Shown here: positions 1-64,000 of the stretch, one piece after another
How the letters are laid out: each line of letters opens with the position of its first letter
How positions within the stretch are numbered: the first letter of the stretch is position 1
NCBI GenBank assembly: GCA_030390025.1
Contig: CM059430.1
Coordinates: 67,890,001 to 67,954,000, forward strand
Length of the DNA stretch: 64,000 nucleotides
Origin: Squalus acanthias
Lineage: Eukaryota
Reading direction: 5' to 3'
Program-made: the position numbers and the translations under genes
The notes under the pieces: generated by a model
Seen by the model: only the letters and a program-made list of their open reading frames with translations
What the model was told of the DNA's origin: nothing
The model's database searches: none

Positions 1-829
1 ACACTTAGAAATATATATGAAAATTGAATGAATAAAAGAGGGATAAACGCCTTAAGGCGGGGCATTTACGCATTCCCATCGGTAGCGATAGTGAGCTTAG
101 GAAAGTTACAAAGACTAATGTGAAGTAAAATCTACATTGAATGTGAACATTAAGTGTTCTTATAATTACACTGAAACATGCGATGTGAAATAACTGCTGC
201 TATTCAACACTAGATACGTTTTCAGTATGTTGCAATTAACAGAGTTAAATTGAGAACAAGACGTGTTGGTGCTTCGAGTTGAGCAACTGAACCGCTTCCT
301 TTACTTAGCTTGCATAAGCGATTCGCCCTTGTAAATATTTAGCAAAACATCAGTGTAGCGAAAAACAGAAGATAAAAACCCCAGCTAATCGCTTGTAGTT
401 TATCAGAACTGATAGATCGCCCACACATTGACCTTTTAATTCCTGTATATAAATGTGCCACTGTTTCGGTTAATAAATTATCAAAATAATCTACTCCACG
501 TTGTCTCCATTTGAAGATGGATTGTTATTAGATGAGAAAATCGAATTTGAAGTAAACTTTAACATAATAACTCGTAATCAGTTACACATCTACTTCCATT
601 TTTCGGCCCCTGTCATTCGGGATAAAAATGCGACGTTCTTGTAGAAACCTGTGCTAATTAAGGCAAATCAGCACGGATTTCGAAAAGGCAAATCGTGCTT
701 GAATTCCCTTCTAGAATTCTTTGAAGAAACAGCAGCGGGAATAGATAAAGGAAATGCAACAGATATCGTTTGCATTGATCTATTTTAAATGACAATTTGA
801 CACCAGCAGATAATGAGTCTTGGAAGCAG

Positions 830-988
830 AATACATGGGAACTTTCAAAACGGAAGTGGATATAAACGTGGAAAGAATAACATTGCAGGGATTTAGGGAA
901 AGAGTGAAAGAGTGGGACTAATTGGTTAGATCTTTCAAAGTGCCAACACGGGCACAATTGGCAGCATGGTCTCCTTCTGTGCTTCTAC
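830..988 (+). mobile_element. CR1 LINE 3' tail fragment
   Basis: Matches the 3' UTR shared by other CR1 tails in the window (gagtgggactaattgg...ctccttctgtgct; cf. 20040-20125, 33160-33230). Confidence 0.7.
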
Positions 989-1225
989 TTGGCCACATGG
1001 GCAGACACATGTTTGGTGGATATAAAACAACTGGTAGCTACTTTTAGTACCTTGATGGACGAAACCATAGACTAGAGCTTCACCCGTTTCACATCAGGAA
1101 CGTCACCTGGTGTGGAAGCCAGAATGCAGTGACGCCACACATAAACCAACACACAGGTTTTGCAGTTTTACACGCAAAAAATGAGCACCAATCGTTGACT
1201 TGTAATTGATCGTATATAATCCATT

Positions 1226-1231
1226 TTTATT
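1226..1231 (-). terminator. Candidate polyadenylation signal (AATAAA) of gene A
   Basis: tttatt on + strand about 290 nt downstream of the gene A stop codon. Confidence 0.45.
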
Positions 1232-1517
1232 GAATTAATGATAATTAGGTACAGCAAGGATATTAGCGTATCATTCTAATCGAATGAGCACAGATTTGTC
1301 ATCAGTTAACTGATACCGATTTAACATCAAAGTATGTCAGGAAAGTTACTTTTACGAAAACAGTAAGTAATAACTATAGACTGTATTCTCTGATATATCA
1401 ATGGAATGCGTTACCTCTCGGAGGAATTATATCGCACGATATACATACGCGTGATATAGCAGAGAAATGCGATCAATACACACCAAAAAAGTGAAGTCCT
1501 TATCTAAAATTATATTG

Positions 1518-1688
1518 CTAATTGATTCTTACTTCTGCGTAGACAGCCTCTGTTACTCGTCTTTGTTTTTTTGTCCGCAGCTGGGCATATTCTGTCCTTT
1601 CATTATTTTTGCATCTCCCGGTTTTCTCTGAGCCAGTCAATGCTATAGTCGTGTACGTCAGCTTGTCACGCCCTGTCCCTTGTTCGGT
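1518..1688 (-). CDS. Gene A exon 7 (terminal cytoplasmic exon; LTYTTI, TEYAQL, AVYAEV)
   Basis: Acceptor ggcttcacag|ACC; TEQGTGRDKLTYTTIALTG...TEYAQLRTKK...AVYAEVRIN*. Confidence 0.85.
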   Translation of the reverse strand, partial: TEQGTGRDKLTYTTIALTGSEKTGRCKNNERTEYAQLRTKKQRRVTEAVYAEVRIN

Positions 1689-4600
1689 CTGTGAAGCCAA
1701 TGTTTGGAAATATTGTTAATTGTTCATTTTGTAAGTTTTGTGGACTGCTGCTCAAAGCAGCCATCAGAAGGTCACACAAATAGGCATAGATACAACACAC
1801 GGTCAAAGTCAGCACAAACATATGCCCTCCACTATCGCATGAATGTTGATGTAACACCGGTGATCTATGTTTCTCTGATCTGTTACTCAGTCCTACCTCA
1901 GCGTATACGGTTCTCTCCTCTTCACGTTTATATCTTGGTGTTTTCCTGGCTCTGCTCAAATTTAGTGCAGCATAATGCATGAACTCAGCCGCTGCTCCCT
2001 GCATGGGTCCGAATGAAAATTGTTTGCTTATGTGGCTAGTTCATTTTCTTCACCAGTTTACGTGTCGCTGATCAAACAATTGAACAGATAGAACTGAGCT
2101 AGAGATCAAACGCACAAACCCATTTCAGATATATTTACATAGGTATGAATATTAAGGAACTGTGATCACTATAACGAATATTTAAACATGTCAATGTTCA
2201 CAGTACAACACAGTGTTACAGAAATGTTTAAATGAGCGGCAGCTTTAGAACGTAAAGTTTTTTTTCAAATCCAAAGATTAGATAATTGTATAAACATTCA
2301 TTACCTAGGTGTATTTTCAACAAAAAACAGCAGTTTTCTTGTCTGCAATTTAACAATTTTTACCAGCAACGCACTGGGTGCCAAGTACATTTCTAACCAC
2401 GATTTGAATCACTCACTAAGACCGGATAAATACTTTCAGTAAATAGAGTTAAACTGTTCTGTCGTGACTATGATATAATATTTCCATCATAGCAATCTTT
2501 CTTGCCATTTTAACCGTCTGCCGGGATGAACGAATGAACGTACCAGCTCTTCACGGTGGTTCGACCCCGTTGTACATTCTTTATTACCTGGAAATGAATG
2601 AAATTTAATGATATTGAAAGATTGAAATATTTACTCAGTTTCCATGTCAGCGATTGCAAAGACATTTCTTGAGTCAGAACAAAGCAGAACATGATTTCTA
2701 ATTTCGGATTATGCCGAGTGTTTGAAATCATAGCCCTTGTTGTGATCAGCAATGGTGCATTGTATCGATATTTTTATGAAACTAAGGGAAACTTTTTGGA
2801 CACTAGGTAAATACAGGGATATGAGGATAGGGTGGGAAAGTGAAAATGAGGTAGAAGATCAGACATGAACATATTGCATGGTGGAGCAGGCTCGAGGGCA
2901 GTATGGCCTACTCCTGCTCTTGTTTCTTATGGTCTTATGTGTGCAACCATTGCCCGGCCGGAGTCTCACACTCTTTCACTCAAACTCGCTGCGCATCCAC
3001 AATAGAATGGGTTGGAATGTGATGGTGTGTCAGGGTACATGTCATTTGTCGTGCTGCAAAGTGGGCATTTTTATTTCAAATATCCAGGTAATTACCTCAA
3101 TTTTTATTACGATTCTGTGAGCATTCCTGCGTTTTCAATTACATTTGGAACATTTGGCGCTCCTTGAAAACTGATAACTCGGTTTTCAACTTTAATTCCT
3201 AATCAATTTCTCTTTCCCTCGTATTATCCGGAGACTGTCGCTAGCCGTGGGGTTTTGAACTAAAATCAAGGGCTTCATTAGAACTTACTTTCATTATTCT
3301 GCAATCGGCACCGCCTCCCAATGCAGATCATTAGCACTAGAAAAGCCAATCCACCCACCGCACACCCAGGAGCCCAGAAGTAGAGTGAATTATCGAAAAT
3401 ACCTGCAAAATTAATAGGAACATTAAGTTATGACGGGCGTTGGCTAAACATAGGCCTCAAGATAGTTTATTGGTTGAACTATGGCGATGCTTTCAGTAAC
3501 TCCGCAGTAAAATATTTGAAATAACTTCGTCATCCGATGGATGAGACATTCTGGATTAATCTGCGCATCGCACTACCGGTTTAGGGATCTCACAGCATTG
3601 TTTTCGGAGAGTTAGATAACCAGAGAGATCAATTTCCCATGACCAAAAGATGTGTTCTTGTGCTTGAACTTTCTTATTTATTAACATATATTTTGAGGAA
3701 ATTGGAGGTAATTTTGTCACAAGCGTTTCTTCGTTGCCCGGTCAAAATTCGGGATTGCAGCAATCGGTTAAAAATCCCCTTTCAATTACCGGAACTGTGT
3801 TTTTTAAAGTAAGAATGTCATTTACTAGTAAAAGATATCAACGGGCGATGGTTCATTGATTATTGTCTTGCGGGGCAAAGAATTGTTCACAATATGACGT
3901 ATCGTACCGGTTGTACTGTTGCGAGGTTGCGGGCACAGTTTATGAGGTTTATGAGGCAGATCCCAATTAAACCCGCTCTGACATGGACGGGTGAGCGGCA
4001 AAAGTTGGCCAGGGGGTCAATTTCAGAACACTGCACTAGAAGTAGCCGAAATGAGGGTCAGGATAGGGAACTGCATTGGGAGCCGCCCGATTACATATGA
4101 CTGCAGCTCCTGGTAACAGCCTTGGTGCTAGGAAAGCGGGCCATGGTAAAGAATAAAAGAATCAGCAAATTGAAACAAAAGAAACTGAAACATTATTCAT
4201 TATAAGGAGGAAATATAATCGGATGGAAAAGATAAACTTCTGTTTATAGTTGTTTTATCAAATAAAGGAATTTGAAAGCAAATAAGGTTTGTCTGAGAAT
4301 ATTTGTGTGGCGGGCGATATAACCTGGTTTTACAACACATCGGGTTCAATTATTTTGTTCATTACAACATGAAATTAATGCTTTCGTTAATATTTCCCAT
4401 GAGATTTGCGTGGACATTTTTCATGATTATTAATATCTACAAACTGTCCGATATATCTCTTTTAAAAACTAGCAGTAGCTAGCTGTCCTTTTTGGACTGT
4501 TGGCCTCGTACCTTCATTGTATTTAGAAAGAACATGGGTGACAACAGCTGGAGTCTCGAGGGAGACATGAGAAACCAAACAAGTATAATTGGCGTCGCTC

Positions 4601-6389
4601 GGAACCGGCTGTGTCTCAACCAAAGACCTGGAAACTTCAAAAAGTCCCTCCGTGTTCTGTTCTTTCCTGGTATCTAATCCTAATGCAGTTTCGACGCCAT
4701 TTTTATACCAAGTCAGGGTGAAATTCTCCGGAAAAAACGCAGACGTTTTACACACAAGAGTCAGATACGCAGATGAATTCCTTTCAGTGGAGACAATCTT
4801 CAGTGGGGTTGGGGCCGCTGCGGATTGAACGAAATCGATTTACTGGGCACCATTGGGAGATTAAATATGATTCTGATTCACGTTTCGTCCATTTTATTAT
4901 AATAGCACCATAAAAAAGCGCAGCCTCCTGTTCCTTTAATGTTACGCACATCATCTACACACACCTGATCCATATCTCTCATAGACATCCCCATCTGTTC
5001 AATTGTACCTGCGCTATCAAGTCCAAGATTTAAAGTTACTCAGCAGACAAGTCGCAACGATTGGCTAATCAATGTTTGGTTTTCATCGTCCAAAGAATTA
5101 AGTAAATAAACTCGGGGGAAGTTGGCGCGCTGAGTCCCTCCGTGTTTGTTAGGGATAGATAGACAGTGACCAGTAATCTGCACATTGTTGATGATTAAAC
5201 GGGTCCTTAGTCGGTACCGCACAGATTTCACAGCCGAAGCATGACAATTGGTGACAGAAATTATGCTCGGTTGAACCTCAGGAGGTTTCGGTAACACAAT
5301 TCCTCTGTATTGCTTCAGTTATTGGAGGTTAGTCAGGTGACAACGTTGTGTGTTCCAAGCTCCAGCTTGTTGAGTGAAGCCGTTGATCAACAGTAGTTTC
5401 ACGCCGGCTTTCTAATCCTGACGCTTAAATTATGTGAGAATTAATTTCTTGAATGTTAAACCTCAAAAACAGCAATGAGGGCAGGCAGGGCATCAGAAAT
5501 GGGCTGAGAGCCGTGTATATGTTGGGAGAGACGCATTAATGCAAACGATTTTCAGTCAGTTATATGCTTGAAATTTGTTCCGAACTTCCGCTATCAGACA
5601 GCAGGTGTGCAAATTGTGGAGTTATAGTCTAATTGGTTAATATTGATACATTTTGCAGTACTCTGCCTGTGACATTGATTATCTAATTAGCAGTTCTATA
5701 CAGAGCACACGAACATACAACTTGACTTACTGCGAGATATATTAATAGACATGTTTATACTGCCAAAAACTTTGCAATAAAACAATCATAAAACATTCCC
5801 GTTTGTTATTTTCGATATATTTTCGACTGTGCCGCTCTCCTGTATTTCACACTTACCATGCGCAATTAGATGTGATCCGGTTCCATTTCCTCGAATTATT
5901 CCTTGATGCAACACTGCACACTGATAGACTCCAGAGTCTTGGATAGTCGCGCTCAGCAACTGAAAGGACCCGCTCCCTTTACTTTTCAGATCAAATTGTT
6001 TTCTATTTTCGGCGCTTGTGCGCAGGTATTCATTCTCACCCTGTTTCCACCAATACACTCTTACCCAGGAATTGTCCTGGGAGATGGGGAATATGCAGTA
6101 GAAGGTGATGTTCCCCCCTCTGGATACAGTCGCTTGTTTGGGCGCTTGAGTTACAATGAACGAAATCTGGTCCGCTGCTGTTAGAAAATATAGTCAAGTA
6201 CAGGTTAATTGTATTAGACACGTCATGGAGTTGGAAGAGAGAAAAATAATCTAGATAGAGGAATTACAGTTCACTAAAATAATGTGCAAACTACCTCGGA
6301 AGAATTTTATAAATTAAAGTAGCTGGGTCAATGAACAAAGATGTACCTGTGTAAATAACTCCCTGGAGAGTCAGGCACAAAAAAAGCAT
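1518..6389 (-). CDS. Gene A: non-rearranging VJ-C1-TM receptor with ITIM/ITSM-like tail (SIRP-like/VJC1-type IgSF), 366 aa, 7 exons
   Basis: Hand-spliced exons 6389-6347, 6177-5857, 4817-4512, 3402-3289, 2587-2544, 1998-1897, 1688-1518 total 1101 nt, in frame, all GT-AG, phases 1,1,1,1,0,0. Each exon has a homologue in gene B. Confidence 0.85.
1897..1998 (-). CDS. Gene A exon 6 (cytoplasmic; MHYAAL, TVYAE)
   Basis: cccatgcag|GGA GCA...GCT GAG|gtagga; homologous to gene B exon 59072-59182. The acceptor position is inferred (see findings). Confidence 0.7.
2544..2587 (-). CDS. Gene A exon 5 (44-nt juxtamembrane cytoplasmic exon)
   Basis: cattcatttccag|GT AAT AAA...GAG CTG|gtacgt; same length and phases (1->0) as gene B exon 58121-58164. 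Confidence 0.8.
2790..2939 (+). mobile_element. CR1 LINE 3' tail fragment (intronic in gene A)
   Basis: gaggtagaagatcag...ggagcaggctcgaggg...ctactcctgctc...ttcttatggtcttatg, same tail as 56520-56612. Confidence 0.75.
3289..3402 (-). CDS. Gene A exon 4 (transmembrane)
   Basis: ttttgcag|GT ATT...GAA A|gtaagt; GIFDNSLYFWAPGCAVGGLAFLVLMICIGRRCRLQNNE, an uncharged hydrophobic stretch followed by basic stop-transfer residues. Not in the ORF track. Confidence 0.85.
4512..4817 (-). CDS. Gene A exon 3 (Ig C1-set domain)
   Basis: AAPTPLKIV...LTLVCKTSAFFPENFTLTWYKNG...YTCLVSHVSL: C1 hallmarks (CxxxxFxP, WxKNG, YxCxVxH); phase 1-1. Confidence 0.92.
5857..6177 (-). CDS. Gene A exon 2 (Ig V domain with germline J-like G strand)
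   Basis: IVTQAP...ITFYC...VYWWKQ...DSGVYQC...GNGTGSHL; NAGNAG acceptor (aacag/cag), donor G|gtaagt; 321 nt, phase 1-1. Confidence 0.92.
6347..6389 (-). CDS. Gene A exon 1 (signal peptide MLFLCLTLQGVIYT)
   Basis: ATG...ACA G|gtacat, phase 1; homologous to the gene B leader (LFCISLVGVLYR). Confidence 0.75.
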
Positions 6390-7315
6390 TCTCGCCGAAA
6401 TTCTGAGCAACAGATTCAACTGATAACTCTCTGCAGTAACTGCGAGTTTGCAACTGTTAAGAATGGTTTGCGGTTAGTTTTCTGTGAGATAGGTCGCAAC
6501 GACGTTTGACATCCTGTAATTGCGTATTCAGAAATTAGTCTTTATTTGTGAAGTGGAATTTTCTAACTCATGCGCTTGTTCAACTGTTACAATCACATGT
6601 GTCACAGATAGCAAAGAGTAAGGGACAGTTTTGTATTTTCAAATGCAGAATTTACTGACACTCGCGCCGTCAGTGTTGTTTCCTGATAAGTAACGGTAGT
6701 CTAACCAGATTGGATAAAGAGGAGAACCCTTGGAGAATGGTGGTTTGGTTGACCATGTCACAGTTACACATATTATAATTCATGATCTTGGCTAGGGCCG
6801 TTTTTGTTGTTGTGAGTTAGAAACTGAGTGGGTTGATTGAAACAGGATCTGGTGGGGATGTAGGCAAGCATCTGGGAGGTGACAACAGATATGGCACGGA
6901 TTTTGCGGTGGGTATGGCGGCATACTCTCAGAGTATGCCATCATATCTCCTTTGAAATCCACCGTGCATTGACAGACCTATCACACAGCCCAAGAAAAAA
7001 CAATTACTGGCGCAGGGCCTGTTTGCATCAGCGTAAGGGAATAACTCAGACAGGTTTTAAACATTTTCTTCTCGGAAATCATGCCGTTTAATCGTATCAA
7101 ATGAATTTTTCTTGTTTCTGAAAATATTAGAGTCTTAATCATGTCGATAATTATTATAAACAAAATTAGATTTTTAGTAAAATTTGTGGATTAAAGCGAA
7201 TTAGGAATTAAATTCCAATCCTGTTTATTATAACTAAATCTGATTACGGGATTCCATTATCTTTGATGACAGGATTCCCTTCTGAAATTATGTAAAATCG
7301 AATTATGTTTTCTTA

Positions 7316-7515
7316 TTGGAGGACCACGTCCACGTGATCCCAGGTGCAACGCCGCACAGGCTGCATCCCTGGGGTCCGTGGGCCATACGCTGCCCTCCTA
7401 TTCACAGCGACAGACTGCAAGTTTTCGCAGGAGGGCCGCCCTCAGGTAGTTGCGTATTCTTTTCAGAGGTCGGCGGCGTACTCCGTAGGTACGCCGCCGA
7501 CCGAAATTTTTGGCC
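7316..7515. mobile_element. Truncated PIF/Harbinger-type MITE end
   Basis: Contains the ccacgtgatcccagg internal motif of the MITEs below and ends in a TIR-like ccgaaatttttggcc. Confidence 0.5.
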
Positions 7516-8496
7516 AAGTTTCTTGAGGGTGGACATGGAGGTCGGAGATGTGGTGGCAGTTTGCACGGAGAGAGCGGTCGAGTGTGTGCTTATTGGAAGG
7601 GGTGGTTTCCAAACGAAAGGGGACAGTCTCTGAGGAGATGCGGCCATTTATAACTATAGCTACCAAGGGGGCCATATACGGAAGTTGGGTAGTCAGCGGT
7701 TAAGTCAGAATTAGGTCTATGGAGCATGTGGTTTACATGAGCTTAGAGAGTGCAGGTAGGTAAGAAGAAAAAGAAGATACAAGGAAACAAGGATTCAGGG
7801 ATACAGTATGAGGAAAGATTTGGCCTGGTGTGCAAGGGGAAAGGAGGAAGCAGTAGAGGCATCCGAACAGATGGTCTCTATTTGATGACAAAGAAATCCA
7901 TGATCTCTTTGAATTTGTTGTTAGGGGAGACACGTTTCAGAATGTGGCTGGTACAGGGGAAAAGAAACGGTGAGTTGCCATTGCTCTCCAGGAAAATTAC
8001 AGAGCAGTGGGCGGTTGTGGCAGAAAACATTGCGACTCTGCAATACAACACTTGGTCCAGCCAGAAAAACACTTGGATGGCTACACCACCTGTTTGCAAG
8101 ATGCGGTCAAGTATGCACATCTTGGACTTGAGGAGGTGACGATACAGAGCAGACCAGCGTTATGAGCAGAATGGGAGACAGTGAAGGATTTGCTTGGAAT
8201 AAGTGAACCTATTCTTAATTTCTGTTTCTCATAAACAGATTTTCAATTTTTTCGTTCGAGGTATGCACTGTTCCCACTTACACATCCCAGAAACTCATCT
8301 TGGTACACAGCTGTGGAATCTCTTACTAGTCCTGTGGAATTTGCCAATTTAGGGATCTCTCATGCTTATACTCAAAATAAGTTTGAGGGTACAATATTCA
8401 ACACGACTGCTGTTAAGTCTCCTTCATTGGTAGCACACTTGCATCCGTGTCAGACGTTTGTGGGTTCAGGCACTACTCCCGAGACTTCAACACATA

Positions 8497-9220
8497 GGCC
8501 CGTATTTTGCGATCGCAGACCTCCCGCGGGTGGAGGCCTGCGATCTGGAAAAATCTGCGCCCTTACCTGAGGGCTCCCAGTACGCACACGCTTCCGCTCC
8601 TGGGCCTCACCAACCTTGAAGTGCGCAGGGCCCACGTATCCCAGGGGCGCATGTAGTTCGCAGTGTCCCTGGGATTTTGTGGGCCATGGGGAGCCAATCA
8701 CAGAAGGGAATCTCCCTTCATACATTTGGCAGGAAGACCTGTCAAATATATGAATGGAGATCAATGAAAAAACATAGTAAAATATTAAATAAATTTTTAA
8801 AAATCACATTTTTAAAATGACTTGAAATTACAATAAATTAAGTATTTTAAACAAAAATTTAATGTTTTGAAAATAATAATTAAAGTTTTTTACGGTGCTG
8901 AAAATAAACTTAGCTTTATTAAAGTATTTTTAAATGATAAATCAGTGAAAAAATTATTTTTTAAACTTTTTTCAACTCTTGTCCTGGTAAAAGCAGAATT
9001 GTAAGGGTTTTCTGTGTGGGAGGGCCTCCAAAAAGCGGAACTCTCTGCCGCAAGGTCCCTTCTCTAGGGCAGGCGTCCGATCTGTCATGAGCATACTTGA
9101 CAGATCGGAAATGTTGGTTTTCAGCGCATGCGCTGTGCATGCCTGAAACCGGCATTTCCGATGTCCCTACGGGTGGGTAAACAGCGCGTACGCACGCGTA
9201 GGGATCGGAATATCTGGGCC
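8497..9220. mobile_element. PIF/Harbinger-type MITE
   Basis: TIRs GGCCCGTATTTTGCGATC / GATCGGAATATCTGGGCC, 3-bp TSD ATA/ATA, GC-rich ends with an AT-rich core; second copy at 31943-32687. Confidence 0.85.
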
Positions 9221-9399
9221 ATAATCTAATCTGCCACTTCAGTGCTGTGCTGTCGGAGTGCTGCACTGTCGGAGATGTCGTCGTTCAGGTGAGATGTTAT
9301 GTGGCGGTGGCTGCCTTCTCTGTCTTTCTTTCTTTCTATCTAGCTTTTTCCTTTCTAGCTTTCATTCTAGCTTTCTTTCTATCTATCTTTCTTTATTTC

Positions 9400-9790
9400 T
9401 AGTTTTTGTACTTCCTTCCATGTAAGGTTTGGACCTCAACCTGGCTAGGTATAATGTCATCGCAGGGAGGTTACCTAGTGCTGTGGGGGACGGGCACCAG
9501 GATGAAGCATTGGAGAGGAGATACAAGGTGTACAGAGTACTGGGAGAGTCAAGCCGCATTAGAATAAAGAGCAGTTCAGAAATAGGAGGGATTAGAGTGG
9601 AAATGCGAAGCAAAATAAGGTGTGTTTGGCGAGCATGTGCGTAAATGCATGGAGCGTGGTAAATAACGTTGGTGAACTGCAGGCACAAGTAGCCACATGG
9701 GATTATGCAATAATAGCAGAAACGGAGACCTAGGTCAAATAAAGTGTGGATTCGGCACTTAATATTCCTGGCTACAACGTATTCAGGAAA
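9400..9790 (+). mobile_element. Degenerate CR1 fragment (ORF1 end / ORF2 endonuclease start)
   Basis: gtgcgtaaatgcatggagcgtggtaaataacgttggtgaactg = CVNAxSVVNxVGEL, as in the CR1 at 14452-14694. Confidence 0.6.
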
Positions 9791-10429
9791 TAAGGACGAG
9801 AGGACTTCAAAACCCAGTACTATCTATCGATTTCTTTGTTAGCACGGTTTTGTAAGTTCAAGGTACTGCATAGCACGTTAAGTTTCTAGATACATGTGTT
9901 ATGTCAGCGTTGTATTTCAGACTTTATATTACAGCACTCCGTCACGTGCCATTGGACGCATTCAAAGCGATGAAGGCCAGAGGAAACCTGAATTATCTGT
10001 GACCAATAGTTGTTATCAGCTTTGAAGTTGGGTTCTAGATCAACTGATATTTCTGAGCACCGATGTGCTATTTCTAAATAGTTACCAGTGGACATAGGTG
10101 CAGTGCACAGAGGTACAGCACACTGCAAGACAAGGGTCAGGTTAGGATCTTCGGGCAGCATCGTTTCGGAAATCGTCTTGTCGGCCTCGGTGATATTCAG
10201 CCGCTGCTGGCCAAGTCGGTAGACGAGTTTGTGTAGGATTTGGGGAAGTGGAAGGAAATGAATCCATCAAAGTAGGGGCCATCCTTTCCCCAAAACAACC
10301 CGTTAGTCGAAATAAAATGCAGGCTCATTTCATTGCTTTAAATTTGGAGATAACCAGCAACATGTCATGTCTTGTAAGCGGGACAATGAATATCTTTATT
10401 AGAGAATATATATTTTCATAATTCTGACC

Positions 10430-10711
10430 CCGCAATGCTGGGAGTCAGGAGGGTGACATAAGATACCAAACAGATGTAAATAGCCCCGTTCGGGACAGGC
10501 TGCGTCACTTCTAAAGAGCTGGAATCTTCATACAGCCCCTCAGTGTTCTGCCGTTAATGGGTTTTTTCCCAGTTGCGGTTTCGATGCCATTTTTATACCA
10601 AGTGAGGCTGAAATCGCTCTGGTAAAACTCAGCCGTTTCACAAACAAGAGTCAGACGCAGATGAATAGATCTCGAGTGTCCTGGAGACAATCTTTAGTGC
10701 GGTTGGGGCAG
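10430..10711 (-). pseudogene. Pseudo-C1 exon of a gene A paralogue
   Basis: ctgttctgcag|CT GCC CCA ACC GCA CTA AAG ATT GTC... gives LTLVCETAEFYQSDFSLTWYKNGIETATG and QNTEGLYEDSSSLEVTQPVPNGAIYICLVSYVTL, with two frameshifts and no 3' donor. Its upstream intron (similar to gene A intron 2) is traceable between TEs to ~16285. Confidence 0.88.
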
Positions 10712-11068
10712 CTGCAGAACAGAGAATTGAGAAAATCAAGTTATAGAGCACGAGTGGGAAGTATTATTTTGATTTGTACAATTCCAAGTCCCAGCATCCT
10801 GTCAATTAATGTTTCCCCACATCATCGCCATAGACCATCCATATCTCATCATCATTAGTTTATGTTCAGTTTTAACTCCGTTATATTTTATGTTCTGATT
10901 TAGTTCTATGCTTTCATCTTTTCAACTTCAATTAAATTTCACTTAGACATATCACAGTGTTAAGAAAGATAAGAATTCGAGCGTTTAAACCTCGGTGACA
11001 GGGGCGGAGATGGACAAAAACATCTAAAGTTGTGTAGAAACCGGTTACAACGTCCGTGCTACCCCATT

Positions 11069-11830
11069 GGCCCAAAAATTCGGCCGTTCTCGGGTGAGTA
11101 CTCAGTGCGTACTCACCCGTATTCATTCCCGAAGTGCCGGTTTCCTGCATGCACTGCGCATCAGCGGGAAACCGGAGCTTCCGGTATGGTGAAGGGGGCG
11201 GTTCCTAGGTGAACCACGTGCGCGGTAGAGGCTGCGCGCACGCAGCACACTTAGATTTTTTTTCAGGTTTCAACGCGAGAGTAAGTATTGAAGATTCTGC
11301 GCTAGTAAAAAGGAGGCGTAAGACCCCTTTTGAACAAGGTAAGTAGTTAATTAAGTATAATTTTAATTTTTTATCAACAGGTTTATCTTTTTCAGATACT
11401 TTAAAGAAAGGTAAGTTTATTTTTATAACTTTTAAAAAGTATTTTTATTTTTTCAAAAATTTAAATTTTTGTTTAAAGTGGTTAATTTATTTAACTATAG
11501 TTATTTTATAAATGTGATGGTTTTTTAAAATTTATTTGAGGTTTAGCTGTTCTTTTGGGGCCGATTTCAATTCACAGATTTGACAGGTCTCCTGTCAAAT
11601 CTATGAATGAAAGATGGTAAGCTGCCATTGGCTCTCCATGGCCCACGTGATCCCAGGGGTCGCATCGCACTAACTGCGCCCCTGTAACACACAAGCACTG
11701 CTCGCCGGCTCTTGGGAGAGGCCCAGGACCCGAAGTTCCTGTTGGCTCAAAACACAATGGCAGGCGCGGTGGGTAAGAATGCGCGCAGACCTTACCACCG
11801 CGGCAAGCCGGCTACGCGAATTTCTAGGCC
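11069..11830. mobile_element. PIF/Harbinger-type MITE
   Basis: GGCCCAAAAATTCG / CGAATTTCTAGGCC ends; near-identical family member at 37820-39303; left end similar to the Harbinger at 41475. Confidence 0.8.
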
Positions 11831-11838
11831 AATATTTT

Positions 11839-12548
11839 GGGCCGTAATTTGTGGCCCCTACAGGTGCGTACGAGGTGCGTACGCATCCCGTAAGTGCCGC
11901 GCAAGTTCCGGGTTTAGGCATACGCTGCGCATGTGCGAAGACCCAGAACTTGCAAATCTGCGGGTAAACTTGACAGATCCAACACATCCCAGGGAAAGAT
12001 CATACGCGAGTGCAGGTTTTGGCTATTTGCCCAACTTCTGCACAGCGAATGACCGTGAAATTCTTACGCCGGCCTGCTTTTACCAGCGTAAGAGTTTAAA
12101 AAAACAGAAAAATAAAATTTTATCGTTAATTTATACATTTAAAAACCTGTGAAATTTGGTAAGTTTATTTTTAGGCCCTTTAAAACGTAAATTTATTTTT
12201 CAATAAATTAAATTTTTCTTTAAAATATTTCATTAATGCAATTTTAACTAATTTTAAATATGTGATGGTTTCTTTTTACTTATTTGAAGTGTAGAGGTAT
12301 TTTTTGGGTTTTCACATTATACTTGAATGGGAATCCAATTCTCTCATTCGTTGGGCCGGCCCACGTGATTCCAGGGGTGCCTGCGATCCGGCTGCTCCCA
12401 TGGGATACGTGGGCCTCTTCCCGCGAGTATCAGGAGAGGCCCAGGAGCGCGAGTCTCCGTACGTCCCGGACCACCAGGTAGGCGCGGATTTTATTTCCGG
12501 ATCGGAGGCATTTCCCCGCGGGAAGCCTCGGACCGCAAGTTCAGGGCC
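11839..12548. mobile_element. PIF/Harbinger-type MITE (related subfamily, 8 bp from the previous one)
   Basis: GGGCCGTAATTTG / CAAGTTCAGGGCC ends; same GC-AT-GC layout and shared ccacgtgat motif. Confidence 0.7.
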
Positions 12549-12676
12549 AATATTGCAATTCAGCTTTTCAGTCAACCATCACTACATTTAGAATTTCTTC
12601 CCAGCTTTCGTCCTCAGACGTCTGATGTCCTATGTGTTAAACGCGAGTTCATAGCATATATCTGGCTGGTTAATAT

Positions 12677-12995
12677 TCATAGAATCATAGAATAGTTACA
12701 GGATAAAAGGAGGCCAACGGACCGTCGAGCCCGTGCCGGCTCTCTGCAAGAGCACCTCAGCTAATCCCATTCCCCCGCCCTTTCCCTGTAGACTGACATT
12801 TTTTTTTCCTTCAGGTACTTATCCAATTCCATTTTGAAAGCCAGGATTGAATCTGCATCCTACAACATTTTAAGTGGTGCATCCCAGTACGTAACCACAC
12901 TCTGCATAAAAAGGTTGTCCTCATGTCGCCTTTGGTTCATCTGTCAATCACCTTAAATCTGTGTCCTTTGGTTCTCGACCCTTCCGCCAATGGTT
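12677..12995 (-). mobile_element. CR1 LINE 3' fragment
   Basis: tcatagaatcatagaat tail repeat; reverse complement of the RGHRFKVI C-terminal region. Confidence 0.75.
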
Positions 12996-13925
12996 CCTCA
13001 ATGACCTTCCCTCCAACATAAGGTCAGATGTGTGGATGTTCGCTGATCACTGCAGTTTTCAGTTGGATCCGCAACTCCTCAGATAATGAAGCAACATGAC
13101 CGAATGCAGCAAGACCTGGACGAAATTCATGCTTGGGCTGATAGGTGGCAGGTAACATTTGCACCACACAATCATCTGGCAATGACTATCTCCAACAAGC
13201 GAGCGACTGCCCACCACTCCTTCACATTCAACGACATTACCATTGCCGAATCTTCCACCATCAATATCCTGGGCGTCACCATTGATCAGAAACTTAACTG
13301 GACCAGCCACAAAAATACTGTGGCAACAAGAGCAGGTCAGAGGTTGAGTATTCTGCGGTGAGTGTCTCACCTCCTGACTCCCCAAAGCCTTTCCACCATC
13401 TACAAGGCACAAGTCAGGAGTGTGATGGAATACTCTTCACTTGCCTGGATGGGTGCAGCTCCAACAACACTCAAGGAGCTCAACGCCACCCAAGAAGAAT
13501 GAGCCCACTTGATTGGCACACCATCCACCACTTTAAACATTCACTCCATCCACTTACGGCGTACCGTGGCTGCAGTGTGTAGCATCTACAAGATGCACTG
13601 CAGCAACTCACCAAGGCTTCTTCGGCAGCTCCTCCCAAACCCGCGCCCTCTACCACCTAGAAGGACAAGGGCAGCAGGCGCATGGGAACACCACCAAGTG
13701 CCTCTCCAGTCACACACTGACGTGGAAATATATCACCATTACCTAATTGTCGTTGGTTCAAACTCCTGGAAATACCTCCCTAAAAGCACTGTTGGAATAC
13801 CTTCACCACACGGACTGCAGTGGTTCAAGAAGGTGGCTCACCACCACATTCTCAAGGGCAACTTGGAATGCGCAATAAATGCTGGCCTTGCCAGTGATGC
13901 CCAAATCCCATAAACAAATAACAAA
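12996..13925 (+). mobile_element. L2/CR1-group LINE 3' fragment (RT C-terminus)
   Basis: MFAD...WADRWQVTFAP...ATRAGQRL; same family as 16286-19526 and 39473-40272. Confidence 0.85.
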
Positions 13926-13931
13926 AATTAT

Positions 13932-15790
13932 CCGTTCTCAACCAACTGAAATTGGCCTTCCTCCAATTAACTATTTTTAAACTAGATTGCTCCCTGTACT
14001 TTTCCATAGTTAATCTAAATCTTATGATATTGTGATCACTGATCCCTAAATGTTCCCCTTATGACGCTTGCTCCACTTGACCCTCCTCATTCCCCAGAAT
14101 CACATCAAGCAATGTCTCCCTCCTCGTTGGGCCAGAAACGTCCTGATCAAGAAAGTTCTCCTGAACACATTTCAGAAATTGTTCCCCCTCTTTGCTCTTT
14201 ACACTATTACTATCCCAGTCTACATTATGATAGCTGAAGTTCCGCATTATCACTATTCTACAGTTCTTGCACCTCTCTGTAATTTCGCTGCAAATTGTCC
14301 CCTCTCTATCCTTCCCTCTCGTTGGTGGCCTATAGAATACACCTAGTAGTTTAATGGCACCTCTATTGTTTCTTAACTCTATCCAAATAGATTCTGTCCT
14401 TGACCCCTGCAGGACATCCTCTCTCTCCAGCACTGTAATATTCTCCTTAAACTATACTGTCACCCCACCTCCTTTCTCTCCTTCACTATCTTTGCTGAAC
14501 ACCTTATATCCAGGAATAATTAGTACCCAATCCTGCCCTTTTTTGAGGCAGGTCTCCGTTATCGTCACCACATCATGATCACGTGTGGCTGTTTCAACCT
14601 TCAGCTCACCAGCCTTATTTACCACGCTTCGTGCATTTACACACATGCAATGTAATCCTATCTTAGGCCTTTTTGTATTCTCTCTTAATTTCACCCCACC
14701 TAATACCGTACAATTTTTTCTCTCGGGCTATCTGTCTCTCCCAATCCTTTGAGCATCTTGTTTCTCCTTTCTAATGGCTACATCCTGGTGCCCAACCCCC
14801 TGCCAAATTAGTTTAACCTCCCCCCCCAACAGCACTCACTTCCCCCACCCTGCACCACACACCACCCCCCCCCCGCCCAACCACCCCAGCCCCACGTGGA
14901 TATTGGTCCTGGCTCTGCTGAGGTGCAACCCGTCCAACATTTACAGGTCCCACGTCCCCCAGAACCAGTACCAATGTCCCAGCAATCTAAAGCCCTCCCT
15001 CTTGCACCATCTCTCCAGCCATGCATTCATCTGCTCCATCCTCCTATTTCTGCAGTCACCTGGTCCTGGCAGCGGGAGTAATCCAGAGATTACTACCTTT
15101 GAATTCCTGCTTTTTAATTTATCTCCTAGCTACCTGAAATCTGCCTGCAGGACCTCATTCCTCTTTCTACCTATGTCGTTGACCACGACTTCTGGCTGTC
15201 CCTCCTCCCCCTTCAGAATGTCCTGCAGCCGCTCAGTGACATCCTTGACCCAGGCACCAGGGAGGCATCCTGGAATCATGTCTGCGGCCGCAGAAATGCC
15301 AGTCTGTTCCCCTAATTCTCGAACTCCCTATCATTATTGCTTTCCCGACCTTCCTCCACCCTGTACAGCTGAAACATTAATGGCGCCATGGACTTGGCCC
15401 TGGCTGGACACCCCATTTCCCCAACTAGTTTTCTGGTTAGAGAGTCAGATGCACTCAGGGGACACCTGTACTGCCTGCCTGGTCCCCCTTATCTGACTGG
15501 CAGTCACCTATTTCCTCTCTGCCTGTACACACTTACACTGTGGGGTGAACACCTCCTGAAATGTGCTATCCAAGTAGCTCTCATATTCATGGATGCACCG
15601 CAGTGACGTCAGCTGCTGCTACTCAAGCTCCAAAACCCGGAACTTGAATTCCTCCAGCTCTCGATACTTCCTGCACACGTGGTTGTCCAGGACATGGGAA
15701 GAATCCTGGAGTTCCCACATGGCAGAAGATATGCATTCCATGCGACTGAGGTGCCCTGTCATGCGTCTGTTTAATAGACTATTAACTGAC
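13932..15790 (-). mobile_element. CR1 LINE 5' portion (ORF1 Cys-rich N-terminus, ORF2 APE endonuclease), degenerate
   Basis: MECISSAMWE...HVCRKY; CVNARSVVNKAGEL...ITET; ESIWIEL...GVFYRPP. Confidence 0.85.
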
Positions 15791-16285
15791 GGAATAGAAA
15801 TAAACACAAGACTTAAAAAAAATAATTACCAGCTACTCAGCAATCAGCTGCTTCCCTTGTGCTGACGTCACTTTATTGGTTTCTGCCTCACTCCCTGACG
15901 TCTCACCCGCCTTCCTCCCCACCGAATTCCTGCACTCACCAAATTCTTCCTCTCTGCTTATGATCCACTCCGATTGCTCTGTCACCAAGCTCTGTGCTCA
16001 AGCTCTGTGCTTTTGCAAACTAATGCCTAATATATACCTTTTCAGAGTCAAACAACTTACAACTGCTAAATCAACTTCAATCTCACAGTTTACCACCTAA
16101 TCAAGCAACCACTTACTCTGATTGTATTCACCCAGCTCTGTCTCCAAGCTCTGTGCTGAAGCCGTATTCAAAAAATCTGGCAATGCTCAACATCTGAAAT
16201 GATTTATTACGTTGTGTAGATAGCAGTTCAATAGAGAACGCAGTCGTATATCTTTTGCTTCACGATAAATGTATTAATACAGTAG

Positions 16286-19200
16286 TTTTTTTCAATTGTT
16301 ACAGGATATGGGCGTCGTTGTCAAGGCCAGCATTTATTGCCCATCCCTAATTGCCCTTGAGAAAGTGGTGGTGTGCCGCCTTCTTGAGCCGCTGCAGTCC
16401 GAGTGGTGAATGTACTCCCACAGTGCTGTTAGGGAGGGAGTTCCAGGATTTTGACCCAGCGACAATGAAGAAATGGTGATATATTTCCAAGTCCGGTTGG
16501 TGTGTGACTTTGTGTGGAACTTGGAGGTGATGGTGTTCTCAAACGCCGGCTGCCCTCGTCCTTCTAGGTGATAGGGTTTGCGGGTTTGGGAGGTGCTGTC
16601 GCGAGTTGCTGCAGTGCACCTTGAATATGGTACACACTGCAGCCACGGTGTGCCATTCTTCGAAGGAGTGAATGTTGAAGGTAGTGGATGGGATGCGAAT
16701 CAAGCGGGTTGCTTTGTCTTGGATGGTGTCAAGCTTCTTGAGTGTTGTTGGAGCTGCACTCATCCAAGCAAGTGGAGAGTGTTCCATCACACTCCTGACT
16801 TGTGCCATGTAGATGGTGGAAAGGCTTTGGGTAGTCAGGAGGTGAGAGACACGTGACAGGATACCCACCCTCTGACCTGCTCTTGTAGCCACAGTATTTA
16901 TGTGGCTGGTTCAGTTAAGTTTCTGGTCAACGGTGACCTCCAGGATGTTGATAGTGGGGGGATTTCGCGATGGTAATACTAGTGAATGTGAAGGGGTGGT
17001 GATTAGACTCTCTCTTGTTGGAGATAGCGATTGCCTGGCGCTTAAATGGTGCGAATGTTACTTGCCATTTAGCAGCCCAAGCCTGAATCTCCTCCAGGTC
17101 TTGCTGCTTGCGAACACGGACTGCTTCATTATCTGAGGAGTTGCGAGTGGAACTGATCACTGTGCAATCAGCAGCGAACATCCCCACTTCTGATCTTATG
17201 ATGGAGGGAAGGTCATTGTTGAAGCAGCTGAAGATTTTTGGGCCTAGGATACTGCCCTGAGGACCACCTGCAGCGATGTCCTGGGGATGAGATGATTGGC
17301 CTCTGACAACTATAACCACCTTCCTTTGTGCTAGGTATGAATCTAGCCAGTGGAGAGTTTTCCCCTAATTCGCATTGACTTCAATTTTACTAGGTTCCTT
17401 GATGCCAAACTCGGTCAATGCTGCCTTGATGTCAAGGGCAGTCACTCTCACGTCGGCTCTGGAATTCAGCTCTTTTGTCCATGTTTGGACCAAGGCTGTA
17501 ATGAGGTCTGGAGCCGACTGGTGCTGGTGGAATCCAAACTGAGCGTCGGTGAGCAGGTTATTGGTGAGTAAGTGCGGCTGGATAGCACTGTCGATGACAC
17601 CTTCCATCAATTTGCTGATGATTGGCAGTAGGCTGATGGTGCGTTAATTGGCTGTATTGAATTTGCCCTGCTTTTTGTGGACAGGATATACCTGAGCAGT
17701 TTTCAACTTTGTCGGGTAGATGCGGCTAAATCTGGAGAACAAGTCTTCAGCACAACAGCCGGGATGTTGTCAGTGCCCATAGGCTTTGCTGTATCCAGTG
17801 CTCTCAGAAATCTCTTAATATCATGTAGAGTGAATGGAATTGGCTGAAGACTGGCTTCTGTGATGGTTGGGACCTCAGGAGGAGGCCGAGCTGGATGATC
17901 CACTCGGCACTTATGGCTGAATATGGCGGCAAACACGTCAGCCTTGTATTTTGCACTCACGTGCTGAGCTCCGCCATCACTGAGGATGGGAATGTTTATG
18001 GAGCCTCCTCCTCCCGTTAGTTGGTTAATTGTGCACCACCATTCACGACTGGATGTGGCAGAACTGCAGAGATTTCATCTGCTTCATTGGTTGTGGGATC
18101 GCTCAGCTGTATCTATAGCATGTTGCCTCCGCTGTTTAGCATTCATGTATCCTGTGTTACAGCTTCACCGGGTTGGCACCTCATTTTTAGGTACGCCTGG
18201 TGCTGCTCCGAGCATGCTCTTCTGCACTCCTTATTGAACCAGGGTTGCTCCCCTGGCTTGATGGTAACAGTAGAGTGAGGGATTTGACGGGCCACGAGGT
18301 TACAGATTGTTGTTGAATACAATTCTGCTGCGGCTGATGGCTCACAGCGCCTCACGGATGCCGACTTTTGAGTAGCTATGTCTGTTCTGAATCTATCCCA
18401 TTTACCACAACACGGTGGAGGGTGTCCTCAGTGTGAAGACAGGACTTTGTCTCCATAAGGACTGTGCGGTTTTCACTGCTACCAATGTTGTCATGGACAG
18501 ATGCATCTGCGACAGGTAGATTAGTGAAGACGAGGTCATGTAGGTTTTTCCCTCGAGTTGGTTCTCTCACCACCTGTCGCAGGCCCAGTATGGCAGTTAT
18601 GTCCTTCAGGACTCGGCCAGCTCGGTCAGTAGTGGTGCTACTGAGCCACTCTTGGTGATGGATATTGAAATCCCCCACCCAGAGTACATTCTATGTCCTT
18701 GCTACTCTCAGAGCCTCTTCCAAGTTTTGTTGAACATGAAGGAGTACTGATTCAACAGCTGAAGGAGGGCGGTAGGTATTAATCAGCAGGAGGTTTCCTT
18801 GCCCATGCTTGGCCTGATGTCATGAGACTTCATGGCGTCCGGAATCAATGTTCAGGACTCCCAGGGCCTCTCCCTCCTGAAAGTATACTACTGTGCTGCC
18901 ACCTCTGATGGGTCTGTCCTGCCGGTGGGACAGGACATACCCATGTATGGTGATGGAGGAGTCTGGGACATTGACAGAAAGGTATGATTCTGTGAGCATG
19001 ACTATGTCAGGCTGTAGCTTGACTTGTCTGTGGGACAGCCCTCCCAATCTTGTCACAAAGCCCCAGATGTTGATGAGGAGCACTTTGCAGGTTAGCCGGG
19101 TCTGGGTGTCCCTTTGTCGTGTCCGAAGCCAGTGCCTCAGTCGATGCCGGGTGGTCCATATGGTTTTATTCTTATTATTGTTTTTCATAGCGGATCGGTA

Positions 19201-19526
19201 CAACTGAGTGACTTGCTAGGGCATTTCAGAGGGCAGTTAAGAGTCAACCATATTGCTGTGGGTCTGGAGTCACATAGGCCAGACCAGGTAGGGACAGAAG
19301 ATTTCCTTCCGCAAAGGACACCGGTGAATCAGATGGGTTTTTACAACAATCCGGTAGTTTCATGGTCACCATTACTGATAATAGCTTTTTAAATTCCAGA
19401 TTTATGTAATTAACTTAATTTATATCCCCCAGCTGCCAAGGTGGGATTTGAACTCACATCTCTGAATTATTAGTCCAGGCCTCTGGATTACTAGCCCAGT
19501 AAAATAACGACTTTGCCACCATACCC
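16286..19526 (-). mobile_element. Near-full-length L2/CR1-group LINE (APE-RT) with tRNA-like 5' head, degenerate
   Basis: LTESYL, GDFNIHH, QFGF...ALDIKAA, GPQGSILGP, MFAAD, ATRAGQR fragments in order; the 5' ~340 nt carries A/B-box-like sequence (GAGTTCAAATCCC). Confidence 0.88.
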
Positions 19527-19529
19527 TAA

Positions 19530-20134
19530 TAATAGAGGCATAGAGTGCAAGAGCAAGGAAGTTATGCTAAACCTTTATAAAACACTGTTTAGGCCTCAGC
19601 TGGAGTATTGTGCTCAATTCGGGGCACCACACTTTAGGAAGGATGCCAAGGCCTAAGAGAGGATGCAGAAGAGATTTACGAGAATGGTACCATGGGTCAG
19701 TTATGCGGAGAGACTGCAGATGCTGGGTTTGTTCTCCTTAGAGCAGGGAACGTTAAGAGGAGATTTGATAGAGGTGTTCAAAATCATGAACGGTTTTGTT
19801 ACAGTAAATAAGGATAAATTATTTCCAGTGATAGAAGGGTCGGAAACCAGAGGACACAGATTTAAGGTGATTTGCAAATGAACCACAGGTGAGGTGAGGA
19901 TAATTTCTTCTATGCATAGTTGTTACGATCTGGAATGCACTGCCTGAACAGGTGGTGGAAGCAGATTGAATAGTAACTTTCAAAAGGTAATTGGATAAAT
20001 ACTTGACGGGAAAACTCACAGGGCTATGGTGAAAGTGCAATGGAGTGGAACTAATTGGATAGCTCTACAAACGAGTCGGCACAGGCACGATGGGCCGAAT
20101 GACCTCCTTCTGTGCTGTGTCATACTATGATACT
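19530..20134 (+). mobile_element. CR1 LINE 3' fragment
   Basis: QKRFTRMVP...LGLFSLEQ..LRGDLIEVFKIM...TRGHRFKV followed by the CR1 3' UTR. Confidence 0.88.
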
Positions 20135-21716
20135 GGATTGCGGCGGTAAGCTTTCGGACGTCAGGGTTTCGGGGTGTGCATTTTCCAGATCGGCAATTCT
20201 AGTAAAAAATAATGCCGCTTTAAAAAATAATGAAGCAAAGTTTTAGCTTTAGTACTGTTTCTTTTCCTAAACTACCGAGGAAACGAGAGGCTCTGCAATT
20301 GTCTCGTGGAGAAAGCAGCAATAAGTTAGGCATTTGGAAGTGCAGCGATCCTCACAGAATAATATTATAAATGGATCGGAATATCTGTGTATTTATAATA
20401 GAAATGTCCATTTTGGAGTAGTTGATATCTGAAATCTGCCTTTTTCACGTCGTCAGTTTTAAAATCATTCAGTCTATTGCGAACTGCAAGTAGGTTGATT
20501 GAAGCTCGGAATGGTGGCATGTGATTACAAATAGTTAAAAGGGGCTGGGATTCCAAACGGTGTCGGATAAATGTGGTTTTGAAAAAGATGTGAGGCTTTA
20601 CACTGACGCTAGAAATGTCTTTGAAATAACGGCCATGATAACTGAGTAGCCATTCCAATTATTTAATTAATTAAATTACATTAATTCCCAGGAAAGTCTC
20701 ACGGGACCTGTCGGTAACTAACGCGGTTCCATCTTTATCCAGGCAGAGGGATCAAATGTGAAAACATTTATTTTACAGTGACGAGGTCTTATCATAATTA
20801 TGTCAGGATACTTTCTAAATCTATTTCATAAAAGCATTTGTCCCTCTTTAGCGATTCAAATCGCACTTCGGAAAAAAATATGTGCCGCCGGGTGCATTGT
20901 TGCTGCTGATAGCTAAAAAGTACAAAATCTAAATTACGTTTGTTAAAATTGTACCGAGCTAATACCTAGATAAGAACTATTTAATGGTTCGTCAAATCTT
21001 GTATGTGGAATATAACTTCATGTAAATATGTTTTAATTTTCTCGCTCATTTAAACACATTTATAACACGGTATATGCAGTGTGAACTTTGACAGTTTGCA
21101 ATATCAGTTACACTGGCCGCACTCATTAACAACCTTGACTTTCACACCTATTGAAATGTATCAACTATGGTTTCTGCACTTTAGTTGTAGCCCCGTCATT
21201 CAGATCAATGTTTGCCCAGAATTATGTAGTCTGGTGCAGACAGTGAATCAACCACATAACACAATGCTTTCATTACAGCCCATGCAGGGAGCAGCACAAA
21301 GCATTCAATTCGATCAGACTAAGCCAAGCTCCAAGACCTAAGATGAGGAGACGAAATGTGTACGTTTAAGCAGGACCGAGAATCAAACGCAGAGCATCCG
21401 TGCGGCGTTAACATTTAAGCGCGATACCGGACTATTTCGACTAGTGCTGACTTTGACCGTGTATTGCATATGAGGCTGATGGATGCTTTGAGCAGCAATC
21501 CACAAACTAGTAAAACAATCAAATAATAATATTTCCAAACTGTGGCTTCACAACGAAGATCAGGAGAAGTCGAAGTACGCGAATCTAGAATTGACTGTCT
21601 CCGAAAATACAGGGATACCTAAAAATAACAGAAGAAGCACAGAATAGTCAGAGCTACAGACGAAAATCGAAAGACAAGTAATAGAGGACGTCTACAGAGA
21701 AGCAAGAATCAAATAG
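20135..21716 (+). pseudogene. 3' remnant of a gene A paralogue (TM donor, exons 5-7 and introns)
   Basis: Colinear with the reverse complement of gene A 3300->1518, including introns (gtgctgactttgaccgtgt; tgctttgagcagca). Exon 6 copy PMQGAAQS... has a stop; exon 7 copy has acceptor AG->AA and TEY->TE*, and ends DVYREARIK*. Confidence 0.88.
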
Positions 21717-23286
21717 CGGGTACAATTTTAGATGCAGAAACCATTTTATCCAGATTTATATTGATCGTACTGCACTATCATATCTGCATGTTATGTAATT
21801 ATAATATTACCATCTGGAGGATAGAGTGTACCTGTAGGATTCAGTAAACATTATCAAGATTCTATAACCATTTTTACATAACTATAATATGTGAAATTGT
21901 ATGTTCAAAACCTAAAAAGCCTGTATAAAATGGCGAATGGCTGAGCTCAAAGCATGATGGGAAAATTATGCCAACCTGACTATAAACCTCTGTTTTAAAT
22001 TACTCAAATAATGGAATGTAGTACTAAGTAAACACGGAGGCTGTCAGGGACATGGAGTTCGGTAATATAATGGAAAAGTGATTGGAGTTGGTGCCTTCAG
22101 TTTAGAAACAGCAGAATAGACAAACTGTTTAGAAAACACCTCAAGAAGTGAAGTTCTAAGATATGGGTATTTTGTTATGCACAGGAATAGGCGTGATGGA
22201 ACTAACGAGGTCATAAGATAATTGACTAGAAAAGGGGAGGGAATCATAGACCGTACTTGAGAAGGTCAGAATGGTGAGATAGCCCAAGCAGCTGCAAGTT
22301 GCTATGTATTTTTAAAGAAAGAAAAGGTATAAAGGAACAGCTATTAAACACTGGAAGCAGCGCGAAACCATAGGATGAGAAGCTTCAGTCAACATAATAC
22401 AGCAAGGGAATAAAGATACCGCGCCACAGTCACTCGGAAGGAACGCCGGGGTTCAATGAACAGACTGCGACTATCTTCTTGTTAAGTATTACTTCTTTGT
22501 ACCTGATGTTTAATGCTTAGTAAACCTGTTTTACTTATACACAATATACCTGTACCCAGGCAATTTATTATAAAGAGCTTTTGAAAGCTACAGATTCCCC
22601 TTCACACCCATCTGTCGCCTCGCCCATTTTAGCATTAGCAGTTATTACTTTTTTAAGCATTTATGAATTTTCGATTAGCAAAACAAATTTTATACACATG
22701 AAATTTTGATATTTTTTCTCTGTACCCGTTATCAGGACAAATGAAATGATAATCACATAAAGTGGCTATCGTTTAAATTTATCCACTCAATTGGCTTCTG
22801 TGTCTTTTGAAAAAATCCTTAAAGTCTTTGTTTCAAGGTCTCAACCTGTCTCAAAAGCTTAGACTTCAACTGGATATTTCTTTAGCGTTCAACCGCATCT
22901 GTGCATTCCCAGTTTCTGTAGTTTACATATTTTTACAGCATGCAGTTTGTGTATTTGGAGCATGCCCAGTTTACAGAATGTCCCAACATACTGCCTGTAC
23001 ATCAATAGGAATTGAAGAGTAGAGGATATGTCCCTTGAGTCCTAAGTGTTTGAGAATTGCGTTGATTATTCCAAAAGACTGAAATAAATTTGAGATTGAA
23101 TTCTCAAATATTTATTTCATGAAAGTGATGACATTTATTATGAGATGTTGTTCTCTGTTGTGAACTGCTTAGACAACACAAGTGAGGGACAGACCACTTC
23201 AGTAGCAACATTGTGACTGTAGTTTCCACAAGTAAAATGTTATGCTTATTAAATTCAGTGGCCGTTCTCCTTATCGGCCATAACTT

Positions 23287-26200
23287 AGAATCAAAAATTC
23301 AAAGAAATTTATAGTACAGAAGGAGGCCATTCAGCCCATCGTGTCTGTGCCGGCCGAAAAGGAGCTAACCAGCCTAATTCCACTTTCCAACTCTTGGTCC
23401 GTAGCCTCGTAGTTTACGGCGCTTCAAGTGCATGTCCAAGTACTTTTTTAATGTGATGAGGTTTTCTGCCTCTTCCACCCTTTCATGTCGTGAGTTCCAG
23501 AACCTCACCAACTTCCGGGTGCAAATTCTTCTCCTCAACTCCTCTCTAATCCTTCTACCAATTACTTTAAATCTATGCCCCCAGGTTATTGGCCTCTCTG
23601 CTGAGGGAAATAGGTCCTTCCTATCCATTCTATCTAGGACTCTCATAATTTTATATACCTCAACTAAATCTTCCCTCAGACTCGTCTGTTCCAAAAACAA
23701 CAACCCCAGCATATCCACTCATTCCTAGCTAAGATTCTTCAGTCCTGGCAACGTCCTCGTAAATCTCCTCTGTACACTCTCCCGTGCAATCATATCTTTC
23801 CTGTAATGTGGTGACCAGAACTTTACACAGAACTCTAGCCATGGCTTAACTCGTGATTTATACAGCTCTAGCATAAACACCCTGCTCTTATATTCTATGC
23901 CTCAGCTAATAAAGGAACGTATCCTGTATGCCTTCTAAACCACCTTATCTACCAGTCCTGCTACCTTCAGGGATCTGTAGACATGTACTACAGGGTCCCT
24001 CTGTTCATATACACTTCTCAATATCCTACCAGTTATTTTATATTCCCTTGCCTTGGTAGCATTCTCCAAATGCATTACCACACACTTCTTTGGATTTAAT
24101 TCCATTTGCCACTTTTCTGCCCACCTGGCCAATCCATTGATCTCTTCCTTAGGTCCACAGCTCTCTTCCTCCTTATCACCAAACGACCTATTTTTCTACC
24201 TTCTGCAAACTTGTTAATCATGCCCCCTAAAATTAGGTCTAAATCAAGGATATATACCTCAAAGTGCAAGTGTTCTAGTGCTGAGCCCCGTGGAATCGCA
24301 CGGGAAACAGACTTGCAGTCACAAAAACACCCGGCGACCATTACCCTTTGCATCCAGCCACTGAGCCAATTTTGGTTCCAACTTTCCACTTTCCCTTCGA
24401 TCCGATGGGCTTTTACTTTTCTGAGCAGTGTGCCATGTGTGACCTTATGAAAAGCCTTGCTAAAATCCATGTAGACTTCATTAAATGCGATAACCTCATC
24501 TATCCTTCTTGTTACCTCCTCAAAAAATACCATCAAGTTAGTCAGACACGATCTTCCCTTAACAAATTCATGCGGACTGTACATGATGAGTCCATGCCTT
24601 TCTAAATGATGATTAATATTGTCCATCAGAATTTTTTACAATTATTTGCCCACCACCGAGTTTAGGCTGACTGATCTTTAATTACTCAGTCTATTCCTTT
24701 CTCCCTTTTTAAACAATGGTATGACGTTAGCAGTCCTCCAGTGCTCCAGCACCACGCCTGTAGCCAGAGAGGATTGGAAAATAATGGTCAGAGCTTTCGC
24801 TATTTCCTCTCTTGCTTCTCTTAACAGTCTGGGATACATTTCAACCGGGCCTGGTGGTTTATCTACTTTCAAAGATGCTAAACCCCTTAAAATTTACTCT
24901 CTCACTATGATTATCTCATCTGATATTTCACACTGCTCCTCCTTAACTATAATGTCTGGATCGTCCCTCTCTTTTTTGAAGGCAGACGCAAAGTGTTCAT
25001 GAAGAACCATACCCACGTCTTCTGCTTCCACACAGAGGTTACCTTTTTGGTCTCTAATAAGCCCTACTCTTTCTTAGTTATCCGCTTGCTCTTTATATAT
25101 TTATAAAACATCTTTGGGGTTTCCTTGATTTTACTTTCAAATATATTTTTCATTCCCTGTCTTTGATTTCCTTTTTAATTTCGCCCTGCACTTTCTATAC
25201 ACCTCTAGACTTTCAGCAGTATTGAGCTCTCGGAGCTGACAAAAGCTTCCCTTTTATTGCCTTATCCTACCCTCTATGCTCCTTGACATCCAGGGGTCTC
25301 TAGATCTGGGAGTCCCACCTTTTTCTTTGTGGGAACATATTTGCTCTGAACCCGCACTATCTCCTCCTTGAATGCCTCCCACTGCTCTGACACCAACTTG
25401 CCTTCAAGTAGCTGTTTCCAGTCCACTTTTGCTAAATCACAACTCAGCTTGGTAATGTTCGCCATTCCCCAATTGAGAACTATTACTATCTTTCTTTGTC
25501 CTTTTGCATCACTACAGTAAATCTAACTAAATTATGATCATTACCACCAAAGTATTCTCCCACTGAATACCCCTTCCACCTGCGCTGCTTTATTCCATAA
25601 ACTACGTCCAGAACTGCCCCCTCTCTTTTTGGGCCTGCTACGTACTGGCTAAAAAAATTCTCCTGAATGCATTTTAACAATCGTACGCCCTCTATACCTT
25701 TTACACCGATTCTATCGTAGTCAATATTAGGGTAGTTGAAATACCCTACTATCACTGCCCTATTGTTCTTGCACTTCTCAGAAATTTGCCAACACGTTTG
25801 CTCTTATATCTCCCTCTGACTGGGGGACTATAGTACACTCCCAGCAGTGTGATTGCCCCTTTTTTGTTCTTCAGTTCAACCCATTTAATGATCCTTCTAA
25901 CATATCATACCTCCTCACAGCTGTAATTGTTTCTTTAACCGATATTGCGAACCCCCTCCTTTTTTATCCCCTTCTCTATCTCGTCTGAACACGATGTAAC
26001 CAGGAATGTTGATCTGCCATTCGTGCCCTACTTTAAGCCATGGTTCAGTAATAGCTATGATACCATATTTCAACGTGTCTAACTGTGCCCTCAGCTCATC
26101 TCCCGTATTCGCTACACTCCTTGCATTGCAGTATATAACATTAAGCACTGTCAAACTCCCTTGTTGTCAATTTTCTAGCCGCTTTTCCTCTGCGTTCCAA

Positions 26201-27270
26201 ACTTGCTTACTATTTTTCAGCCTACCCTTTCTAGCTTTGCTTCTCTCATTTCTGAATCTATGCTCACGTTCCCATTCCATTGCCAAGCTAGTTTAAACCT
26301 CCCCAATAGCATTAGCAACATCCCCTCTCCTCCACCCCCATCCCGACAATTATATTGGTCCCAACCCTGTTGAGCTGCAACCCATCAGGCTTGTACAGAT
26401 CCCACCTACGCCAAAACTGATCCCAATGCCTCAAGAATCTAAAGCTCTCCAGCCTGCATCATCTCTCCTGCCGCGCATTCATTAGCTCTATCCTCCTATA
26501 GCTGTACTCACTACCGTGTGGTAGCAGAACTAACACGGAGATTACAACCCTTGTTGTCATGCTTATTAATCTCTAACCTAAATCCCTAAAATCTGCTTGC
26601 AGGACCCCATCCCTCTTTCTACATATGTCATTGGTACCGATAAGGAACACGACCTCTGAATAGTCACCCTTCTCCCTCAAAATATCCTGCTGTCCCCAGT
26701 GAGATCCTTGAACCTGGCACCAGGGAGGCAACATATTATCCTGGAACCGCATCTGCGACTGTAGAAACGCCTATCTGTTCCCCTGACTATTGAATCCCTT
26801 ACCACTATTGGTTTGCTGACCTTCCAACCCCCGACCCCCTCCACACTCTCAATACAGCTGAGCAACCCATGCAATGGACTTGGCTCTGGCTGAACTCCCC
26901 AGAGGAACAATTGCCCCCTCCAAAATTCAGAACTGAATACCGGTTGGAGAGCGAGAAGCACTCAGGGGACTCCTACAATACCTGCCTGGTTCTCCTTTTA
27001 GGTGTGGCGGTCCCCCATTCCCTCTCTGCCTGCACACTCTTAAGCTGCAGGGTGACCACCTCTTGAAACGTGCTATCCATGTAGCTCACAGCCTCGTGGA
27101 TGCACTGCAGGGACGCTAGATAATGCTCAAGCCCAACAAAGCGGAGCTCGAGCTCCTCCAGCTGACGTGTTTGGCCAGGTCACGAGAAGTATCCTGGACT
27201 TCCCACATAGCACAGGATTCAACGGGTCTGAAGTGCCCTCACATACCTTTATTTATTAGACCAATAACTA
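23287..27270 (-). mobile_element. Near-full-length CR1 LINE (ORF1 esterase-like + ORF2 APE-RT), degenerate
   Basis: IVVRDSIVRGTDRRF..CCLPGA (ORF1); CNARSV, KGRSCLTNL..FFEEV, VYMDFSKAF, WAEKWQMELNPKKC, GHRFKVIG (ORF2). Confidence 0.9.
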
Positions 27271-28392
27271 AACTTCTTATTTTAACCCACTCCCCTAACT
27301 TAGAGAGCAGAAAAGACAAGGGCCAACCAATCAACCTACCTGCTGTCCTGTGACTCCACTTTCGAGTTTCTGCCTGTGCTTAGCTCAGCTCTCTTGCTCG
27401 CGAGTCCTCCTTTTATCTGTCTCCGATCTTGCTGAGCTCACCTTTCCCGCTCTCGGGCCCTTCTTTTATCCGCCTCTGATCTTGCTTCTTCAATAGACTG
27501 GCAAAAATTTAGAGAAATGGTGTAACTGGCTGAAAGACTAAGGCAATCGATGTGATATTTCATTGTTTGTAAGATGGCATATGCACTAAAGGACCAAACT
27601 TTTATGCTTGTGCTTCGGACATAGGCCTAGAGAGATTATTGTGAAATTGTGCACCTCAGCTCCATGGTGCTCAATCATTGTAAGAAGTAGAAAAATTACA
27701 GTTTGATGCTTTAAGGCAGATACTGGCTGACAACGGGGGAAATGGTAGTGGGTACCTAAGGGTACAAAAGGGCATGAAATGTTGTTGGTGGAGCAGGCTA
27801 ACAACCAGAACAATAGTGGGAAGTTGTAGTCTGATGGTTTGAAAGGGAACAAGGGCAGTTTAGGTCCTATTCCTCTGGGCCACCATCTCCTACAAGGCTG
27901 CAAGAACTTGCTCCCCATTGCTGCCAGCTCTCAACAGCATCCAATAGTGCACAGGTCTGTTCCCACAATGCTCCCATACCTCTGCCTCATCCCTGTTGGT
28001 CCCTATGGTTCCCCTTCTCGGGGTTTCTGACCACACTCTAAGATATTGAGAACCACTTTCACTGCTCCCAAAACCTTCAACCACATTTCCAAAGCTCCCT
28101 GATCCTTGAACTGCCATCATTACTGCCAGACCATGAGTGAAAACCAACATCCATCGCACAGTGATCACAGTATGGCAGGTCGTGCACCAGTATTGCCAGA
28201 AACAGTCTAGAGTTTCCAGAATACTTGGCCAGTCTCTCAATGCTGTCAGACTGCGATACACTCAAAATACAGCTAGACGCCATTCATTAATTTTAAAACC
28301 CTAATATTCTGAATGCTCGCAGATTCTAGGGCTGCCTGAATTCCGCTTAATCAGATTCCATTCTAAAGCATAAAAACTTCCATTAGACAGCT

Positions 28393-31300
28393 GGAGGGGA
28401 AATACGTCCCCATAGCGCCTCCTATTAGGGCCAGTAGATGGCGCTAATGGGACGTTAGACCAGTATCGCTGGGGCGAGGCGAATCCAGTGCCGCATGCCA
28501 TATCCCGCCCCTCGCGCCCCCTCCCCCCCCCCCCACCCCCACCCCGCTACCCACCACAGTGCCGCTGGTAAGAGGTATCGCCGGGAACGTCAACGCCAGG
28601 CATATCATGACGGCAATGAGTTTGCAATGCTCACTGACTGCCCGATTTGCTGAATGTATTCTTGCCACCTACCTCAGCAACAGGAATCCGGCTCCAGGAA
28701 CATTATTTAAAGAGATCATCAGTAATGACTCGCAGCTGTCAGGTTAGTGCAGTTTTAGTGGTTTCTTGTCAGTTTCACCCACTGCAAGTTTCATTCAGTA
28801 ATTTGGAGGTTCTTTTGTATCAGGAGTCATCTGGCAACTAAATAGAAGCTACAATTTTTCTTCAAAGATTCAAACTGTACACTTATTAACATTAATGGGG
28901 GCTGTACTGGCAAGCCACCTCGCCGTCCAGGATCTATAGCAGAGAGAGCATAGGGAGCGAGAAATATGGGAATACGTGCGCAGAAACTTGAGGAGGACCA
29001 TCAGGGCCCTCACCAGGAAGCCTTCCCTCTGAGGGTATTCCAAGAGCACTTCTCCTACTTTCCATTAATCGAGGAGTAGTGTATTAGATGCTCCACCTCA
29101 CCAAGGAGGTGGTCACAGAACTCTGCTACCTCCTCCAACCAGACATCCAACTTCACACCAGGATTACTTAAAGCCCACGTTCCCTTTGCTCACCACATCC
29201 CCATCATTCCATCCCTCTCGTAGGCCATATGACACCACAAAGCTGAAATGACAGACACCACAAAAGAATGGTAAGTGAATTAATAAATTTTTCAAAAATC
29301 AGTGAACAAATATTTACACCAAAATATTAACTATTCATCCTTGTGCAATCCCTTAGCTCCTGTCATTACTGTGCCTTTACCTAATCTAGTGCTCCAACGA
29401 CGTGTTGGTCCAATGGCTGCAGCAGGGCTAGTGGAAGGCTGCTGAGCGTCCGTGCAGGAGACTTCAGATGGCATTGCAGGATGCCCTCGACCAGCTCTGG
29501 ACCTGCAAGGCGCGGCTGTAGACTGCACCACCTCAGCATGGGCGGCAGCGGTCTGGGCTGGCTGCTTGACAGGCAGTGCCAAGGGCAATGGCAGAGTGGT
29601 AGTGGTGGGAGCAGGAATGCTGTCATCCTGAGAGATGACAGCAAGTTCCTGCTCCACTGACTCGCTGCCAATCCCCGGGCAGCACCGCAGCAACCCTAGC
29701 AATCTGTTGGAGCACAGATTGCTGACCTGCTGCAATACCATGAAAGCCCCGGTCAATGGTGGTAGACCCAGTCACGAGGGCAGCAGTCAGAGCTTGCATG
29801 GCGTCAAGCTGAGACTGCATGAGAGCGGACTGAGATTGAATGCCAACAAGCAAAGACTGCATTACAGCATTAAGACGTTGTCTCACTTCCGCCTGTGCTG
29901 AAATGTAAGATGCCAGATCGCCCATCGCACGCGGCATCAGGTCTGGGTCACCATGGGCTCTGTGGGAGTCTGCCATCCTTTGCAGACTGGAAATGATGGG
30001 CTCCATGGTGTGCGCAGAGCCTTGTGAAATGTTGGAATGGACTTCTCCACACTCCTTACCATTGCCGAGTGGCTCTCGGGCTCCCTTGCCAATGCACCTA
30101 TCATCTCTGTGTGCATATCCAACACCCTCTTTCTAAAGGCCTCCCCATCGAGGGCCTCATCTGAATCCTGTGCAGCAAAACTCACTCGCCCTCTGGGGAG
30201 CTGGCTTCCGAGCTACCATTCCCCCTTGACCTTGTTGCAGCCCACTCATCCCCAGTGGCTCAGCCTGTTTAGATCCCTCTACTATACTAGTCTCTAAAGA
30301 ACACGTCGTGCCGGTATATCAGCTGGTGTCTGCAGGTGAGAGATGCAGTGATGTGGTGTGTTCTTCCTCCTCCTCTTCTCCCACCTCGCTCTCTGCGGTG
30401 CCCTCAGGCTGCTCAGGTATTTGCTGATTATCTGAAAGAATAAAGGCACAAGACTCGGGTTATGGTGAGGGGAGAGCGGTAGAAAGGGAGAAATGCATAC
30501 ATACAGCGTGATTAGCTGGAAAGTGCGAAAGGCTTGCGGGGTGCGGGGGAAGTGGGATGTGAGAAGAACGAGTAGGGATGCACATACCATTGTTGTCCCC
30601 AAGGGAGGTCAACGTCGGAGGTGGTCATGGCGCCCACCACCTGTTGCCCAATGATCTGCAGCATTCGATTCTCCAGTGCAGACAGTGGTTGGGTGTCGGC
30701 TTGTCCCCCGCCTGTGCGCTTCTGATCCCTCCTGTTGTGAGCCACGTTGGCCTGCAAGAGATAGGAAAGTGTGTGAGTGAGTGTGGAGCAATTAGTTTGG
30801 GTGATGTGTCTGCCATAGATGAATAGCTGTGATTGTGTGCAAGGTGTGAGATGTGGATGAGTGTTGGTAGTTAGAGATTGTTGGTGGGTGAGTGCTGGGG
30901 CTGTGGTGCTTTAGGCACTGTGTGAAGATTTTGGTACAGATGGTGGTATGTAGCATTTTTTGAAGCATTCACTCACCCTTACCACCCGAGTGAGGTCATT
31001 AAATTTCTTCCTGCACTCTGTGTGGGTCCTGGGGACCACAGTGCTGCCCAAGATGTGCTGCGCTACTTCTGTCCACATGGTGCAGAAGACTTGTAGTGCA
31101 ATCCTCCTGCCACTTGTCGGGTACAACACCGCCCTCCGTCTCACCTCAGCAAAAACCAATGCCTCCAATGCTTCATCAGAGAACCTGCAGGCTCTCTCCC
31201 GAGGCGTGGATCTGCCATGAGCACACCTGGTTAAGTCCTCCGGCTCCCTCTCCTTCTCCTTGTTCTGCTTCTGCTTGCTGAGGCAGCTGCACAGCCAGGA

Positions 31301-31582
31301 ATAGTGAGAATGAGGTGCAGCAGCATTAACGAACCTTGCCTTTAAGTAGTGAAAAAAGCCTCTGGCAATAATGATTTGCGATTTGACTGCACCTGATATT
31401 GGTCCACCCTTTAAATCTAATGCCAATGAGCTTGGGTTATAAGACTTGATTTGGGACTCCAATCATTTTATTGAGCAGTGAGCATGAATTTTGCATGCAG
31501 TCTAAAGCATTTGCGCCTGGCACTAATGTCCAACTTTTCTACTGACACTGCCCATTCCTTGGCTATAACGAATTTCTATCCC
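28393..31582. mobile_element. Degenerate, internally deleted PIF/Harbinger transposon
   Basis: Transposase N-terminal remnant at ~28900-29160 (+; KEVVTELCYLLQPD) convergent with a Myb/SANT gene (-). Weak TIRs GGAGGGGAAATACG / CGAATTTCTATCCC. Confidence 0.65.
29331..31218 (-). pseudogene. Spliced Myb/SANT-like DNA-binding gene of a Harbinger element
   Basis: RACRFSDEALEALV...W.EVA...RTHTECRKKFNDL|gtgagt; exon 2 ANVAHNRRDQKRTGGG; frameshifted C-terminal exon. Confidence 0.75.
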
Positions 31583-31942
31583 TTTTTCTTAAAGAACATC
31601 CATTTCAGTGAGCAACGCCATGGAGGGTCCGTTAGTGTTTAATTAAATAGATGTGGTGCCATTTCTCTGAAATAAACAAACCACAATGCACTCGAGACAA
31701 TAATTTGTTTGATTAAAAATGGAACATGTTGTGTTTTGTTTTCGTATGCTATTACCATCTTCTGGCAACCAATCCTAGTGATGCTTATGGAATTTCCAGT
31801 TGATTGAGTCAAATTCACATTAGACAACATCTACATAAAGGGACGACACTGCACTTACCAGAACTGTGGAATAACTTTATACTCCCATCCCAAATTTGTT
31901 GCCCAGACTATTCAAAGTCACCTCTTATGGTGCATTTATGTT

Positions 31943-32687
31943 GGCCCGTAATTTCCGATAGGAGGCTTCCTGCGTGCGGTTGCCTCCTATCGGGAAAAAA
32001 TCTGCGCCCTTACCTGAGGGATCCCGAGGTCCAGCCATTTCCGATCCTAGGCCTCACCACCACAAAATGCGCAGGGCCCACGTATGCCAGGGGCGCATGC
32101 GGTTCGCAAAAGTCCCTGGGATCACATGGACCAGGCTAGCAAATGAAAGAAGGGAATCCAACTTCATACTTTTGACAGATAGACCTGCCAAAAGTATGAA
32201 TGGGGATCACTGAAAAAAGCCAATAAATTAAAAAAAATCCATCACGTTATTAAAATGAGTTAAAATCACATTAAATTAAATATTGTAAACAAAAATTAAT
32301 TTTTTTGGAAAAAAAAGTTAAAGCTTTTTTACGGGGCTAAAAATAAACTTATCTTTTTAAAAAGTATTTTAAAATTATAAATGAGTGAAATTTTTTTTTT
32401 ACCTTTTTAAACTCTTATGCTGGTAAAAGCAGGCCTTACACCTGCTTTTACCTGGCATAAGATTTTTAAGTGATTTCAGCGGGCGGAGGTTCTGCAGAAA
32501 GCGGAACTCTGCACCCACAGAGGCCCTTCTCCAGGGCAGGCGTCCGATCTGTCAAGAGTATTCTTGACAGATCGGAAATGCAAGTTTTCAGCACATGCGC
32601 TTCACATGCCTGAAACCGGCATTTCCGATGTCCTTACGGGGGTGTACACACCTCGTACACACCCGTTGGCATCGGAAAATACGGGCC
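31943..32687. mobile_element. PIF/Harbinger-type MITE (same family as 8497-9220)
   Basis: TIRs GGCCCGTAATTTCCGAT / ATCGGAAAATACGGGCC; flanks gtt/att. Confidence 0.85.
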
Positions 32688-32975
32688 ATTACACTTGTAG
32701 CGACTTGCACGCTGCAGTTAAAATACAAATGCAGCAGGAAATCAGATTCAGAACACAATGGCCCTTAATTTGCAGTCAGCAGCAAAGTGAAGGCGTTCGC
32801 TGCTGGCCCCAAAGTACACTTAGCATAGAGGTCTCACGATCGCTGTGTCGAGAACTTCGGGTCTTCCGACCTTCAATTCAAATCAACGGAAGTTAATGGG
32901 GATCCCCTTGTGCTAACTGCTGTGACGTCAAGTGGCTTTCTAAGCAGCCAATCAAAAGGCAGAATACTCACAGGA

Positions 32976-33250
32976 TTAAGGTGCTTGGCAGAAGTACCAA
33001 AGGCGACATGAGCAAACACGTTTTTACGCAGCGAGTGCTCGGGATCTGGAATTCACTGGCTGAAAGGGTGTTGGAGGCAGGTTCAATTGTGGCTTACAAA
33101 AGGGAATTGGTAAGTATCTGAAGGAAAAACATTTGCAAGGCTAGGGGAAAGGGCTGGGGAGTGGGACTAGCTTAAGCGCTCTCACAGAGAGCTGGCTTGA
33201 CCTCGACGGGCCTCCTTCTGTGCTGTAACCATGCTATGATTCTATGATTC
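32976..33250 (+). mobile_element. CR1 LINE 3' tail
   Basis: tttttacgcagcgagtg...ctccttctgtgctgtaaccatgctatgattctatgattc. Confidence 0.75.
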
Positions 33251-33802
33251 TTTGACATCGAACAAGGAAGTGAAGAAGCTCATAAAATTCTAACATTTTA
33301 ATCATTTTAGAGAGAGCAAAACAAAGATTGGGGCTCTCACATGGGGAAAAGGCAAACCTGAAAAAAATGGACAAACTTTAAAAATAATTTTGAAAATATT
33401 TCTTGGAAAATGTCTATAACATTTTAATTTTTATTAAAATGGAATAACTTCACACTGCACTAAATTAAAATTAGCTTTCCAGGCCCTTAACATTTGTTTA
33501 GCATTAATAATGCTGTTAAAACACCAGTTGCACCTAATCCCTTTAGGCCTAACTTTTAGTGGGGAATTTAACAGCGTTATTTTTGCGGATGTGCCAAAGT
33601 TTTCGTCAATTGCCCTGATTTGGCTGATTACAAAGATTGCCGGATCCATGAGGGGGCGGGGGAGTCACAGCACTGCCAGTTTCGGAGCTGTGAATGACTG
33701 ACCGCAACTTCGCCAAATCCCAAAGTTGCGTTCAGTTTCTAAGCGGAATGACGACGAATGCTGCCAGTTCGCCATCATAGGGAAGTCAAATTCTTGGCCA
33801 AT

Positions 33803-33987
33803 GGTATAAATTCGTATTGTGCGGTAGCGGATAAACGGGTGAAAGCGCGACAGCTGCCCATTTTGCAATCTGCCCGATTTTCATTTGCATTTACTTCAAT
33901 GGAATAATAATCAAATGGAGTGCAAAATGGAATGTCGATTCACTATTGCCGATTTTGCGCAGCGGCACAAGACAAATTTATACCCCA
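33803..33987. repeat. Short hairpin MITE-like element
   Basis: ggtataaattcgtattgtgcgg... / ...cggcacaagacaaatttatacc inverted ends; related to 57740 and 59616. Confidence 0.55.
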
Positions 33988-34701
33988 ATACGTCACTGGG
34001 GTGCATTTTTAGTTTCTACAATAAGAAAAATCGTACAGGGTGTGTAATAGGTTGGCGATCTACCACCGCATATATTGCGCCCCCACTAAGTTTCAATTTC
34101 TGTCCCTCAGTTGCAGTGGGATCAAAATGACTGTTGCAGTAGATCGCAGCCCACAGAGTCAATCCAGTCTTATGTGGTTCTCATCCCAAAGGGCAAATTG
34201 AGCGAGGATCAGGGAGGAAAATATATAATTGGTTCTAAAATTGTGCACTTATTGGCTAAGGTTAAAGTTAAAACCATTTTAACCACTTCAAATTTCCCGA
34301 AAATATTTTGTGTGTATATTTGGTGATACTACAATCCCAATAAACAACATAATTCGAGTATGATTTTCGACCTATAAATATGCGGCTAGACTGAAAACGA
34401 ACTCTGAACTCATTGCCTCGTATTCCCATTTTTGGTGTTCGGCCGCGATTCTGTTCGTGGAGGCGGGTTGGCGTCGGAAACGGAGCTCAGCGTTTTGCGG
34501 ACCCGCAGCCAGCTCCAGCCGGCCATCCGACACAATTTTGGTTTAATTGGGCTAATTGAGCCCGCCGCGTGGGTTACCAGCCCTCATCACAAGGTGGGGG
34601 TCTGTTCAGCTGCTCTGCTGACACATGTGCAGCCGGAGTAATTAAGGGGACCATTCCACAGTTACATCTGAAGTCGTTTATGCTGCTCTTGACTGCTGCT
34701 G

Positions 34702-37536
34702 GTGCGAAATATGTCTGCAGAGGGACAGCAGGCAGCTCCCCTGTTCAATGAGGAATTCCTGCATGTTCATGTTGAGGGAGTTAGAGCTCCTGAGGTCCTG
34801 TACAGGGGAGATGGAAGAAGGAAACCTCCTCAGCAGATGAAGGCAGCCTGGCTGCGAATACCTGGGGAGGTCTATGCCAGGTCAATGGTGACACGCACCT
34901 GGATTCAATGCAGGATGAGGTTCAATGATCTCCTGCGCACAGTAAAAGTTAATATAAAAGCACAATTCCCTTAATTCTGCTCTGCTTGTGTAGGGGGTGG
35001 TGTGTTGGGGTCAGGTTCACCTCTGACTCAGTGAGCAGTTCGAATCGCTCTCACGCCCCTGGTGCTAGACCTTGAACTTATTTGGGGGTTGTGAACAGAG
35101 ATGCAGTAGACAACAGGTTTTGATGAAAGAGTTTTGACTTTTATTAAAGAAAAGTTAACAAACTTAAACCACACGTAATGCTTCAACACAGGTTGGAGAA
35201 CACCGGTACAGGTGAGGGAGAAACACAATCTAAACAAACCCTTATCCCTCCCAAATCCCAATGCCTAGCTAGGGTTGATTCCAGCAGATCAGTGATAATG
35301 CTCACCAAATGACAGTTCTTGACAGTTGAGAGTTATGGTTTAGAGTCTTTTGAGTAAAAGGTTTCATAAGGCCCTTGTTGCCGCGAGGTGTCCAACAGTC
35401 ACTGAGGCGGTCGCTCTGGTCTCTTGAACTGCTGCCCTTCTTTGTTGTACTTCTTTCTGTTGAACTCTGCCTCTGTTTAAACTGTCTTCATCCAAGCTGT
35501 GGAACTGCCTTCTTGCAGAACTGTGGAACACCTTGCTGCTTCATCCTTGCTTCTCCTGAACTCTGTCACTCCAGCCCTGACTTCTGCTGAAAACAGGCTT
35601 TTCGATTCAACTGCAGAACTGCCTCCTGTTGAACTTGAACTGTTTTTACTGTTTGATGGGCCTTCAATTATACTAAATTGAAGTGGCTTTATCTACCCCA
35701 AATGAAATCCCGGTCATTGTAAGACCTCGTTAATAGTAACGACTTTACTAGCGTGTTAACTGGTTTTGTATAGCTCCATCCTGTCGATCTGTTGTTTAAT
35801 CTGAGTTTGAAATGTCCTCATGTTTTGGGTTTCTTGACTGGGCCTATAACTTTGCTTTATGCATGTCTTTAATGGGTTCTGTAATCGGTTTGATGGGACC
35901 TGTTGTTTTGGGTGGGGCTGTCTCCTCCTAGGGTCTATTGTGAAAATGTTAATGCTTGCTGGGGCTTGAGTGAGGTCATCCCGATTCCCCAGACAATGCA
36001 ATTTAACTGCAATTACCAAAACTGCTTTTGCAGAGGTCGAACACAACTTCCTTCATAGCCTTTTCTCCCTTCACAGGCCCAGACATGCTTTTAAAATGCC
36101 AAAACTTGGTTTTTGGTCTTACAGTCTCTTATGTTAGGCCCAAATGCATTTTTATAACTCTGAGGTAGTTCCAAAGTCCTTTTTCCTTAGGTTTTGGGAT
36201 CTGCAAATTTTGGAAACCTTACACCTGTCATCACATCCCCATCACTCTGCATTGTCACCCCTACCCCTGCACATCCTCACTCAAGCCAGCATCAGTGGCA
36301 CGCTCAACCTTCCCTCTCTCCCTATGTACGGAATCACTACCCCCATCTAACTATGCCCCCCTCGCACCCCTCACACCCCTGGTTGTGCAATGACAACAAC
36401 TAGCAGCTCAAAAGGAGGGAACTTGGTCATGGGAACCCATTCCATCGTAGTCTCCCTTCAAACATCTATGCTATTAACTCTATACACTCATTCCATCACT
36501 TTCACTGAAAGTCCAAATCTTTCCCTCATTGCAGGAGAAGAGAGCCCACCATAAGGGGGAGAGGGGGAGAAAAGGAGAAGGACCACCATCCGTGGCGCAG
36601 CTGACCAACGCTGAGGAGGCAGCTCTAGACATTGCTGGAAGTCCTGAGAAGCTTGAAGTGGGGGACGGAGAGACAGGCTCGGTAGAGTAACCTGGTGACA
36701 GAATTATTTTCCAGATATCTGATTTGGCATTCATGAGTGACGAATATTAAATCTGATATTCATAGCAGTGGAGCGTCCTCTTCAGAGTCCAAAGGGTGCT
36801 CCTAGCTCTGCTCAGCTGCAAGTAGATGCTGAGACTCTGGGCCATCCAGAAGGAGAGCGGTACTGGAGCTTCAGGGACAAGTGCAGGAGGCTCTGACTGG
36901 CTTTGCAAGCATAGTGACTGCGAGTGTGCAGAGAATAGGGAAGTCCATATCAAACATGAGTAATGCAATTGCGCATGCAATGGCGAACGTGGGTTCTGCA
37001 ATGGAAAGGATGGCAACCTCCATGGAGGACATCATTCAAATGAATCAAAACAACATGGTGACTCGTCTAGATAGATGGTCAGCTATGGAGGATAGAAGGA
37101 CATCTATCGTGGAGAGGAACCAGAGGTATATGGATGTCCCCGTTATGAGGACTGTCAGTAGAGAGACGGGTCCACATGGTGCAACTGATGTGCAGCAAGG
37201 TGCGATCTAGCTCCTTGCTAGCAGAGAAGTGCGGGTGGCCCATGAGAGGGATGATGGGGTAGGGGATATGAGTGTGAGGGCTCCTTTCCAATGCCAACCC
37301 CTCGGTCAGTGCATCAGATAAGCACCCAAGCAGTGATGGCCGAGTTTGCCTCTGTGCAGCTGCAGGTGGTGCAGACTTTGGCGAGGTCTTCACAGGCTCC
37401 AAAGCCAAGAGGACGACCGCCAAAGGCGTCTAAGCAGGTGCAGCAGGGAGGTGAGCAGGCTGTCTCTACAGCTGCTGAAGCCACAGGGGGAGCACAACGT
37501 AGAAGTACGCGTAAGAGACAGATGACACGTAAATAA
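34702..37536 (+). pseudogene. Spliced Myb/SANT-like gene of a second degenerate Harbinger-type element
   Basis: AAPLFNEE...AAWLRIPGEV...RTWIQCRMRFNDL; exon 2 at ~36534 (EKRAHH..ERGRKG.GPP.VAQLT.AEE.AL); basic C-terminus RRSTRKR. Confidence 0.7.
34989..36123 (-). mobile_element. Possible solo LTR inserted in the Myb/SANT intron
   Basis: TGTAG...TTACA ends and a minus-strand AATAAA; interrupts the Myb/SANT intron; no TSD found. Confidence 0.35.
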
Positions 37537-38247
37537 GCACAAGGGTTCTCAATTGTGTGTTCTGATAGACTTAATTGTGAATTTTCTGTTCTTTTCTTAT
37601 GTTGGATTAAATTTATGTTGAATAAAGGTTTGACATCGTTGCCATATGTGTCTTGACAATTTGAGATGGCACAGTGAAGGGTAAGTGCGCCTTTAAATCT
37701 AGCAATGCAGGTGACAGTGATATAGAGTGAACACCCCATACATGCAGCCTAAACACAGGCCGGAATTTTGCCAGCGCTTAGAGTGCGGGTTTGGAGGAGG
37801 GTCAGCGGTTAAAGTCATTGGCCCAGAAATTCGTCCGAATACGGGAGAGTACGCACTGTGTACTCACCCATATTCGGTCCTGAAGTGCCGGTTTCCTGCA
37901 TGCACTTCGCATGCGCAGGAAACCGGCACTTCCGATATTGCGAAGGGGGCGGTTCCTAAGTGAACTGCGTGCGCACTACAGGCTGTGTGCACGCAGCACA
38001 CTTAGTTTTTTTTCAGGTTTGAATGCGAAGATAAGTGTTGAAGATTTTACACATGAAGAAAGGAGGCGTAAGACCCCCTTTAACAAGGTAAGTAGTTAAT
38101 TAAGTATTATTTTTAAAAATTTTCAACAGGTTTATCTTTTTTAGAGACTTTAACGAAAGGTAAGTTTAGTTTTATAACTTTTAAAAAGAATTTCAAGATT
38201 TTCAAAAATTTAACTTTTTGTTTAAAGTGGTTAATTTATTTAACTAT

Positions 38248-38958
38248 GCCATGCCAAATCATGGACACAGATACCATCATCACACGTGAGGACACTACCC
38301 ACCAGGTACACGGTACATACTCATGTGACTCGGCCAACGTTGTCTACCTGATACGTTGCAGTAAAGGATGCTCCAGAGCATGGTACATCGGCGAGACCAT
38401 GCAGACACTGAGACAACGTATGAACGGACACCGTGCAACAATCGCCAGGCAGGAGGGTTGCCTCCCAGTCGGGGAACACTTCAGCAGCCAGGGGCATTCA
38501 GCCTCGGATCTGCGGGTAAGCGTTCTCCAAGGCGGCCTTCGAGATACACGACAGCGCAAAATCATAGAGCAGAAACTGATAGCCAAGTTCCGCACTCATG
38601 AGGATGGCCTCAATCGCGATATCGGATTCATGTCACGATACAGAACGTGACTTGACATCATGGCCGGTCTTCCCAGGTGTTTTTTTTTAAAAAGACTAAC
38701 ACAAGAACCTACACAAATTGACAGGATATGCAGCCAGCAGGTGGTTTGACACGTTGGACCCCCTGGGACACATCTCATTCTCTTGGCTGTGCTCTTTGAT
38801 GTAGGGAAAGATGTGAATAGATTTTGTCTGTGTTTAAATTGTGAATTCTGGGAGATTCTCTCACTGCTAACTTACCTGACGAAGGAGCGAACTGCTCCGA
38901 AAGCTTGTAAAATTAAATAAATCTGTTGGACTATAACCTGGTGTTGTGCGACTTCTCA
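38248..38958 (+). mobile_element. 5'-truncated Penelope-like retroelement (GIY-YIG endonuclease + 3' pLTR)
   Basis: ORF 38246-38650 CDSANVVYLIRC..C..WYIGET..LRQRMNGH...H...E; 11-bp TSD TATTTAACTAT at 38237-38247 and 38959-38969. Confidence 0.9.
38872..38910 (+). ncRNA. Minimal type I hammerhead ribozyme in the Penelope 3' end
   Basis: UUAC-CUGACGA-A-GGAGC(GAACU)GCUCC-GAAA-GC-UU-GUAA: conserved core, 5-bp stem II, palindromic AAGCUU stem III, 4-bp stem I. Confidence 0.8.
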
Positions 38959-39472
38959 TATTTAACTATAGTTAGTTTATTAATGTGATGGTTTTTTTTA
39001 AAATTTAATTGAGGTTTAGCTGTTCTTTTGGGGGCAAGTTGTATTCATAGCTTTGACAGCTCTTCCTGTCAAAACTATGAATGAAAGATGGTGTGCTGCC
39101 ATTGGCTCTAACTGGCCCACGTGATCCCAGAGGTCGCATCGAACTAACTGCGCCTCTGGGACACGCACACACTGCGCGCCGGCACCAGGGAGAGGCCCAG
39201 GAACTGAAGTGTGTGTGGGCCAAAACCATAAAGGCATTCGCGGAGTGTGATATCGCGGGGGATGCTTAACCCGCGGCAACCATCGAAGTCCAATTTCTGG
39301 GTCATCGTTATGTTTGACGGCAGGTTCCGAACCAGAGTGCAGGTCTGACCGATCACGGCCAATGAAAATGCTGAAAAATTTAAGTAAAGCATTCAGAAAC
39401 TTTTTTGATTGATGCAACCATCAGCCTCATCAAATAGCGCTCCCTAAGCAACCGGCCTCCCTAACAATGCCT

Positions 39473-40272
39473 CTTTTTTTATTTGTTCATGGGATCTGGG
39501 CGTCACTGGCAAGGCCAGCATTTATTGTCCATTCCTAATAGCCCTTGAGAAAGTGGTGGTGAACCGCCTACTTGAACCGCTGCAGTCCGTGTGGTGAATA
39601 TACTCCCACAGTGCCGTTAGGGAGTGAGTTCCAGGATTTTGACCCAGCGAAGATGAAGGAACGGCGATATTCTTCCAAATCAGGATGGACTGTGACTTGG
39701 AAGGGAACTTGGAAGGGGTGGTGTTCCCATGCGCCTGCTGACCTTGTCCTTCTAGGTGGAAGAGGTTTGGGAGTTGCTGCCGAAGAAGCCTTGGCGAGTT
39801 GCTGCAGTGCACCTTGTAGATGTTACACACTGTTGCCACGGCACACCGGTGGTGCAGGGAGTGAATGTTTAAGGTAGTGGATGGGGTGCCAATCAAGCGG
39901 GCTGTTTTGTCCTGGATGGTGTCGAGCTTCTTGAGTGTTTTTCTAGATCCACTCATCCAGGCAAATGTAGAGTATTTCATCGCACTCCTGACTTGTGCCT
40001 TGTAGATGGTGGAAAGTCTTTGGGGACTCAGGATGTGAGACACTCGCCGCAGAATACCCAGCCTCTGACCTGCTCTTGTTGCCACAGTATTGATGTGGCT
40101 GGTCTAGTTACATTTCTGGTCAATGGTGACCTCCCAAGATGTTGAAGGTGGGTGATTCGGCGATGGTAATGCCGTTGAATGTCAAGGGGCGGTATTTAGA
40201 CGCTCGCTTGTTGGAGATAGTCATTTCCTTGCACTTGTGTCGCGCGAATGTTTCCTGCCACTTATCAGCCCA
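39473..40272 (-). mobile_element. L2/CR1-group LINE 3' fragment
   Basis: ATRAGQRLGILRRVSH...IYKAQVRS; T-rich tail at 39473. Confidence 0.85.
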
Positions 40273-42014
40273 TTCAGGACATTCAGGACAATCTCCGCTT
40301 TGCCTGACCAGCGAACAGTGTGCAGCTACAGTCCTTTAATGCTCTAAGCGGCTTTTAGTCTCAAATATGTACATACAACTTAATAGCGACAGGATAGCTC
40401 TCCTTTTAGTTAAAAGCTGTAGTTCGAGCTAGCGCCATTGCTGTTTACCAGTCAGTTGTCTTACTTTGAAAATTGCTTTTCAATTTACTTGGCTGTAAAT
40501 AGTTTATTTAATATTGCTAAACAGCTTTATCCCTTTTTAAAATCTTGCTTCTGTATCGCTCACAGGTACAGTTAATTCGGATCAGAATGAATCAGAAACA
40601 GGTAAGTTGCATTTATACGCTACATATAACTGTTTGAGACTTTCAGATGAAACAATGTTTAGCTGTATCCATATTTCACCTTCCTGAAAATGCACACGGG
40701 CTCAGCGCCTTTCATAAAACGTCCAGAACAGAAAGTCAAAAAAAAAAAAAAACAAGGAGTTAGGTGCAAACAGTCCTGTTTTATGCGGATATCGAATTTG
40801 TAAATTTGCCACCGATGATTACATTGATTGTACACAAACCGCATCAGGCGCACACAAGTGCAAGAGTCACACAGAGATACTGCAATAAGATAAGATTCCT
40901 TCCAATTTAAATAAGCTTTTAGTTTGAAAATTGCCCTGTGTGATATGAACACAGGATCGCTGAAGGTTTGTGTATTAAATTCCCTGCCCATTATTTTACT
41001 GGAGACAGCAACTACTTTGAAGTTAATTGGTTAATGATTGTGTTGAGGTAACCGACTGAAGAAGTTGTTATGAATTCTTAAAGATTCCTTTCCGAATGTT
41101 GTACTGCATAAATTCAAGGGCCTTATTCAATCGTCCGTAAATAGCTGGGTCTCTAGTTATGCTGTGAGACAGCAGCTTTGGAACTCGGAATGCTTTGGTC
41201 CAAAATTTCTCTCTTCCTCATTTCACCGAATGCACAAATCCATTTAAAACAGAACGGCAAAACGCCTCCTCTAAAAGAGGGGAGAGACAAATTGCAGATA
41301 ATACCAAAATTGTTCTCAGGGAGTAACCTCAGAGCGTATTTCTACAAACCAGGTTGTTGGATGGGGTTGGATTTGAGAAATGTTCTTACCCTGTTTCGAA
41401 AAGTTTTATTTGGCAGTAATGACAGAACATCAGATAAAACTATAATCCTGGTCACTTTCAAAGTGAGAGCTATGGGCCCAAAAATGAGTGTTACTACGCG
41501 AGAGTACGCACTGTGTACTCTCGCGTATTCTGTCTCCAATTGCCGGTTTTCTGCATGCACTGCGCATGCGCTGAAAACCGGCACTTCATGTTGGGTCACC
41601 TGCAGGTATCTCCGAGGAATCGCGTGGGCCGGAGATTCTGCGCGTGCGTCTTGAACTTCAATATTTTTTGTGAATGAAAGTAGTGTGTGTAAGCTCCTAG
41701 CAGTTACACATGTAAAAAGCAGGAGTAACAGCCATTTTTGAAGATCCGGAGACAGCAGCAGGAATACATCCTTTTGCAGTGGGGCTACTGAAGTGAGTTT
41801 TTTAAATCTGAAAGCCACCAAAGTTTATTTAATTAAGTCTTAGATAAGTTTGCAATTTTAAAAAAAGTTTAAAAACGAGTTTTGACCATTTGGAGTAGTA
41901 TAGCAACTGTGGGTGTGTACAAGGCATATTTAGGTATCTATCATAAATGTGAAAATGAAAGTTTAAAAATGAACTATTTACATTTCAAAAAGTTTTAAAG
42001 ATGAAAATGAGTAA

Positions 42015-42047
42015 GTAAGTATGTATGTATGTATGTATGTATGTATG
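42015..42047 (+). repeat. (GTAT)n microsatellite
   Basis: Direct reading. Confidence 0.9.
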
Positions 42048-42252
42048 CATTAATTTATGAAAATGTTACAGTTCTGGAAAATCAACTAGGGCCGTGTGGC
42101 GGGTAGATGTGTTCCCAATCCGATAGCGCACGTTTCCCACCATAGCCGAACCTGATTTTATAGACACTCACTTAACTAAAGTTACTTTAACAACTATTTC
42201 CATTTTTTCATTTCAACTTTCTGTCTGAAGAGGAAGCATGTGAGGGAGAAAG

Positions 42253-43388
42253 ATGCCCTTACACAATCAATTCCTGTTCCTCTGTGGGATTGTGTATCAG
42301 AGAATTTTTGAATACAGACAACTAATCAGACGGAGGAACCAAGCCCGTCTCCTCCAGAGAAGGAGAAACTACTACCCACCAAATAGAATGTACAGGGAGA
42401 GGCTGACATTTGAGATGCTGTCGGAGGAGTTGTGTGTGAGGAGGCTGCGCTTCAGTAAAGAGTCAATTGGCCGAATCTGTGACATGTTAAAGGAGGACCT
42501 TCAAACACGCTCGAAGAGCCGCTATGCATTGTCAGTGAGCATGAAGGTAACCACACCACTGAACTTCTTTGCAAGTTGGACTATTCAGGCAAGCACCGGT
42601 GACATTTCCAACATATCCAAGAATGCTGCGAGGGCCTGCATTCACCAGGTCACAGAAGCCATTTTCCGTAGGGCTTCTGAGTTCATTAACTATGACTTGT
42701 CCCCTCGCCATCAAAAGGAGATGGCGCTTGCATTTCATAACATTGCTGGATTCCCCAAAGTGATTGGGGCCGTCGATGGAAACCATGTAGCATTAAAGGC
42801 ACCAGGGGTTGCACCTGTGACATTTATCAACAGGAAGGGGTTTCATTCATTGTCTGTGATGCGCATCTCAGGATCTTAAATGTGAATGCAAGTAACCGTG
42901 GAAGTAATCATGACTCCTACGTCCACCATAACTCTAACTTATATGGCGCCCTCAACGCATTGCCTCCAGGATCCGCATGGATATTGGGCGACAAGGGCTA
43001 CCCGCTAAGACCATGGCTGATGACTCCCTACCGCAAGACCAATAATGAGGCTCAGGAGAGATACAACCAGATACACGTGTCCACACGGCAAGTGGTGGAG
43101 AGGACAATCAGAGTTCTGAAATCACGCTTCCGGTGCCTGGACAGGTCAGGGGGGAACTTGCAGTATTCTCCTCTGAAAGTGGCAAAGATTGTGGTGGTCT
43201 GTTGTGCTTTGCATAACTTTGCCCTGCGGGAAGGACTGACCCTTAACGCTGCAGATGAACTACCTGCAGAAATGGAGGACGTGGACAATGCCAATGTGCC
43301 TGTGGGAAGGCATGATGGGGAAGAGCCAACTGCTGCTCAAATTAAGGCTGTTCGGGAGCAGCTGGTAGCCAACACCTTCACGAGGTAG
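42253..43388 (+). pseudogene. Harbinger (HARBI1-like) DDE transposase with one frameshifting deletion
   Basis: GFPKVIGAVDG, FINRKGFHS|IVCDAHLRILNVNA (frame change ~42850 where the usual LNVQ-like residues are missing), GSNHDS, LGDKGYPLRPWLMTPY, VVERTI..LKSRFRCL, CCALHNF. Confidence 0.92.
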
Positions 43389-43939
43389 TGTTGCCTTGTA
43401 CCTCCCTTTCCCCCTCCCCCTCCCTCTCCCTCTCCACCAACAAGGCAAATAAAGGTACAGACACAATTTAAAGTGAAACAGTGCTCTTTTATTGCAGCAT
43501 TATAGACTTCTGAGGTTCATTGTTGATGCACATAGTTTATAACTTTTCAATGTTAACTAGCTACTTTTCAACTTTGTAAACAATCGGAAACAGAAATAGG
43601 TTATAAAAAAATGTGTAAACAGTTCTGACTTACTTTTTTGCTTCGTTAATGCAATAAAGACATTCAAGATGGAAAATAACTCTTTCCTAAATGTAAAAAA
43701 GTTTTAATGTTCAATTTTTTGTGCAAATAAACAATTTGAATTTTTAAAAAGTGACTAGAGGCTGTACTTTTTCAATGAAAAGCTTACTTTCAGTTTCAGT
43801 GTCAAATATATATTTAAATAAAAAAAAAATGAAAACATGTAACTTTGAAATAAAACGAAAAATTAAACAATTGAAAAATTTAGCCACTCGAAACTATTCC
43901 TGAGGGTCAATGGATGTGCATTGTGGAACATGCAACACC

Positions 43940-44922
43940 CTACTGTCTCTTGCGCTTTCCCGCTCCCTGTGACCGTTGCCCGGTGCTGCGACTTGAAATG
44001 GCCCTGCTTGCCGTCTCTTGCCCTTCAGCAATTGCCTCCTGACAGGGTTGTTGCTGCTGCTGCTGCAAGGCAATGTTTGCTTGCATCATCATAGGCGGAG
44101 CAGGTGGCTCTTGGACCTGCACTGATTCTGCGCTGGGAGCAGGTAAGGTTGGTTCTGAGGGAGTCACAGTAATGGCAGCAGACATTATTTGCATGAGTCC
44201 AACAAGAGACTCATTTATTTTCCTAAGATCCACTCCCAAATCGGGTTTCTGCAACAGTCCAACAAGAGACTCATTTATTTTCCCAAGATCCACTCCCAAA
44301 TCGGGTTTCTGCAACAGTCCAACAAGAGACTCATTTATTTTCCCAAGATCCACTCCCAAATCGGGTTTCTGCAACAGTCCGACAAGAGACTCATTTATTT
44401 TCTTAAGCTCCATTCCCAGATTTTGAGCTATGATATGATCTTTCATTTCATTAAATGACATGCACAGACATTCCACTCCCTGCTTGACCGAGGCAAGACA
44501 ATCAACTTCTTTCTCTGTAAGAGAAGACATCGATTGACTCAAGCCTTCAAGATGGTGGATGTGACCCTGTATCTGCTGTTCTGCTGCATATATATCTGTG
44601 TCTCCCACATGCCCTGTAGTATCAAGCTGCTGTCTGTTTGGCACAGAGCCAGAGGGGCCAAGAGTTGGAGAGGAAGATGGAGAGGACCTCTCCTGCAACC
44701 CAGATTCCAGAACCTCCATATCCAATTCAGCAACAATTTCCTCTTGCTGCTCCTCCACCACCACCACCTCACTCGCATCTCCCACTTTCGAGGCGGTTTG
44801 GACTTCTCAGTTCCAATTATGCATAATCGCTTCACTTCTACCTCGTCAAGAAGTGTGCGGAGATCATCATCACTGAAATTCTGTGTTCTTTTGATAAATT
44901 GGATATTGCTGATAGCAGCCAT
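43940..44922 (-). pseudogene. Harbinger Myb/SANT partner protein, disrupted
   Basis: KRTQNFSDDDLRTLLDEV (SANT N-terminus), then a frame change near 44790 into the 281-aa ORF ending KRKRQ. Confidence 0.75.
44196..44420. repeat. 60-bp coding tandem repeat, ~3.7 near-identical copies
   Basis: Unit agtccaacaagagactcatttattttcccaagatccactcccaaatcgggtttctgcaac; encodes QKPDLGVDLGKINESLVGLL on the minus strand. Confidence 0.95.
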
Positions 44923-47577
44923 TTCCGTTTGCTGATTATAAACAGTAAAATAATGAAAAAAATGATTTCTGGGCTTTTAAAACTATTTAAATTACTTTAA
45001 ATCTCTTTGCAACTGTTTAAAATTACTCCAATTTAACTAAAAATCTTTAAAAGTTTACAAAACATGCATTTAAATCCAACTTACTTTAACTGCCACGTCT
45101 ACCACTGATAGAATTGTGTCTTCAGCTGCTGGGAAACTACATTCAATTGAGAAAAAAATTGGGGGCGTGGCCTATGGAAAAGTTCCTTAATGGGCGTGTC
45201 TTCACTCCACATCGCACGCGATGCAACGCGCACGCTGCGCTGCAGGGCAGTGTGACGTCATACGCTGCCCTGCACTCCAGCTCAAAAAACATGAAGTTCC
45301 TCCGTGGAGAAATTGAAACGGCAGACGCGGTATGTATTACCGCGCCGGCTCCTTACCGGAGCTTAATTTCTGGGCCATATCCTTCATTACACAAACACTG
45401 CCTAATTTTCTGGACCCTATTTGAATCAGTGATAGAGCCAAATCAAGCAGCTGCTATCACTAACACCACTTTATTAAAAAATGCATCTGTTTTTGCCTAC
45501 ATTAGCTGAAAGCGCCTTTAATGACTTTACCCTAATTATATCTAATTTACATATTGGACAGGACGTCAACTTTGAGTTCTCAATTTCACTGCAAGGTCAA
45601 AGATCTCTCGTTCCCACTGGCGATATTCCTTTCCATTCTGCTGTCCATTTATCAGCTGGAGAAATGACAGGGAGGCAAAAAATCGATTTATAAAGAAAAA
45701 ATTATCTACCTGTATTTCCATTTTTGATCCTTACCCTCTGCTAGAAAGTGTTCCTGAGCGGATACCGTGAGGGGACAGGATGGGTTTCAGCTTTGTTGAC
45801 CCTCACAATCGTAAAGCCTACCGCCAATTTAGAACAATTGGGTGACCGTGTAGAGTGTAAACGGCAGCCGTGGGTTTATACTCAAACATAATTCAACACC
45901 TTCAGAGAACAGGGAAGGAAACTGAAGGCATAAAAGTCAGAATCAATTTTCTGAAACCACTTGCAACAACAAATTTAAATATGTTTTATCTCTGACGAGG
46001 TGAAAAGACTGGCAGCAAACTGAATTGTTTACTGCATTGCTGGTAGGCACATCCTAAATACCCACTGGAAAATGCAGTCGAAAATTATATATTGCCAAAC
46101 AGCAATTATAACTTCAGTAGAAATTGCGAGAATGTAATGTTGTAATATCTATTACACAACTTTTCAAATAAATATCTTCTGGTCATGTAATTAAATAAAG
46201 AGTAGATGTGTATCTGGGATAGCAATGTACCTTTTAAAACACATTTCATTTGATACGCAGGATCCTGCATGGGATTAAACCGAAGAATGAAAAGAAGGAG
46301 CGAAAGAATTATGACGATTTCTACAATGTGTTTTTTATATACAGTCCATGTAATGGGCAACTCGTGAGGAATTAACTTGTGCGGGTGACTCTGAACATTA
46401 ACTGAACATCTCAAATACATTAACGTATGTACCTCGGTGACGCATAGAATCAGGAGCAGTTAAACAAAGATTGTACACATGGAACAAGATTATTGTCACC
46501 TAAGATGCATACTTAAATGATTCGTTATGGACTAGAAATGAATCGGTACACGGAAATAGCTAAGATTTGTACAGTTGGTCCTTGTTGTGTCTCTCTGTGC
46601 ATTCTTTTATTCTTCAATTGAGCCTCTAGGTTAAATCTCATTTCCAGTTCACCTACATGACATGTCTCATCGTGTGTTGTCTCCCTCACAGTATCTTACC
46701 GATCTTACCTAGAACAGAGATGCCTCAATGAAAAGGACCGCCTTGAACTACTTCATGTCAATCTGAGTGTCATCTTAAAACTGATGAATTGTTGATAAAT
46801 AAAGCAGTTGCTTACATATTTATCCCAGCCCGTTAAACCATTTGCAAAAATCCCGGCACTGTCCAATACCCCGACATAACGTACACCATTTACTCACTGG
46901 TCTAGTTTCGAGCGATCGATACTGAGAGTTTTTTCAGGCCTTAACTTAATATTTGTTCCTGGGAATTATGTTGAACGGCTTTCCAAATTGCGTACGTGCA
47001 TGTAAAATATAAAAGCATAAATTAGAAAGTAACCTGATTGAAAATATGACAGGTTACAACAAAAAGTTTAAACGGTATAAATAATAAATAAGAAAATAGA
47101 AATAACCGGGGTGCTAATACGTTACTCAAACAAAACAGGCTAGCTTGATCTTTCATTGCTAGCGTTAGACCAATGATTGCTGTTCTTTTGATTTGCATGT
47201 TGCAAAATGAGCAAGCGGACGTGCACAATACGGCGTTAAATTTATCTCCTTCAACCTGTTGCAGTGACAGGGCGAATGTTTCGCAATGTGATTAATACTG
47301 CTGTGCGGCGGCGATAGGCTGTTTACAGTCCTTTCAATTTAACCAAATACTCGAGTTATTTCTGCTCAGGAAGCTTCGGTTGCATTAGTGCAGGTGTTAA
47401 TATTAAGCCACGCAGTAAACCTCACTAACAAAATATACCGAATATAATACAACATGTACTCTTTATATATGAATATGCTGTATGTCAAATGGTAATAACC
47501 GCAATAAAATAAATAGGTGATTTGGGATTGATCTGTGGTGTTGCGAGCAAGCACTTTCCCAAGAGGAATTCAATGTT

Positions 47578-48008
47578 TACGGTAGTGTAGTGGCAATGTT
47601 ACTGGACTTGTCATCCAGCGAGCATGAATTAAAACTTCAGCATGGCACTTTGAGAATTTTAATTCAGTTTGAAAATAAAAAGCATGATAATAAAAAATGT
47701 TTCAGATAAATCTCTTTATGGATGTGATTGAGGAGTAAAGATGTGATAGGAGTAAAATTGGCAATCAAGCTGTTAGATTGTTGTAACAAAAAAAACAGCG
47801 GTTTACTATTGACTAACGATCAACTAACGGTTCACTCCTTTAAGGAATGAAAACTCGTAGCCGGTCTATATGTGTCTCCAGTCTCGCACCAATGTGGTTC
47901 ACTCTGAACTGTACTCTGAAAAAGCCTAGGATTCCATCCAGTTGTAAAAAAAAGCCCTTCAAGGAGAAAACCTGGCACCATCACCTTCTCATGTCAAAGG
48001 GATGAGTC
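47578..48008 (+). mobile_element. SINE-like element sharing head and tail with the tRNA-headed LINE
   Basis: 5' part aligns by eye to the reverse complement of 19526-19200; 3' part (ttcaagga...caccatcaccttctca...agggatg) resembles the LINE 3' end. Confidence 0.65.
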
Positions 48009-48639
48009 CAAAACCAATTAGAAAATAAGAAGAAATCCTACGATGTAAAGGTGACAAATCATTTATATTTAAACTAGTTTACCTGCTTTCGAAAGTGCAG
48101 AAGCAGATTTAAAACAATGTTGCCTACTTCCTGCCCATTTCTCTTCTGCTCTTTAAAGTGAATCAGATAAGCGTCCACTTGCACAATTAGCTCTCCTGTA
48201 CCATTCACCCTCACCCAAATGACCATTAATCAAGCGTCAGTCCCAATGGTGACTGGGAGTGAAACATGGAAATGGAGGCAGAATTGGGCCATAGCGGGCA
48301 TGCACGCATAGACACACACCTTATAGCAGGCGTCACGAGTGCAGATACAGGTGAGAAAATAAATTTGGGCCGTGCGCTAGGAAAGACACTACAGATTCCC
48401 TACAGAGAATCAAATTGTTTTTGAAATTATTCCATGGATTCTTTTTTATCTCCACTATTCTAACTGGAAGTTCCTTCCACATGGTGACCACGCCTGTGTG
48501 AAAATAAATCTTCCTGATATCAGTCTAAAATTTACCTTCTGCTCGTTTGCACTCGTGTCAACTTGTCCTACAATCATTGCTTAGCTGTCAGTAGTATTCC
48601 CGAATTACCTTTACAATCCTTTTTTGTACATAAGGATCG

Positions 48640-51340
48640 TAGAATTATAAAAACTTACAGCACAGGCGGAGGCTACTCGGCCCGTCCTGCATGTGATGGC
48701 ACTTTGGAAAAGCATCCGTGATTAGTCCCACATCCCTGCTTTTTGTCCGTAACAAAATAAGTACCTCATTCTCAAGTACCTGTCCAACAACCTTTTTAAA
48801 GTTATTTATGGAATCAGCTTCCACCATCTTCGACTGAAAAAAAACTCATAATCGCCCCTCTAGATCTTTTGTCAATGATGTTTAACTTATGGCCTGTAGT
48901 TATTGCACCGCTCGCCAGAGGGAATATTTTCTCTCTCCTCTATCAAAACCTCTCATCATCTTGAAAACCTCTATTAGGTCACCTCTTAACCTTCCCTGTT
49001 CCAAGGAGAAGAGTCCTACCTTTTTCAACTTCTCCTCATAATTGAAGTCCCTCATCCCTGGTAATATCCTAGTAATCATCCCCTGTATCCTTCCTAAGAC
49101 CTTTACATCTTTCATGTGGTGTGGTGCCCAGAATTCTCCACAATACTCCAGCTGAGGCCTAAGCAGTGATTATAAAGTTCTAGGATGATCTCTTAGCATT
49201 TTATGTTCTATTCCTCTATTTATAAACCCAAGTAACTATATGTTTTTTAACCATCTTATCAAGGTGCCCTGCATCATTTAAGGATTTGTGTATATGGATA
49301 CCAAGGTCTCTCTGGTCATCTACACTTTTCAAAAATCGTGCCCTTTTTCAGTGTACAGTCTTTCCATATAAGGCCTCCCAAAGTGCATCACTTCACATTT
49401 CTACGCATTGAACTCCATCTGCCATGCTTCTTCGCATTTCTCCATCCTGTCTATGTCATCTCGAAGCCTTTAACAAAACTCATCTCTATCTATTACTTTA
49501 CCAAGTACCGCATCATCTGCAAACATCTGCTCCCGAGTCTAGGTCCTTTATTAAAATTGAAAAGAGTAATGGACCCAAAACTAATCCTTGGGGAACACCA
49601 GTGCAAACCACCTCCAAGTCTGAACAACATCTATCAACCACTATCCTTTGCTTCCTGTCACTGAGCCAATTTTGTATCAATACCTTCACTTGCCCCTTAA
49701 TTCGATGGACTTCCATATTCTTAATAAGCCTCTTGTGCGCAATTTGTCCAATACCTTCCGAAAATCCATTCATGCGACATCTGCTGCACTACCTTGATCA
49801 ACCTTCTCTCATACCTCATCAAAGAATTGAATCAAGTTAGTCAGAAAAGATTTGCCTTTAACAAATCCATGCTGACTCTCCTTGATTAACCCATGCCTTT
49901 CCAAATTGAAGTAATTTTGTCCCTTATAATGGTTTCTATTAACTTCTCCACTTCCGATGTTAAGCTGACTGGCCTGTAGTTTCCTGGTTTATCCCTCTCC
50001 CCTAACTTGAATAGTGGTATAACATTAGCAACCCGCCAGTCCTCCGGCACCACTCCTGTACCCAATGAGAATTGAAAGATTTTGAAGAATGCCTCTGCTA
50101 TTTCCACCTTTGCTTCTTTCAGCAACCTAGGATGCATTCCATCTTCCTTTTTGAAGACAGATGCAAAGTATGCATGTAATAGTTTAACCATGTCCTCTGC
50201 CTCGACATTAATATTCGTCTTTGGGCCATTAGCAGCACAACTTTGTCCTTAGCTAACTACTTATGCTTTATATGTTTATAAAATGTTTTAGGCTTCATTT
50301 TAATATTCCTTTCTAATCATTTCTCTTAACCTCTCTTTGCCTCCCGAATTACATTTTTTAATTCTCTCCTGTACTTTCCATACTCTTCCTGGTTATTAAT
50401 TGAATCTTGCTCCTGAAATTTATCATAAGCCTCCTTGTTCTGTTTTATTTTAACTTGTATTTCCTTTGTCATCCAGGGCGCATTAACTTTGGATGCTCTA
50501 CATTTTCCCTTCGAAGGAATAGGCTTTGTTTCCACCTGAACTATCTCTTCCCTGAATTCCTTCCATTGCTCCGTTACTGCTTTACCCTACAATCGTCTTT
50601 TACAATCTATTTGTGCTGGGTCCCTCCTTAAATCACTGCAATTAGATCTTCCCTAGTTGAGCACTTTTGCCTTCGATATTTTCTGGTCTCTTTCCATACT
50701 TATTTTAAACCGAATTATGTTGTGGTCACTTTTAGCTGGATGATCTCCTACGGTAACACACACCACTTGCCCTACTTCATTTCCCAGAACCATATCCAAC
50801 ACTGCTTCCTTCCTTGTTAGACTGGAGACATATTGATCGAGAAAGATCTCCTTTCCACATATCAGAAATTCCTCTCCTTCCCTACCCTCAGCACTAAGTT
50901 TTCCCCAGTCTATATTAGGGTATTTAAAGTCTCCTAATATTACTACTCTATTTTTGTTACACGCATTTGAAATTTGCCGACAAATATGCGCATCTATCTC
51001 CTTCCCACTGTTTGGAGCTCTACAAAAAAAGTTTCCAACAGTTTAACAGCTCCCCCCCCCCGGTGCCTCAACTCAAGTCAAATAAATTCAGTCCTAGAAT
51101 CATCCATTGTATACTTTCGAATTAGAACTGTAACATCATCTGTAATCAATGCTGCCACGCCACCTGATATTTATTCTTCTCTATTATTCCTGAATACTTG
51201 TTAACCAGGAATATTAATAACCAATTCCTGGCCTTGTTGAGCCAGGTCTGTATTAATGCAACCACGTCATAATCCCATGCAGCAATTTGTGCCTGCAGCT
51301 CAACAACCTTATCAATTACACTGCGGACATTGGCCTACAT
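48640..51340 (-). mobile_element. CR1 LINE ORF2, degenerate with internal deletions
   Basis: PEDWRVANVIPLFK.G....GNYRPVSLTS, GVPQGLVLGPLLF, LRGDLIEVFKMM. Confidence 0.88.
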
Positions 51341-52552
51341 ACAAAACTTCATTTCAGTTGGCTGCTTTAGATATGCATGACAACCCAAGCCTAATTGATT
51401 ATTATTCTCTCCAGTGCTGGGGCGCTTAGCTCAATCATGCCACTGAAATAATTGTCTATGAGGTCACCTAATACAGAAGACTCCAAGGGTGATGGTTTCA
51501 CCAAATAAGCGACCAGGTCATGGTAAGCAAGCATGCAATTTGAAACAATACAGATATATAGTGAATGGTTTTAGTGTCAGCATGAATGTTCACTGAACGT
51601 ACAAATGTAAACCAAACTCACACCGGAGTATTTGATCAGAGGATGATGCTAATGGGATACTCATAGGCTATGGTAGACACTGCAATCATTTAATAAAAGC
51701 CACCAGGACGGCATTTGTGAATTCAGGTGGATCTGGGAGCTATGATCGGGCAACAGGATTTATGGATTCACTATAACGCACAAAATAACTATTGTCCACA
51801 CGATCTGGCGTTCCACTTTCACTCTTGTTTTCTTATTTGTTAGTTTCAACGTTCATAGGAAATAAGACCAGAAGGTTAATAGGGATGATGTAGGCCAGTC
51901 AGTTCATCCGACAGTCCACCATCACAGCTGAAGTCAAGCGTGTTGTTACATTTGCACAACCGTGGATCAGACAAATAGGCTCCTCCTATTTACAGCAGAA
52001 TGTGAGTAGCTGGATTTTGACATATGCATTTAAGCTCATGAACATGGAGAACTCGATTGGTTAGCGTAAAGGCGCACGGGCATTCAATGTACAGACAGGA
52101 GATTTTTTTCAACTGATCAGGGTTTGCTGTAGGAATAGGCGGAACAAAATACAGCAGTACAACCAATAACGCTTTATCATCACAAGAACAAGAAAGGAGC
52201 ACTCACAGTCTGGAGTTTTCTCCGCGTTTCCGCCAAGAGAGAAGTGCAATCTGGAGGCAAACAAGTTACATGGCTTTCAAGATGCCGCATTTTTGCGTAA
52301 GTGAGTTACACGAGTAACTACAATACTCCTAAGTATCCTAGATCTTATAAGTGGGTGCATTAAACCCTGAGTCTGCACGACTCTCCGCCCACAATATTGT
52401 CTTAACAAAGGAAATACATCAATTGAAATTGAACATTTAGGCACGTGATATTACACTCCACTCTAGATCACGTGCAAACCCCTGGCTTCCAAAGCTCCAG
52501 GAGTTTAGTGGCTCCTTGCAGCTTATGGCCAGTCGAATGTTCGTCACTCAGA

Positions 52553-52607
52553 ATGACGGTGAGCTCCGCGCTTTTCTGCATATCTTTGGTGGGAGTTCTT
52601 TACAGAG
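52553..52607 (+). CDS. Gene B exon 1 (signal peptide MTVSSALFCISLVGVLYR)
   Basis: Hydrophobic leader; AGA G|gtgtgt, phase 1. Confidence 0.8.
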
Positions 52608-55600
52608 GTGTGTTTCTTTATCTTACCGCTCCATGCTTATCGAAAAAAAGTTAATGTTAAAACAATTTATCATATTTTGTGCACATTTCTTTCTTCCGTT
52701 TTTCTTATTGTGTTATTAATGTGGTTAATTTTCTTGTTTTTTTTAAATTTCTGAGTCATTATATTTGTTCTTTTTCGAAAGTATGCAAACTATTATGTCA
52801 GCATTTTTGTTTATTTTCTGATAGCCGCTGAAGTAACTTCGATCAAAGTGGATCAATTCCCGAAATACATTAAGGTTGCCAGGAATACAAATGTTTCCAT
52901 GTTCTGCACATTTCCCATATTTCAAGATGCCCCCGATGTTTATTGGCGGAGATGGGGCGAGGAGACGTTCCTGGAGCCAGACAGGAGAAAGCAATTTAAT
53001 GTAAAAAAGGGAAGTGGTTCATTTGATCTCCTGAATGCGAGTGTCGCCGACTCCGGATTGTATTACTGTCAAGTAAAACATCATCAAAAATCTATTGGAG
53101 ATGGAAGTGGCTCCCAGCTTACTGTGTACGGTAAGTGTCATTGTGACGGGGAGTGGGAGATTCTCAGCAGTGTGCGATATATGTAAACATCAATAGTGGG
53201 GGGAATTTGAACTTTTTTCACTTGACGAAAACCACGTGATAGCAAATTCGTTTTAAAATTCTCCCAATTTTCTTTTCCATTGACCCCGGTGTACAACTGC
53301 CCGCCGATTCGCTAGCGCCCGGTTTCCTCTACTGCCCCAGATCAATTTTACCCCTTCATTGTCCGCATGACATTCCAAAGTGCTTTGCATCCAATGAGTT
53401 CTTTTGGAATTGCAGTTACAATTATTAAGGAGGCAAGATACTGAAATAGTACAAATGTTTAAATCTTGGCTTGAAATTAATAACTGGGATTAGATGGCCA
53501 AATTCCTTCTCACCAAAATAGCGATACCAAGGAACGACAATGGGAACAATTCTAAAACCTCCGAGGTCAGGTATTTTATACTTCATTAAAGGACAGCTCC
53601 GCCGCCCCAACAAGGTACCTTCATCACAAACTCAACAGAACAATGTCCTGCTACAATCGTGGTTATTGCACACACCAGGGAACATTTGGGCCCCACTACT
53701 TAAAATTGCCAATTTAATATTTTCTGTGCAGAATTGTCCAAAATCTGGAATTCTCTCTCCAAAATGGAGGTGGATGATGAGACAATAGGAGCTTCCAAGA
53801 TTGACATGGATAGATTTTTGTTAGGTGGGGTTATCAAGGAATATTGAGTTAAGTGGACAAATGGATTTGAGGTACAGATTAGCCATCATCTAATTGAATG
53901 GCGGAGCAGACTCGAGGGACTAAATGGCTCCTCCTGTTCCTCTATCCGCAGTTTAGGCTGTGCACTTGCTTTCATTGAGAACTTTTTTGAGACTGCCAAA
54001 CTAATTTCACAAAGGAATCTTATAATCCATTGAAAGGGAAGTGTTGGTCTTACCCTCAATGCTGGATTCCACCCTAAGTCCTAGACCTTGCACGAGAGTG
54101 TAGTAACCCAATGATACTGTTTGAACATCTGTCTTACGACAATTGGACTTTCTTTCATACACTCACAACCTGTAAAGTACGGGCAGATTATCGCCGAAAT
54201 TGCAATAAACGCCTGGGCTCCCGTATTTGCAATTCATGATTTCCATTTCTATTCTACCAATCCCAGACTGAAGTTACGGCAGCAGATTAAGTGAACACTT
54301 TCGTCCTCCTCCTGCATGGAAATTCAACCTCATAACATATTATGTCGAAACAGATCAGTGGTAAAGAATGGAGGAATTCTGAGCTTTGGTTGGGCAATCA
54401 ACACGGTGCTGCTGGGAATAAAGGCTGAAATAACGTTCCAAGTTAATAATAACTCTGATTTAAATGTTTGCTATTGCTACAAAATCGGAAAAGTAAACAT
54501 TTAAAGAAAAGATGTTAAGGAGTTTGTTTGTAATAAATTTACAAAACAATGCAAACCTAATAATGGACTCTACTTCCAGCTAAACAGTGACTGTAGCTCT
54601 AGCGGACAAAGGTTCTCATCAGTAAAAGACGATTGTAGGACAGATATAAGCAGAATCTACTTCAGGCAAAACGTGTTCAACAGACCGAATAGACTTGGGG
54701 AAGGACAGAAACCCTGGAATTATGTAAGACATGCACTCAGACTTAGGAGATCCGATTCGGATTCCCTCATCTGTATGGATGTTGTGATCTACACAGAGAT
54801 ACATTATTACCAATATAACGCTTTCATGAGGTGAAACAAAATCCAGCCCTCGGTTCGCACTCTGGGGAAAGTACATTTAGAGAAAGCTGCACGATCTGAA
54901 ATCTCCACCACAGACACTGAAATGCTGAGTTAGCAACTGTAATGCACGAATATTAATCTAACAGCATCCTGTCTGCAATCTGTGTAGACATCAGAGATAT
55001 TTCGATATATTGGCAAAAATTCTTCTTCTCATTATTCACCGTTTATATAAAATATGTTTCCAATATATGAAATATCTAAAAAGCGACCAATTTTTAAATA
55101 AACACACAAACTGTTTAATACTCCAAAGATTATCAATAAACTACGAGAAGCGGTTTCACTGTTCGTGCAGACTGGGTTGAGCTCTCTCAATTATAGTCGG
55201 ACAGGAACCTCACTCGGAGTCACTGCTGCCAACCACAATCCCGCGCCAATATCTGCTACTCCATTCAGAACAGTGACGCGTGCCACCCTGCATGTTAGCA
55301 GCCCTGGGAGATTCACCCTCTTTTTGCGTACGGTTTCCAATATATTCCGTCATTTTGCTGTGCGCCGTAAAACAATTTATAAAATAAATGGAAACTCGAA
55401 GTTTCAAAAAAACGACAGCGCGGATAGCTATTATGACAGTAGGAATGTAACAGCATAACGAGAGTAGGCAAATGAGATTGTGTTCCTTTAAATTAAAAAA
55501 AACTTTTTTTCTGTTAAAGTTCCCCCAACTCCCCTGAAAATCGCTCCTGTTGAAGGGATTTCAGCGACTTCTCTAAAACTCGAGTGTAAAACAACTGCCT

Positions 55601-58600
55601 TTTACCCGGAGCATTTAGAAATCTCCTGGCGAAGAGATGGTGTCGAAAATTTGACCGGAATAGCAACTGTGAAAAACAGGAACGCGGAGGGACTGTTTGA
55701 GGTTTCCAGCTCGTTGGAAGAAGCACAGCCTGCCCAGAGCGGAGTTGTTTATACATGTCTGGTATCTCATGTCTCTCTTCTGGTGCCCGCCAATGTCAGC
55801 TACACCGTTAATCGAGGTAAGATTGGAAACCTGTAAAGCGGGGAGCGGGGATCTGCTCCAACCTGCAATTACTTATTAGACATGCAGCTGGGTCCCTGTT
55901 CAACCCCGAGGATATAGGGTAAATGTGAAATCTATTTAATCTCAGTGTCACATCGATGGGAACGGTATAAAATATTCCTGATGGTTTGTAAGTGAAGGAC
56001 AGTGAATATCACGCTGAAGAGATCCGCAACGGGAGGTTGATGTGCGAACTGTTCAAAAGTTGAAAGATCATTCCTCCGCAAATTCTTGCCAAATAAAATA
56101 AAATTACGCATCAAATTGATCCATTCTACCAGATTCACTATAACATCCTATATATTTAAATGGAATATATGGAGCTGTTATTGAGTAGATTGAGCCTATA
56201 CTGTCTGGAATTTAGAAGAATGAGAGGTGATCTCGTTGAAATATATAAGATTCTGAGGGGGATTAAACAGATAGATGCTGAGAGGCTGTTTCCCCTAGCT
56301 GGAGAGTCTAGAATTAGGGGGCCAAGTCCCAGGATAAGGTGTCGGCCATTTAGGACTGATATGAGGAGGAATTTATTCACTCTGAGCGTTGTGAATCTTT
56401 GGAATTCTCTCCCCCAGAGGGCTGTGGCTGGGTCGTGAAGTATATTCAAGGCTGAGGTAGATAGATTTTTGGACTCTAAGGGAATCAAGGGATGTGGGAA
56501 AAGGGCGGGAAAGTGGAGTTGAGGTCGAAGATCAGCAATGATGTTCTTGAATGGCGGAGCAGGCTCGAGGGTTCGTATGGACTACTCCTGCTCCTAATTC
56601 TTATGTTCTTATTATGTTCATCTGTTCTCTGCGCACCGTTCCTTCAGCTGTCTGGACCTTAAACTTTGGAATTCCCGCCCTAAACCTCTTCTATATCTCT
56701 CTCCTTCTTTAAGACGTTCCTTAGACCCTACCCCCACCTGTCCTAATCGTGGCTTGTTCTCAAATGTTGCTTGATACCGCTCCTGTGAAGTGCCTTAGAA
56801 TGTTTTACTACGTTAAAGGCGCTATATAAATGCAAGTCGTTCTTGTTGCCTACCAAAAGTTGCAGTAGGTGATCTCTGGTAAGGCTCGTGAGGGGTGGCT
56901 GCACTGGAGAACGGGCGACTTTGCCACGATTTGCAGTCTGTGCCCATCAGTCCGGTGTAGCATGGCTACGTAAAATATGAAACTCCTTTTACTCTTAATT
57001 AACAACCCTCGTCTGCAGAGAGAAGCTTCCTGGGCCTTTATGTAATGGGATTTGTTTTCTCCATAAATTGCATCACTGACTTGCAGTTGCTGTCGTTTGG
57101 TACACGTTATAATCCTTGTCCAGCTGCTGCCCATAGAAATAAAGGGGTCGAGCCCCTCTGACAGTCAGTGGACGCCATCATCTCGAGAGACACCTTTGGA
57201 ACACGCCCTCCCGTTCCGGACCCATGAGTCCCTGTCGTTATATGTCTCTATTTTCTACAGTTTCTTATTTCAATTATCTGTTGATCCTGTAGGGACTGAT
57301 GACAAATTTGCACTGATATTTGGATGTGCAGGGGGCGCATTGGCAATTTTACTGTTGATAATAATTTTGACGAGACTCACATTGCAGGCATCAGATGGTA
57401 AGAACATTTCTTATTTCCCCGAATGCTTTTATTTTCCGCGGTCCAGTTGTATTGTTACAAAACCGAAAGAGCAGGTGAATAGGGATTGATTGTAGACGGA
57501 TAAAGTGCCCTTAACTGCCTGCATCTTCAAAGAATGAAGTTACTACCACAAGAGCGTTATGTGGTTGGCAGTAGATGAATATGACAATGTAAACCGGATC
57601 TTGAAATGTAAATATTTTACCTTCCCATTCGAACTATTCACTCAACTTATACACTTTCATTTTGCAACAACCGGAATCCTTAATGTTCTGCAATGTTTTA
57701 GTATCAGTGCGGGTCCAGATCTTGAAACGTAAACAATTTGAGGTAGATGTTGACTTTTTGCGATCGTGTAAAACGGATGATAGCGAACTGACAGACTGTT
57801 TTACATCTCTCCCGATTTCTATTTGCCTAAATGTGTGTCACTGGGAGAGATGTAAAATGGGCTGCCGTCTCACTATCACCCATTTTACACTATCGGACAA
57901 AGTCAAAGTCTACTCCATTGGGTGCAGCATCACTACGGGGTATGAGAATGTCATCAACAGTATAATGCACTAAGGACTGGCACTTCTAAACACCTTCAAG
58001 CAGATCTGTCCCTTCAGATCTCCTTACGTTACAAAGTAAATGTGACCAACATCAAAACATGTTGGTTTTGCTGGCACACAGATTAAGTTATTCAAGGTGG
58101 ATTTTTTTTCTTTCCTTTAGGCATTAAGAGAAATTCTGTGGAAGCGGGTCAGAGTGAAGAGCCGGTAGGGTGACAATTTTCTTTATGTTCCAAAAAAGAA
58201 GGGGCAGGGGGGGAATAGTAACCCAATATATACATTCAGCCGAGAAGATACTACTTATATTTCATAGAATCATAAACTCTTACAGCACAGAAGGAAGCCA
58301 GCGTGCCTCTTCCGGCTCTTTGAAAGAGTTATCCAATTAGTCACACCCCCTCCCGCACTTTACCCATAGTCCTGCAATTGTTTTCGTCCCAATTCCCATT
58401 TTGTAAGTTCCTACTGAATCTGCTTCCACCATCCTTCCAGGCAGTGCGTTCCAGATCATAACAGCTGGCTGCATAAAATATTCTCCTCATCTTCCCTCTG
58501 GTTCTTTTGCCAATTATCTTAAATCTGTGTCCTTTGCATACCAACCCACCCATCAGTGGAAACAGTTTCTCCTTATTTACTTTATCAAAAACCCCTCCGA

Positions 58601-60790
58601 ATTTTGAACACCTCTATTAAATCTTCCCTTAACCTTCTCTGCTCTAAAGAGAACAATCCCAGTTGTAAGATCCTCCAATAGGCTGGGCTGGCCGAGGAAT
58701 AGGAAAGTGGCCGACGCCACAGCAGGAGTGAAAACCTTCAGGAGAGTAGACAGATCGAGTTAATTGGGGACGAAAGGGAGAAATGAGTAATGTGTAGTAT
58801 TCATAGGATAGTTATTAGCTGTGCTCCAAATCATCCTGATTTTAAATGTATGTAAATAATTTGTGCGCTATGGGTTTCATATTTAGAACATTACTCCACA
58901 ACCTATTGGTGAGATATTGGATAAAATCGTTGAGTGGGACAGAATGTAATCGTGCCCTAATCCATCGGTTACTGTGTGCATACTTAGACTTTCAGACTCA
59001 GTTCCAATTGATGGTAGCTGGCAGCTGTATCAGACTCTCCGCTATCAGTATTTCATGTCTTATTTTTATAGGTTAGACAAGGACCAAGTGAAGAGATTGC
59101 CGCCTACGCTACTCTAAACTTGAGAGACGACAGAGGACCTTCCAAACGGAGACAGGAGAAAGACCACACCGACTATTCCCAGGTACATAGGATTACATCC
59201 AATATACGGCACAGAAACAGGCCATTCGGTCCAACCAGTCCATGCCGTCGTTTATGCTCCACAGAGCCTCCTCCCGTCTCTCCTCATCTAAATCTATCAG
59301 CGTAACCTTCTATACCCTTTTCTCTCATATGCTTGTCTAGCCTCCCATTAAATGCATCTATACTGTTCGCTTCAACCACTCCCTGTGGTAGCGAGTTCCA
59401 CATTCTTACCACTCTTTGGGTAAAGATGTTTCTTCTGAATTCCTGATATGTATGCCCTCGCATTTCTGGTATCATCCTAGTACATCGTCTCTGCTCCCTC
59501 TCCAATGCCTTCAGTTAGAGCGGAGGGATGGGCGCCAATAATATCCAAACCATTCCCATACAAAATCAACAGTGTGAGCTAACATAGGCAATGTTAACAA
59601 TCTGTACAGAAAACTGGGGGTAATTTTGACTTGTGTGCGACAGTGTAAAATGGTGATAGCTAAACGGCATCTCTGCCACTAACTTCAATGGAAATACAAT
59701 CGGGAGAGATGTAAAACGGGCTGCGGACCCGTGTCACACTATCGCACAGTCAAAATTATCCTCGTTTCTTTTTCGGGTCTGGCTGTGATAATGATTGCTC
59801 TGAACGACAAATTGCAAAATAGGAAACTCACCTGATCAGACTCGCAAATATCTCTGTTATAGACGAAGCACGGAACCGGCGACAGACTGACCTACGCCGC
59901 TCCCGTAAACGACACCACGAAAAACGCGAAACCCAGACAGAAGGAGGAGAGCACGGTGTATGCCCAGGTACAGCTCAGGTCATTCATTGAAACACGATCA
60001 ATGTTCTGCGGTACGACACTGAGCCGCAGGAAATAGAAAGATCCCAGGTTTCAACTACCAAGTGTGCTGTGTCGGCTGATCTCAGCCAAGGTTCATCATA
60101 GTTGACCTCCGTGTCCCAGGGATCGGCAGGGGGTGGGAGCGGCTGAAAAGTGCAGATGCGTGAGCAGTTTCAACCTTGGACCCACCGCCATGGGATCAGC
60201 AGGTCACACAGGCTGTCGAGGCTCAGACAGCTTAAAACGGTACATTGCGATATGAGATATACTTAACAGATGGGTATGACATTCCTTTGTCTGTTATTGT
60301 AATTGAAGTATTAACCTGCTCATTTCAATGGGTTACAACAGCAGAGAACTAATTTTATATGAACGTTAAACCGGAATACTTACAAGATTTTTTTCGGGCC
60401 CAAAAATGGGCCCTGGGTGTGGGGGCAACAGATGCTCCTGGAATTGGTGCCCAACAGGAATCATTGTTTGCAGAGCAAGGAGAAACCGGAGAGAAAATAA
60501 AATCAGTACAAAATCTGAATAAAACGGTTCCAATCTGAAGTTGGTAATTGATGAGAGGAAATTTCCCCACAGCCTTTTTTAAAGCTCGATTGCTTCAAGC
60601 AATGAGTGGGCAATGGACGAACGACTGATACCAAATGTTACTTTCACAGACAAAACAAAGACGCGGCGACAACAAGCTGACTTACGCCGCTCTGCAGCTT
60701 GCTGATTCCAAGAAAACATCAAAATCGAAACAACAAGACAAGCGGGCTGTGTACGCAGAAGTAAACGTGAGAAACAAAGAGAGAAGCTGA
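52553..60790 (+). CDS. Gene B: non-rearranging VJ-C1-TM receptor with six-tyrosine tail (SIRP-like/VJC1-type IgSF), 387 aa, 8 exons
   Basis: Exons 52553-52607, 52825-53130, 55520-55816, 57293-57397, 58121-58164, 59072-59182, 59863-59967, 60650-60790 total 1164 nt, in frame, all GT-AG. Confidence 0.9.
52825..53130 (+). CDS. Gene B exon 2 (VJ-type V domain)
   Basis: KVDQFP...VSMFC...VYWRR...DSGLYYC...GDGSGSQLTVY G|gtaagt. Confidence 0.93.
55520..55816 (+). CDS. Gene B exon 3 (C1 domain)
   Basis: PPTPLKIAP...LKLECKTTAFYPEHLEISWRRDG...YTCLVSHVSL; G|gtaaga. Confidence 0.93.
56165..56612 (+). mobile_element. CR1 LINE 3' fragment (intronic)
   Basis: LEFRRMRGDLVEIYKIL...RRNLFTLSVVNLWNSLPQ followed by a ttcttatgttctt tail. 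Confidence 0.88.
56630..56848 (+). mobile_element. L2-type 3' end
   Basis: ttccttcagctgtctggacc...tggaattcc...tgtgaagtgccttaga...ggcgctatataaatgcaagt. Confidence 0.6.
57293..57397 (+). CDS. Gene B exon 4 (transmembrane)
   Basis: GTDDKFALIFGCAGGALAILLLIIILTRLTLQASD; cctgtag| and |gtaaga. Confidence 0.9.
57740..57916. repeat. Short hairpin MITE-like element
   Basis: Nearly whole-length inverted symmetry (ttttacatctctccc / gggagagatgtaaaa; ttgacttt / aaagtcaa). Confidence 0.7.
58121..58164 (+). CDS. Gene B exon 5 (44 nt)
   Basis: tttcctttag|GC ATT AAG...GAG CCG|gtaggg. Confidence 0.85.
58262..58662 (-). mobile_element. CR1 LINE 3' fragment (intronic)
   Basis: tcatagaatcata tail; KGHRFKIIGKR on the minus strand. 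Confidence 0.8.
59072..59182 (+). CDS. Gene B exon 6 (AAYATL, TDYSQ)
   Basis: tttttatag|GTT AGA CAA...TCC CAG|gtacat, phase 0-0. Confidence 0.85.
59205..59510 (-). mobile_element. CR1 LINE 3' fragment (intronic)
   Basis: RRNIFTQRVVRMWNSLPQGVVEANSIDAF. Confidence 0.85.
59616..59763. repeat. Short hairpin MITE-like element (57740 family)
   Basis: ggggtaattttgact / agtcaaaattatcc ends; gggagagatgtaaaa core. Confidence 0.65.
59863..59967 (+). CDS. Gene B exon 7 (LTYAAP, TVYAQ)
   Basis: ctctgttatag|ACG AAG CAC...GCC CAG|gtacag, phase 0-0; paralogous to the neighbouring tail exons. Confidence 0.8.
60650..60790 (+). CDS. Gene B exon 8 (LTYAAL ITIM, AVYAEV, stop)
   Basis: ctttcacag|ACA AAA CAA...TKQRRGDNKLTYAALQL...AVYAEVNVRNKERS*. 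Confidence 0.88.
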   Translation, partial: TKQRRGDNKLTYAALQLADSKKTSKSKQQDKRAVYAEVNVRNKERS

Positions 60791-60943
60791 GAATCGGAAT
60801 ACAGTCCGAAGATGTGGGATATTAATGACTGCAGGCCCAGGGTATTCGATTATATACCATAAACAGTCTATCACTGTTTTCATTTATAGCAGCCAGACGA
60901 AGGAGTAACGACCTGAAACATTACACATTTTGTGTTTATTTGT

Positions 60944-60990
60944 GCGTGTGTGTGTGTGTGTGTGTGGCGGGGGGGGGGGGGGGGGAGGGC
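60944..60990 (+). repeat. (TG)n microsatellite plus poly-G run in the gene B 3' UTR
   Basis: Direct reading. Confidence 0.9.
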
Positions 60991-61320
60991 GGGTTCGCGA
61001 GGCAGCTGAAGTGGTAATTTTCACCTTCAGTGTTGAGGCGGCAAACTGCCGGAATTCGTCGCTGGCCCATTATACAACCAGCCCGCTGTCGTGCGCTTTC
61101 CATGGCGAGGGCAGATTCCGCAACCCCAGTTTTACGCGGGCTGCAATACGAAAATCTACCTCGGCCCATGTGTTCTGGATTTCAATTGTGCACAATGTAC
61201 TGAGCGTGATATTATCAACCGGTTGTCATCAAAATTTTGCAATGTCATCTTGCGATGGCTCTTAAAATTTAGCTTGCATGTTTGAGATCACAGGGATTGA
61301 CAAGGAGTCCCTTGCAGTCT

Positions 61321-61326
61321 AATAAA
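61321..61326 (+). terminator. Candidate polyadenylation signal of gene B
   Basis: AATAAA about 530 nt after the stop codon, followed by T-rich sequence. Confidence 0.55.
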
Positions 61327-61530
61327 GTGCAAAACGATTAAACATTTGTTACAATTAATATTTATTTACATTAACAAATTATAACATTTGTCTTTTAAAA
61401 TGCTTTAGGCGACAGCAATTATTTGCTGCGAATGCTACCTGTAGTGTGATCTTTCGGTCACACGCTAGAGTGAGGAGGTAGGCCAATGTTCCCATACCAT
61501 AGCAATGAAATTTTTCCTAAATGACTCTAT

Positions 61531-61777
61531 TGTGGCGGATCGCCACCTAAACGGGCATGATCCACTTTTCCGGCCCTGTACAAAATATCGGGCACCTTGC
61601 CTTTAAGGCACCTTGCCTTTAAGGCAGGAGAAAAGGAGTGGGCGGGGCCTCAGGAATTTTCCAGAGAATTCTGGGAGCAGTTTTTTCAGCCATTTTGTAC
61701 CATGCAGTTGTATTAAAAAGCCTTTGTTTTCCACACATGGATTCAGTCTTAATTCGTGTTTCGCGGCAGCCTCAACA
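61531..61777 (+). mobile_element. 5' LTR of a Gypsy retrotransposon
   Basis: TGT...ACA ends, internal ATTAAA, immediately followed by a PBS. Confidence 0.75.
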
Positions 61778-61778
61778 T

Positions 61779-61791
61779 TGGTGACCCTGAC
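61779..61791 (+). promoter_or_regulatory. Primer binding site, tRNA-Trp
   Basis: TGGTGACCCTGAC versus TGGTGACCCCGAC, the complement of the vertebrate tRNA-Trp 3' end; one mismatch. Confidence 0.75.
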
Positions 61792-61817
61792 CCTCAGAAC
61801 GTATTCCGAGCACTGCA

Positions 61818-64000
61818 ATGGCTGACACGAATGCAGTTTCCGTGAAACTGCCGGAGTTTGGGAAAACCAACCCGAAGCCTCGTTTCTCCAAGCTGAATCC
61901 CGCTTCCGGTTGCTAAACATCAACACAGATGGGACGCAGTACGACTACCTCGTCACATCACTCGGTAGCGCCACAGTTTCGAAGGTTTGGACAGCACTGC
62001 AGAACCCACCATGGAAGGCAAGAATGCACATCTCAAGGCAGCGCTCCTTAAAAGATTTACAGCCTCGACATGCCAGCAAAACTGCCAGCTCCGCGACATT
62101 CCAGGCGTCGGTGTTGCCTCACCGTCAGACCTCCTCTCCCACATGCTCTCCCTCACCGATGAGAGCCCACCCGAATCCCTCTTCCGCACACTGTTCATCC
62201 GCCAGCTACCTCTCAGCATCCGCCCAGCAATCGTGGCGTCCGGCCTCACGAACCTGGAAGCCCTGGCCGATGACTCCGACAAGCTGCTGTCCGCTCACTC
62301 CAGCCACGATGTCACTCCGGACATGGCAGCCAATGCCTGGGCGCGCCCCTCACCGGCCACCACGCGGCCACAAGGACTAGCCACCAGGCCCACGGGGCCT
62401 TCGCGCCCCACTAACCCGGGCCACTGTTACTACCACGCACGGTTCGGCGCCAGGGCACAATGGTGCACACCTCCCTGCTCTTTCAAGACCGCCCCCGTAC
62501 CTGTCCCCGTGATGGCCGTGGGCCACGCGGGCTCCCTGCTGTACGTCATGGATCACAGAACCGGCCGCCGGTTCCTGTGCGAAACTGGAGCTCAGCACAG
62601 CATCATCTCGGCCTCCTCCCTCGACATCCAAAAGGGCGAACAAGGACCGGCGCTGGCTGCTGCTGATGTCTCGGAAATCAGGATGTACGGCACCCGGACA
62701 GTCACCCTCGACCTCGCTGGTCGCCACTACCGATGGGAGTTCATCACTGCCAAGGTGCTCACCCCTCTCATCAGCGCAGATTTCCTGTGTGCCCACGGCC
62801 TACAGGTAGACATCCCTCGTCACCGCCTCGTGGACATGAACACCATGTCCCACATCCTGGGCGTCATGGCCTCCCGTCAACCCGCTGACATGGTGTCACA
62901 GTGCCACGCCCGGGCCACGGATGACTACTCGGCACTCCTGGCCGAATTGCCGGCCCTTACCAATCCGACCTTCTCCGTGGAGGACGCCAAACATGGGGTG
63001 GAACACTTCATCCCCACCACAGTCCCCCCAGTGTACGCTCACGCCCGCAGGCTGGACCCGGCCAAACTGGAGATTGCGCGGACCGAGTTTGCCACCATGG
63101 AGCAGCTCAGCATCATCCACCGCTCCAACAGTCCCTGGGCCTCCCCACTCCACATTGCCCCCAAACCAGGTCGGGGTTGGCGACCCTGCGGGGATTACCA
63201 CCGCATCAACGGCGCCACCACCCCTGATCGGTACCCCGTGCCGCACATTCAGGACGTCTCGGCGAGACTGGCCGGCCGCTCAGTCTTTTCCAAGGTCGAC
63301 CTGGTGCGCTGATACAACCAAGTCCCCTCCACCTCGCGGACGTCCCCAAGACGGCCGTAATCACCCCCTTCGGCCTGTTCGTGTTCCTGCGGATGCCCTT
63401 CAGCCTCAAAAACGCAGCCCAGGCATTCCAACGGCTCATGGACTCGGTCCTTCAGGAACTGAAGTACCTGTTCACTTCCTGAACGACATCCTGGTAGCCA
63501 GTTCCTCTAAGCAGGAACACCTCGAACACCTTCGCATCCTGTTCGGGCGCCTCAGTGACCACGGGCTCATCCTCAGCCCAGCCAAATGCCAGATCAGCCT
63601 GGACAAGATCGACTACCTCGGCCACCACATCACCCATGCTGGGGCCATTCCCCTGCCCACCAAGGTGCAGGCCGTCCAACAATTTCCCCGCCCCACCACC
63701 ATCAAAGGCCTCCTGGAGTTCCTCAGGATGGTGAATTTCTATAACCGCTTCATCCCCAAAGCGGCGTCCCTCATTAGGCCCCTGTATGAAGCCCTCCGGG
63801 GCCGGAGCGGCAAGATGGCGGTCGAATGGGTGGCAGCCCCATCCACCGCCTTCGACTCCACCAAGACCGCGCTCGCCAACGCCACCCTGCTCACGCACCC
63901 ATGGCCCAATGCCAGGGTAGCGCTCACCACGGACGCCTCCGACCACGCGGTCGGCACTGTGTATGAGCAGTGGGTCGACGGCGCCTGGCAACCACTTGCC
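61818..64000 (+). mobile_element. Gypsy (CsRn1-type) gag-pol, disrupted; continues beyond the window
   Basis: NAVSVKLPEF gag start; CYYH-x9-C-x3-C knuckle; protease FLCETGA; RT SPWASPLH...WRPCGDY...DRYPVP...FSKVDL; LTTDASD RNase H start; contains frameshifts and a stop at 63310. Confidence 0.92.

Follow-up and report, generated by a model that had tools for sequence, protein, structure and literature searches.

Genes A and B, the two intact genes in the 64-kb stretch of Squalus acanthias DNA analysed here (the window), are probably inhibitory members of a large family of paired innate receptors of cartilaginous fish, a lineage of its own that would work like SIRP but is not its positional orthologue. 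The family is likely to be a large, unnamed set of innate immune sensors rather than an antibody ancestor.

Both genes are real and intact; they do not rearrange and encode V(J)-C1 membrane receptors. They are divergent and follow the exon order that an earlier note on this DNA had described, namely leader, a single VJ exon, C1, an uncharged transmembrane (TM) exon, a 44-nt exon and tyrosine exons (Table 1), and their spliced frames are open, each junction having AG/GT. All the introns are GT-AG, and their phases are 1,1,1,1,0,0(,0). The V exons of genes A and B matched the Pfam V-set with E-values of 1.7e-9 and 7.7e-10, and their C1 exons matched the Pfam C1-set with E-values of 5.4e-10 and 8.4e-10, respectively. 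The G strand lies inside the V exon, which is followed directly by a GTAAGT donor. The absence of an RSS at the 3′ end of V, also claimed earlier, was borne out by a scan that found no RSS-like site across the window; as a positive control, a near-identical scan picked up, elsewhere in the genome, a 23-RSS that precedes a J-kappa-like segment. Rfam gave no matches. Three runs of RNA contigs from the same species (tissue unstated) aligned on gene A mainly over a repeat, with no splice joints, a result that speaks neither for nor against transcription.

The tyrosine motifs are carried by two exons in gene A and three in gene B. The tail tyrosines are paired, ∼22–26 residues apart, and just two of the five or six motifs in each gene agree closely with the strict ITIM and ITSM patterns; splicing removes the +3 valine from the internal TVYAE and TVYAQ motifs. 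We observed the same domain order and tails in two database models, P0002 from Heptranchias (374 aa) and P0034 from Heterodontus (382 aa).

Table 1. Receptor genes, their exons and gene remnants in the window
Feature	Position	Strand	Remarks
Gene A	6389-1518	-	366 aa; spliced open frame
Gene A leader exon	6347..6389	-	43 nt; leader intron 169 nt
Gene A VJ exon	5857..6177	-	G strand GNGTG
Gene A C1 exon	4512..4817	-	
Gene A TM exon	3289..3402	-	uncharged
Gene A 44-nt cytoplasmic exon	2544..2587	-	phase 1 to 0
Gene A tyrosine module 1	1897..1998	-	MHYAAL ... TVYAE
Gene A last exon	1518..1688	-	LTYTTI, TEYAQL, AVYAEV, stop
Remnant 1, lone frameshifted C1 exon	10410..10718	-	92.7% twin at C6:61.766 Mb
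Remnant 2, decayed tail	20634..21733	+	traces of 44-nt exon and of two tyrosine exons; stops present
Gene B	52553-60790	+	387 aa; spliced open frame
Gene B leader exon	52553..52607	+	55 nt; leader intron 217 nt
Gene B VJ exon	52825..53130	+	G strand GDGSG
Gene B C1 exon	55520..55816	+	
Gene B TM exon	57293..57397	+	uncharged
Gene B 44-nt cytoplasmic exon	58121..58164	+	
Gene B tyrosine module 1	59072..59182	+	AAYATL ... TDYSQ
Gene B tyrosine module 2	59863..59967	+	LTYAAP ... TVYAQ
Gene B last exon	60650..60790	+	LTYAAL ... AVYAEV, stop

The family reaches far beyond the window and has some 120 copies or more on a single contig, C6, where we counted at least 129 C1 exons and at least 118 V exons in three clusters, with a V upstream of C1 in 118 of 129 C1 matches. 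A GxG[TS] G strand is present in 64 of the 68 intact V exons, and none of the 91 family V exons has an RSS at its end. By the rules of this analysis 23 of these 91 are broken, and a clean C1 was not obtained at 30 of 122 loci. Relatives were found in sharks, rays and chimaera (all 43 of the 43 listed are chondrichthyan), and the paired tyrosine modules are conserved across the three groups. The databases mislabel these relatives as SIRP-, tapasin- or IgL-like under no fewer than six automatic names, SIRP being the commonest. Over 21 independent pairs, dN/dS was 0.79 for V and 0.62 for C1 (p = 0.045); as the pooled values are below 1, positive selection is unsupported. A literature search whose reach ended short of key subscription papers found no published description of the family, and a term search of the supplement of the elephant shark paper gave no match.

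A duplicate of the window, 87–92% identical, lies 6 Mb away at C6:61.755–61.823 Mb, and its copy of gene A is dead and frameshifted: this is recent duplication with death of copies. Together with the chondrichthyan relatives and the copies on C6, it upholds the view that non-rearranging V(J)-C1 genes with inhibitory-type tails have expanded into a family in cartilaginous fish, undergoing birth and death. Both of the proposed pseudogene remnants are also present, but not with the whole exon plan, one being a lone C1 exon and the other a lone tail. DNA profiles of the V, C1 and TM exons detected two V, three C1 and two TM within the window, with no V or TM alongside remnant 1 and no V, C1 or TM alongside remnant 2. 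The remnants are on opposite strands with inverted LINE copies between them and are possibly the halves of one inverted gene; no V or TM that would bear on this was found.

We recovered the TM exon at 97 of 119 distinct loci, where 49 were uncharged, 17 were of an Arg...D/E/N-H type and 31 fell into four other classes. Among loci for which 4 kb or more were read, a tyrosine module lay downstream at 20 of 39 uncharged loci versus 0 of 11 Arg-type loci (p = 0.0016), and there were no matches on the opposite strand. The other 19 of the 39 uncharged loci had no module in the stretch read, and therefore an uncharged TM does not equal an inhibitory receptor. The Arg-type TM exons carry a splice donor, with their last exons predicted to lie further downstream, and the tails of nine database models with the Arg motif are 6–49 residues long. 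Gene B and the Arg-type locus L115 have identical residues at 94 of 101 V and 94 of 98 C1 positions (93–96%), and their DNA likeness ends after C1. Near-identical ectodomains are thus found in one cluster with inhibitory-type forms and with charged-TM, short-tail forms, as in paired receptors. As judged from the genomic DNA, the family is paired, with two main membrane classes joined to near-identical ectodomains. The description of these receptors as inhibitory-type suits the tyrosine-tailed members, but the family is not only inhibitory, as it includes Arg-TM members with no detectable tyrosine tail. The genome also has adaptor-like exons that we take to be FcR-gamma-like and CD3-zeta-like.

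Next, we compared the domains with those of other receptors. The family V domain is short and VNAR/I-set-like, with a Trp-to-Cys spacing of 41–44 in 67 V domains, whereas in SIRP of a bird and of the pig the spacing is 50 and 53. Scores on the V profile of the family were 40–58 bits for most reptile multi-V and coelacanth V-C1 domains, two shark NCR3-like V reaching 36–37, SIRP V 18–25, UrIg2-like V 16.5 and Ig V 12–15. The family C1 forms one group in the tree (support 86/89); for V, the best tree does not keep the family together as a single clade, with reptile multi-V domains nested inside it. In the best V and C1 trees the family is apart from SIRP, and the Ig and UrIg-like domains form a branch of their own (V 91/80, C1 84/98); these trees contained no TCR, PRARP or Xenopus VJC1 sequences. 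AU tests rejected none of the groupings tried, be it with SIRP (p-AU 0.28 for V, 0.30 for C1), NCR3 (0.38) or antigen-receptor kin (0.22 and 0.375). The best single PDB match was VNAR for V and UrIg2 for C1; PDB profile searches were swamped by multi-domain sums, and families were not ranked by them. NKp30 had the highest TM-score, 0.79, among the listed Foldseek rows. SIRP was absent among the listed fold-search rows, which decides nothing, and the top VIA rows were tied within Z 1.

Could these genes be chondrichthyan co-orthologues of SIRP, with one C1 instead of two and on another chromosome, reading CD47 or a similar self marker? We consider this unlikely. The named short non-shark matches do include pig SIRP-beta1-like, bird SIRP-alpha and lungfish and coelacanth SHPS1-like proteins (E-values near 1e-16 to 1e-17), a genome search with bird SIRP-alpha turned up nothing better (22 weak matches, 7 of them within these clusters), and the AU tests leave the SIRP grouping standing. 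SIRP shares the J-like V and C1-set ectodomain, the uncharged TM, two ITIM/ITSM-type pairs in the tail, which in bird SIRP-alpha show the same LTYxxL/SEYxx[IV] pairing, and activating relatives. However, the family V profile favours the reptile multi-V, coelacanth V-C1 and shark NCR3-like domains over SIRP V, and the shark V is 6–12 residues shorter between Trp and the second Cys. Genes A and B have one C1 exon each (129 C1 to 118 V on C6), unlike the V-C1-C1 plan of SIRP; their tyrosine pairs are on separate duplicated exons; the copies exceed 100; and the Arg of the activating forms is near the outer TM end, whereas SIRP-beta1 has a central Lys. NSFL1C, presumably the neighbour of SIRP in mammals and birds, is at C11:31.0 Mb, away from the clusters on C6, and the 200 kb on its 5′ side hold no Ig-like match. 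The likeness to SIRP pointed out earlier thus persists in the tail and the database labels but not in the V domain or the position, and one-to-one orthology with SIRP was not seen. Searching the genome for the CD47 family produced no match, and as the control was likewise silent it is uninformative; an opioid-precursor search gave one weak match, on C9.

An innate family is also a better account than living relics of the VJ-C1 precursor that was split by the RAG transposon, closely related to UrIg, PRARP and antigen receptors, a reading that we regard as improbable. The single VJ exon with its G strand, the V ends free of RSS, the short leader intron, the C1, the best single PDB matches and the AU tests all agree with such relics, and rearranging Ig and TCR genes differ in having split V and J with RSS. 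Against it stand the low scores of Ig and UrIg2-like V, the separate branch in both trees, and the fact that the top 150 matches to the C1-set, of Ig, UrIg-like and MHC type, include no C6 sequence. The marker genes of C6, which lie 10 Mb or more from the clusters, are moreover genes that we take to be on the human X. UrIg-type and PRARP/VJC1 genes also join a VJ exon to C1, without RSS and with a short leader intron (PMC12227049, PMC10751288), and UrIg2 has already been named as the candidate for the precursor (PMC12227049). UrIg and UrIg2 have three or more C1 and reside in the MHC or an Ig/TCR complex, whereas the shark family has one C1 that falls outside the Ig/UrIg group, ITIM-type tails, paired forms and a huge cluster. 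The link to a pre-RAG ancestor drawn in the earlier note is unsupported, the AU tests not rejecting it, and any tie to antibody origins is weak. We rejected the C1 cluster at C13 52.9–54.8 Mb as MHC, its translations looking like IgL, and the genes at C3 132.1 Mb as PRARP-like, their best PDB match being UrIg2. It is very improbable that most copies are silent or B7/tapasin-like V-C ligands or adhesion molecules, with tyrosines for trafficking or costimulation, not inhibition. PD-L1 ranks high for the V domain, CD276, tapasin-related and butyrophilin structures are among the Atlas neighbours, and the broken loci counted above fit silence; but the B7-like V form their own group (100/100) and have no G-strand motif, the tyrosine modules have been kept from chimaera to sharks and rays, and Arg-TM twins fit paired receptors.

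Other receptors share parts of the plan. NCR3/NKp30 and the coelacanth V-C1 protein P0169 have a non-rearranging single-exon VJ and Arg-TM activating forms, but NKp30 is without the C1 exon that lies between V and TM in the shark family, and the shark V is shorter; shark NCR3-like genes form a separate group on C26. Large tandem clusters with inhibitory/activating twins and many pseudogenes are shared with the lineage-specific paired IgSF families chicken CHIR, teleost NITR, skate MDIR and mammalian KIR/LILR; these receptors use C2, I or CD300-type V domains, whereas the shark family uses VJ and C1. Chicken CHIR are one such cluster (PMC1458963). Skate MDIR are probably set apart, as a J-like V with a C1-set domain does not fit the CD300/TREM/pIgR-like V domains reported for them (PMC3031540). 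A paired IgSF cluster under birth and death is a well-known principle.

By analogy with the paired receptors SIRP, LILR, KIR and CHIR, the short V domain on leukocytes may bind a self surface ligand. Src-family kinases would act on the tyrosines of the ITIM-like (LTYxxL/I) and ITSM-like (TEYAQL, AVYAEV) motifs, and SHP-1/SHP-2, docked on the phosphorylated pairs by their tandem SH2 domains, would damp activation. The Arg-TM twins, signalling via FcR-gamma or CD3-zeta, might serve as counter-receptors to pathogens with mimics of the inhibitory ligand. Tails may be swapped between ectodomains by exchange within the C1-TM intron, and segmental duplication would drive the birth and death of copies. 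A bolder and rather doubtful proposal is that the 16-Mb region is a chondrichthyan ‘NK/leukocyte receptor complex’ of >100 germline VJ-C1 paired receptors whose VNAR-like V reads MHC class I or some other self ligand that is polymorphic. Its lineage would be older than the shark–chimaera split, with the reptile multi-V ITIM receptors as survivors, and sister of SIRP/NKp30 from the VJ-C1 pool behind antigen receptors.

Cartilaginous fish are the oldest lineage with MHC and antibodies, and we know of few inhibitory or paired leukocyte receptors in them. A term search of one review finds neither NK cells nor inhibitory receptors mentioned there (PMC6795676). A chondrichthyan-wide VJ-C1 paired family of >100 genes provides immediate candidates for the sensing of ‘missing self’, and with it this question becomes testable. 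Its paired receptors are built from antigen-receptor-type domains, and the VJ domain is shortened in the same region as VNAR.

Six-frame reading and exon fitting recovered two complete genes in the window, A and B, with predicted products of 366 and 387 aa, respectively. AG/GT was observed at every junction, the frames are open, and Pfam recognized V-set and C1-set exons in both, which bears out the earlier description of two intact genes sharing one exon plan. The two are identical at 47/106 residues in V and 52/101 in C1. An RSS scan detected no RSS-like site in the 64-kb window, and a near-identical scan found, as a positive control, a 23-RSS preceding a J-kappa-like segment in one of this genome's Ig loci. 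The proposed absence of an RSS at the V 3′ end also held in the census of related loci (0/91 bounded V exons). Two ATGs just upstream of gene B (52525–52551) do not share the frame of its leader and possibly form a uORF. Gene B intron 4 carries a small palindromic element with 71-nt arms (57743–57913), of which a partial copy lies at 59625–59723.

Exons of genes A and B and the two remnants, in window positions
Feature	Position	Strand	Content
Gene A exon 1	6389–6347	minus	
Gene A exon 2	6177–5857	minus	V-set (Pfam)
Gene A exon 3	4817–4512	minus	C1-set (Pfam)
Gene A exon 4	3402–3289	minus	
Gene A exon 5	2587–2544	minus	
Gene A exon 6	1998–1897	minus	
Gene A exon 7	1688–1518	minus	
Gene B exon 1	52553–52607	plus	
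Gene B exon 2	52825–53130	plus	V-set (Pfam)
Gene B exon 3	55520–55816	plus	C1-set (Pfam)
Gene B exon 4	57293–57397	plus	
Gene B exon 5	58121–58164	plus	
Gene B exon 6	59072–59182	plus	
Gene B exon 7	59863–59967	plus	
Gene B exon 8	60650–60790	plus	
Remnant 1	10718–10410		frameshifted C1 exon
Remnant 2	20634–21733		decayed tail

As DNA profiles gave just two V, three C1 and two TM exons in the window, the two remnants are partial; they exist as had been claimed, but each is a C1 exon or a tail and not a copy of the full exon plan. The remainder of the window consists of repeats and transposon-like ORFs. LINE-like copies in inverted orientation were seen at 13101–13926, 16286–17112 and 39474–40284, and those between the remnants could have caused a local inversion. 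Harbinger/PIF-like transposase frames (labelled by eye) occupy 42244–44806 together with an opposite ORF containing a 60-nt tandem repeat (44190–44421), and GC-rich frames resembling LTR-retroelement gag/pol by eye (61826–64000) directly follow gene B.

The window lies at 67.89–67.95 Mb of its contig (C6) in a 3.7-Gb genome. Searches with the gene A exons, with split matches merged, gave at least 129 C1 and at least 118 V exon matches on C6, lower bounds because 150 candidates out of 520 and 150 out of 212 were scored. These form clusters at 61.1–62.8 Mb (at least 42 C1/39 V), 67.4–68.2 Mb (at least 15/13) and 72.4–76.9 Mb (at least 71/65), with one outlying C1/V pair at 57.5 Mb; a V match lies within 25 kb on the same strand for 118 of the 129 C1 matches. 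All 43 relatives found for the closest full-length model, themselves predicted gene models, came from sharks, rays or elephant shark, and therefore the family predates the holocephalan split. Their automatic names include SHPS1-like, SIRP-beta1-like, tapasin-related-like, CD276, NCR3LG1-like, IgL-like and MHC-like. The suggestion of an expanded cartilaginous-fish family is thus confirmed.

The census covered 122 loci: genes A and B, and 120 C1 matches, out of 126 lying outside the window, each with 10 kb of surrounding sequence. A bounded V exon was present at 91 loci and intact at 68, of which 64 have the G-strand motif GxG[TS]; at 52 loci an intact V is accompanied by a clean C1. In the 72–74 Mb cluster, V exons of seven loci (L162, L179, L195, L197–L200) keep the G strand and have no second canonical cysteine; they are either dead copies or members of a subfamily that lacks the Ig disulfide. 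After removal of three overlapping loci, a TM exon was obtained at 97/119 loci, in rough, rule-based classes: uncharged (49), Arg-type, in which an Arg lies close to the outer end and D/E/N-H occupies the inner end (17), RYAV (10), FLRLG (5), YRSAG (3) and other (13). Tyrosine-module profile matches were found downstream of 22/49 uncharged versus 0/17 Arg-type exons in the stretch read; the Arg-type TM exons carry splice donors, and their genes may continue into further exons. Where 4 kb or more had been read, the module was seen at 20/39 uncharged versus 0/11 Arg-type loci (p = 0.0016), with no matches on the opposite strand; about half of the uncharged loci have no module in the stretch read. 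In database models carrying the Arg motif, the tail is 6–49 residues long. TM exons that we take to be FcR-gamma-like and CD3-zeta-like are present in this genome.

The ectodomains cut across these classes. Gene B and the Arg-type locus L115 are identical at 94/101 V and 94/98 C1 residues, with ∼90% DNA likeness that runs from the leader to the C1 end and then stops; two further Arg-type loci match gene B at 89–90/101 V residues. Between L178 (Arg-type) and L201 (uncharged), no difference in the V exon changes an amino acid. Near-identical ectodomains on different TMs would be the signature of paired receptors arising by exchange in the C1–TM intron. The inhibitory-type family envisaged earlier thus stands for the uncharged members with tyrosine modules, but their Arg-type twins make the family a paired one. 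The paired receptor family is real and large and extends across the chondrichthyans, and we consider it rather probable that A and B are, as predicted, inhibitory members of it. L155 (C6:67.864–67.867 Mb), which precedes the window by about 23 kb, has a B-like ectodomain (87% DNA identity), an Arg-type TM and a broken V, and looks like a dead activating-type twin.

Birth and death were borne out by a duplicate of the window's two ends at C6:61.755–61.823 Mb (61755143–61823394, L119–L122), 87–92% identical and including the C1 remnant, in which V is frameshifted in the A copy and C1 is repeated by an internal tandem duplication in the B copy. The introns are ∼90% identical, which argues for a real duplication and against two haplotypes. 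When 21 independent pairs were pooled, dN/dS was higher in V (0.79) than in C1 (0.62; p = 0.045); this faster change of V is no proof of positive selection.

Internal tyrosine exons end in YA[EQ] or YSQ right before the GT donor (1897, 59182, 59967), whereas the last exons (1518–1545, 60750–60790) read YAEV with valine on a GTA codon, in gene A within a donor-like GTAAGA. Internal modules therefore look like copies of the terminal exon whose valine codon became a donor. Splicing would remove the +3 valine of an ITSM-like motif, and read-through would restore the full YxxV and end the protein differently.

Kinship with SIRP, Ig/UrIg or NCR3-like proteins was weighed on several lines. The family V domain is short: in 67 intact V exons the spacing from Trp to the second Cys takes values of 41, 43 or 44, less than in two SIRPs (50–53), a shark NCR3-like V (52) and a shark IgL V (59); in the predicted V model (pLDDT 88.4), no C′ or C″ strand reaches 3 residues. 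With this model, Foldseek placed VNARs on top, NKp30 having the highest TM score (0.79) among the matches listed, and VIA tied NCAM Ig1, VNAR, TCR V-beta and NKp30 (Z 13.3–14.1). The family V profile scored up to 58 on turtle/viper multi-V proteins, 46 on a coelacanth V-C1 protein, 37 on shark NCR3-like, 18–25 on SIRP and 12–15 on Ig; C1 profile scores were flat (35–56 for everything). In trees made without TCR, PRARP and VJC1, with outgroup labels from source names, one PDB match or reading of the sequence, a starred V branch (41 rows; 95/82) parted NCR3-like, SIRP, UrIg2-like and Ig from the family, reptile domains falling unresolved among family rows, and C1 (47 rows) made the family one group (86/89), apart from Ig/UrIg (84/98) and SIRP/B7-like rows. 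AU tests rejected none of the alternative groupings: with SIRP (p = 0.28 for V, 0.30 for C1), Ig/UrIg (0.22, 0.375) or NCR3-like (0.38).

Genomic position was compared as well. NSFL1C is on C11 and the family clusters are on C6; seven family and SIRP queries gave no Ig-like match in 200 kb on the 5′ side of NSFL1C. A strict first search with bird SIRP-alpha yielded 22 matches, all of them weak (best 4e-6) and located off C11. On one side of the clusters, C6 carries AGTR2 (89.6 Mb), CYSLTR1 (96.0 Mb) and a weak match to an androgen-receptor exon (144.7 Mb), all human X genes; the other side has a BLT1-like gene at 46.6 Mb and a B7-like V-C1 gene at 33.8 Mb. None of the best 150 C1-set matches fell on C6. 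The family, which would work like SIRP/LILR/CHIR, differs from SIRP in domain number and position. A full-text literature search, with key subscription papers outside it, found no published account of this family; novelty in print is therefore likely. In the parts consulted, PMC12227049 names UrIg2 as the RAG-invasion candidate and does not mention SIRP, ITIM or VJ-C1, PMC10751288 cites VJ-C1 genes in connection with tetrapods and UrIg, PMC13262535 puts the SIRP family at Tetrapoda, and a term search of the elephant shark supplement (PMC3964593) gave no matches. The suggested link to the pre-RAG ancestor found no support.

Several other receptors came to light. Among non-shark proteins, the family V profile was matched best by reptile multi-V receptors with short VJ domains (turtle P0174 and P0120, viper P0170), two having ITIM-type tails and the three mislabelled FCRL5/NCAM2/otk. 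Coelacanth P0169 is a V-C1 protein with a TM Lys and an NKp30-like V; lungfish P0165, a C1-C1 protein, has four paired tyrosines, and its C1 grouped with SIRP (96/91, C1 tree). In S. acanthias, C3:132.08–132.13 Mb (L263–L267) holds two oppositely oriented non-rearranging genes with V and several C1, best PDB match UrIg2 (E 1.5e-24); another UrIg-like array, in which C domains are repeated, lies on contig C3243. L257, L259 and L261 comprise light-chain VJ exons joined in the germline and a heavy-chain V whose joined end is apparently out of frame.

Follow-up and report, generated by a model that had tools for sequence, protein, structure and literature searches.

Three introns in two genes, A and B, begin on the codon for the valine at position Y+3 of a tyrosine motif, and the locus raises the question of how splice donors came to lie on the residue that completes an ITSM and whether this placement is put to use. 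Both genes lie in the window, i.e., the whole stretch of 64,000 nucleotides of Squalus acanthias DNA that was analyzed. Re-reading of exon and intron letters bore out what the first-pass annotation had described: the position is exact at all three donors, the read-through frames run into stops that end at 59305, 60036 and 1666, the following exons begin with the threonine codons ACG, ACA and ACC, and the terminal motifs also carry donor-like codons (GAA|GTAAAC in gene B, GAA|GTAAGA in gene A). Unspliced, the junctions read TDYSQV, TVYAQV and TVYAEV and satisfy the ITSM consensus TxYxxV/I given in PMC4610628, with Thr at Y-2, Tyr and Val at Y+3; in the spliced form of these three junctions the Val/Ile at Y+3 is replaced by Thr. 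A valine at this place is forced, as any phase-0 intron starting with GT reads GTN, and the three donors represent one homologous position seen three times. It is therefore only the position of the intron that calls for explanation.

Two interpretations had been attached to these observations: a switch in which regulated intron retention or intronic polyadenylation turns ITSMs on, and, as a fallback, a duplicated terminal exon that recruited its Val codon as a donor. The comparative data favor the fallback, on account of a contrast in AG|GT between internal and terminal module ends and of intron starts that resemble terminal coding tails, while the switch is left with no positive support, its read-through peptide being unconserved and its B1 frame consisting of a repeat. 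The switch is weakened and not eliminated by this, since the Val alone suffices to complete the motif. On balance, we consider it probable that the donors on the Y+3 Val go back to an early duplication of the terminal ITIM-ITSM exon, with the upstream copy's own xAG|GTN codons recruited as the donor.

Gene structure and relatives

Pfam identified a V-set and a C1-set domain in each of the two genes (Table 1). Gene B is laid out as V, C1, transmembrane exon, 44-nt exon and three tyrosine modules, and the modules are homologous, symmetric exons of phase 0-0. The last exon of gene A contains an additional, intron-free motif, TEYAQL, which was absent from the first-pass list; spliced gene A consequently already has a motif with Thr at Y-2 and a hydrophobic residue at Y+3. 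By domain content and tail motifs, genes A and B encode V-C1-TM receptors of the shark whose ITIM/ITSM tails are SIRP-like, of the inhibitory type by anatomy, a description by which we do not claim membership in the SIRP family.

Table 1. Features of genes A and B in window coordinates.
Gene	Feature	Positions	Strand	Remarks
B	V-set exon	52825..53130	+	J-like end GDGSGSQLTV; PF07686, E 7.7e-10
B	C1-set exon	55520..55816	+	PF07654, E 8.4e-10
B	Transmembrane exon	57293..57397	+	matches Heterodontus XP_067906043
B	Short cytoplasmic exon, 44 nt	58121..58164	+	phase 0 at end
B	Module 1 exon	59072..59182	+	AAYATL ... TDYSQ; phase 0-0
B	Intron B1, 680 nt	59183..59862	+	donor CAG|GTACAT on Y+3 Val codon; read-through stop 59303-59305
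B	High-copy interspersed repeat	59189..59486	.	strand not assigned; supplies B1 read-through codons 3-40
B	Module 2 exon	59863..59967	+	LTYAAP (decayed ITIM) ... TVYAQ; phase 0-0
B	Intron B2, 682 nt, last intron	59968..60649	+	donor CAG|GTACAG; read-through stop 60034-60036
B	Terminal coding exon	60650..60790	+	LTYAAL ... AVYAEV, stop
A	V-set exon	5857..6177	-	Pfam; donor ATG|GTAAGT at 5856
A	C1-set exon	4512..4817	-	Pfam
A	Transmembrane exon	3289..3402	-	
A	Short cytoplasmic exon, 44 nt	2544..2587	-	phase 0 at end; donor CTG|GTACGT at 2543
A	Module 1 exon	1897..1998	-	MHYAAL ... TVYAE
A	Intron A1, 208 nt, last intron	1689..1896	-	donor GAG|GTAGGA; read-through stop 1668-1666
A	Terminal coding exon	1518..1688	-	LTYTTI, in-exon TEYAQL (1595-1578), AVYAEV, stop

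The closest proteins are RefSeq models of Heterodontus and Heptranchias with 70-79% identity over the V domain, annotated as SIRP-alpha-like, NCR3LG1-like and tapasin-related, and relatives reach rays and Callorhinchus. In the genome of the window itself, a search with the terminal module at E up to 1 yielded 56 matches, almost all of which fall within 61-76 Mb of contig C6, and a search with the tail DNA of gene A yielded 40; at least 50 tail-module matches lie on one contig. On contig C6 the V-C1 receptor family forms clusters at about 61.4-62.8, 67.4-68.2 and 72.6-75.6 Mb, which comprise at least eight tail subfamilies, with many of the tails broken. The genes point to an expanded shark family of V-C1 inhibitory-type receptors that is seemingly undescribed: the open-access literature searched contained neither a description of such a family nor a report of a splice switch of the ITSM kind.

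Further remnants occur in the window. A third, decayed A-type tail copy (20690-21720, plus strand) is broken by stops and frameshifts in each of its two module exons, reads TAA|GCAGGA at the donor position and is likely a pseudogene; a frameshifted C1-like exon (10460-10710, minus strand) resembles the C1 exon of gene A; and the interval 61969-64000 (plus strand) holds Gag-, protease- and reverse transcriptase-like frames interrupted by stops and shifts, which likely belong to a decayed LTR retrotransposon. Among the database models, P0002, P0020 and P0033, from three species, are annotated isoforms that are devoid of the transmembrane exon yet possess the tyrosine tail.

Splicing of the module junctions

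The spliced junction is present in database models of Callorhinchus, Heptranchias, Heterodontus, Scyliorhinus, Mobula and Hypanus, records that are gene-model predictions, so that minor isoforms could be missed. Three sequence runs with the same species label cover mainly repeats and yielded a single spliced contig: it stems from run X1, whose RNA nature is a guess, and joins 59967 to 60650 with GT..AG borders and 46 letters on the shorter side, thereby removing B2, at a depth of 3.7 and with 8 of 157 letters differing, perhaps as it derives from a paralog. This cover is too thin to judge retention, and its absence over the introns was given no weight as evidence.

At 34 junctions of database proteins the Y+3 residue is T in 19 cases, I and V in four each, A and N in two each and M, K and S in one each; these junctions come from 28 of 30 proteins (two proteins gave no row and two rows were corrected by hand), and at least three of the rows are junctions that carry two extra residues. 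The residue at Y+3 is set by whichever codon opens the following exon: a recent module duplication in Mobula resulted in TVYAQ|S, and splicing gives Ile in three A-type paralogs. In a gar protein the internal TVYAEV is intact. No read-through was found in any of the 12 proteins matching a profile of exon plus read-through, a weak search, and none of the annotated isoforms of 16 clusters was a read-through form, which is likewise weak evidence. We infer that splicing is the normal outcome and that the protein has TxYxxT internally and a motif with hydrophobic Y+3 only at its end.

Origin of the donors

The ends of internal and of terminal modules differ in donor potential. In a set of 25 additional loci, xAG|GT stands at each of the 24 ends of internal modules, as compared with two of 25 terminal module ends (L085 and L086); the other terminal ends have mostly Leu or Ile codons at this place or a non-AG codon before Val (GAA|GTA, GCG|GTG). 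Moreover, intron starts such as GTA CAG CTG AAA resemble the terminal tails CTA CAG ATG AAA and GTT CAG TTC AAA. When the starts of eight subfamily introns were scored with a matrix of ten terminal tails, they exceeded their own intron bodies at p<1e-4 for positions +4..+15 and p = 1e-4 for +7..+15, and Mann-Whitney comparison with eight further donors in genes A and B gave p values of 0.019 (+4..+15), 0.08 (+7..+15) and 0.36 (+7..+12); the eight introns are non-independent, and the effect relative to other donors is modest once the splice-consensus bases are dropped. The likeness to terminal tails fits an origin from tandem donors, considered below, equally well.

The steps of the proposed recruitment would be as follows. 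The terminal ITIM-ITSM exon would have been duplicated once, together with its acceptor, early in cartilaginous fish. The upstream copy would then need a phase-0 donor ahead of its stop, which could fall only on a Val codon, and a Val codon following Gln or Glu would be the best donor available. We infer both the duplication itself and its age, and the event should be older than the chimaera-shark split because the junction is common to Callorhinchus. Taken this way, the locus offers a tidy example of a signaling motif edited by exon duplication, in which a key codon was reused as a splice site.

Intron positions +7/+8 are occupied by CT in most subfamilies, including 17 of the 21 A-type introns and the window at 59974-59975 and 1889-1890. 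This CT is unexplained; a relic Leu codon, a dead donor and a splice-site contact all come into question.

The read-through frame and a retention switch

According to the proposed switch, the last intron would be retained in a regulated way, or polyadenylation would take place within an intron, to yield a short receptor that ends in TxYxxV plus a tail, with the ITSM restored and the downstream motifs dropped. Several observations are in line with such an isoform. The last introns are short, about 130-240 nt in most subfamilies; a retained last intron would evade junction-dependent decay. The donors of gene B are devoid of an intronic G at +5, and the two AATAAA hexamers inside B2 (60496 and 60518) are both shared with paralog L089, to which we attach modest weight; a further AATAAA follows the terminal exon of gene B at 61321. 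The internal T-x-Y is conserved between species, and the B2 read-through TVYAQV equals ITSM1 of CD229, which binds SAP according to PMC4610628.

Conservation of the read-through peptide had been set beforehand as one of two tests of the switch, next to the existence of retained or truncated isoforms, and it was not borne out. Read-through spans 40 codons in B1, 22 in B2 and 76 in A1, and the chance of such open lengths in random window DNA is 0.18, 0.37 and 0.05, respectively (product about 0.003); these lengths are not maintained among paralogs. In 21 A-type introns they range from 6 to 79 codons with a median of 14, and in 26 other module introns, a set that omits the frameshifted match in L076 and a duplicated L070 row that was out of frame, from 1 to 40 codons, with extremes such as V-stop (L088) and VG-stop (L075, L078). 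Taken together, the 47 homologous introns give 1-79 codons with a median of 20, compared with a median of 14 and a mean of 23 for random window DNA. Three A-type read-throughs are frameshifted early (L041, L044 and L051), and the donor GT itself is lost in two of the 21 A-type introns (L049, CAC|GG; L055, CAG|TT).

Divergence points in the same direction. Across ten disjoint pairs from 20 A-type copies (L055, the most diverged and frameshifted, was left out), read-through codons 3-13 differ at 0.095 per site, i.e., at the rate of the remaining intron (0.099), and the flanking exons at 0.079 and 0.071. The pN/pS ratio of the A-type read-through, based on pairwise and per-column counts with low power (31 differences) and uncorrected transitions, is 0.54 in frame versus 0.89 and, in frame +2, 0.47 off-frame, with the remaining intron (0.75-0.95) and the last exon (0.56) as controls; in frame, the ratio is no higher than that of the exon, yet one off-frame control is lower still. 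These figures indicate no coding constraint on the read-through, at low power.

In B1, read-through enters an interspersed repeat after two codons. The repeat has 7061 candidate genomic copies, of which the 39 best other copies are 91-93% alike, most of them over the first ~255 nt, and a summed contig depth of ~50,000. A target-site duplication was considered, as GTACAT recurs at 59480, and rejected: it is missing from the three paralogs inspected, and one copy elsewhere in the genome runs across the site. The ATTAAA of B1 falls within the repeat, A1 contains neither AATAAA nor ATTAAA, and one or the other hexamer is present in just one of the 21 A-type introns.

A repeat as the B1 tail and a range from a single codon to 79 speak against selection on the read-through, although an unconserved tail is compatible with a switch that needs the Val alone. 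In a crude count, the module donors agree with U1 at 6-7 of nine positions, as do the remaining donors in the two genes, and in several genes I or V is already encoded at the start of the next exon. Spliced gene A retains TEYAQL, which among the A-type paralogs is better conserved (Tyr and hydrophobic +3 both 20/20) than the weaker internal motif (Tyr 17/20). Given also that the profile search returned no read-through form, we rate a regulated retention switch as unlikely. If it were true, it would represent a splice-level ITSM toggle in the oldest lineage with adaptive immunity.

Conservation of the internal tyrosine

Among 28 cross-species proteins, 23 retain the internal Tyr, which is thereby conserved about as well as the Tyr of the first ITIM (25), and 17 retain the Thr at Y-2; of 34 proteins tried, two were skipped and four were anchored on the wrong motif, leaving these 28. 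Conservation of the internal Tyr and Thr-2 exceeds that of most spacer columns, and splicing accounts only for the Gln or Glu at Y+2. A function of the putative site TxYxxT must therefore be assumed, as a pure relic would not predict a kept internal Tyr. Threonine is near valine in shape. For SAP, PMC7337045 describes three contact points and tolerance to loss of the phosphate, and these properties together with the Thr/Val likeness do not amount to binding of Thr+3.

Hence, either TxYxxT serves for binding once spliced, or selection acts on a retained isoform, and we favor the former. The conserved internal Tyr of the spliced product would then act as an SH2 site that is weaker or has a different selectivity, within a tail that would be inhibitory and probably SHP-recruiting. 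A small and testable question follows, namely that of the binding partner of the conserved TVYAQT. The wider proposition, that the Y+3 Val codon doubles as motif residue and splice donor so that retention of the last intron, or use of a donor 6 nt downstream as predicted for L041 (see below), constitutes a regulated ITSM switch, we regard as doubtful; if true, it would account for the internal Thr-x-Tyr having been kept since the chimaera-shark split.

Tandem donors and proto-splice insertion

A different origin would start from an ancestral tail V-Q-V-R that contained two in-frame donors 6 nt apart (CAG|GTA CAG|GTG AG), to which we accord little credence. It is equally improbable that in some genes use of the downstream donor keeps the Val at Y+3 in the spliced product and use of the upstream donor removes it, toggling the ITSM without truncation, and just as hard to credit that the second donor was lost in most copies by a change from GT to CT. 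In agreement with such a past, positions +4..+12 of the eight subfamily introns match the donor consensus at 5.0 of nine positions, where other donors reach 3.1 and intron bodies 2.8, and the prevalent CT at +7/+8 of the A-type introns would be what remained. The terminal coding tails score 4.9/9 likewise, however, so that codon content alone explains the likeness to the donor consensus.

Two extra junction residues, as expected from downstream donor use, are found in TVYAT-VQ-GKQG, IEYTT-VQ-TMQG and TEYAQ-LQ-TTQ and in Heterodontus XP_067905935 (TAHAQ-VG-TKQR), all known from protein sequence alone. At the DNA level, a 4-nt deletion in L041 (G000:C6:62759718-62760229, minus strand) puts GT at +7, with TVYARVG-TEQG as the predicted in-frame product. 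Against this stands that GT occurs at +7 in one of 39 distinct introns checked and in none of the window's three. Tandem donors 6 nt apart may thus have existed and, in a small number of genes, may toggle the motif; this does not extend to the three introns of the window.

Insertion of an intron at a CAG|A proto-splice site in an ancestral TxYxQT, with a coincidental Val upon read-through, is very improbable: every phase-0 intron reads Val and TVYAQT is old and conserved, which speaks for it, but neither the likeness of intron starts to terminal coding tails nor the avoidance of AG|GT at terminal motifs is explained, and the first module begins with Thr even where no Tyr precedes it (Callorhinchus EEQ-TKHG).

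Comparison with known systems

The favored exon duplication resembles a described mechanism of intron gain, in which tandem duplication at a cryptic AG/GY site provides a donor from an exonic AG|GT in the duplicated coding stretch and in which retention may persist as an alternative, for a time or for good, as set out in PMC2891723. In the shark genes, by contrast, the acceptor would stem from a copy of the end of the upstream intron, and the residue lost to the recruited donor is one that defines the motif.

The SLAM family, whose ITSMs bind SAP/EAT-2, offers a parallel in motif: the unspliced B2 of gene B agrees letter for letter with CD229 TVYAQV (PMC4610628). The shark ectodomain is V-C1 instead of V-C2, and the spliced product is TVYAQT; the open-access literature search returned no SAP from sharks.

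In overall design, genes A and B resemble SIRP-alpha (SHPS-1). They share with it a J-like V-set domain followed by a C1-set domain, a single transmembrane segment and a paired tail of the form xTYAxL ... TxYAx(V/I). Many of the shark relatives bear the RefSeq name [quoted passage not shown], and P0171, which we take to be a SIRP-alpha-like protein, aligns over V, C1 and tail of the shark family with 23-29% identity. The ectodomain of SIRP-alpha is V-C1-C1. Such an arrangement was not found in genes A and B, which have a single C1 exon each, as do their V-C1 relatives; they further differ from SIRP-alpha in having dozens of paralogs and in a tail whose two or three modules each occupy a phase 0-0 exon of their own, with internal modules cut after Y+2.

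Finally, the non-rearranging VJ genes of sharks, UrIg, UrIg2 and NCR3, share with the present family a single-exon V domain with a J-like end followed by C1 (PMC12227049 and PMC10751288). UrIg2 is among the best PDB sequence matches of the family profile (E 2.3e-12); it differs in that it has nine C1 domains according to the same sources, and the main text of PMC12227049 mentions neither ITIM nor SIRP.
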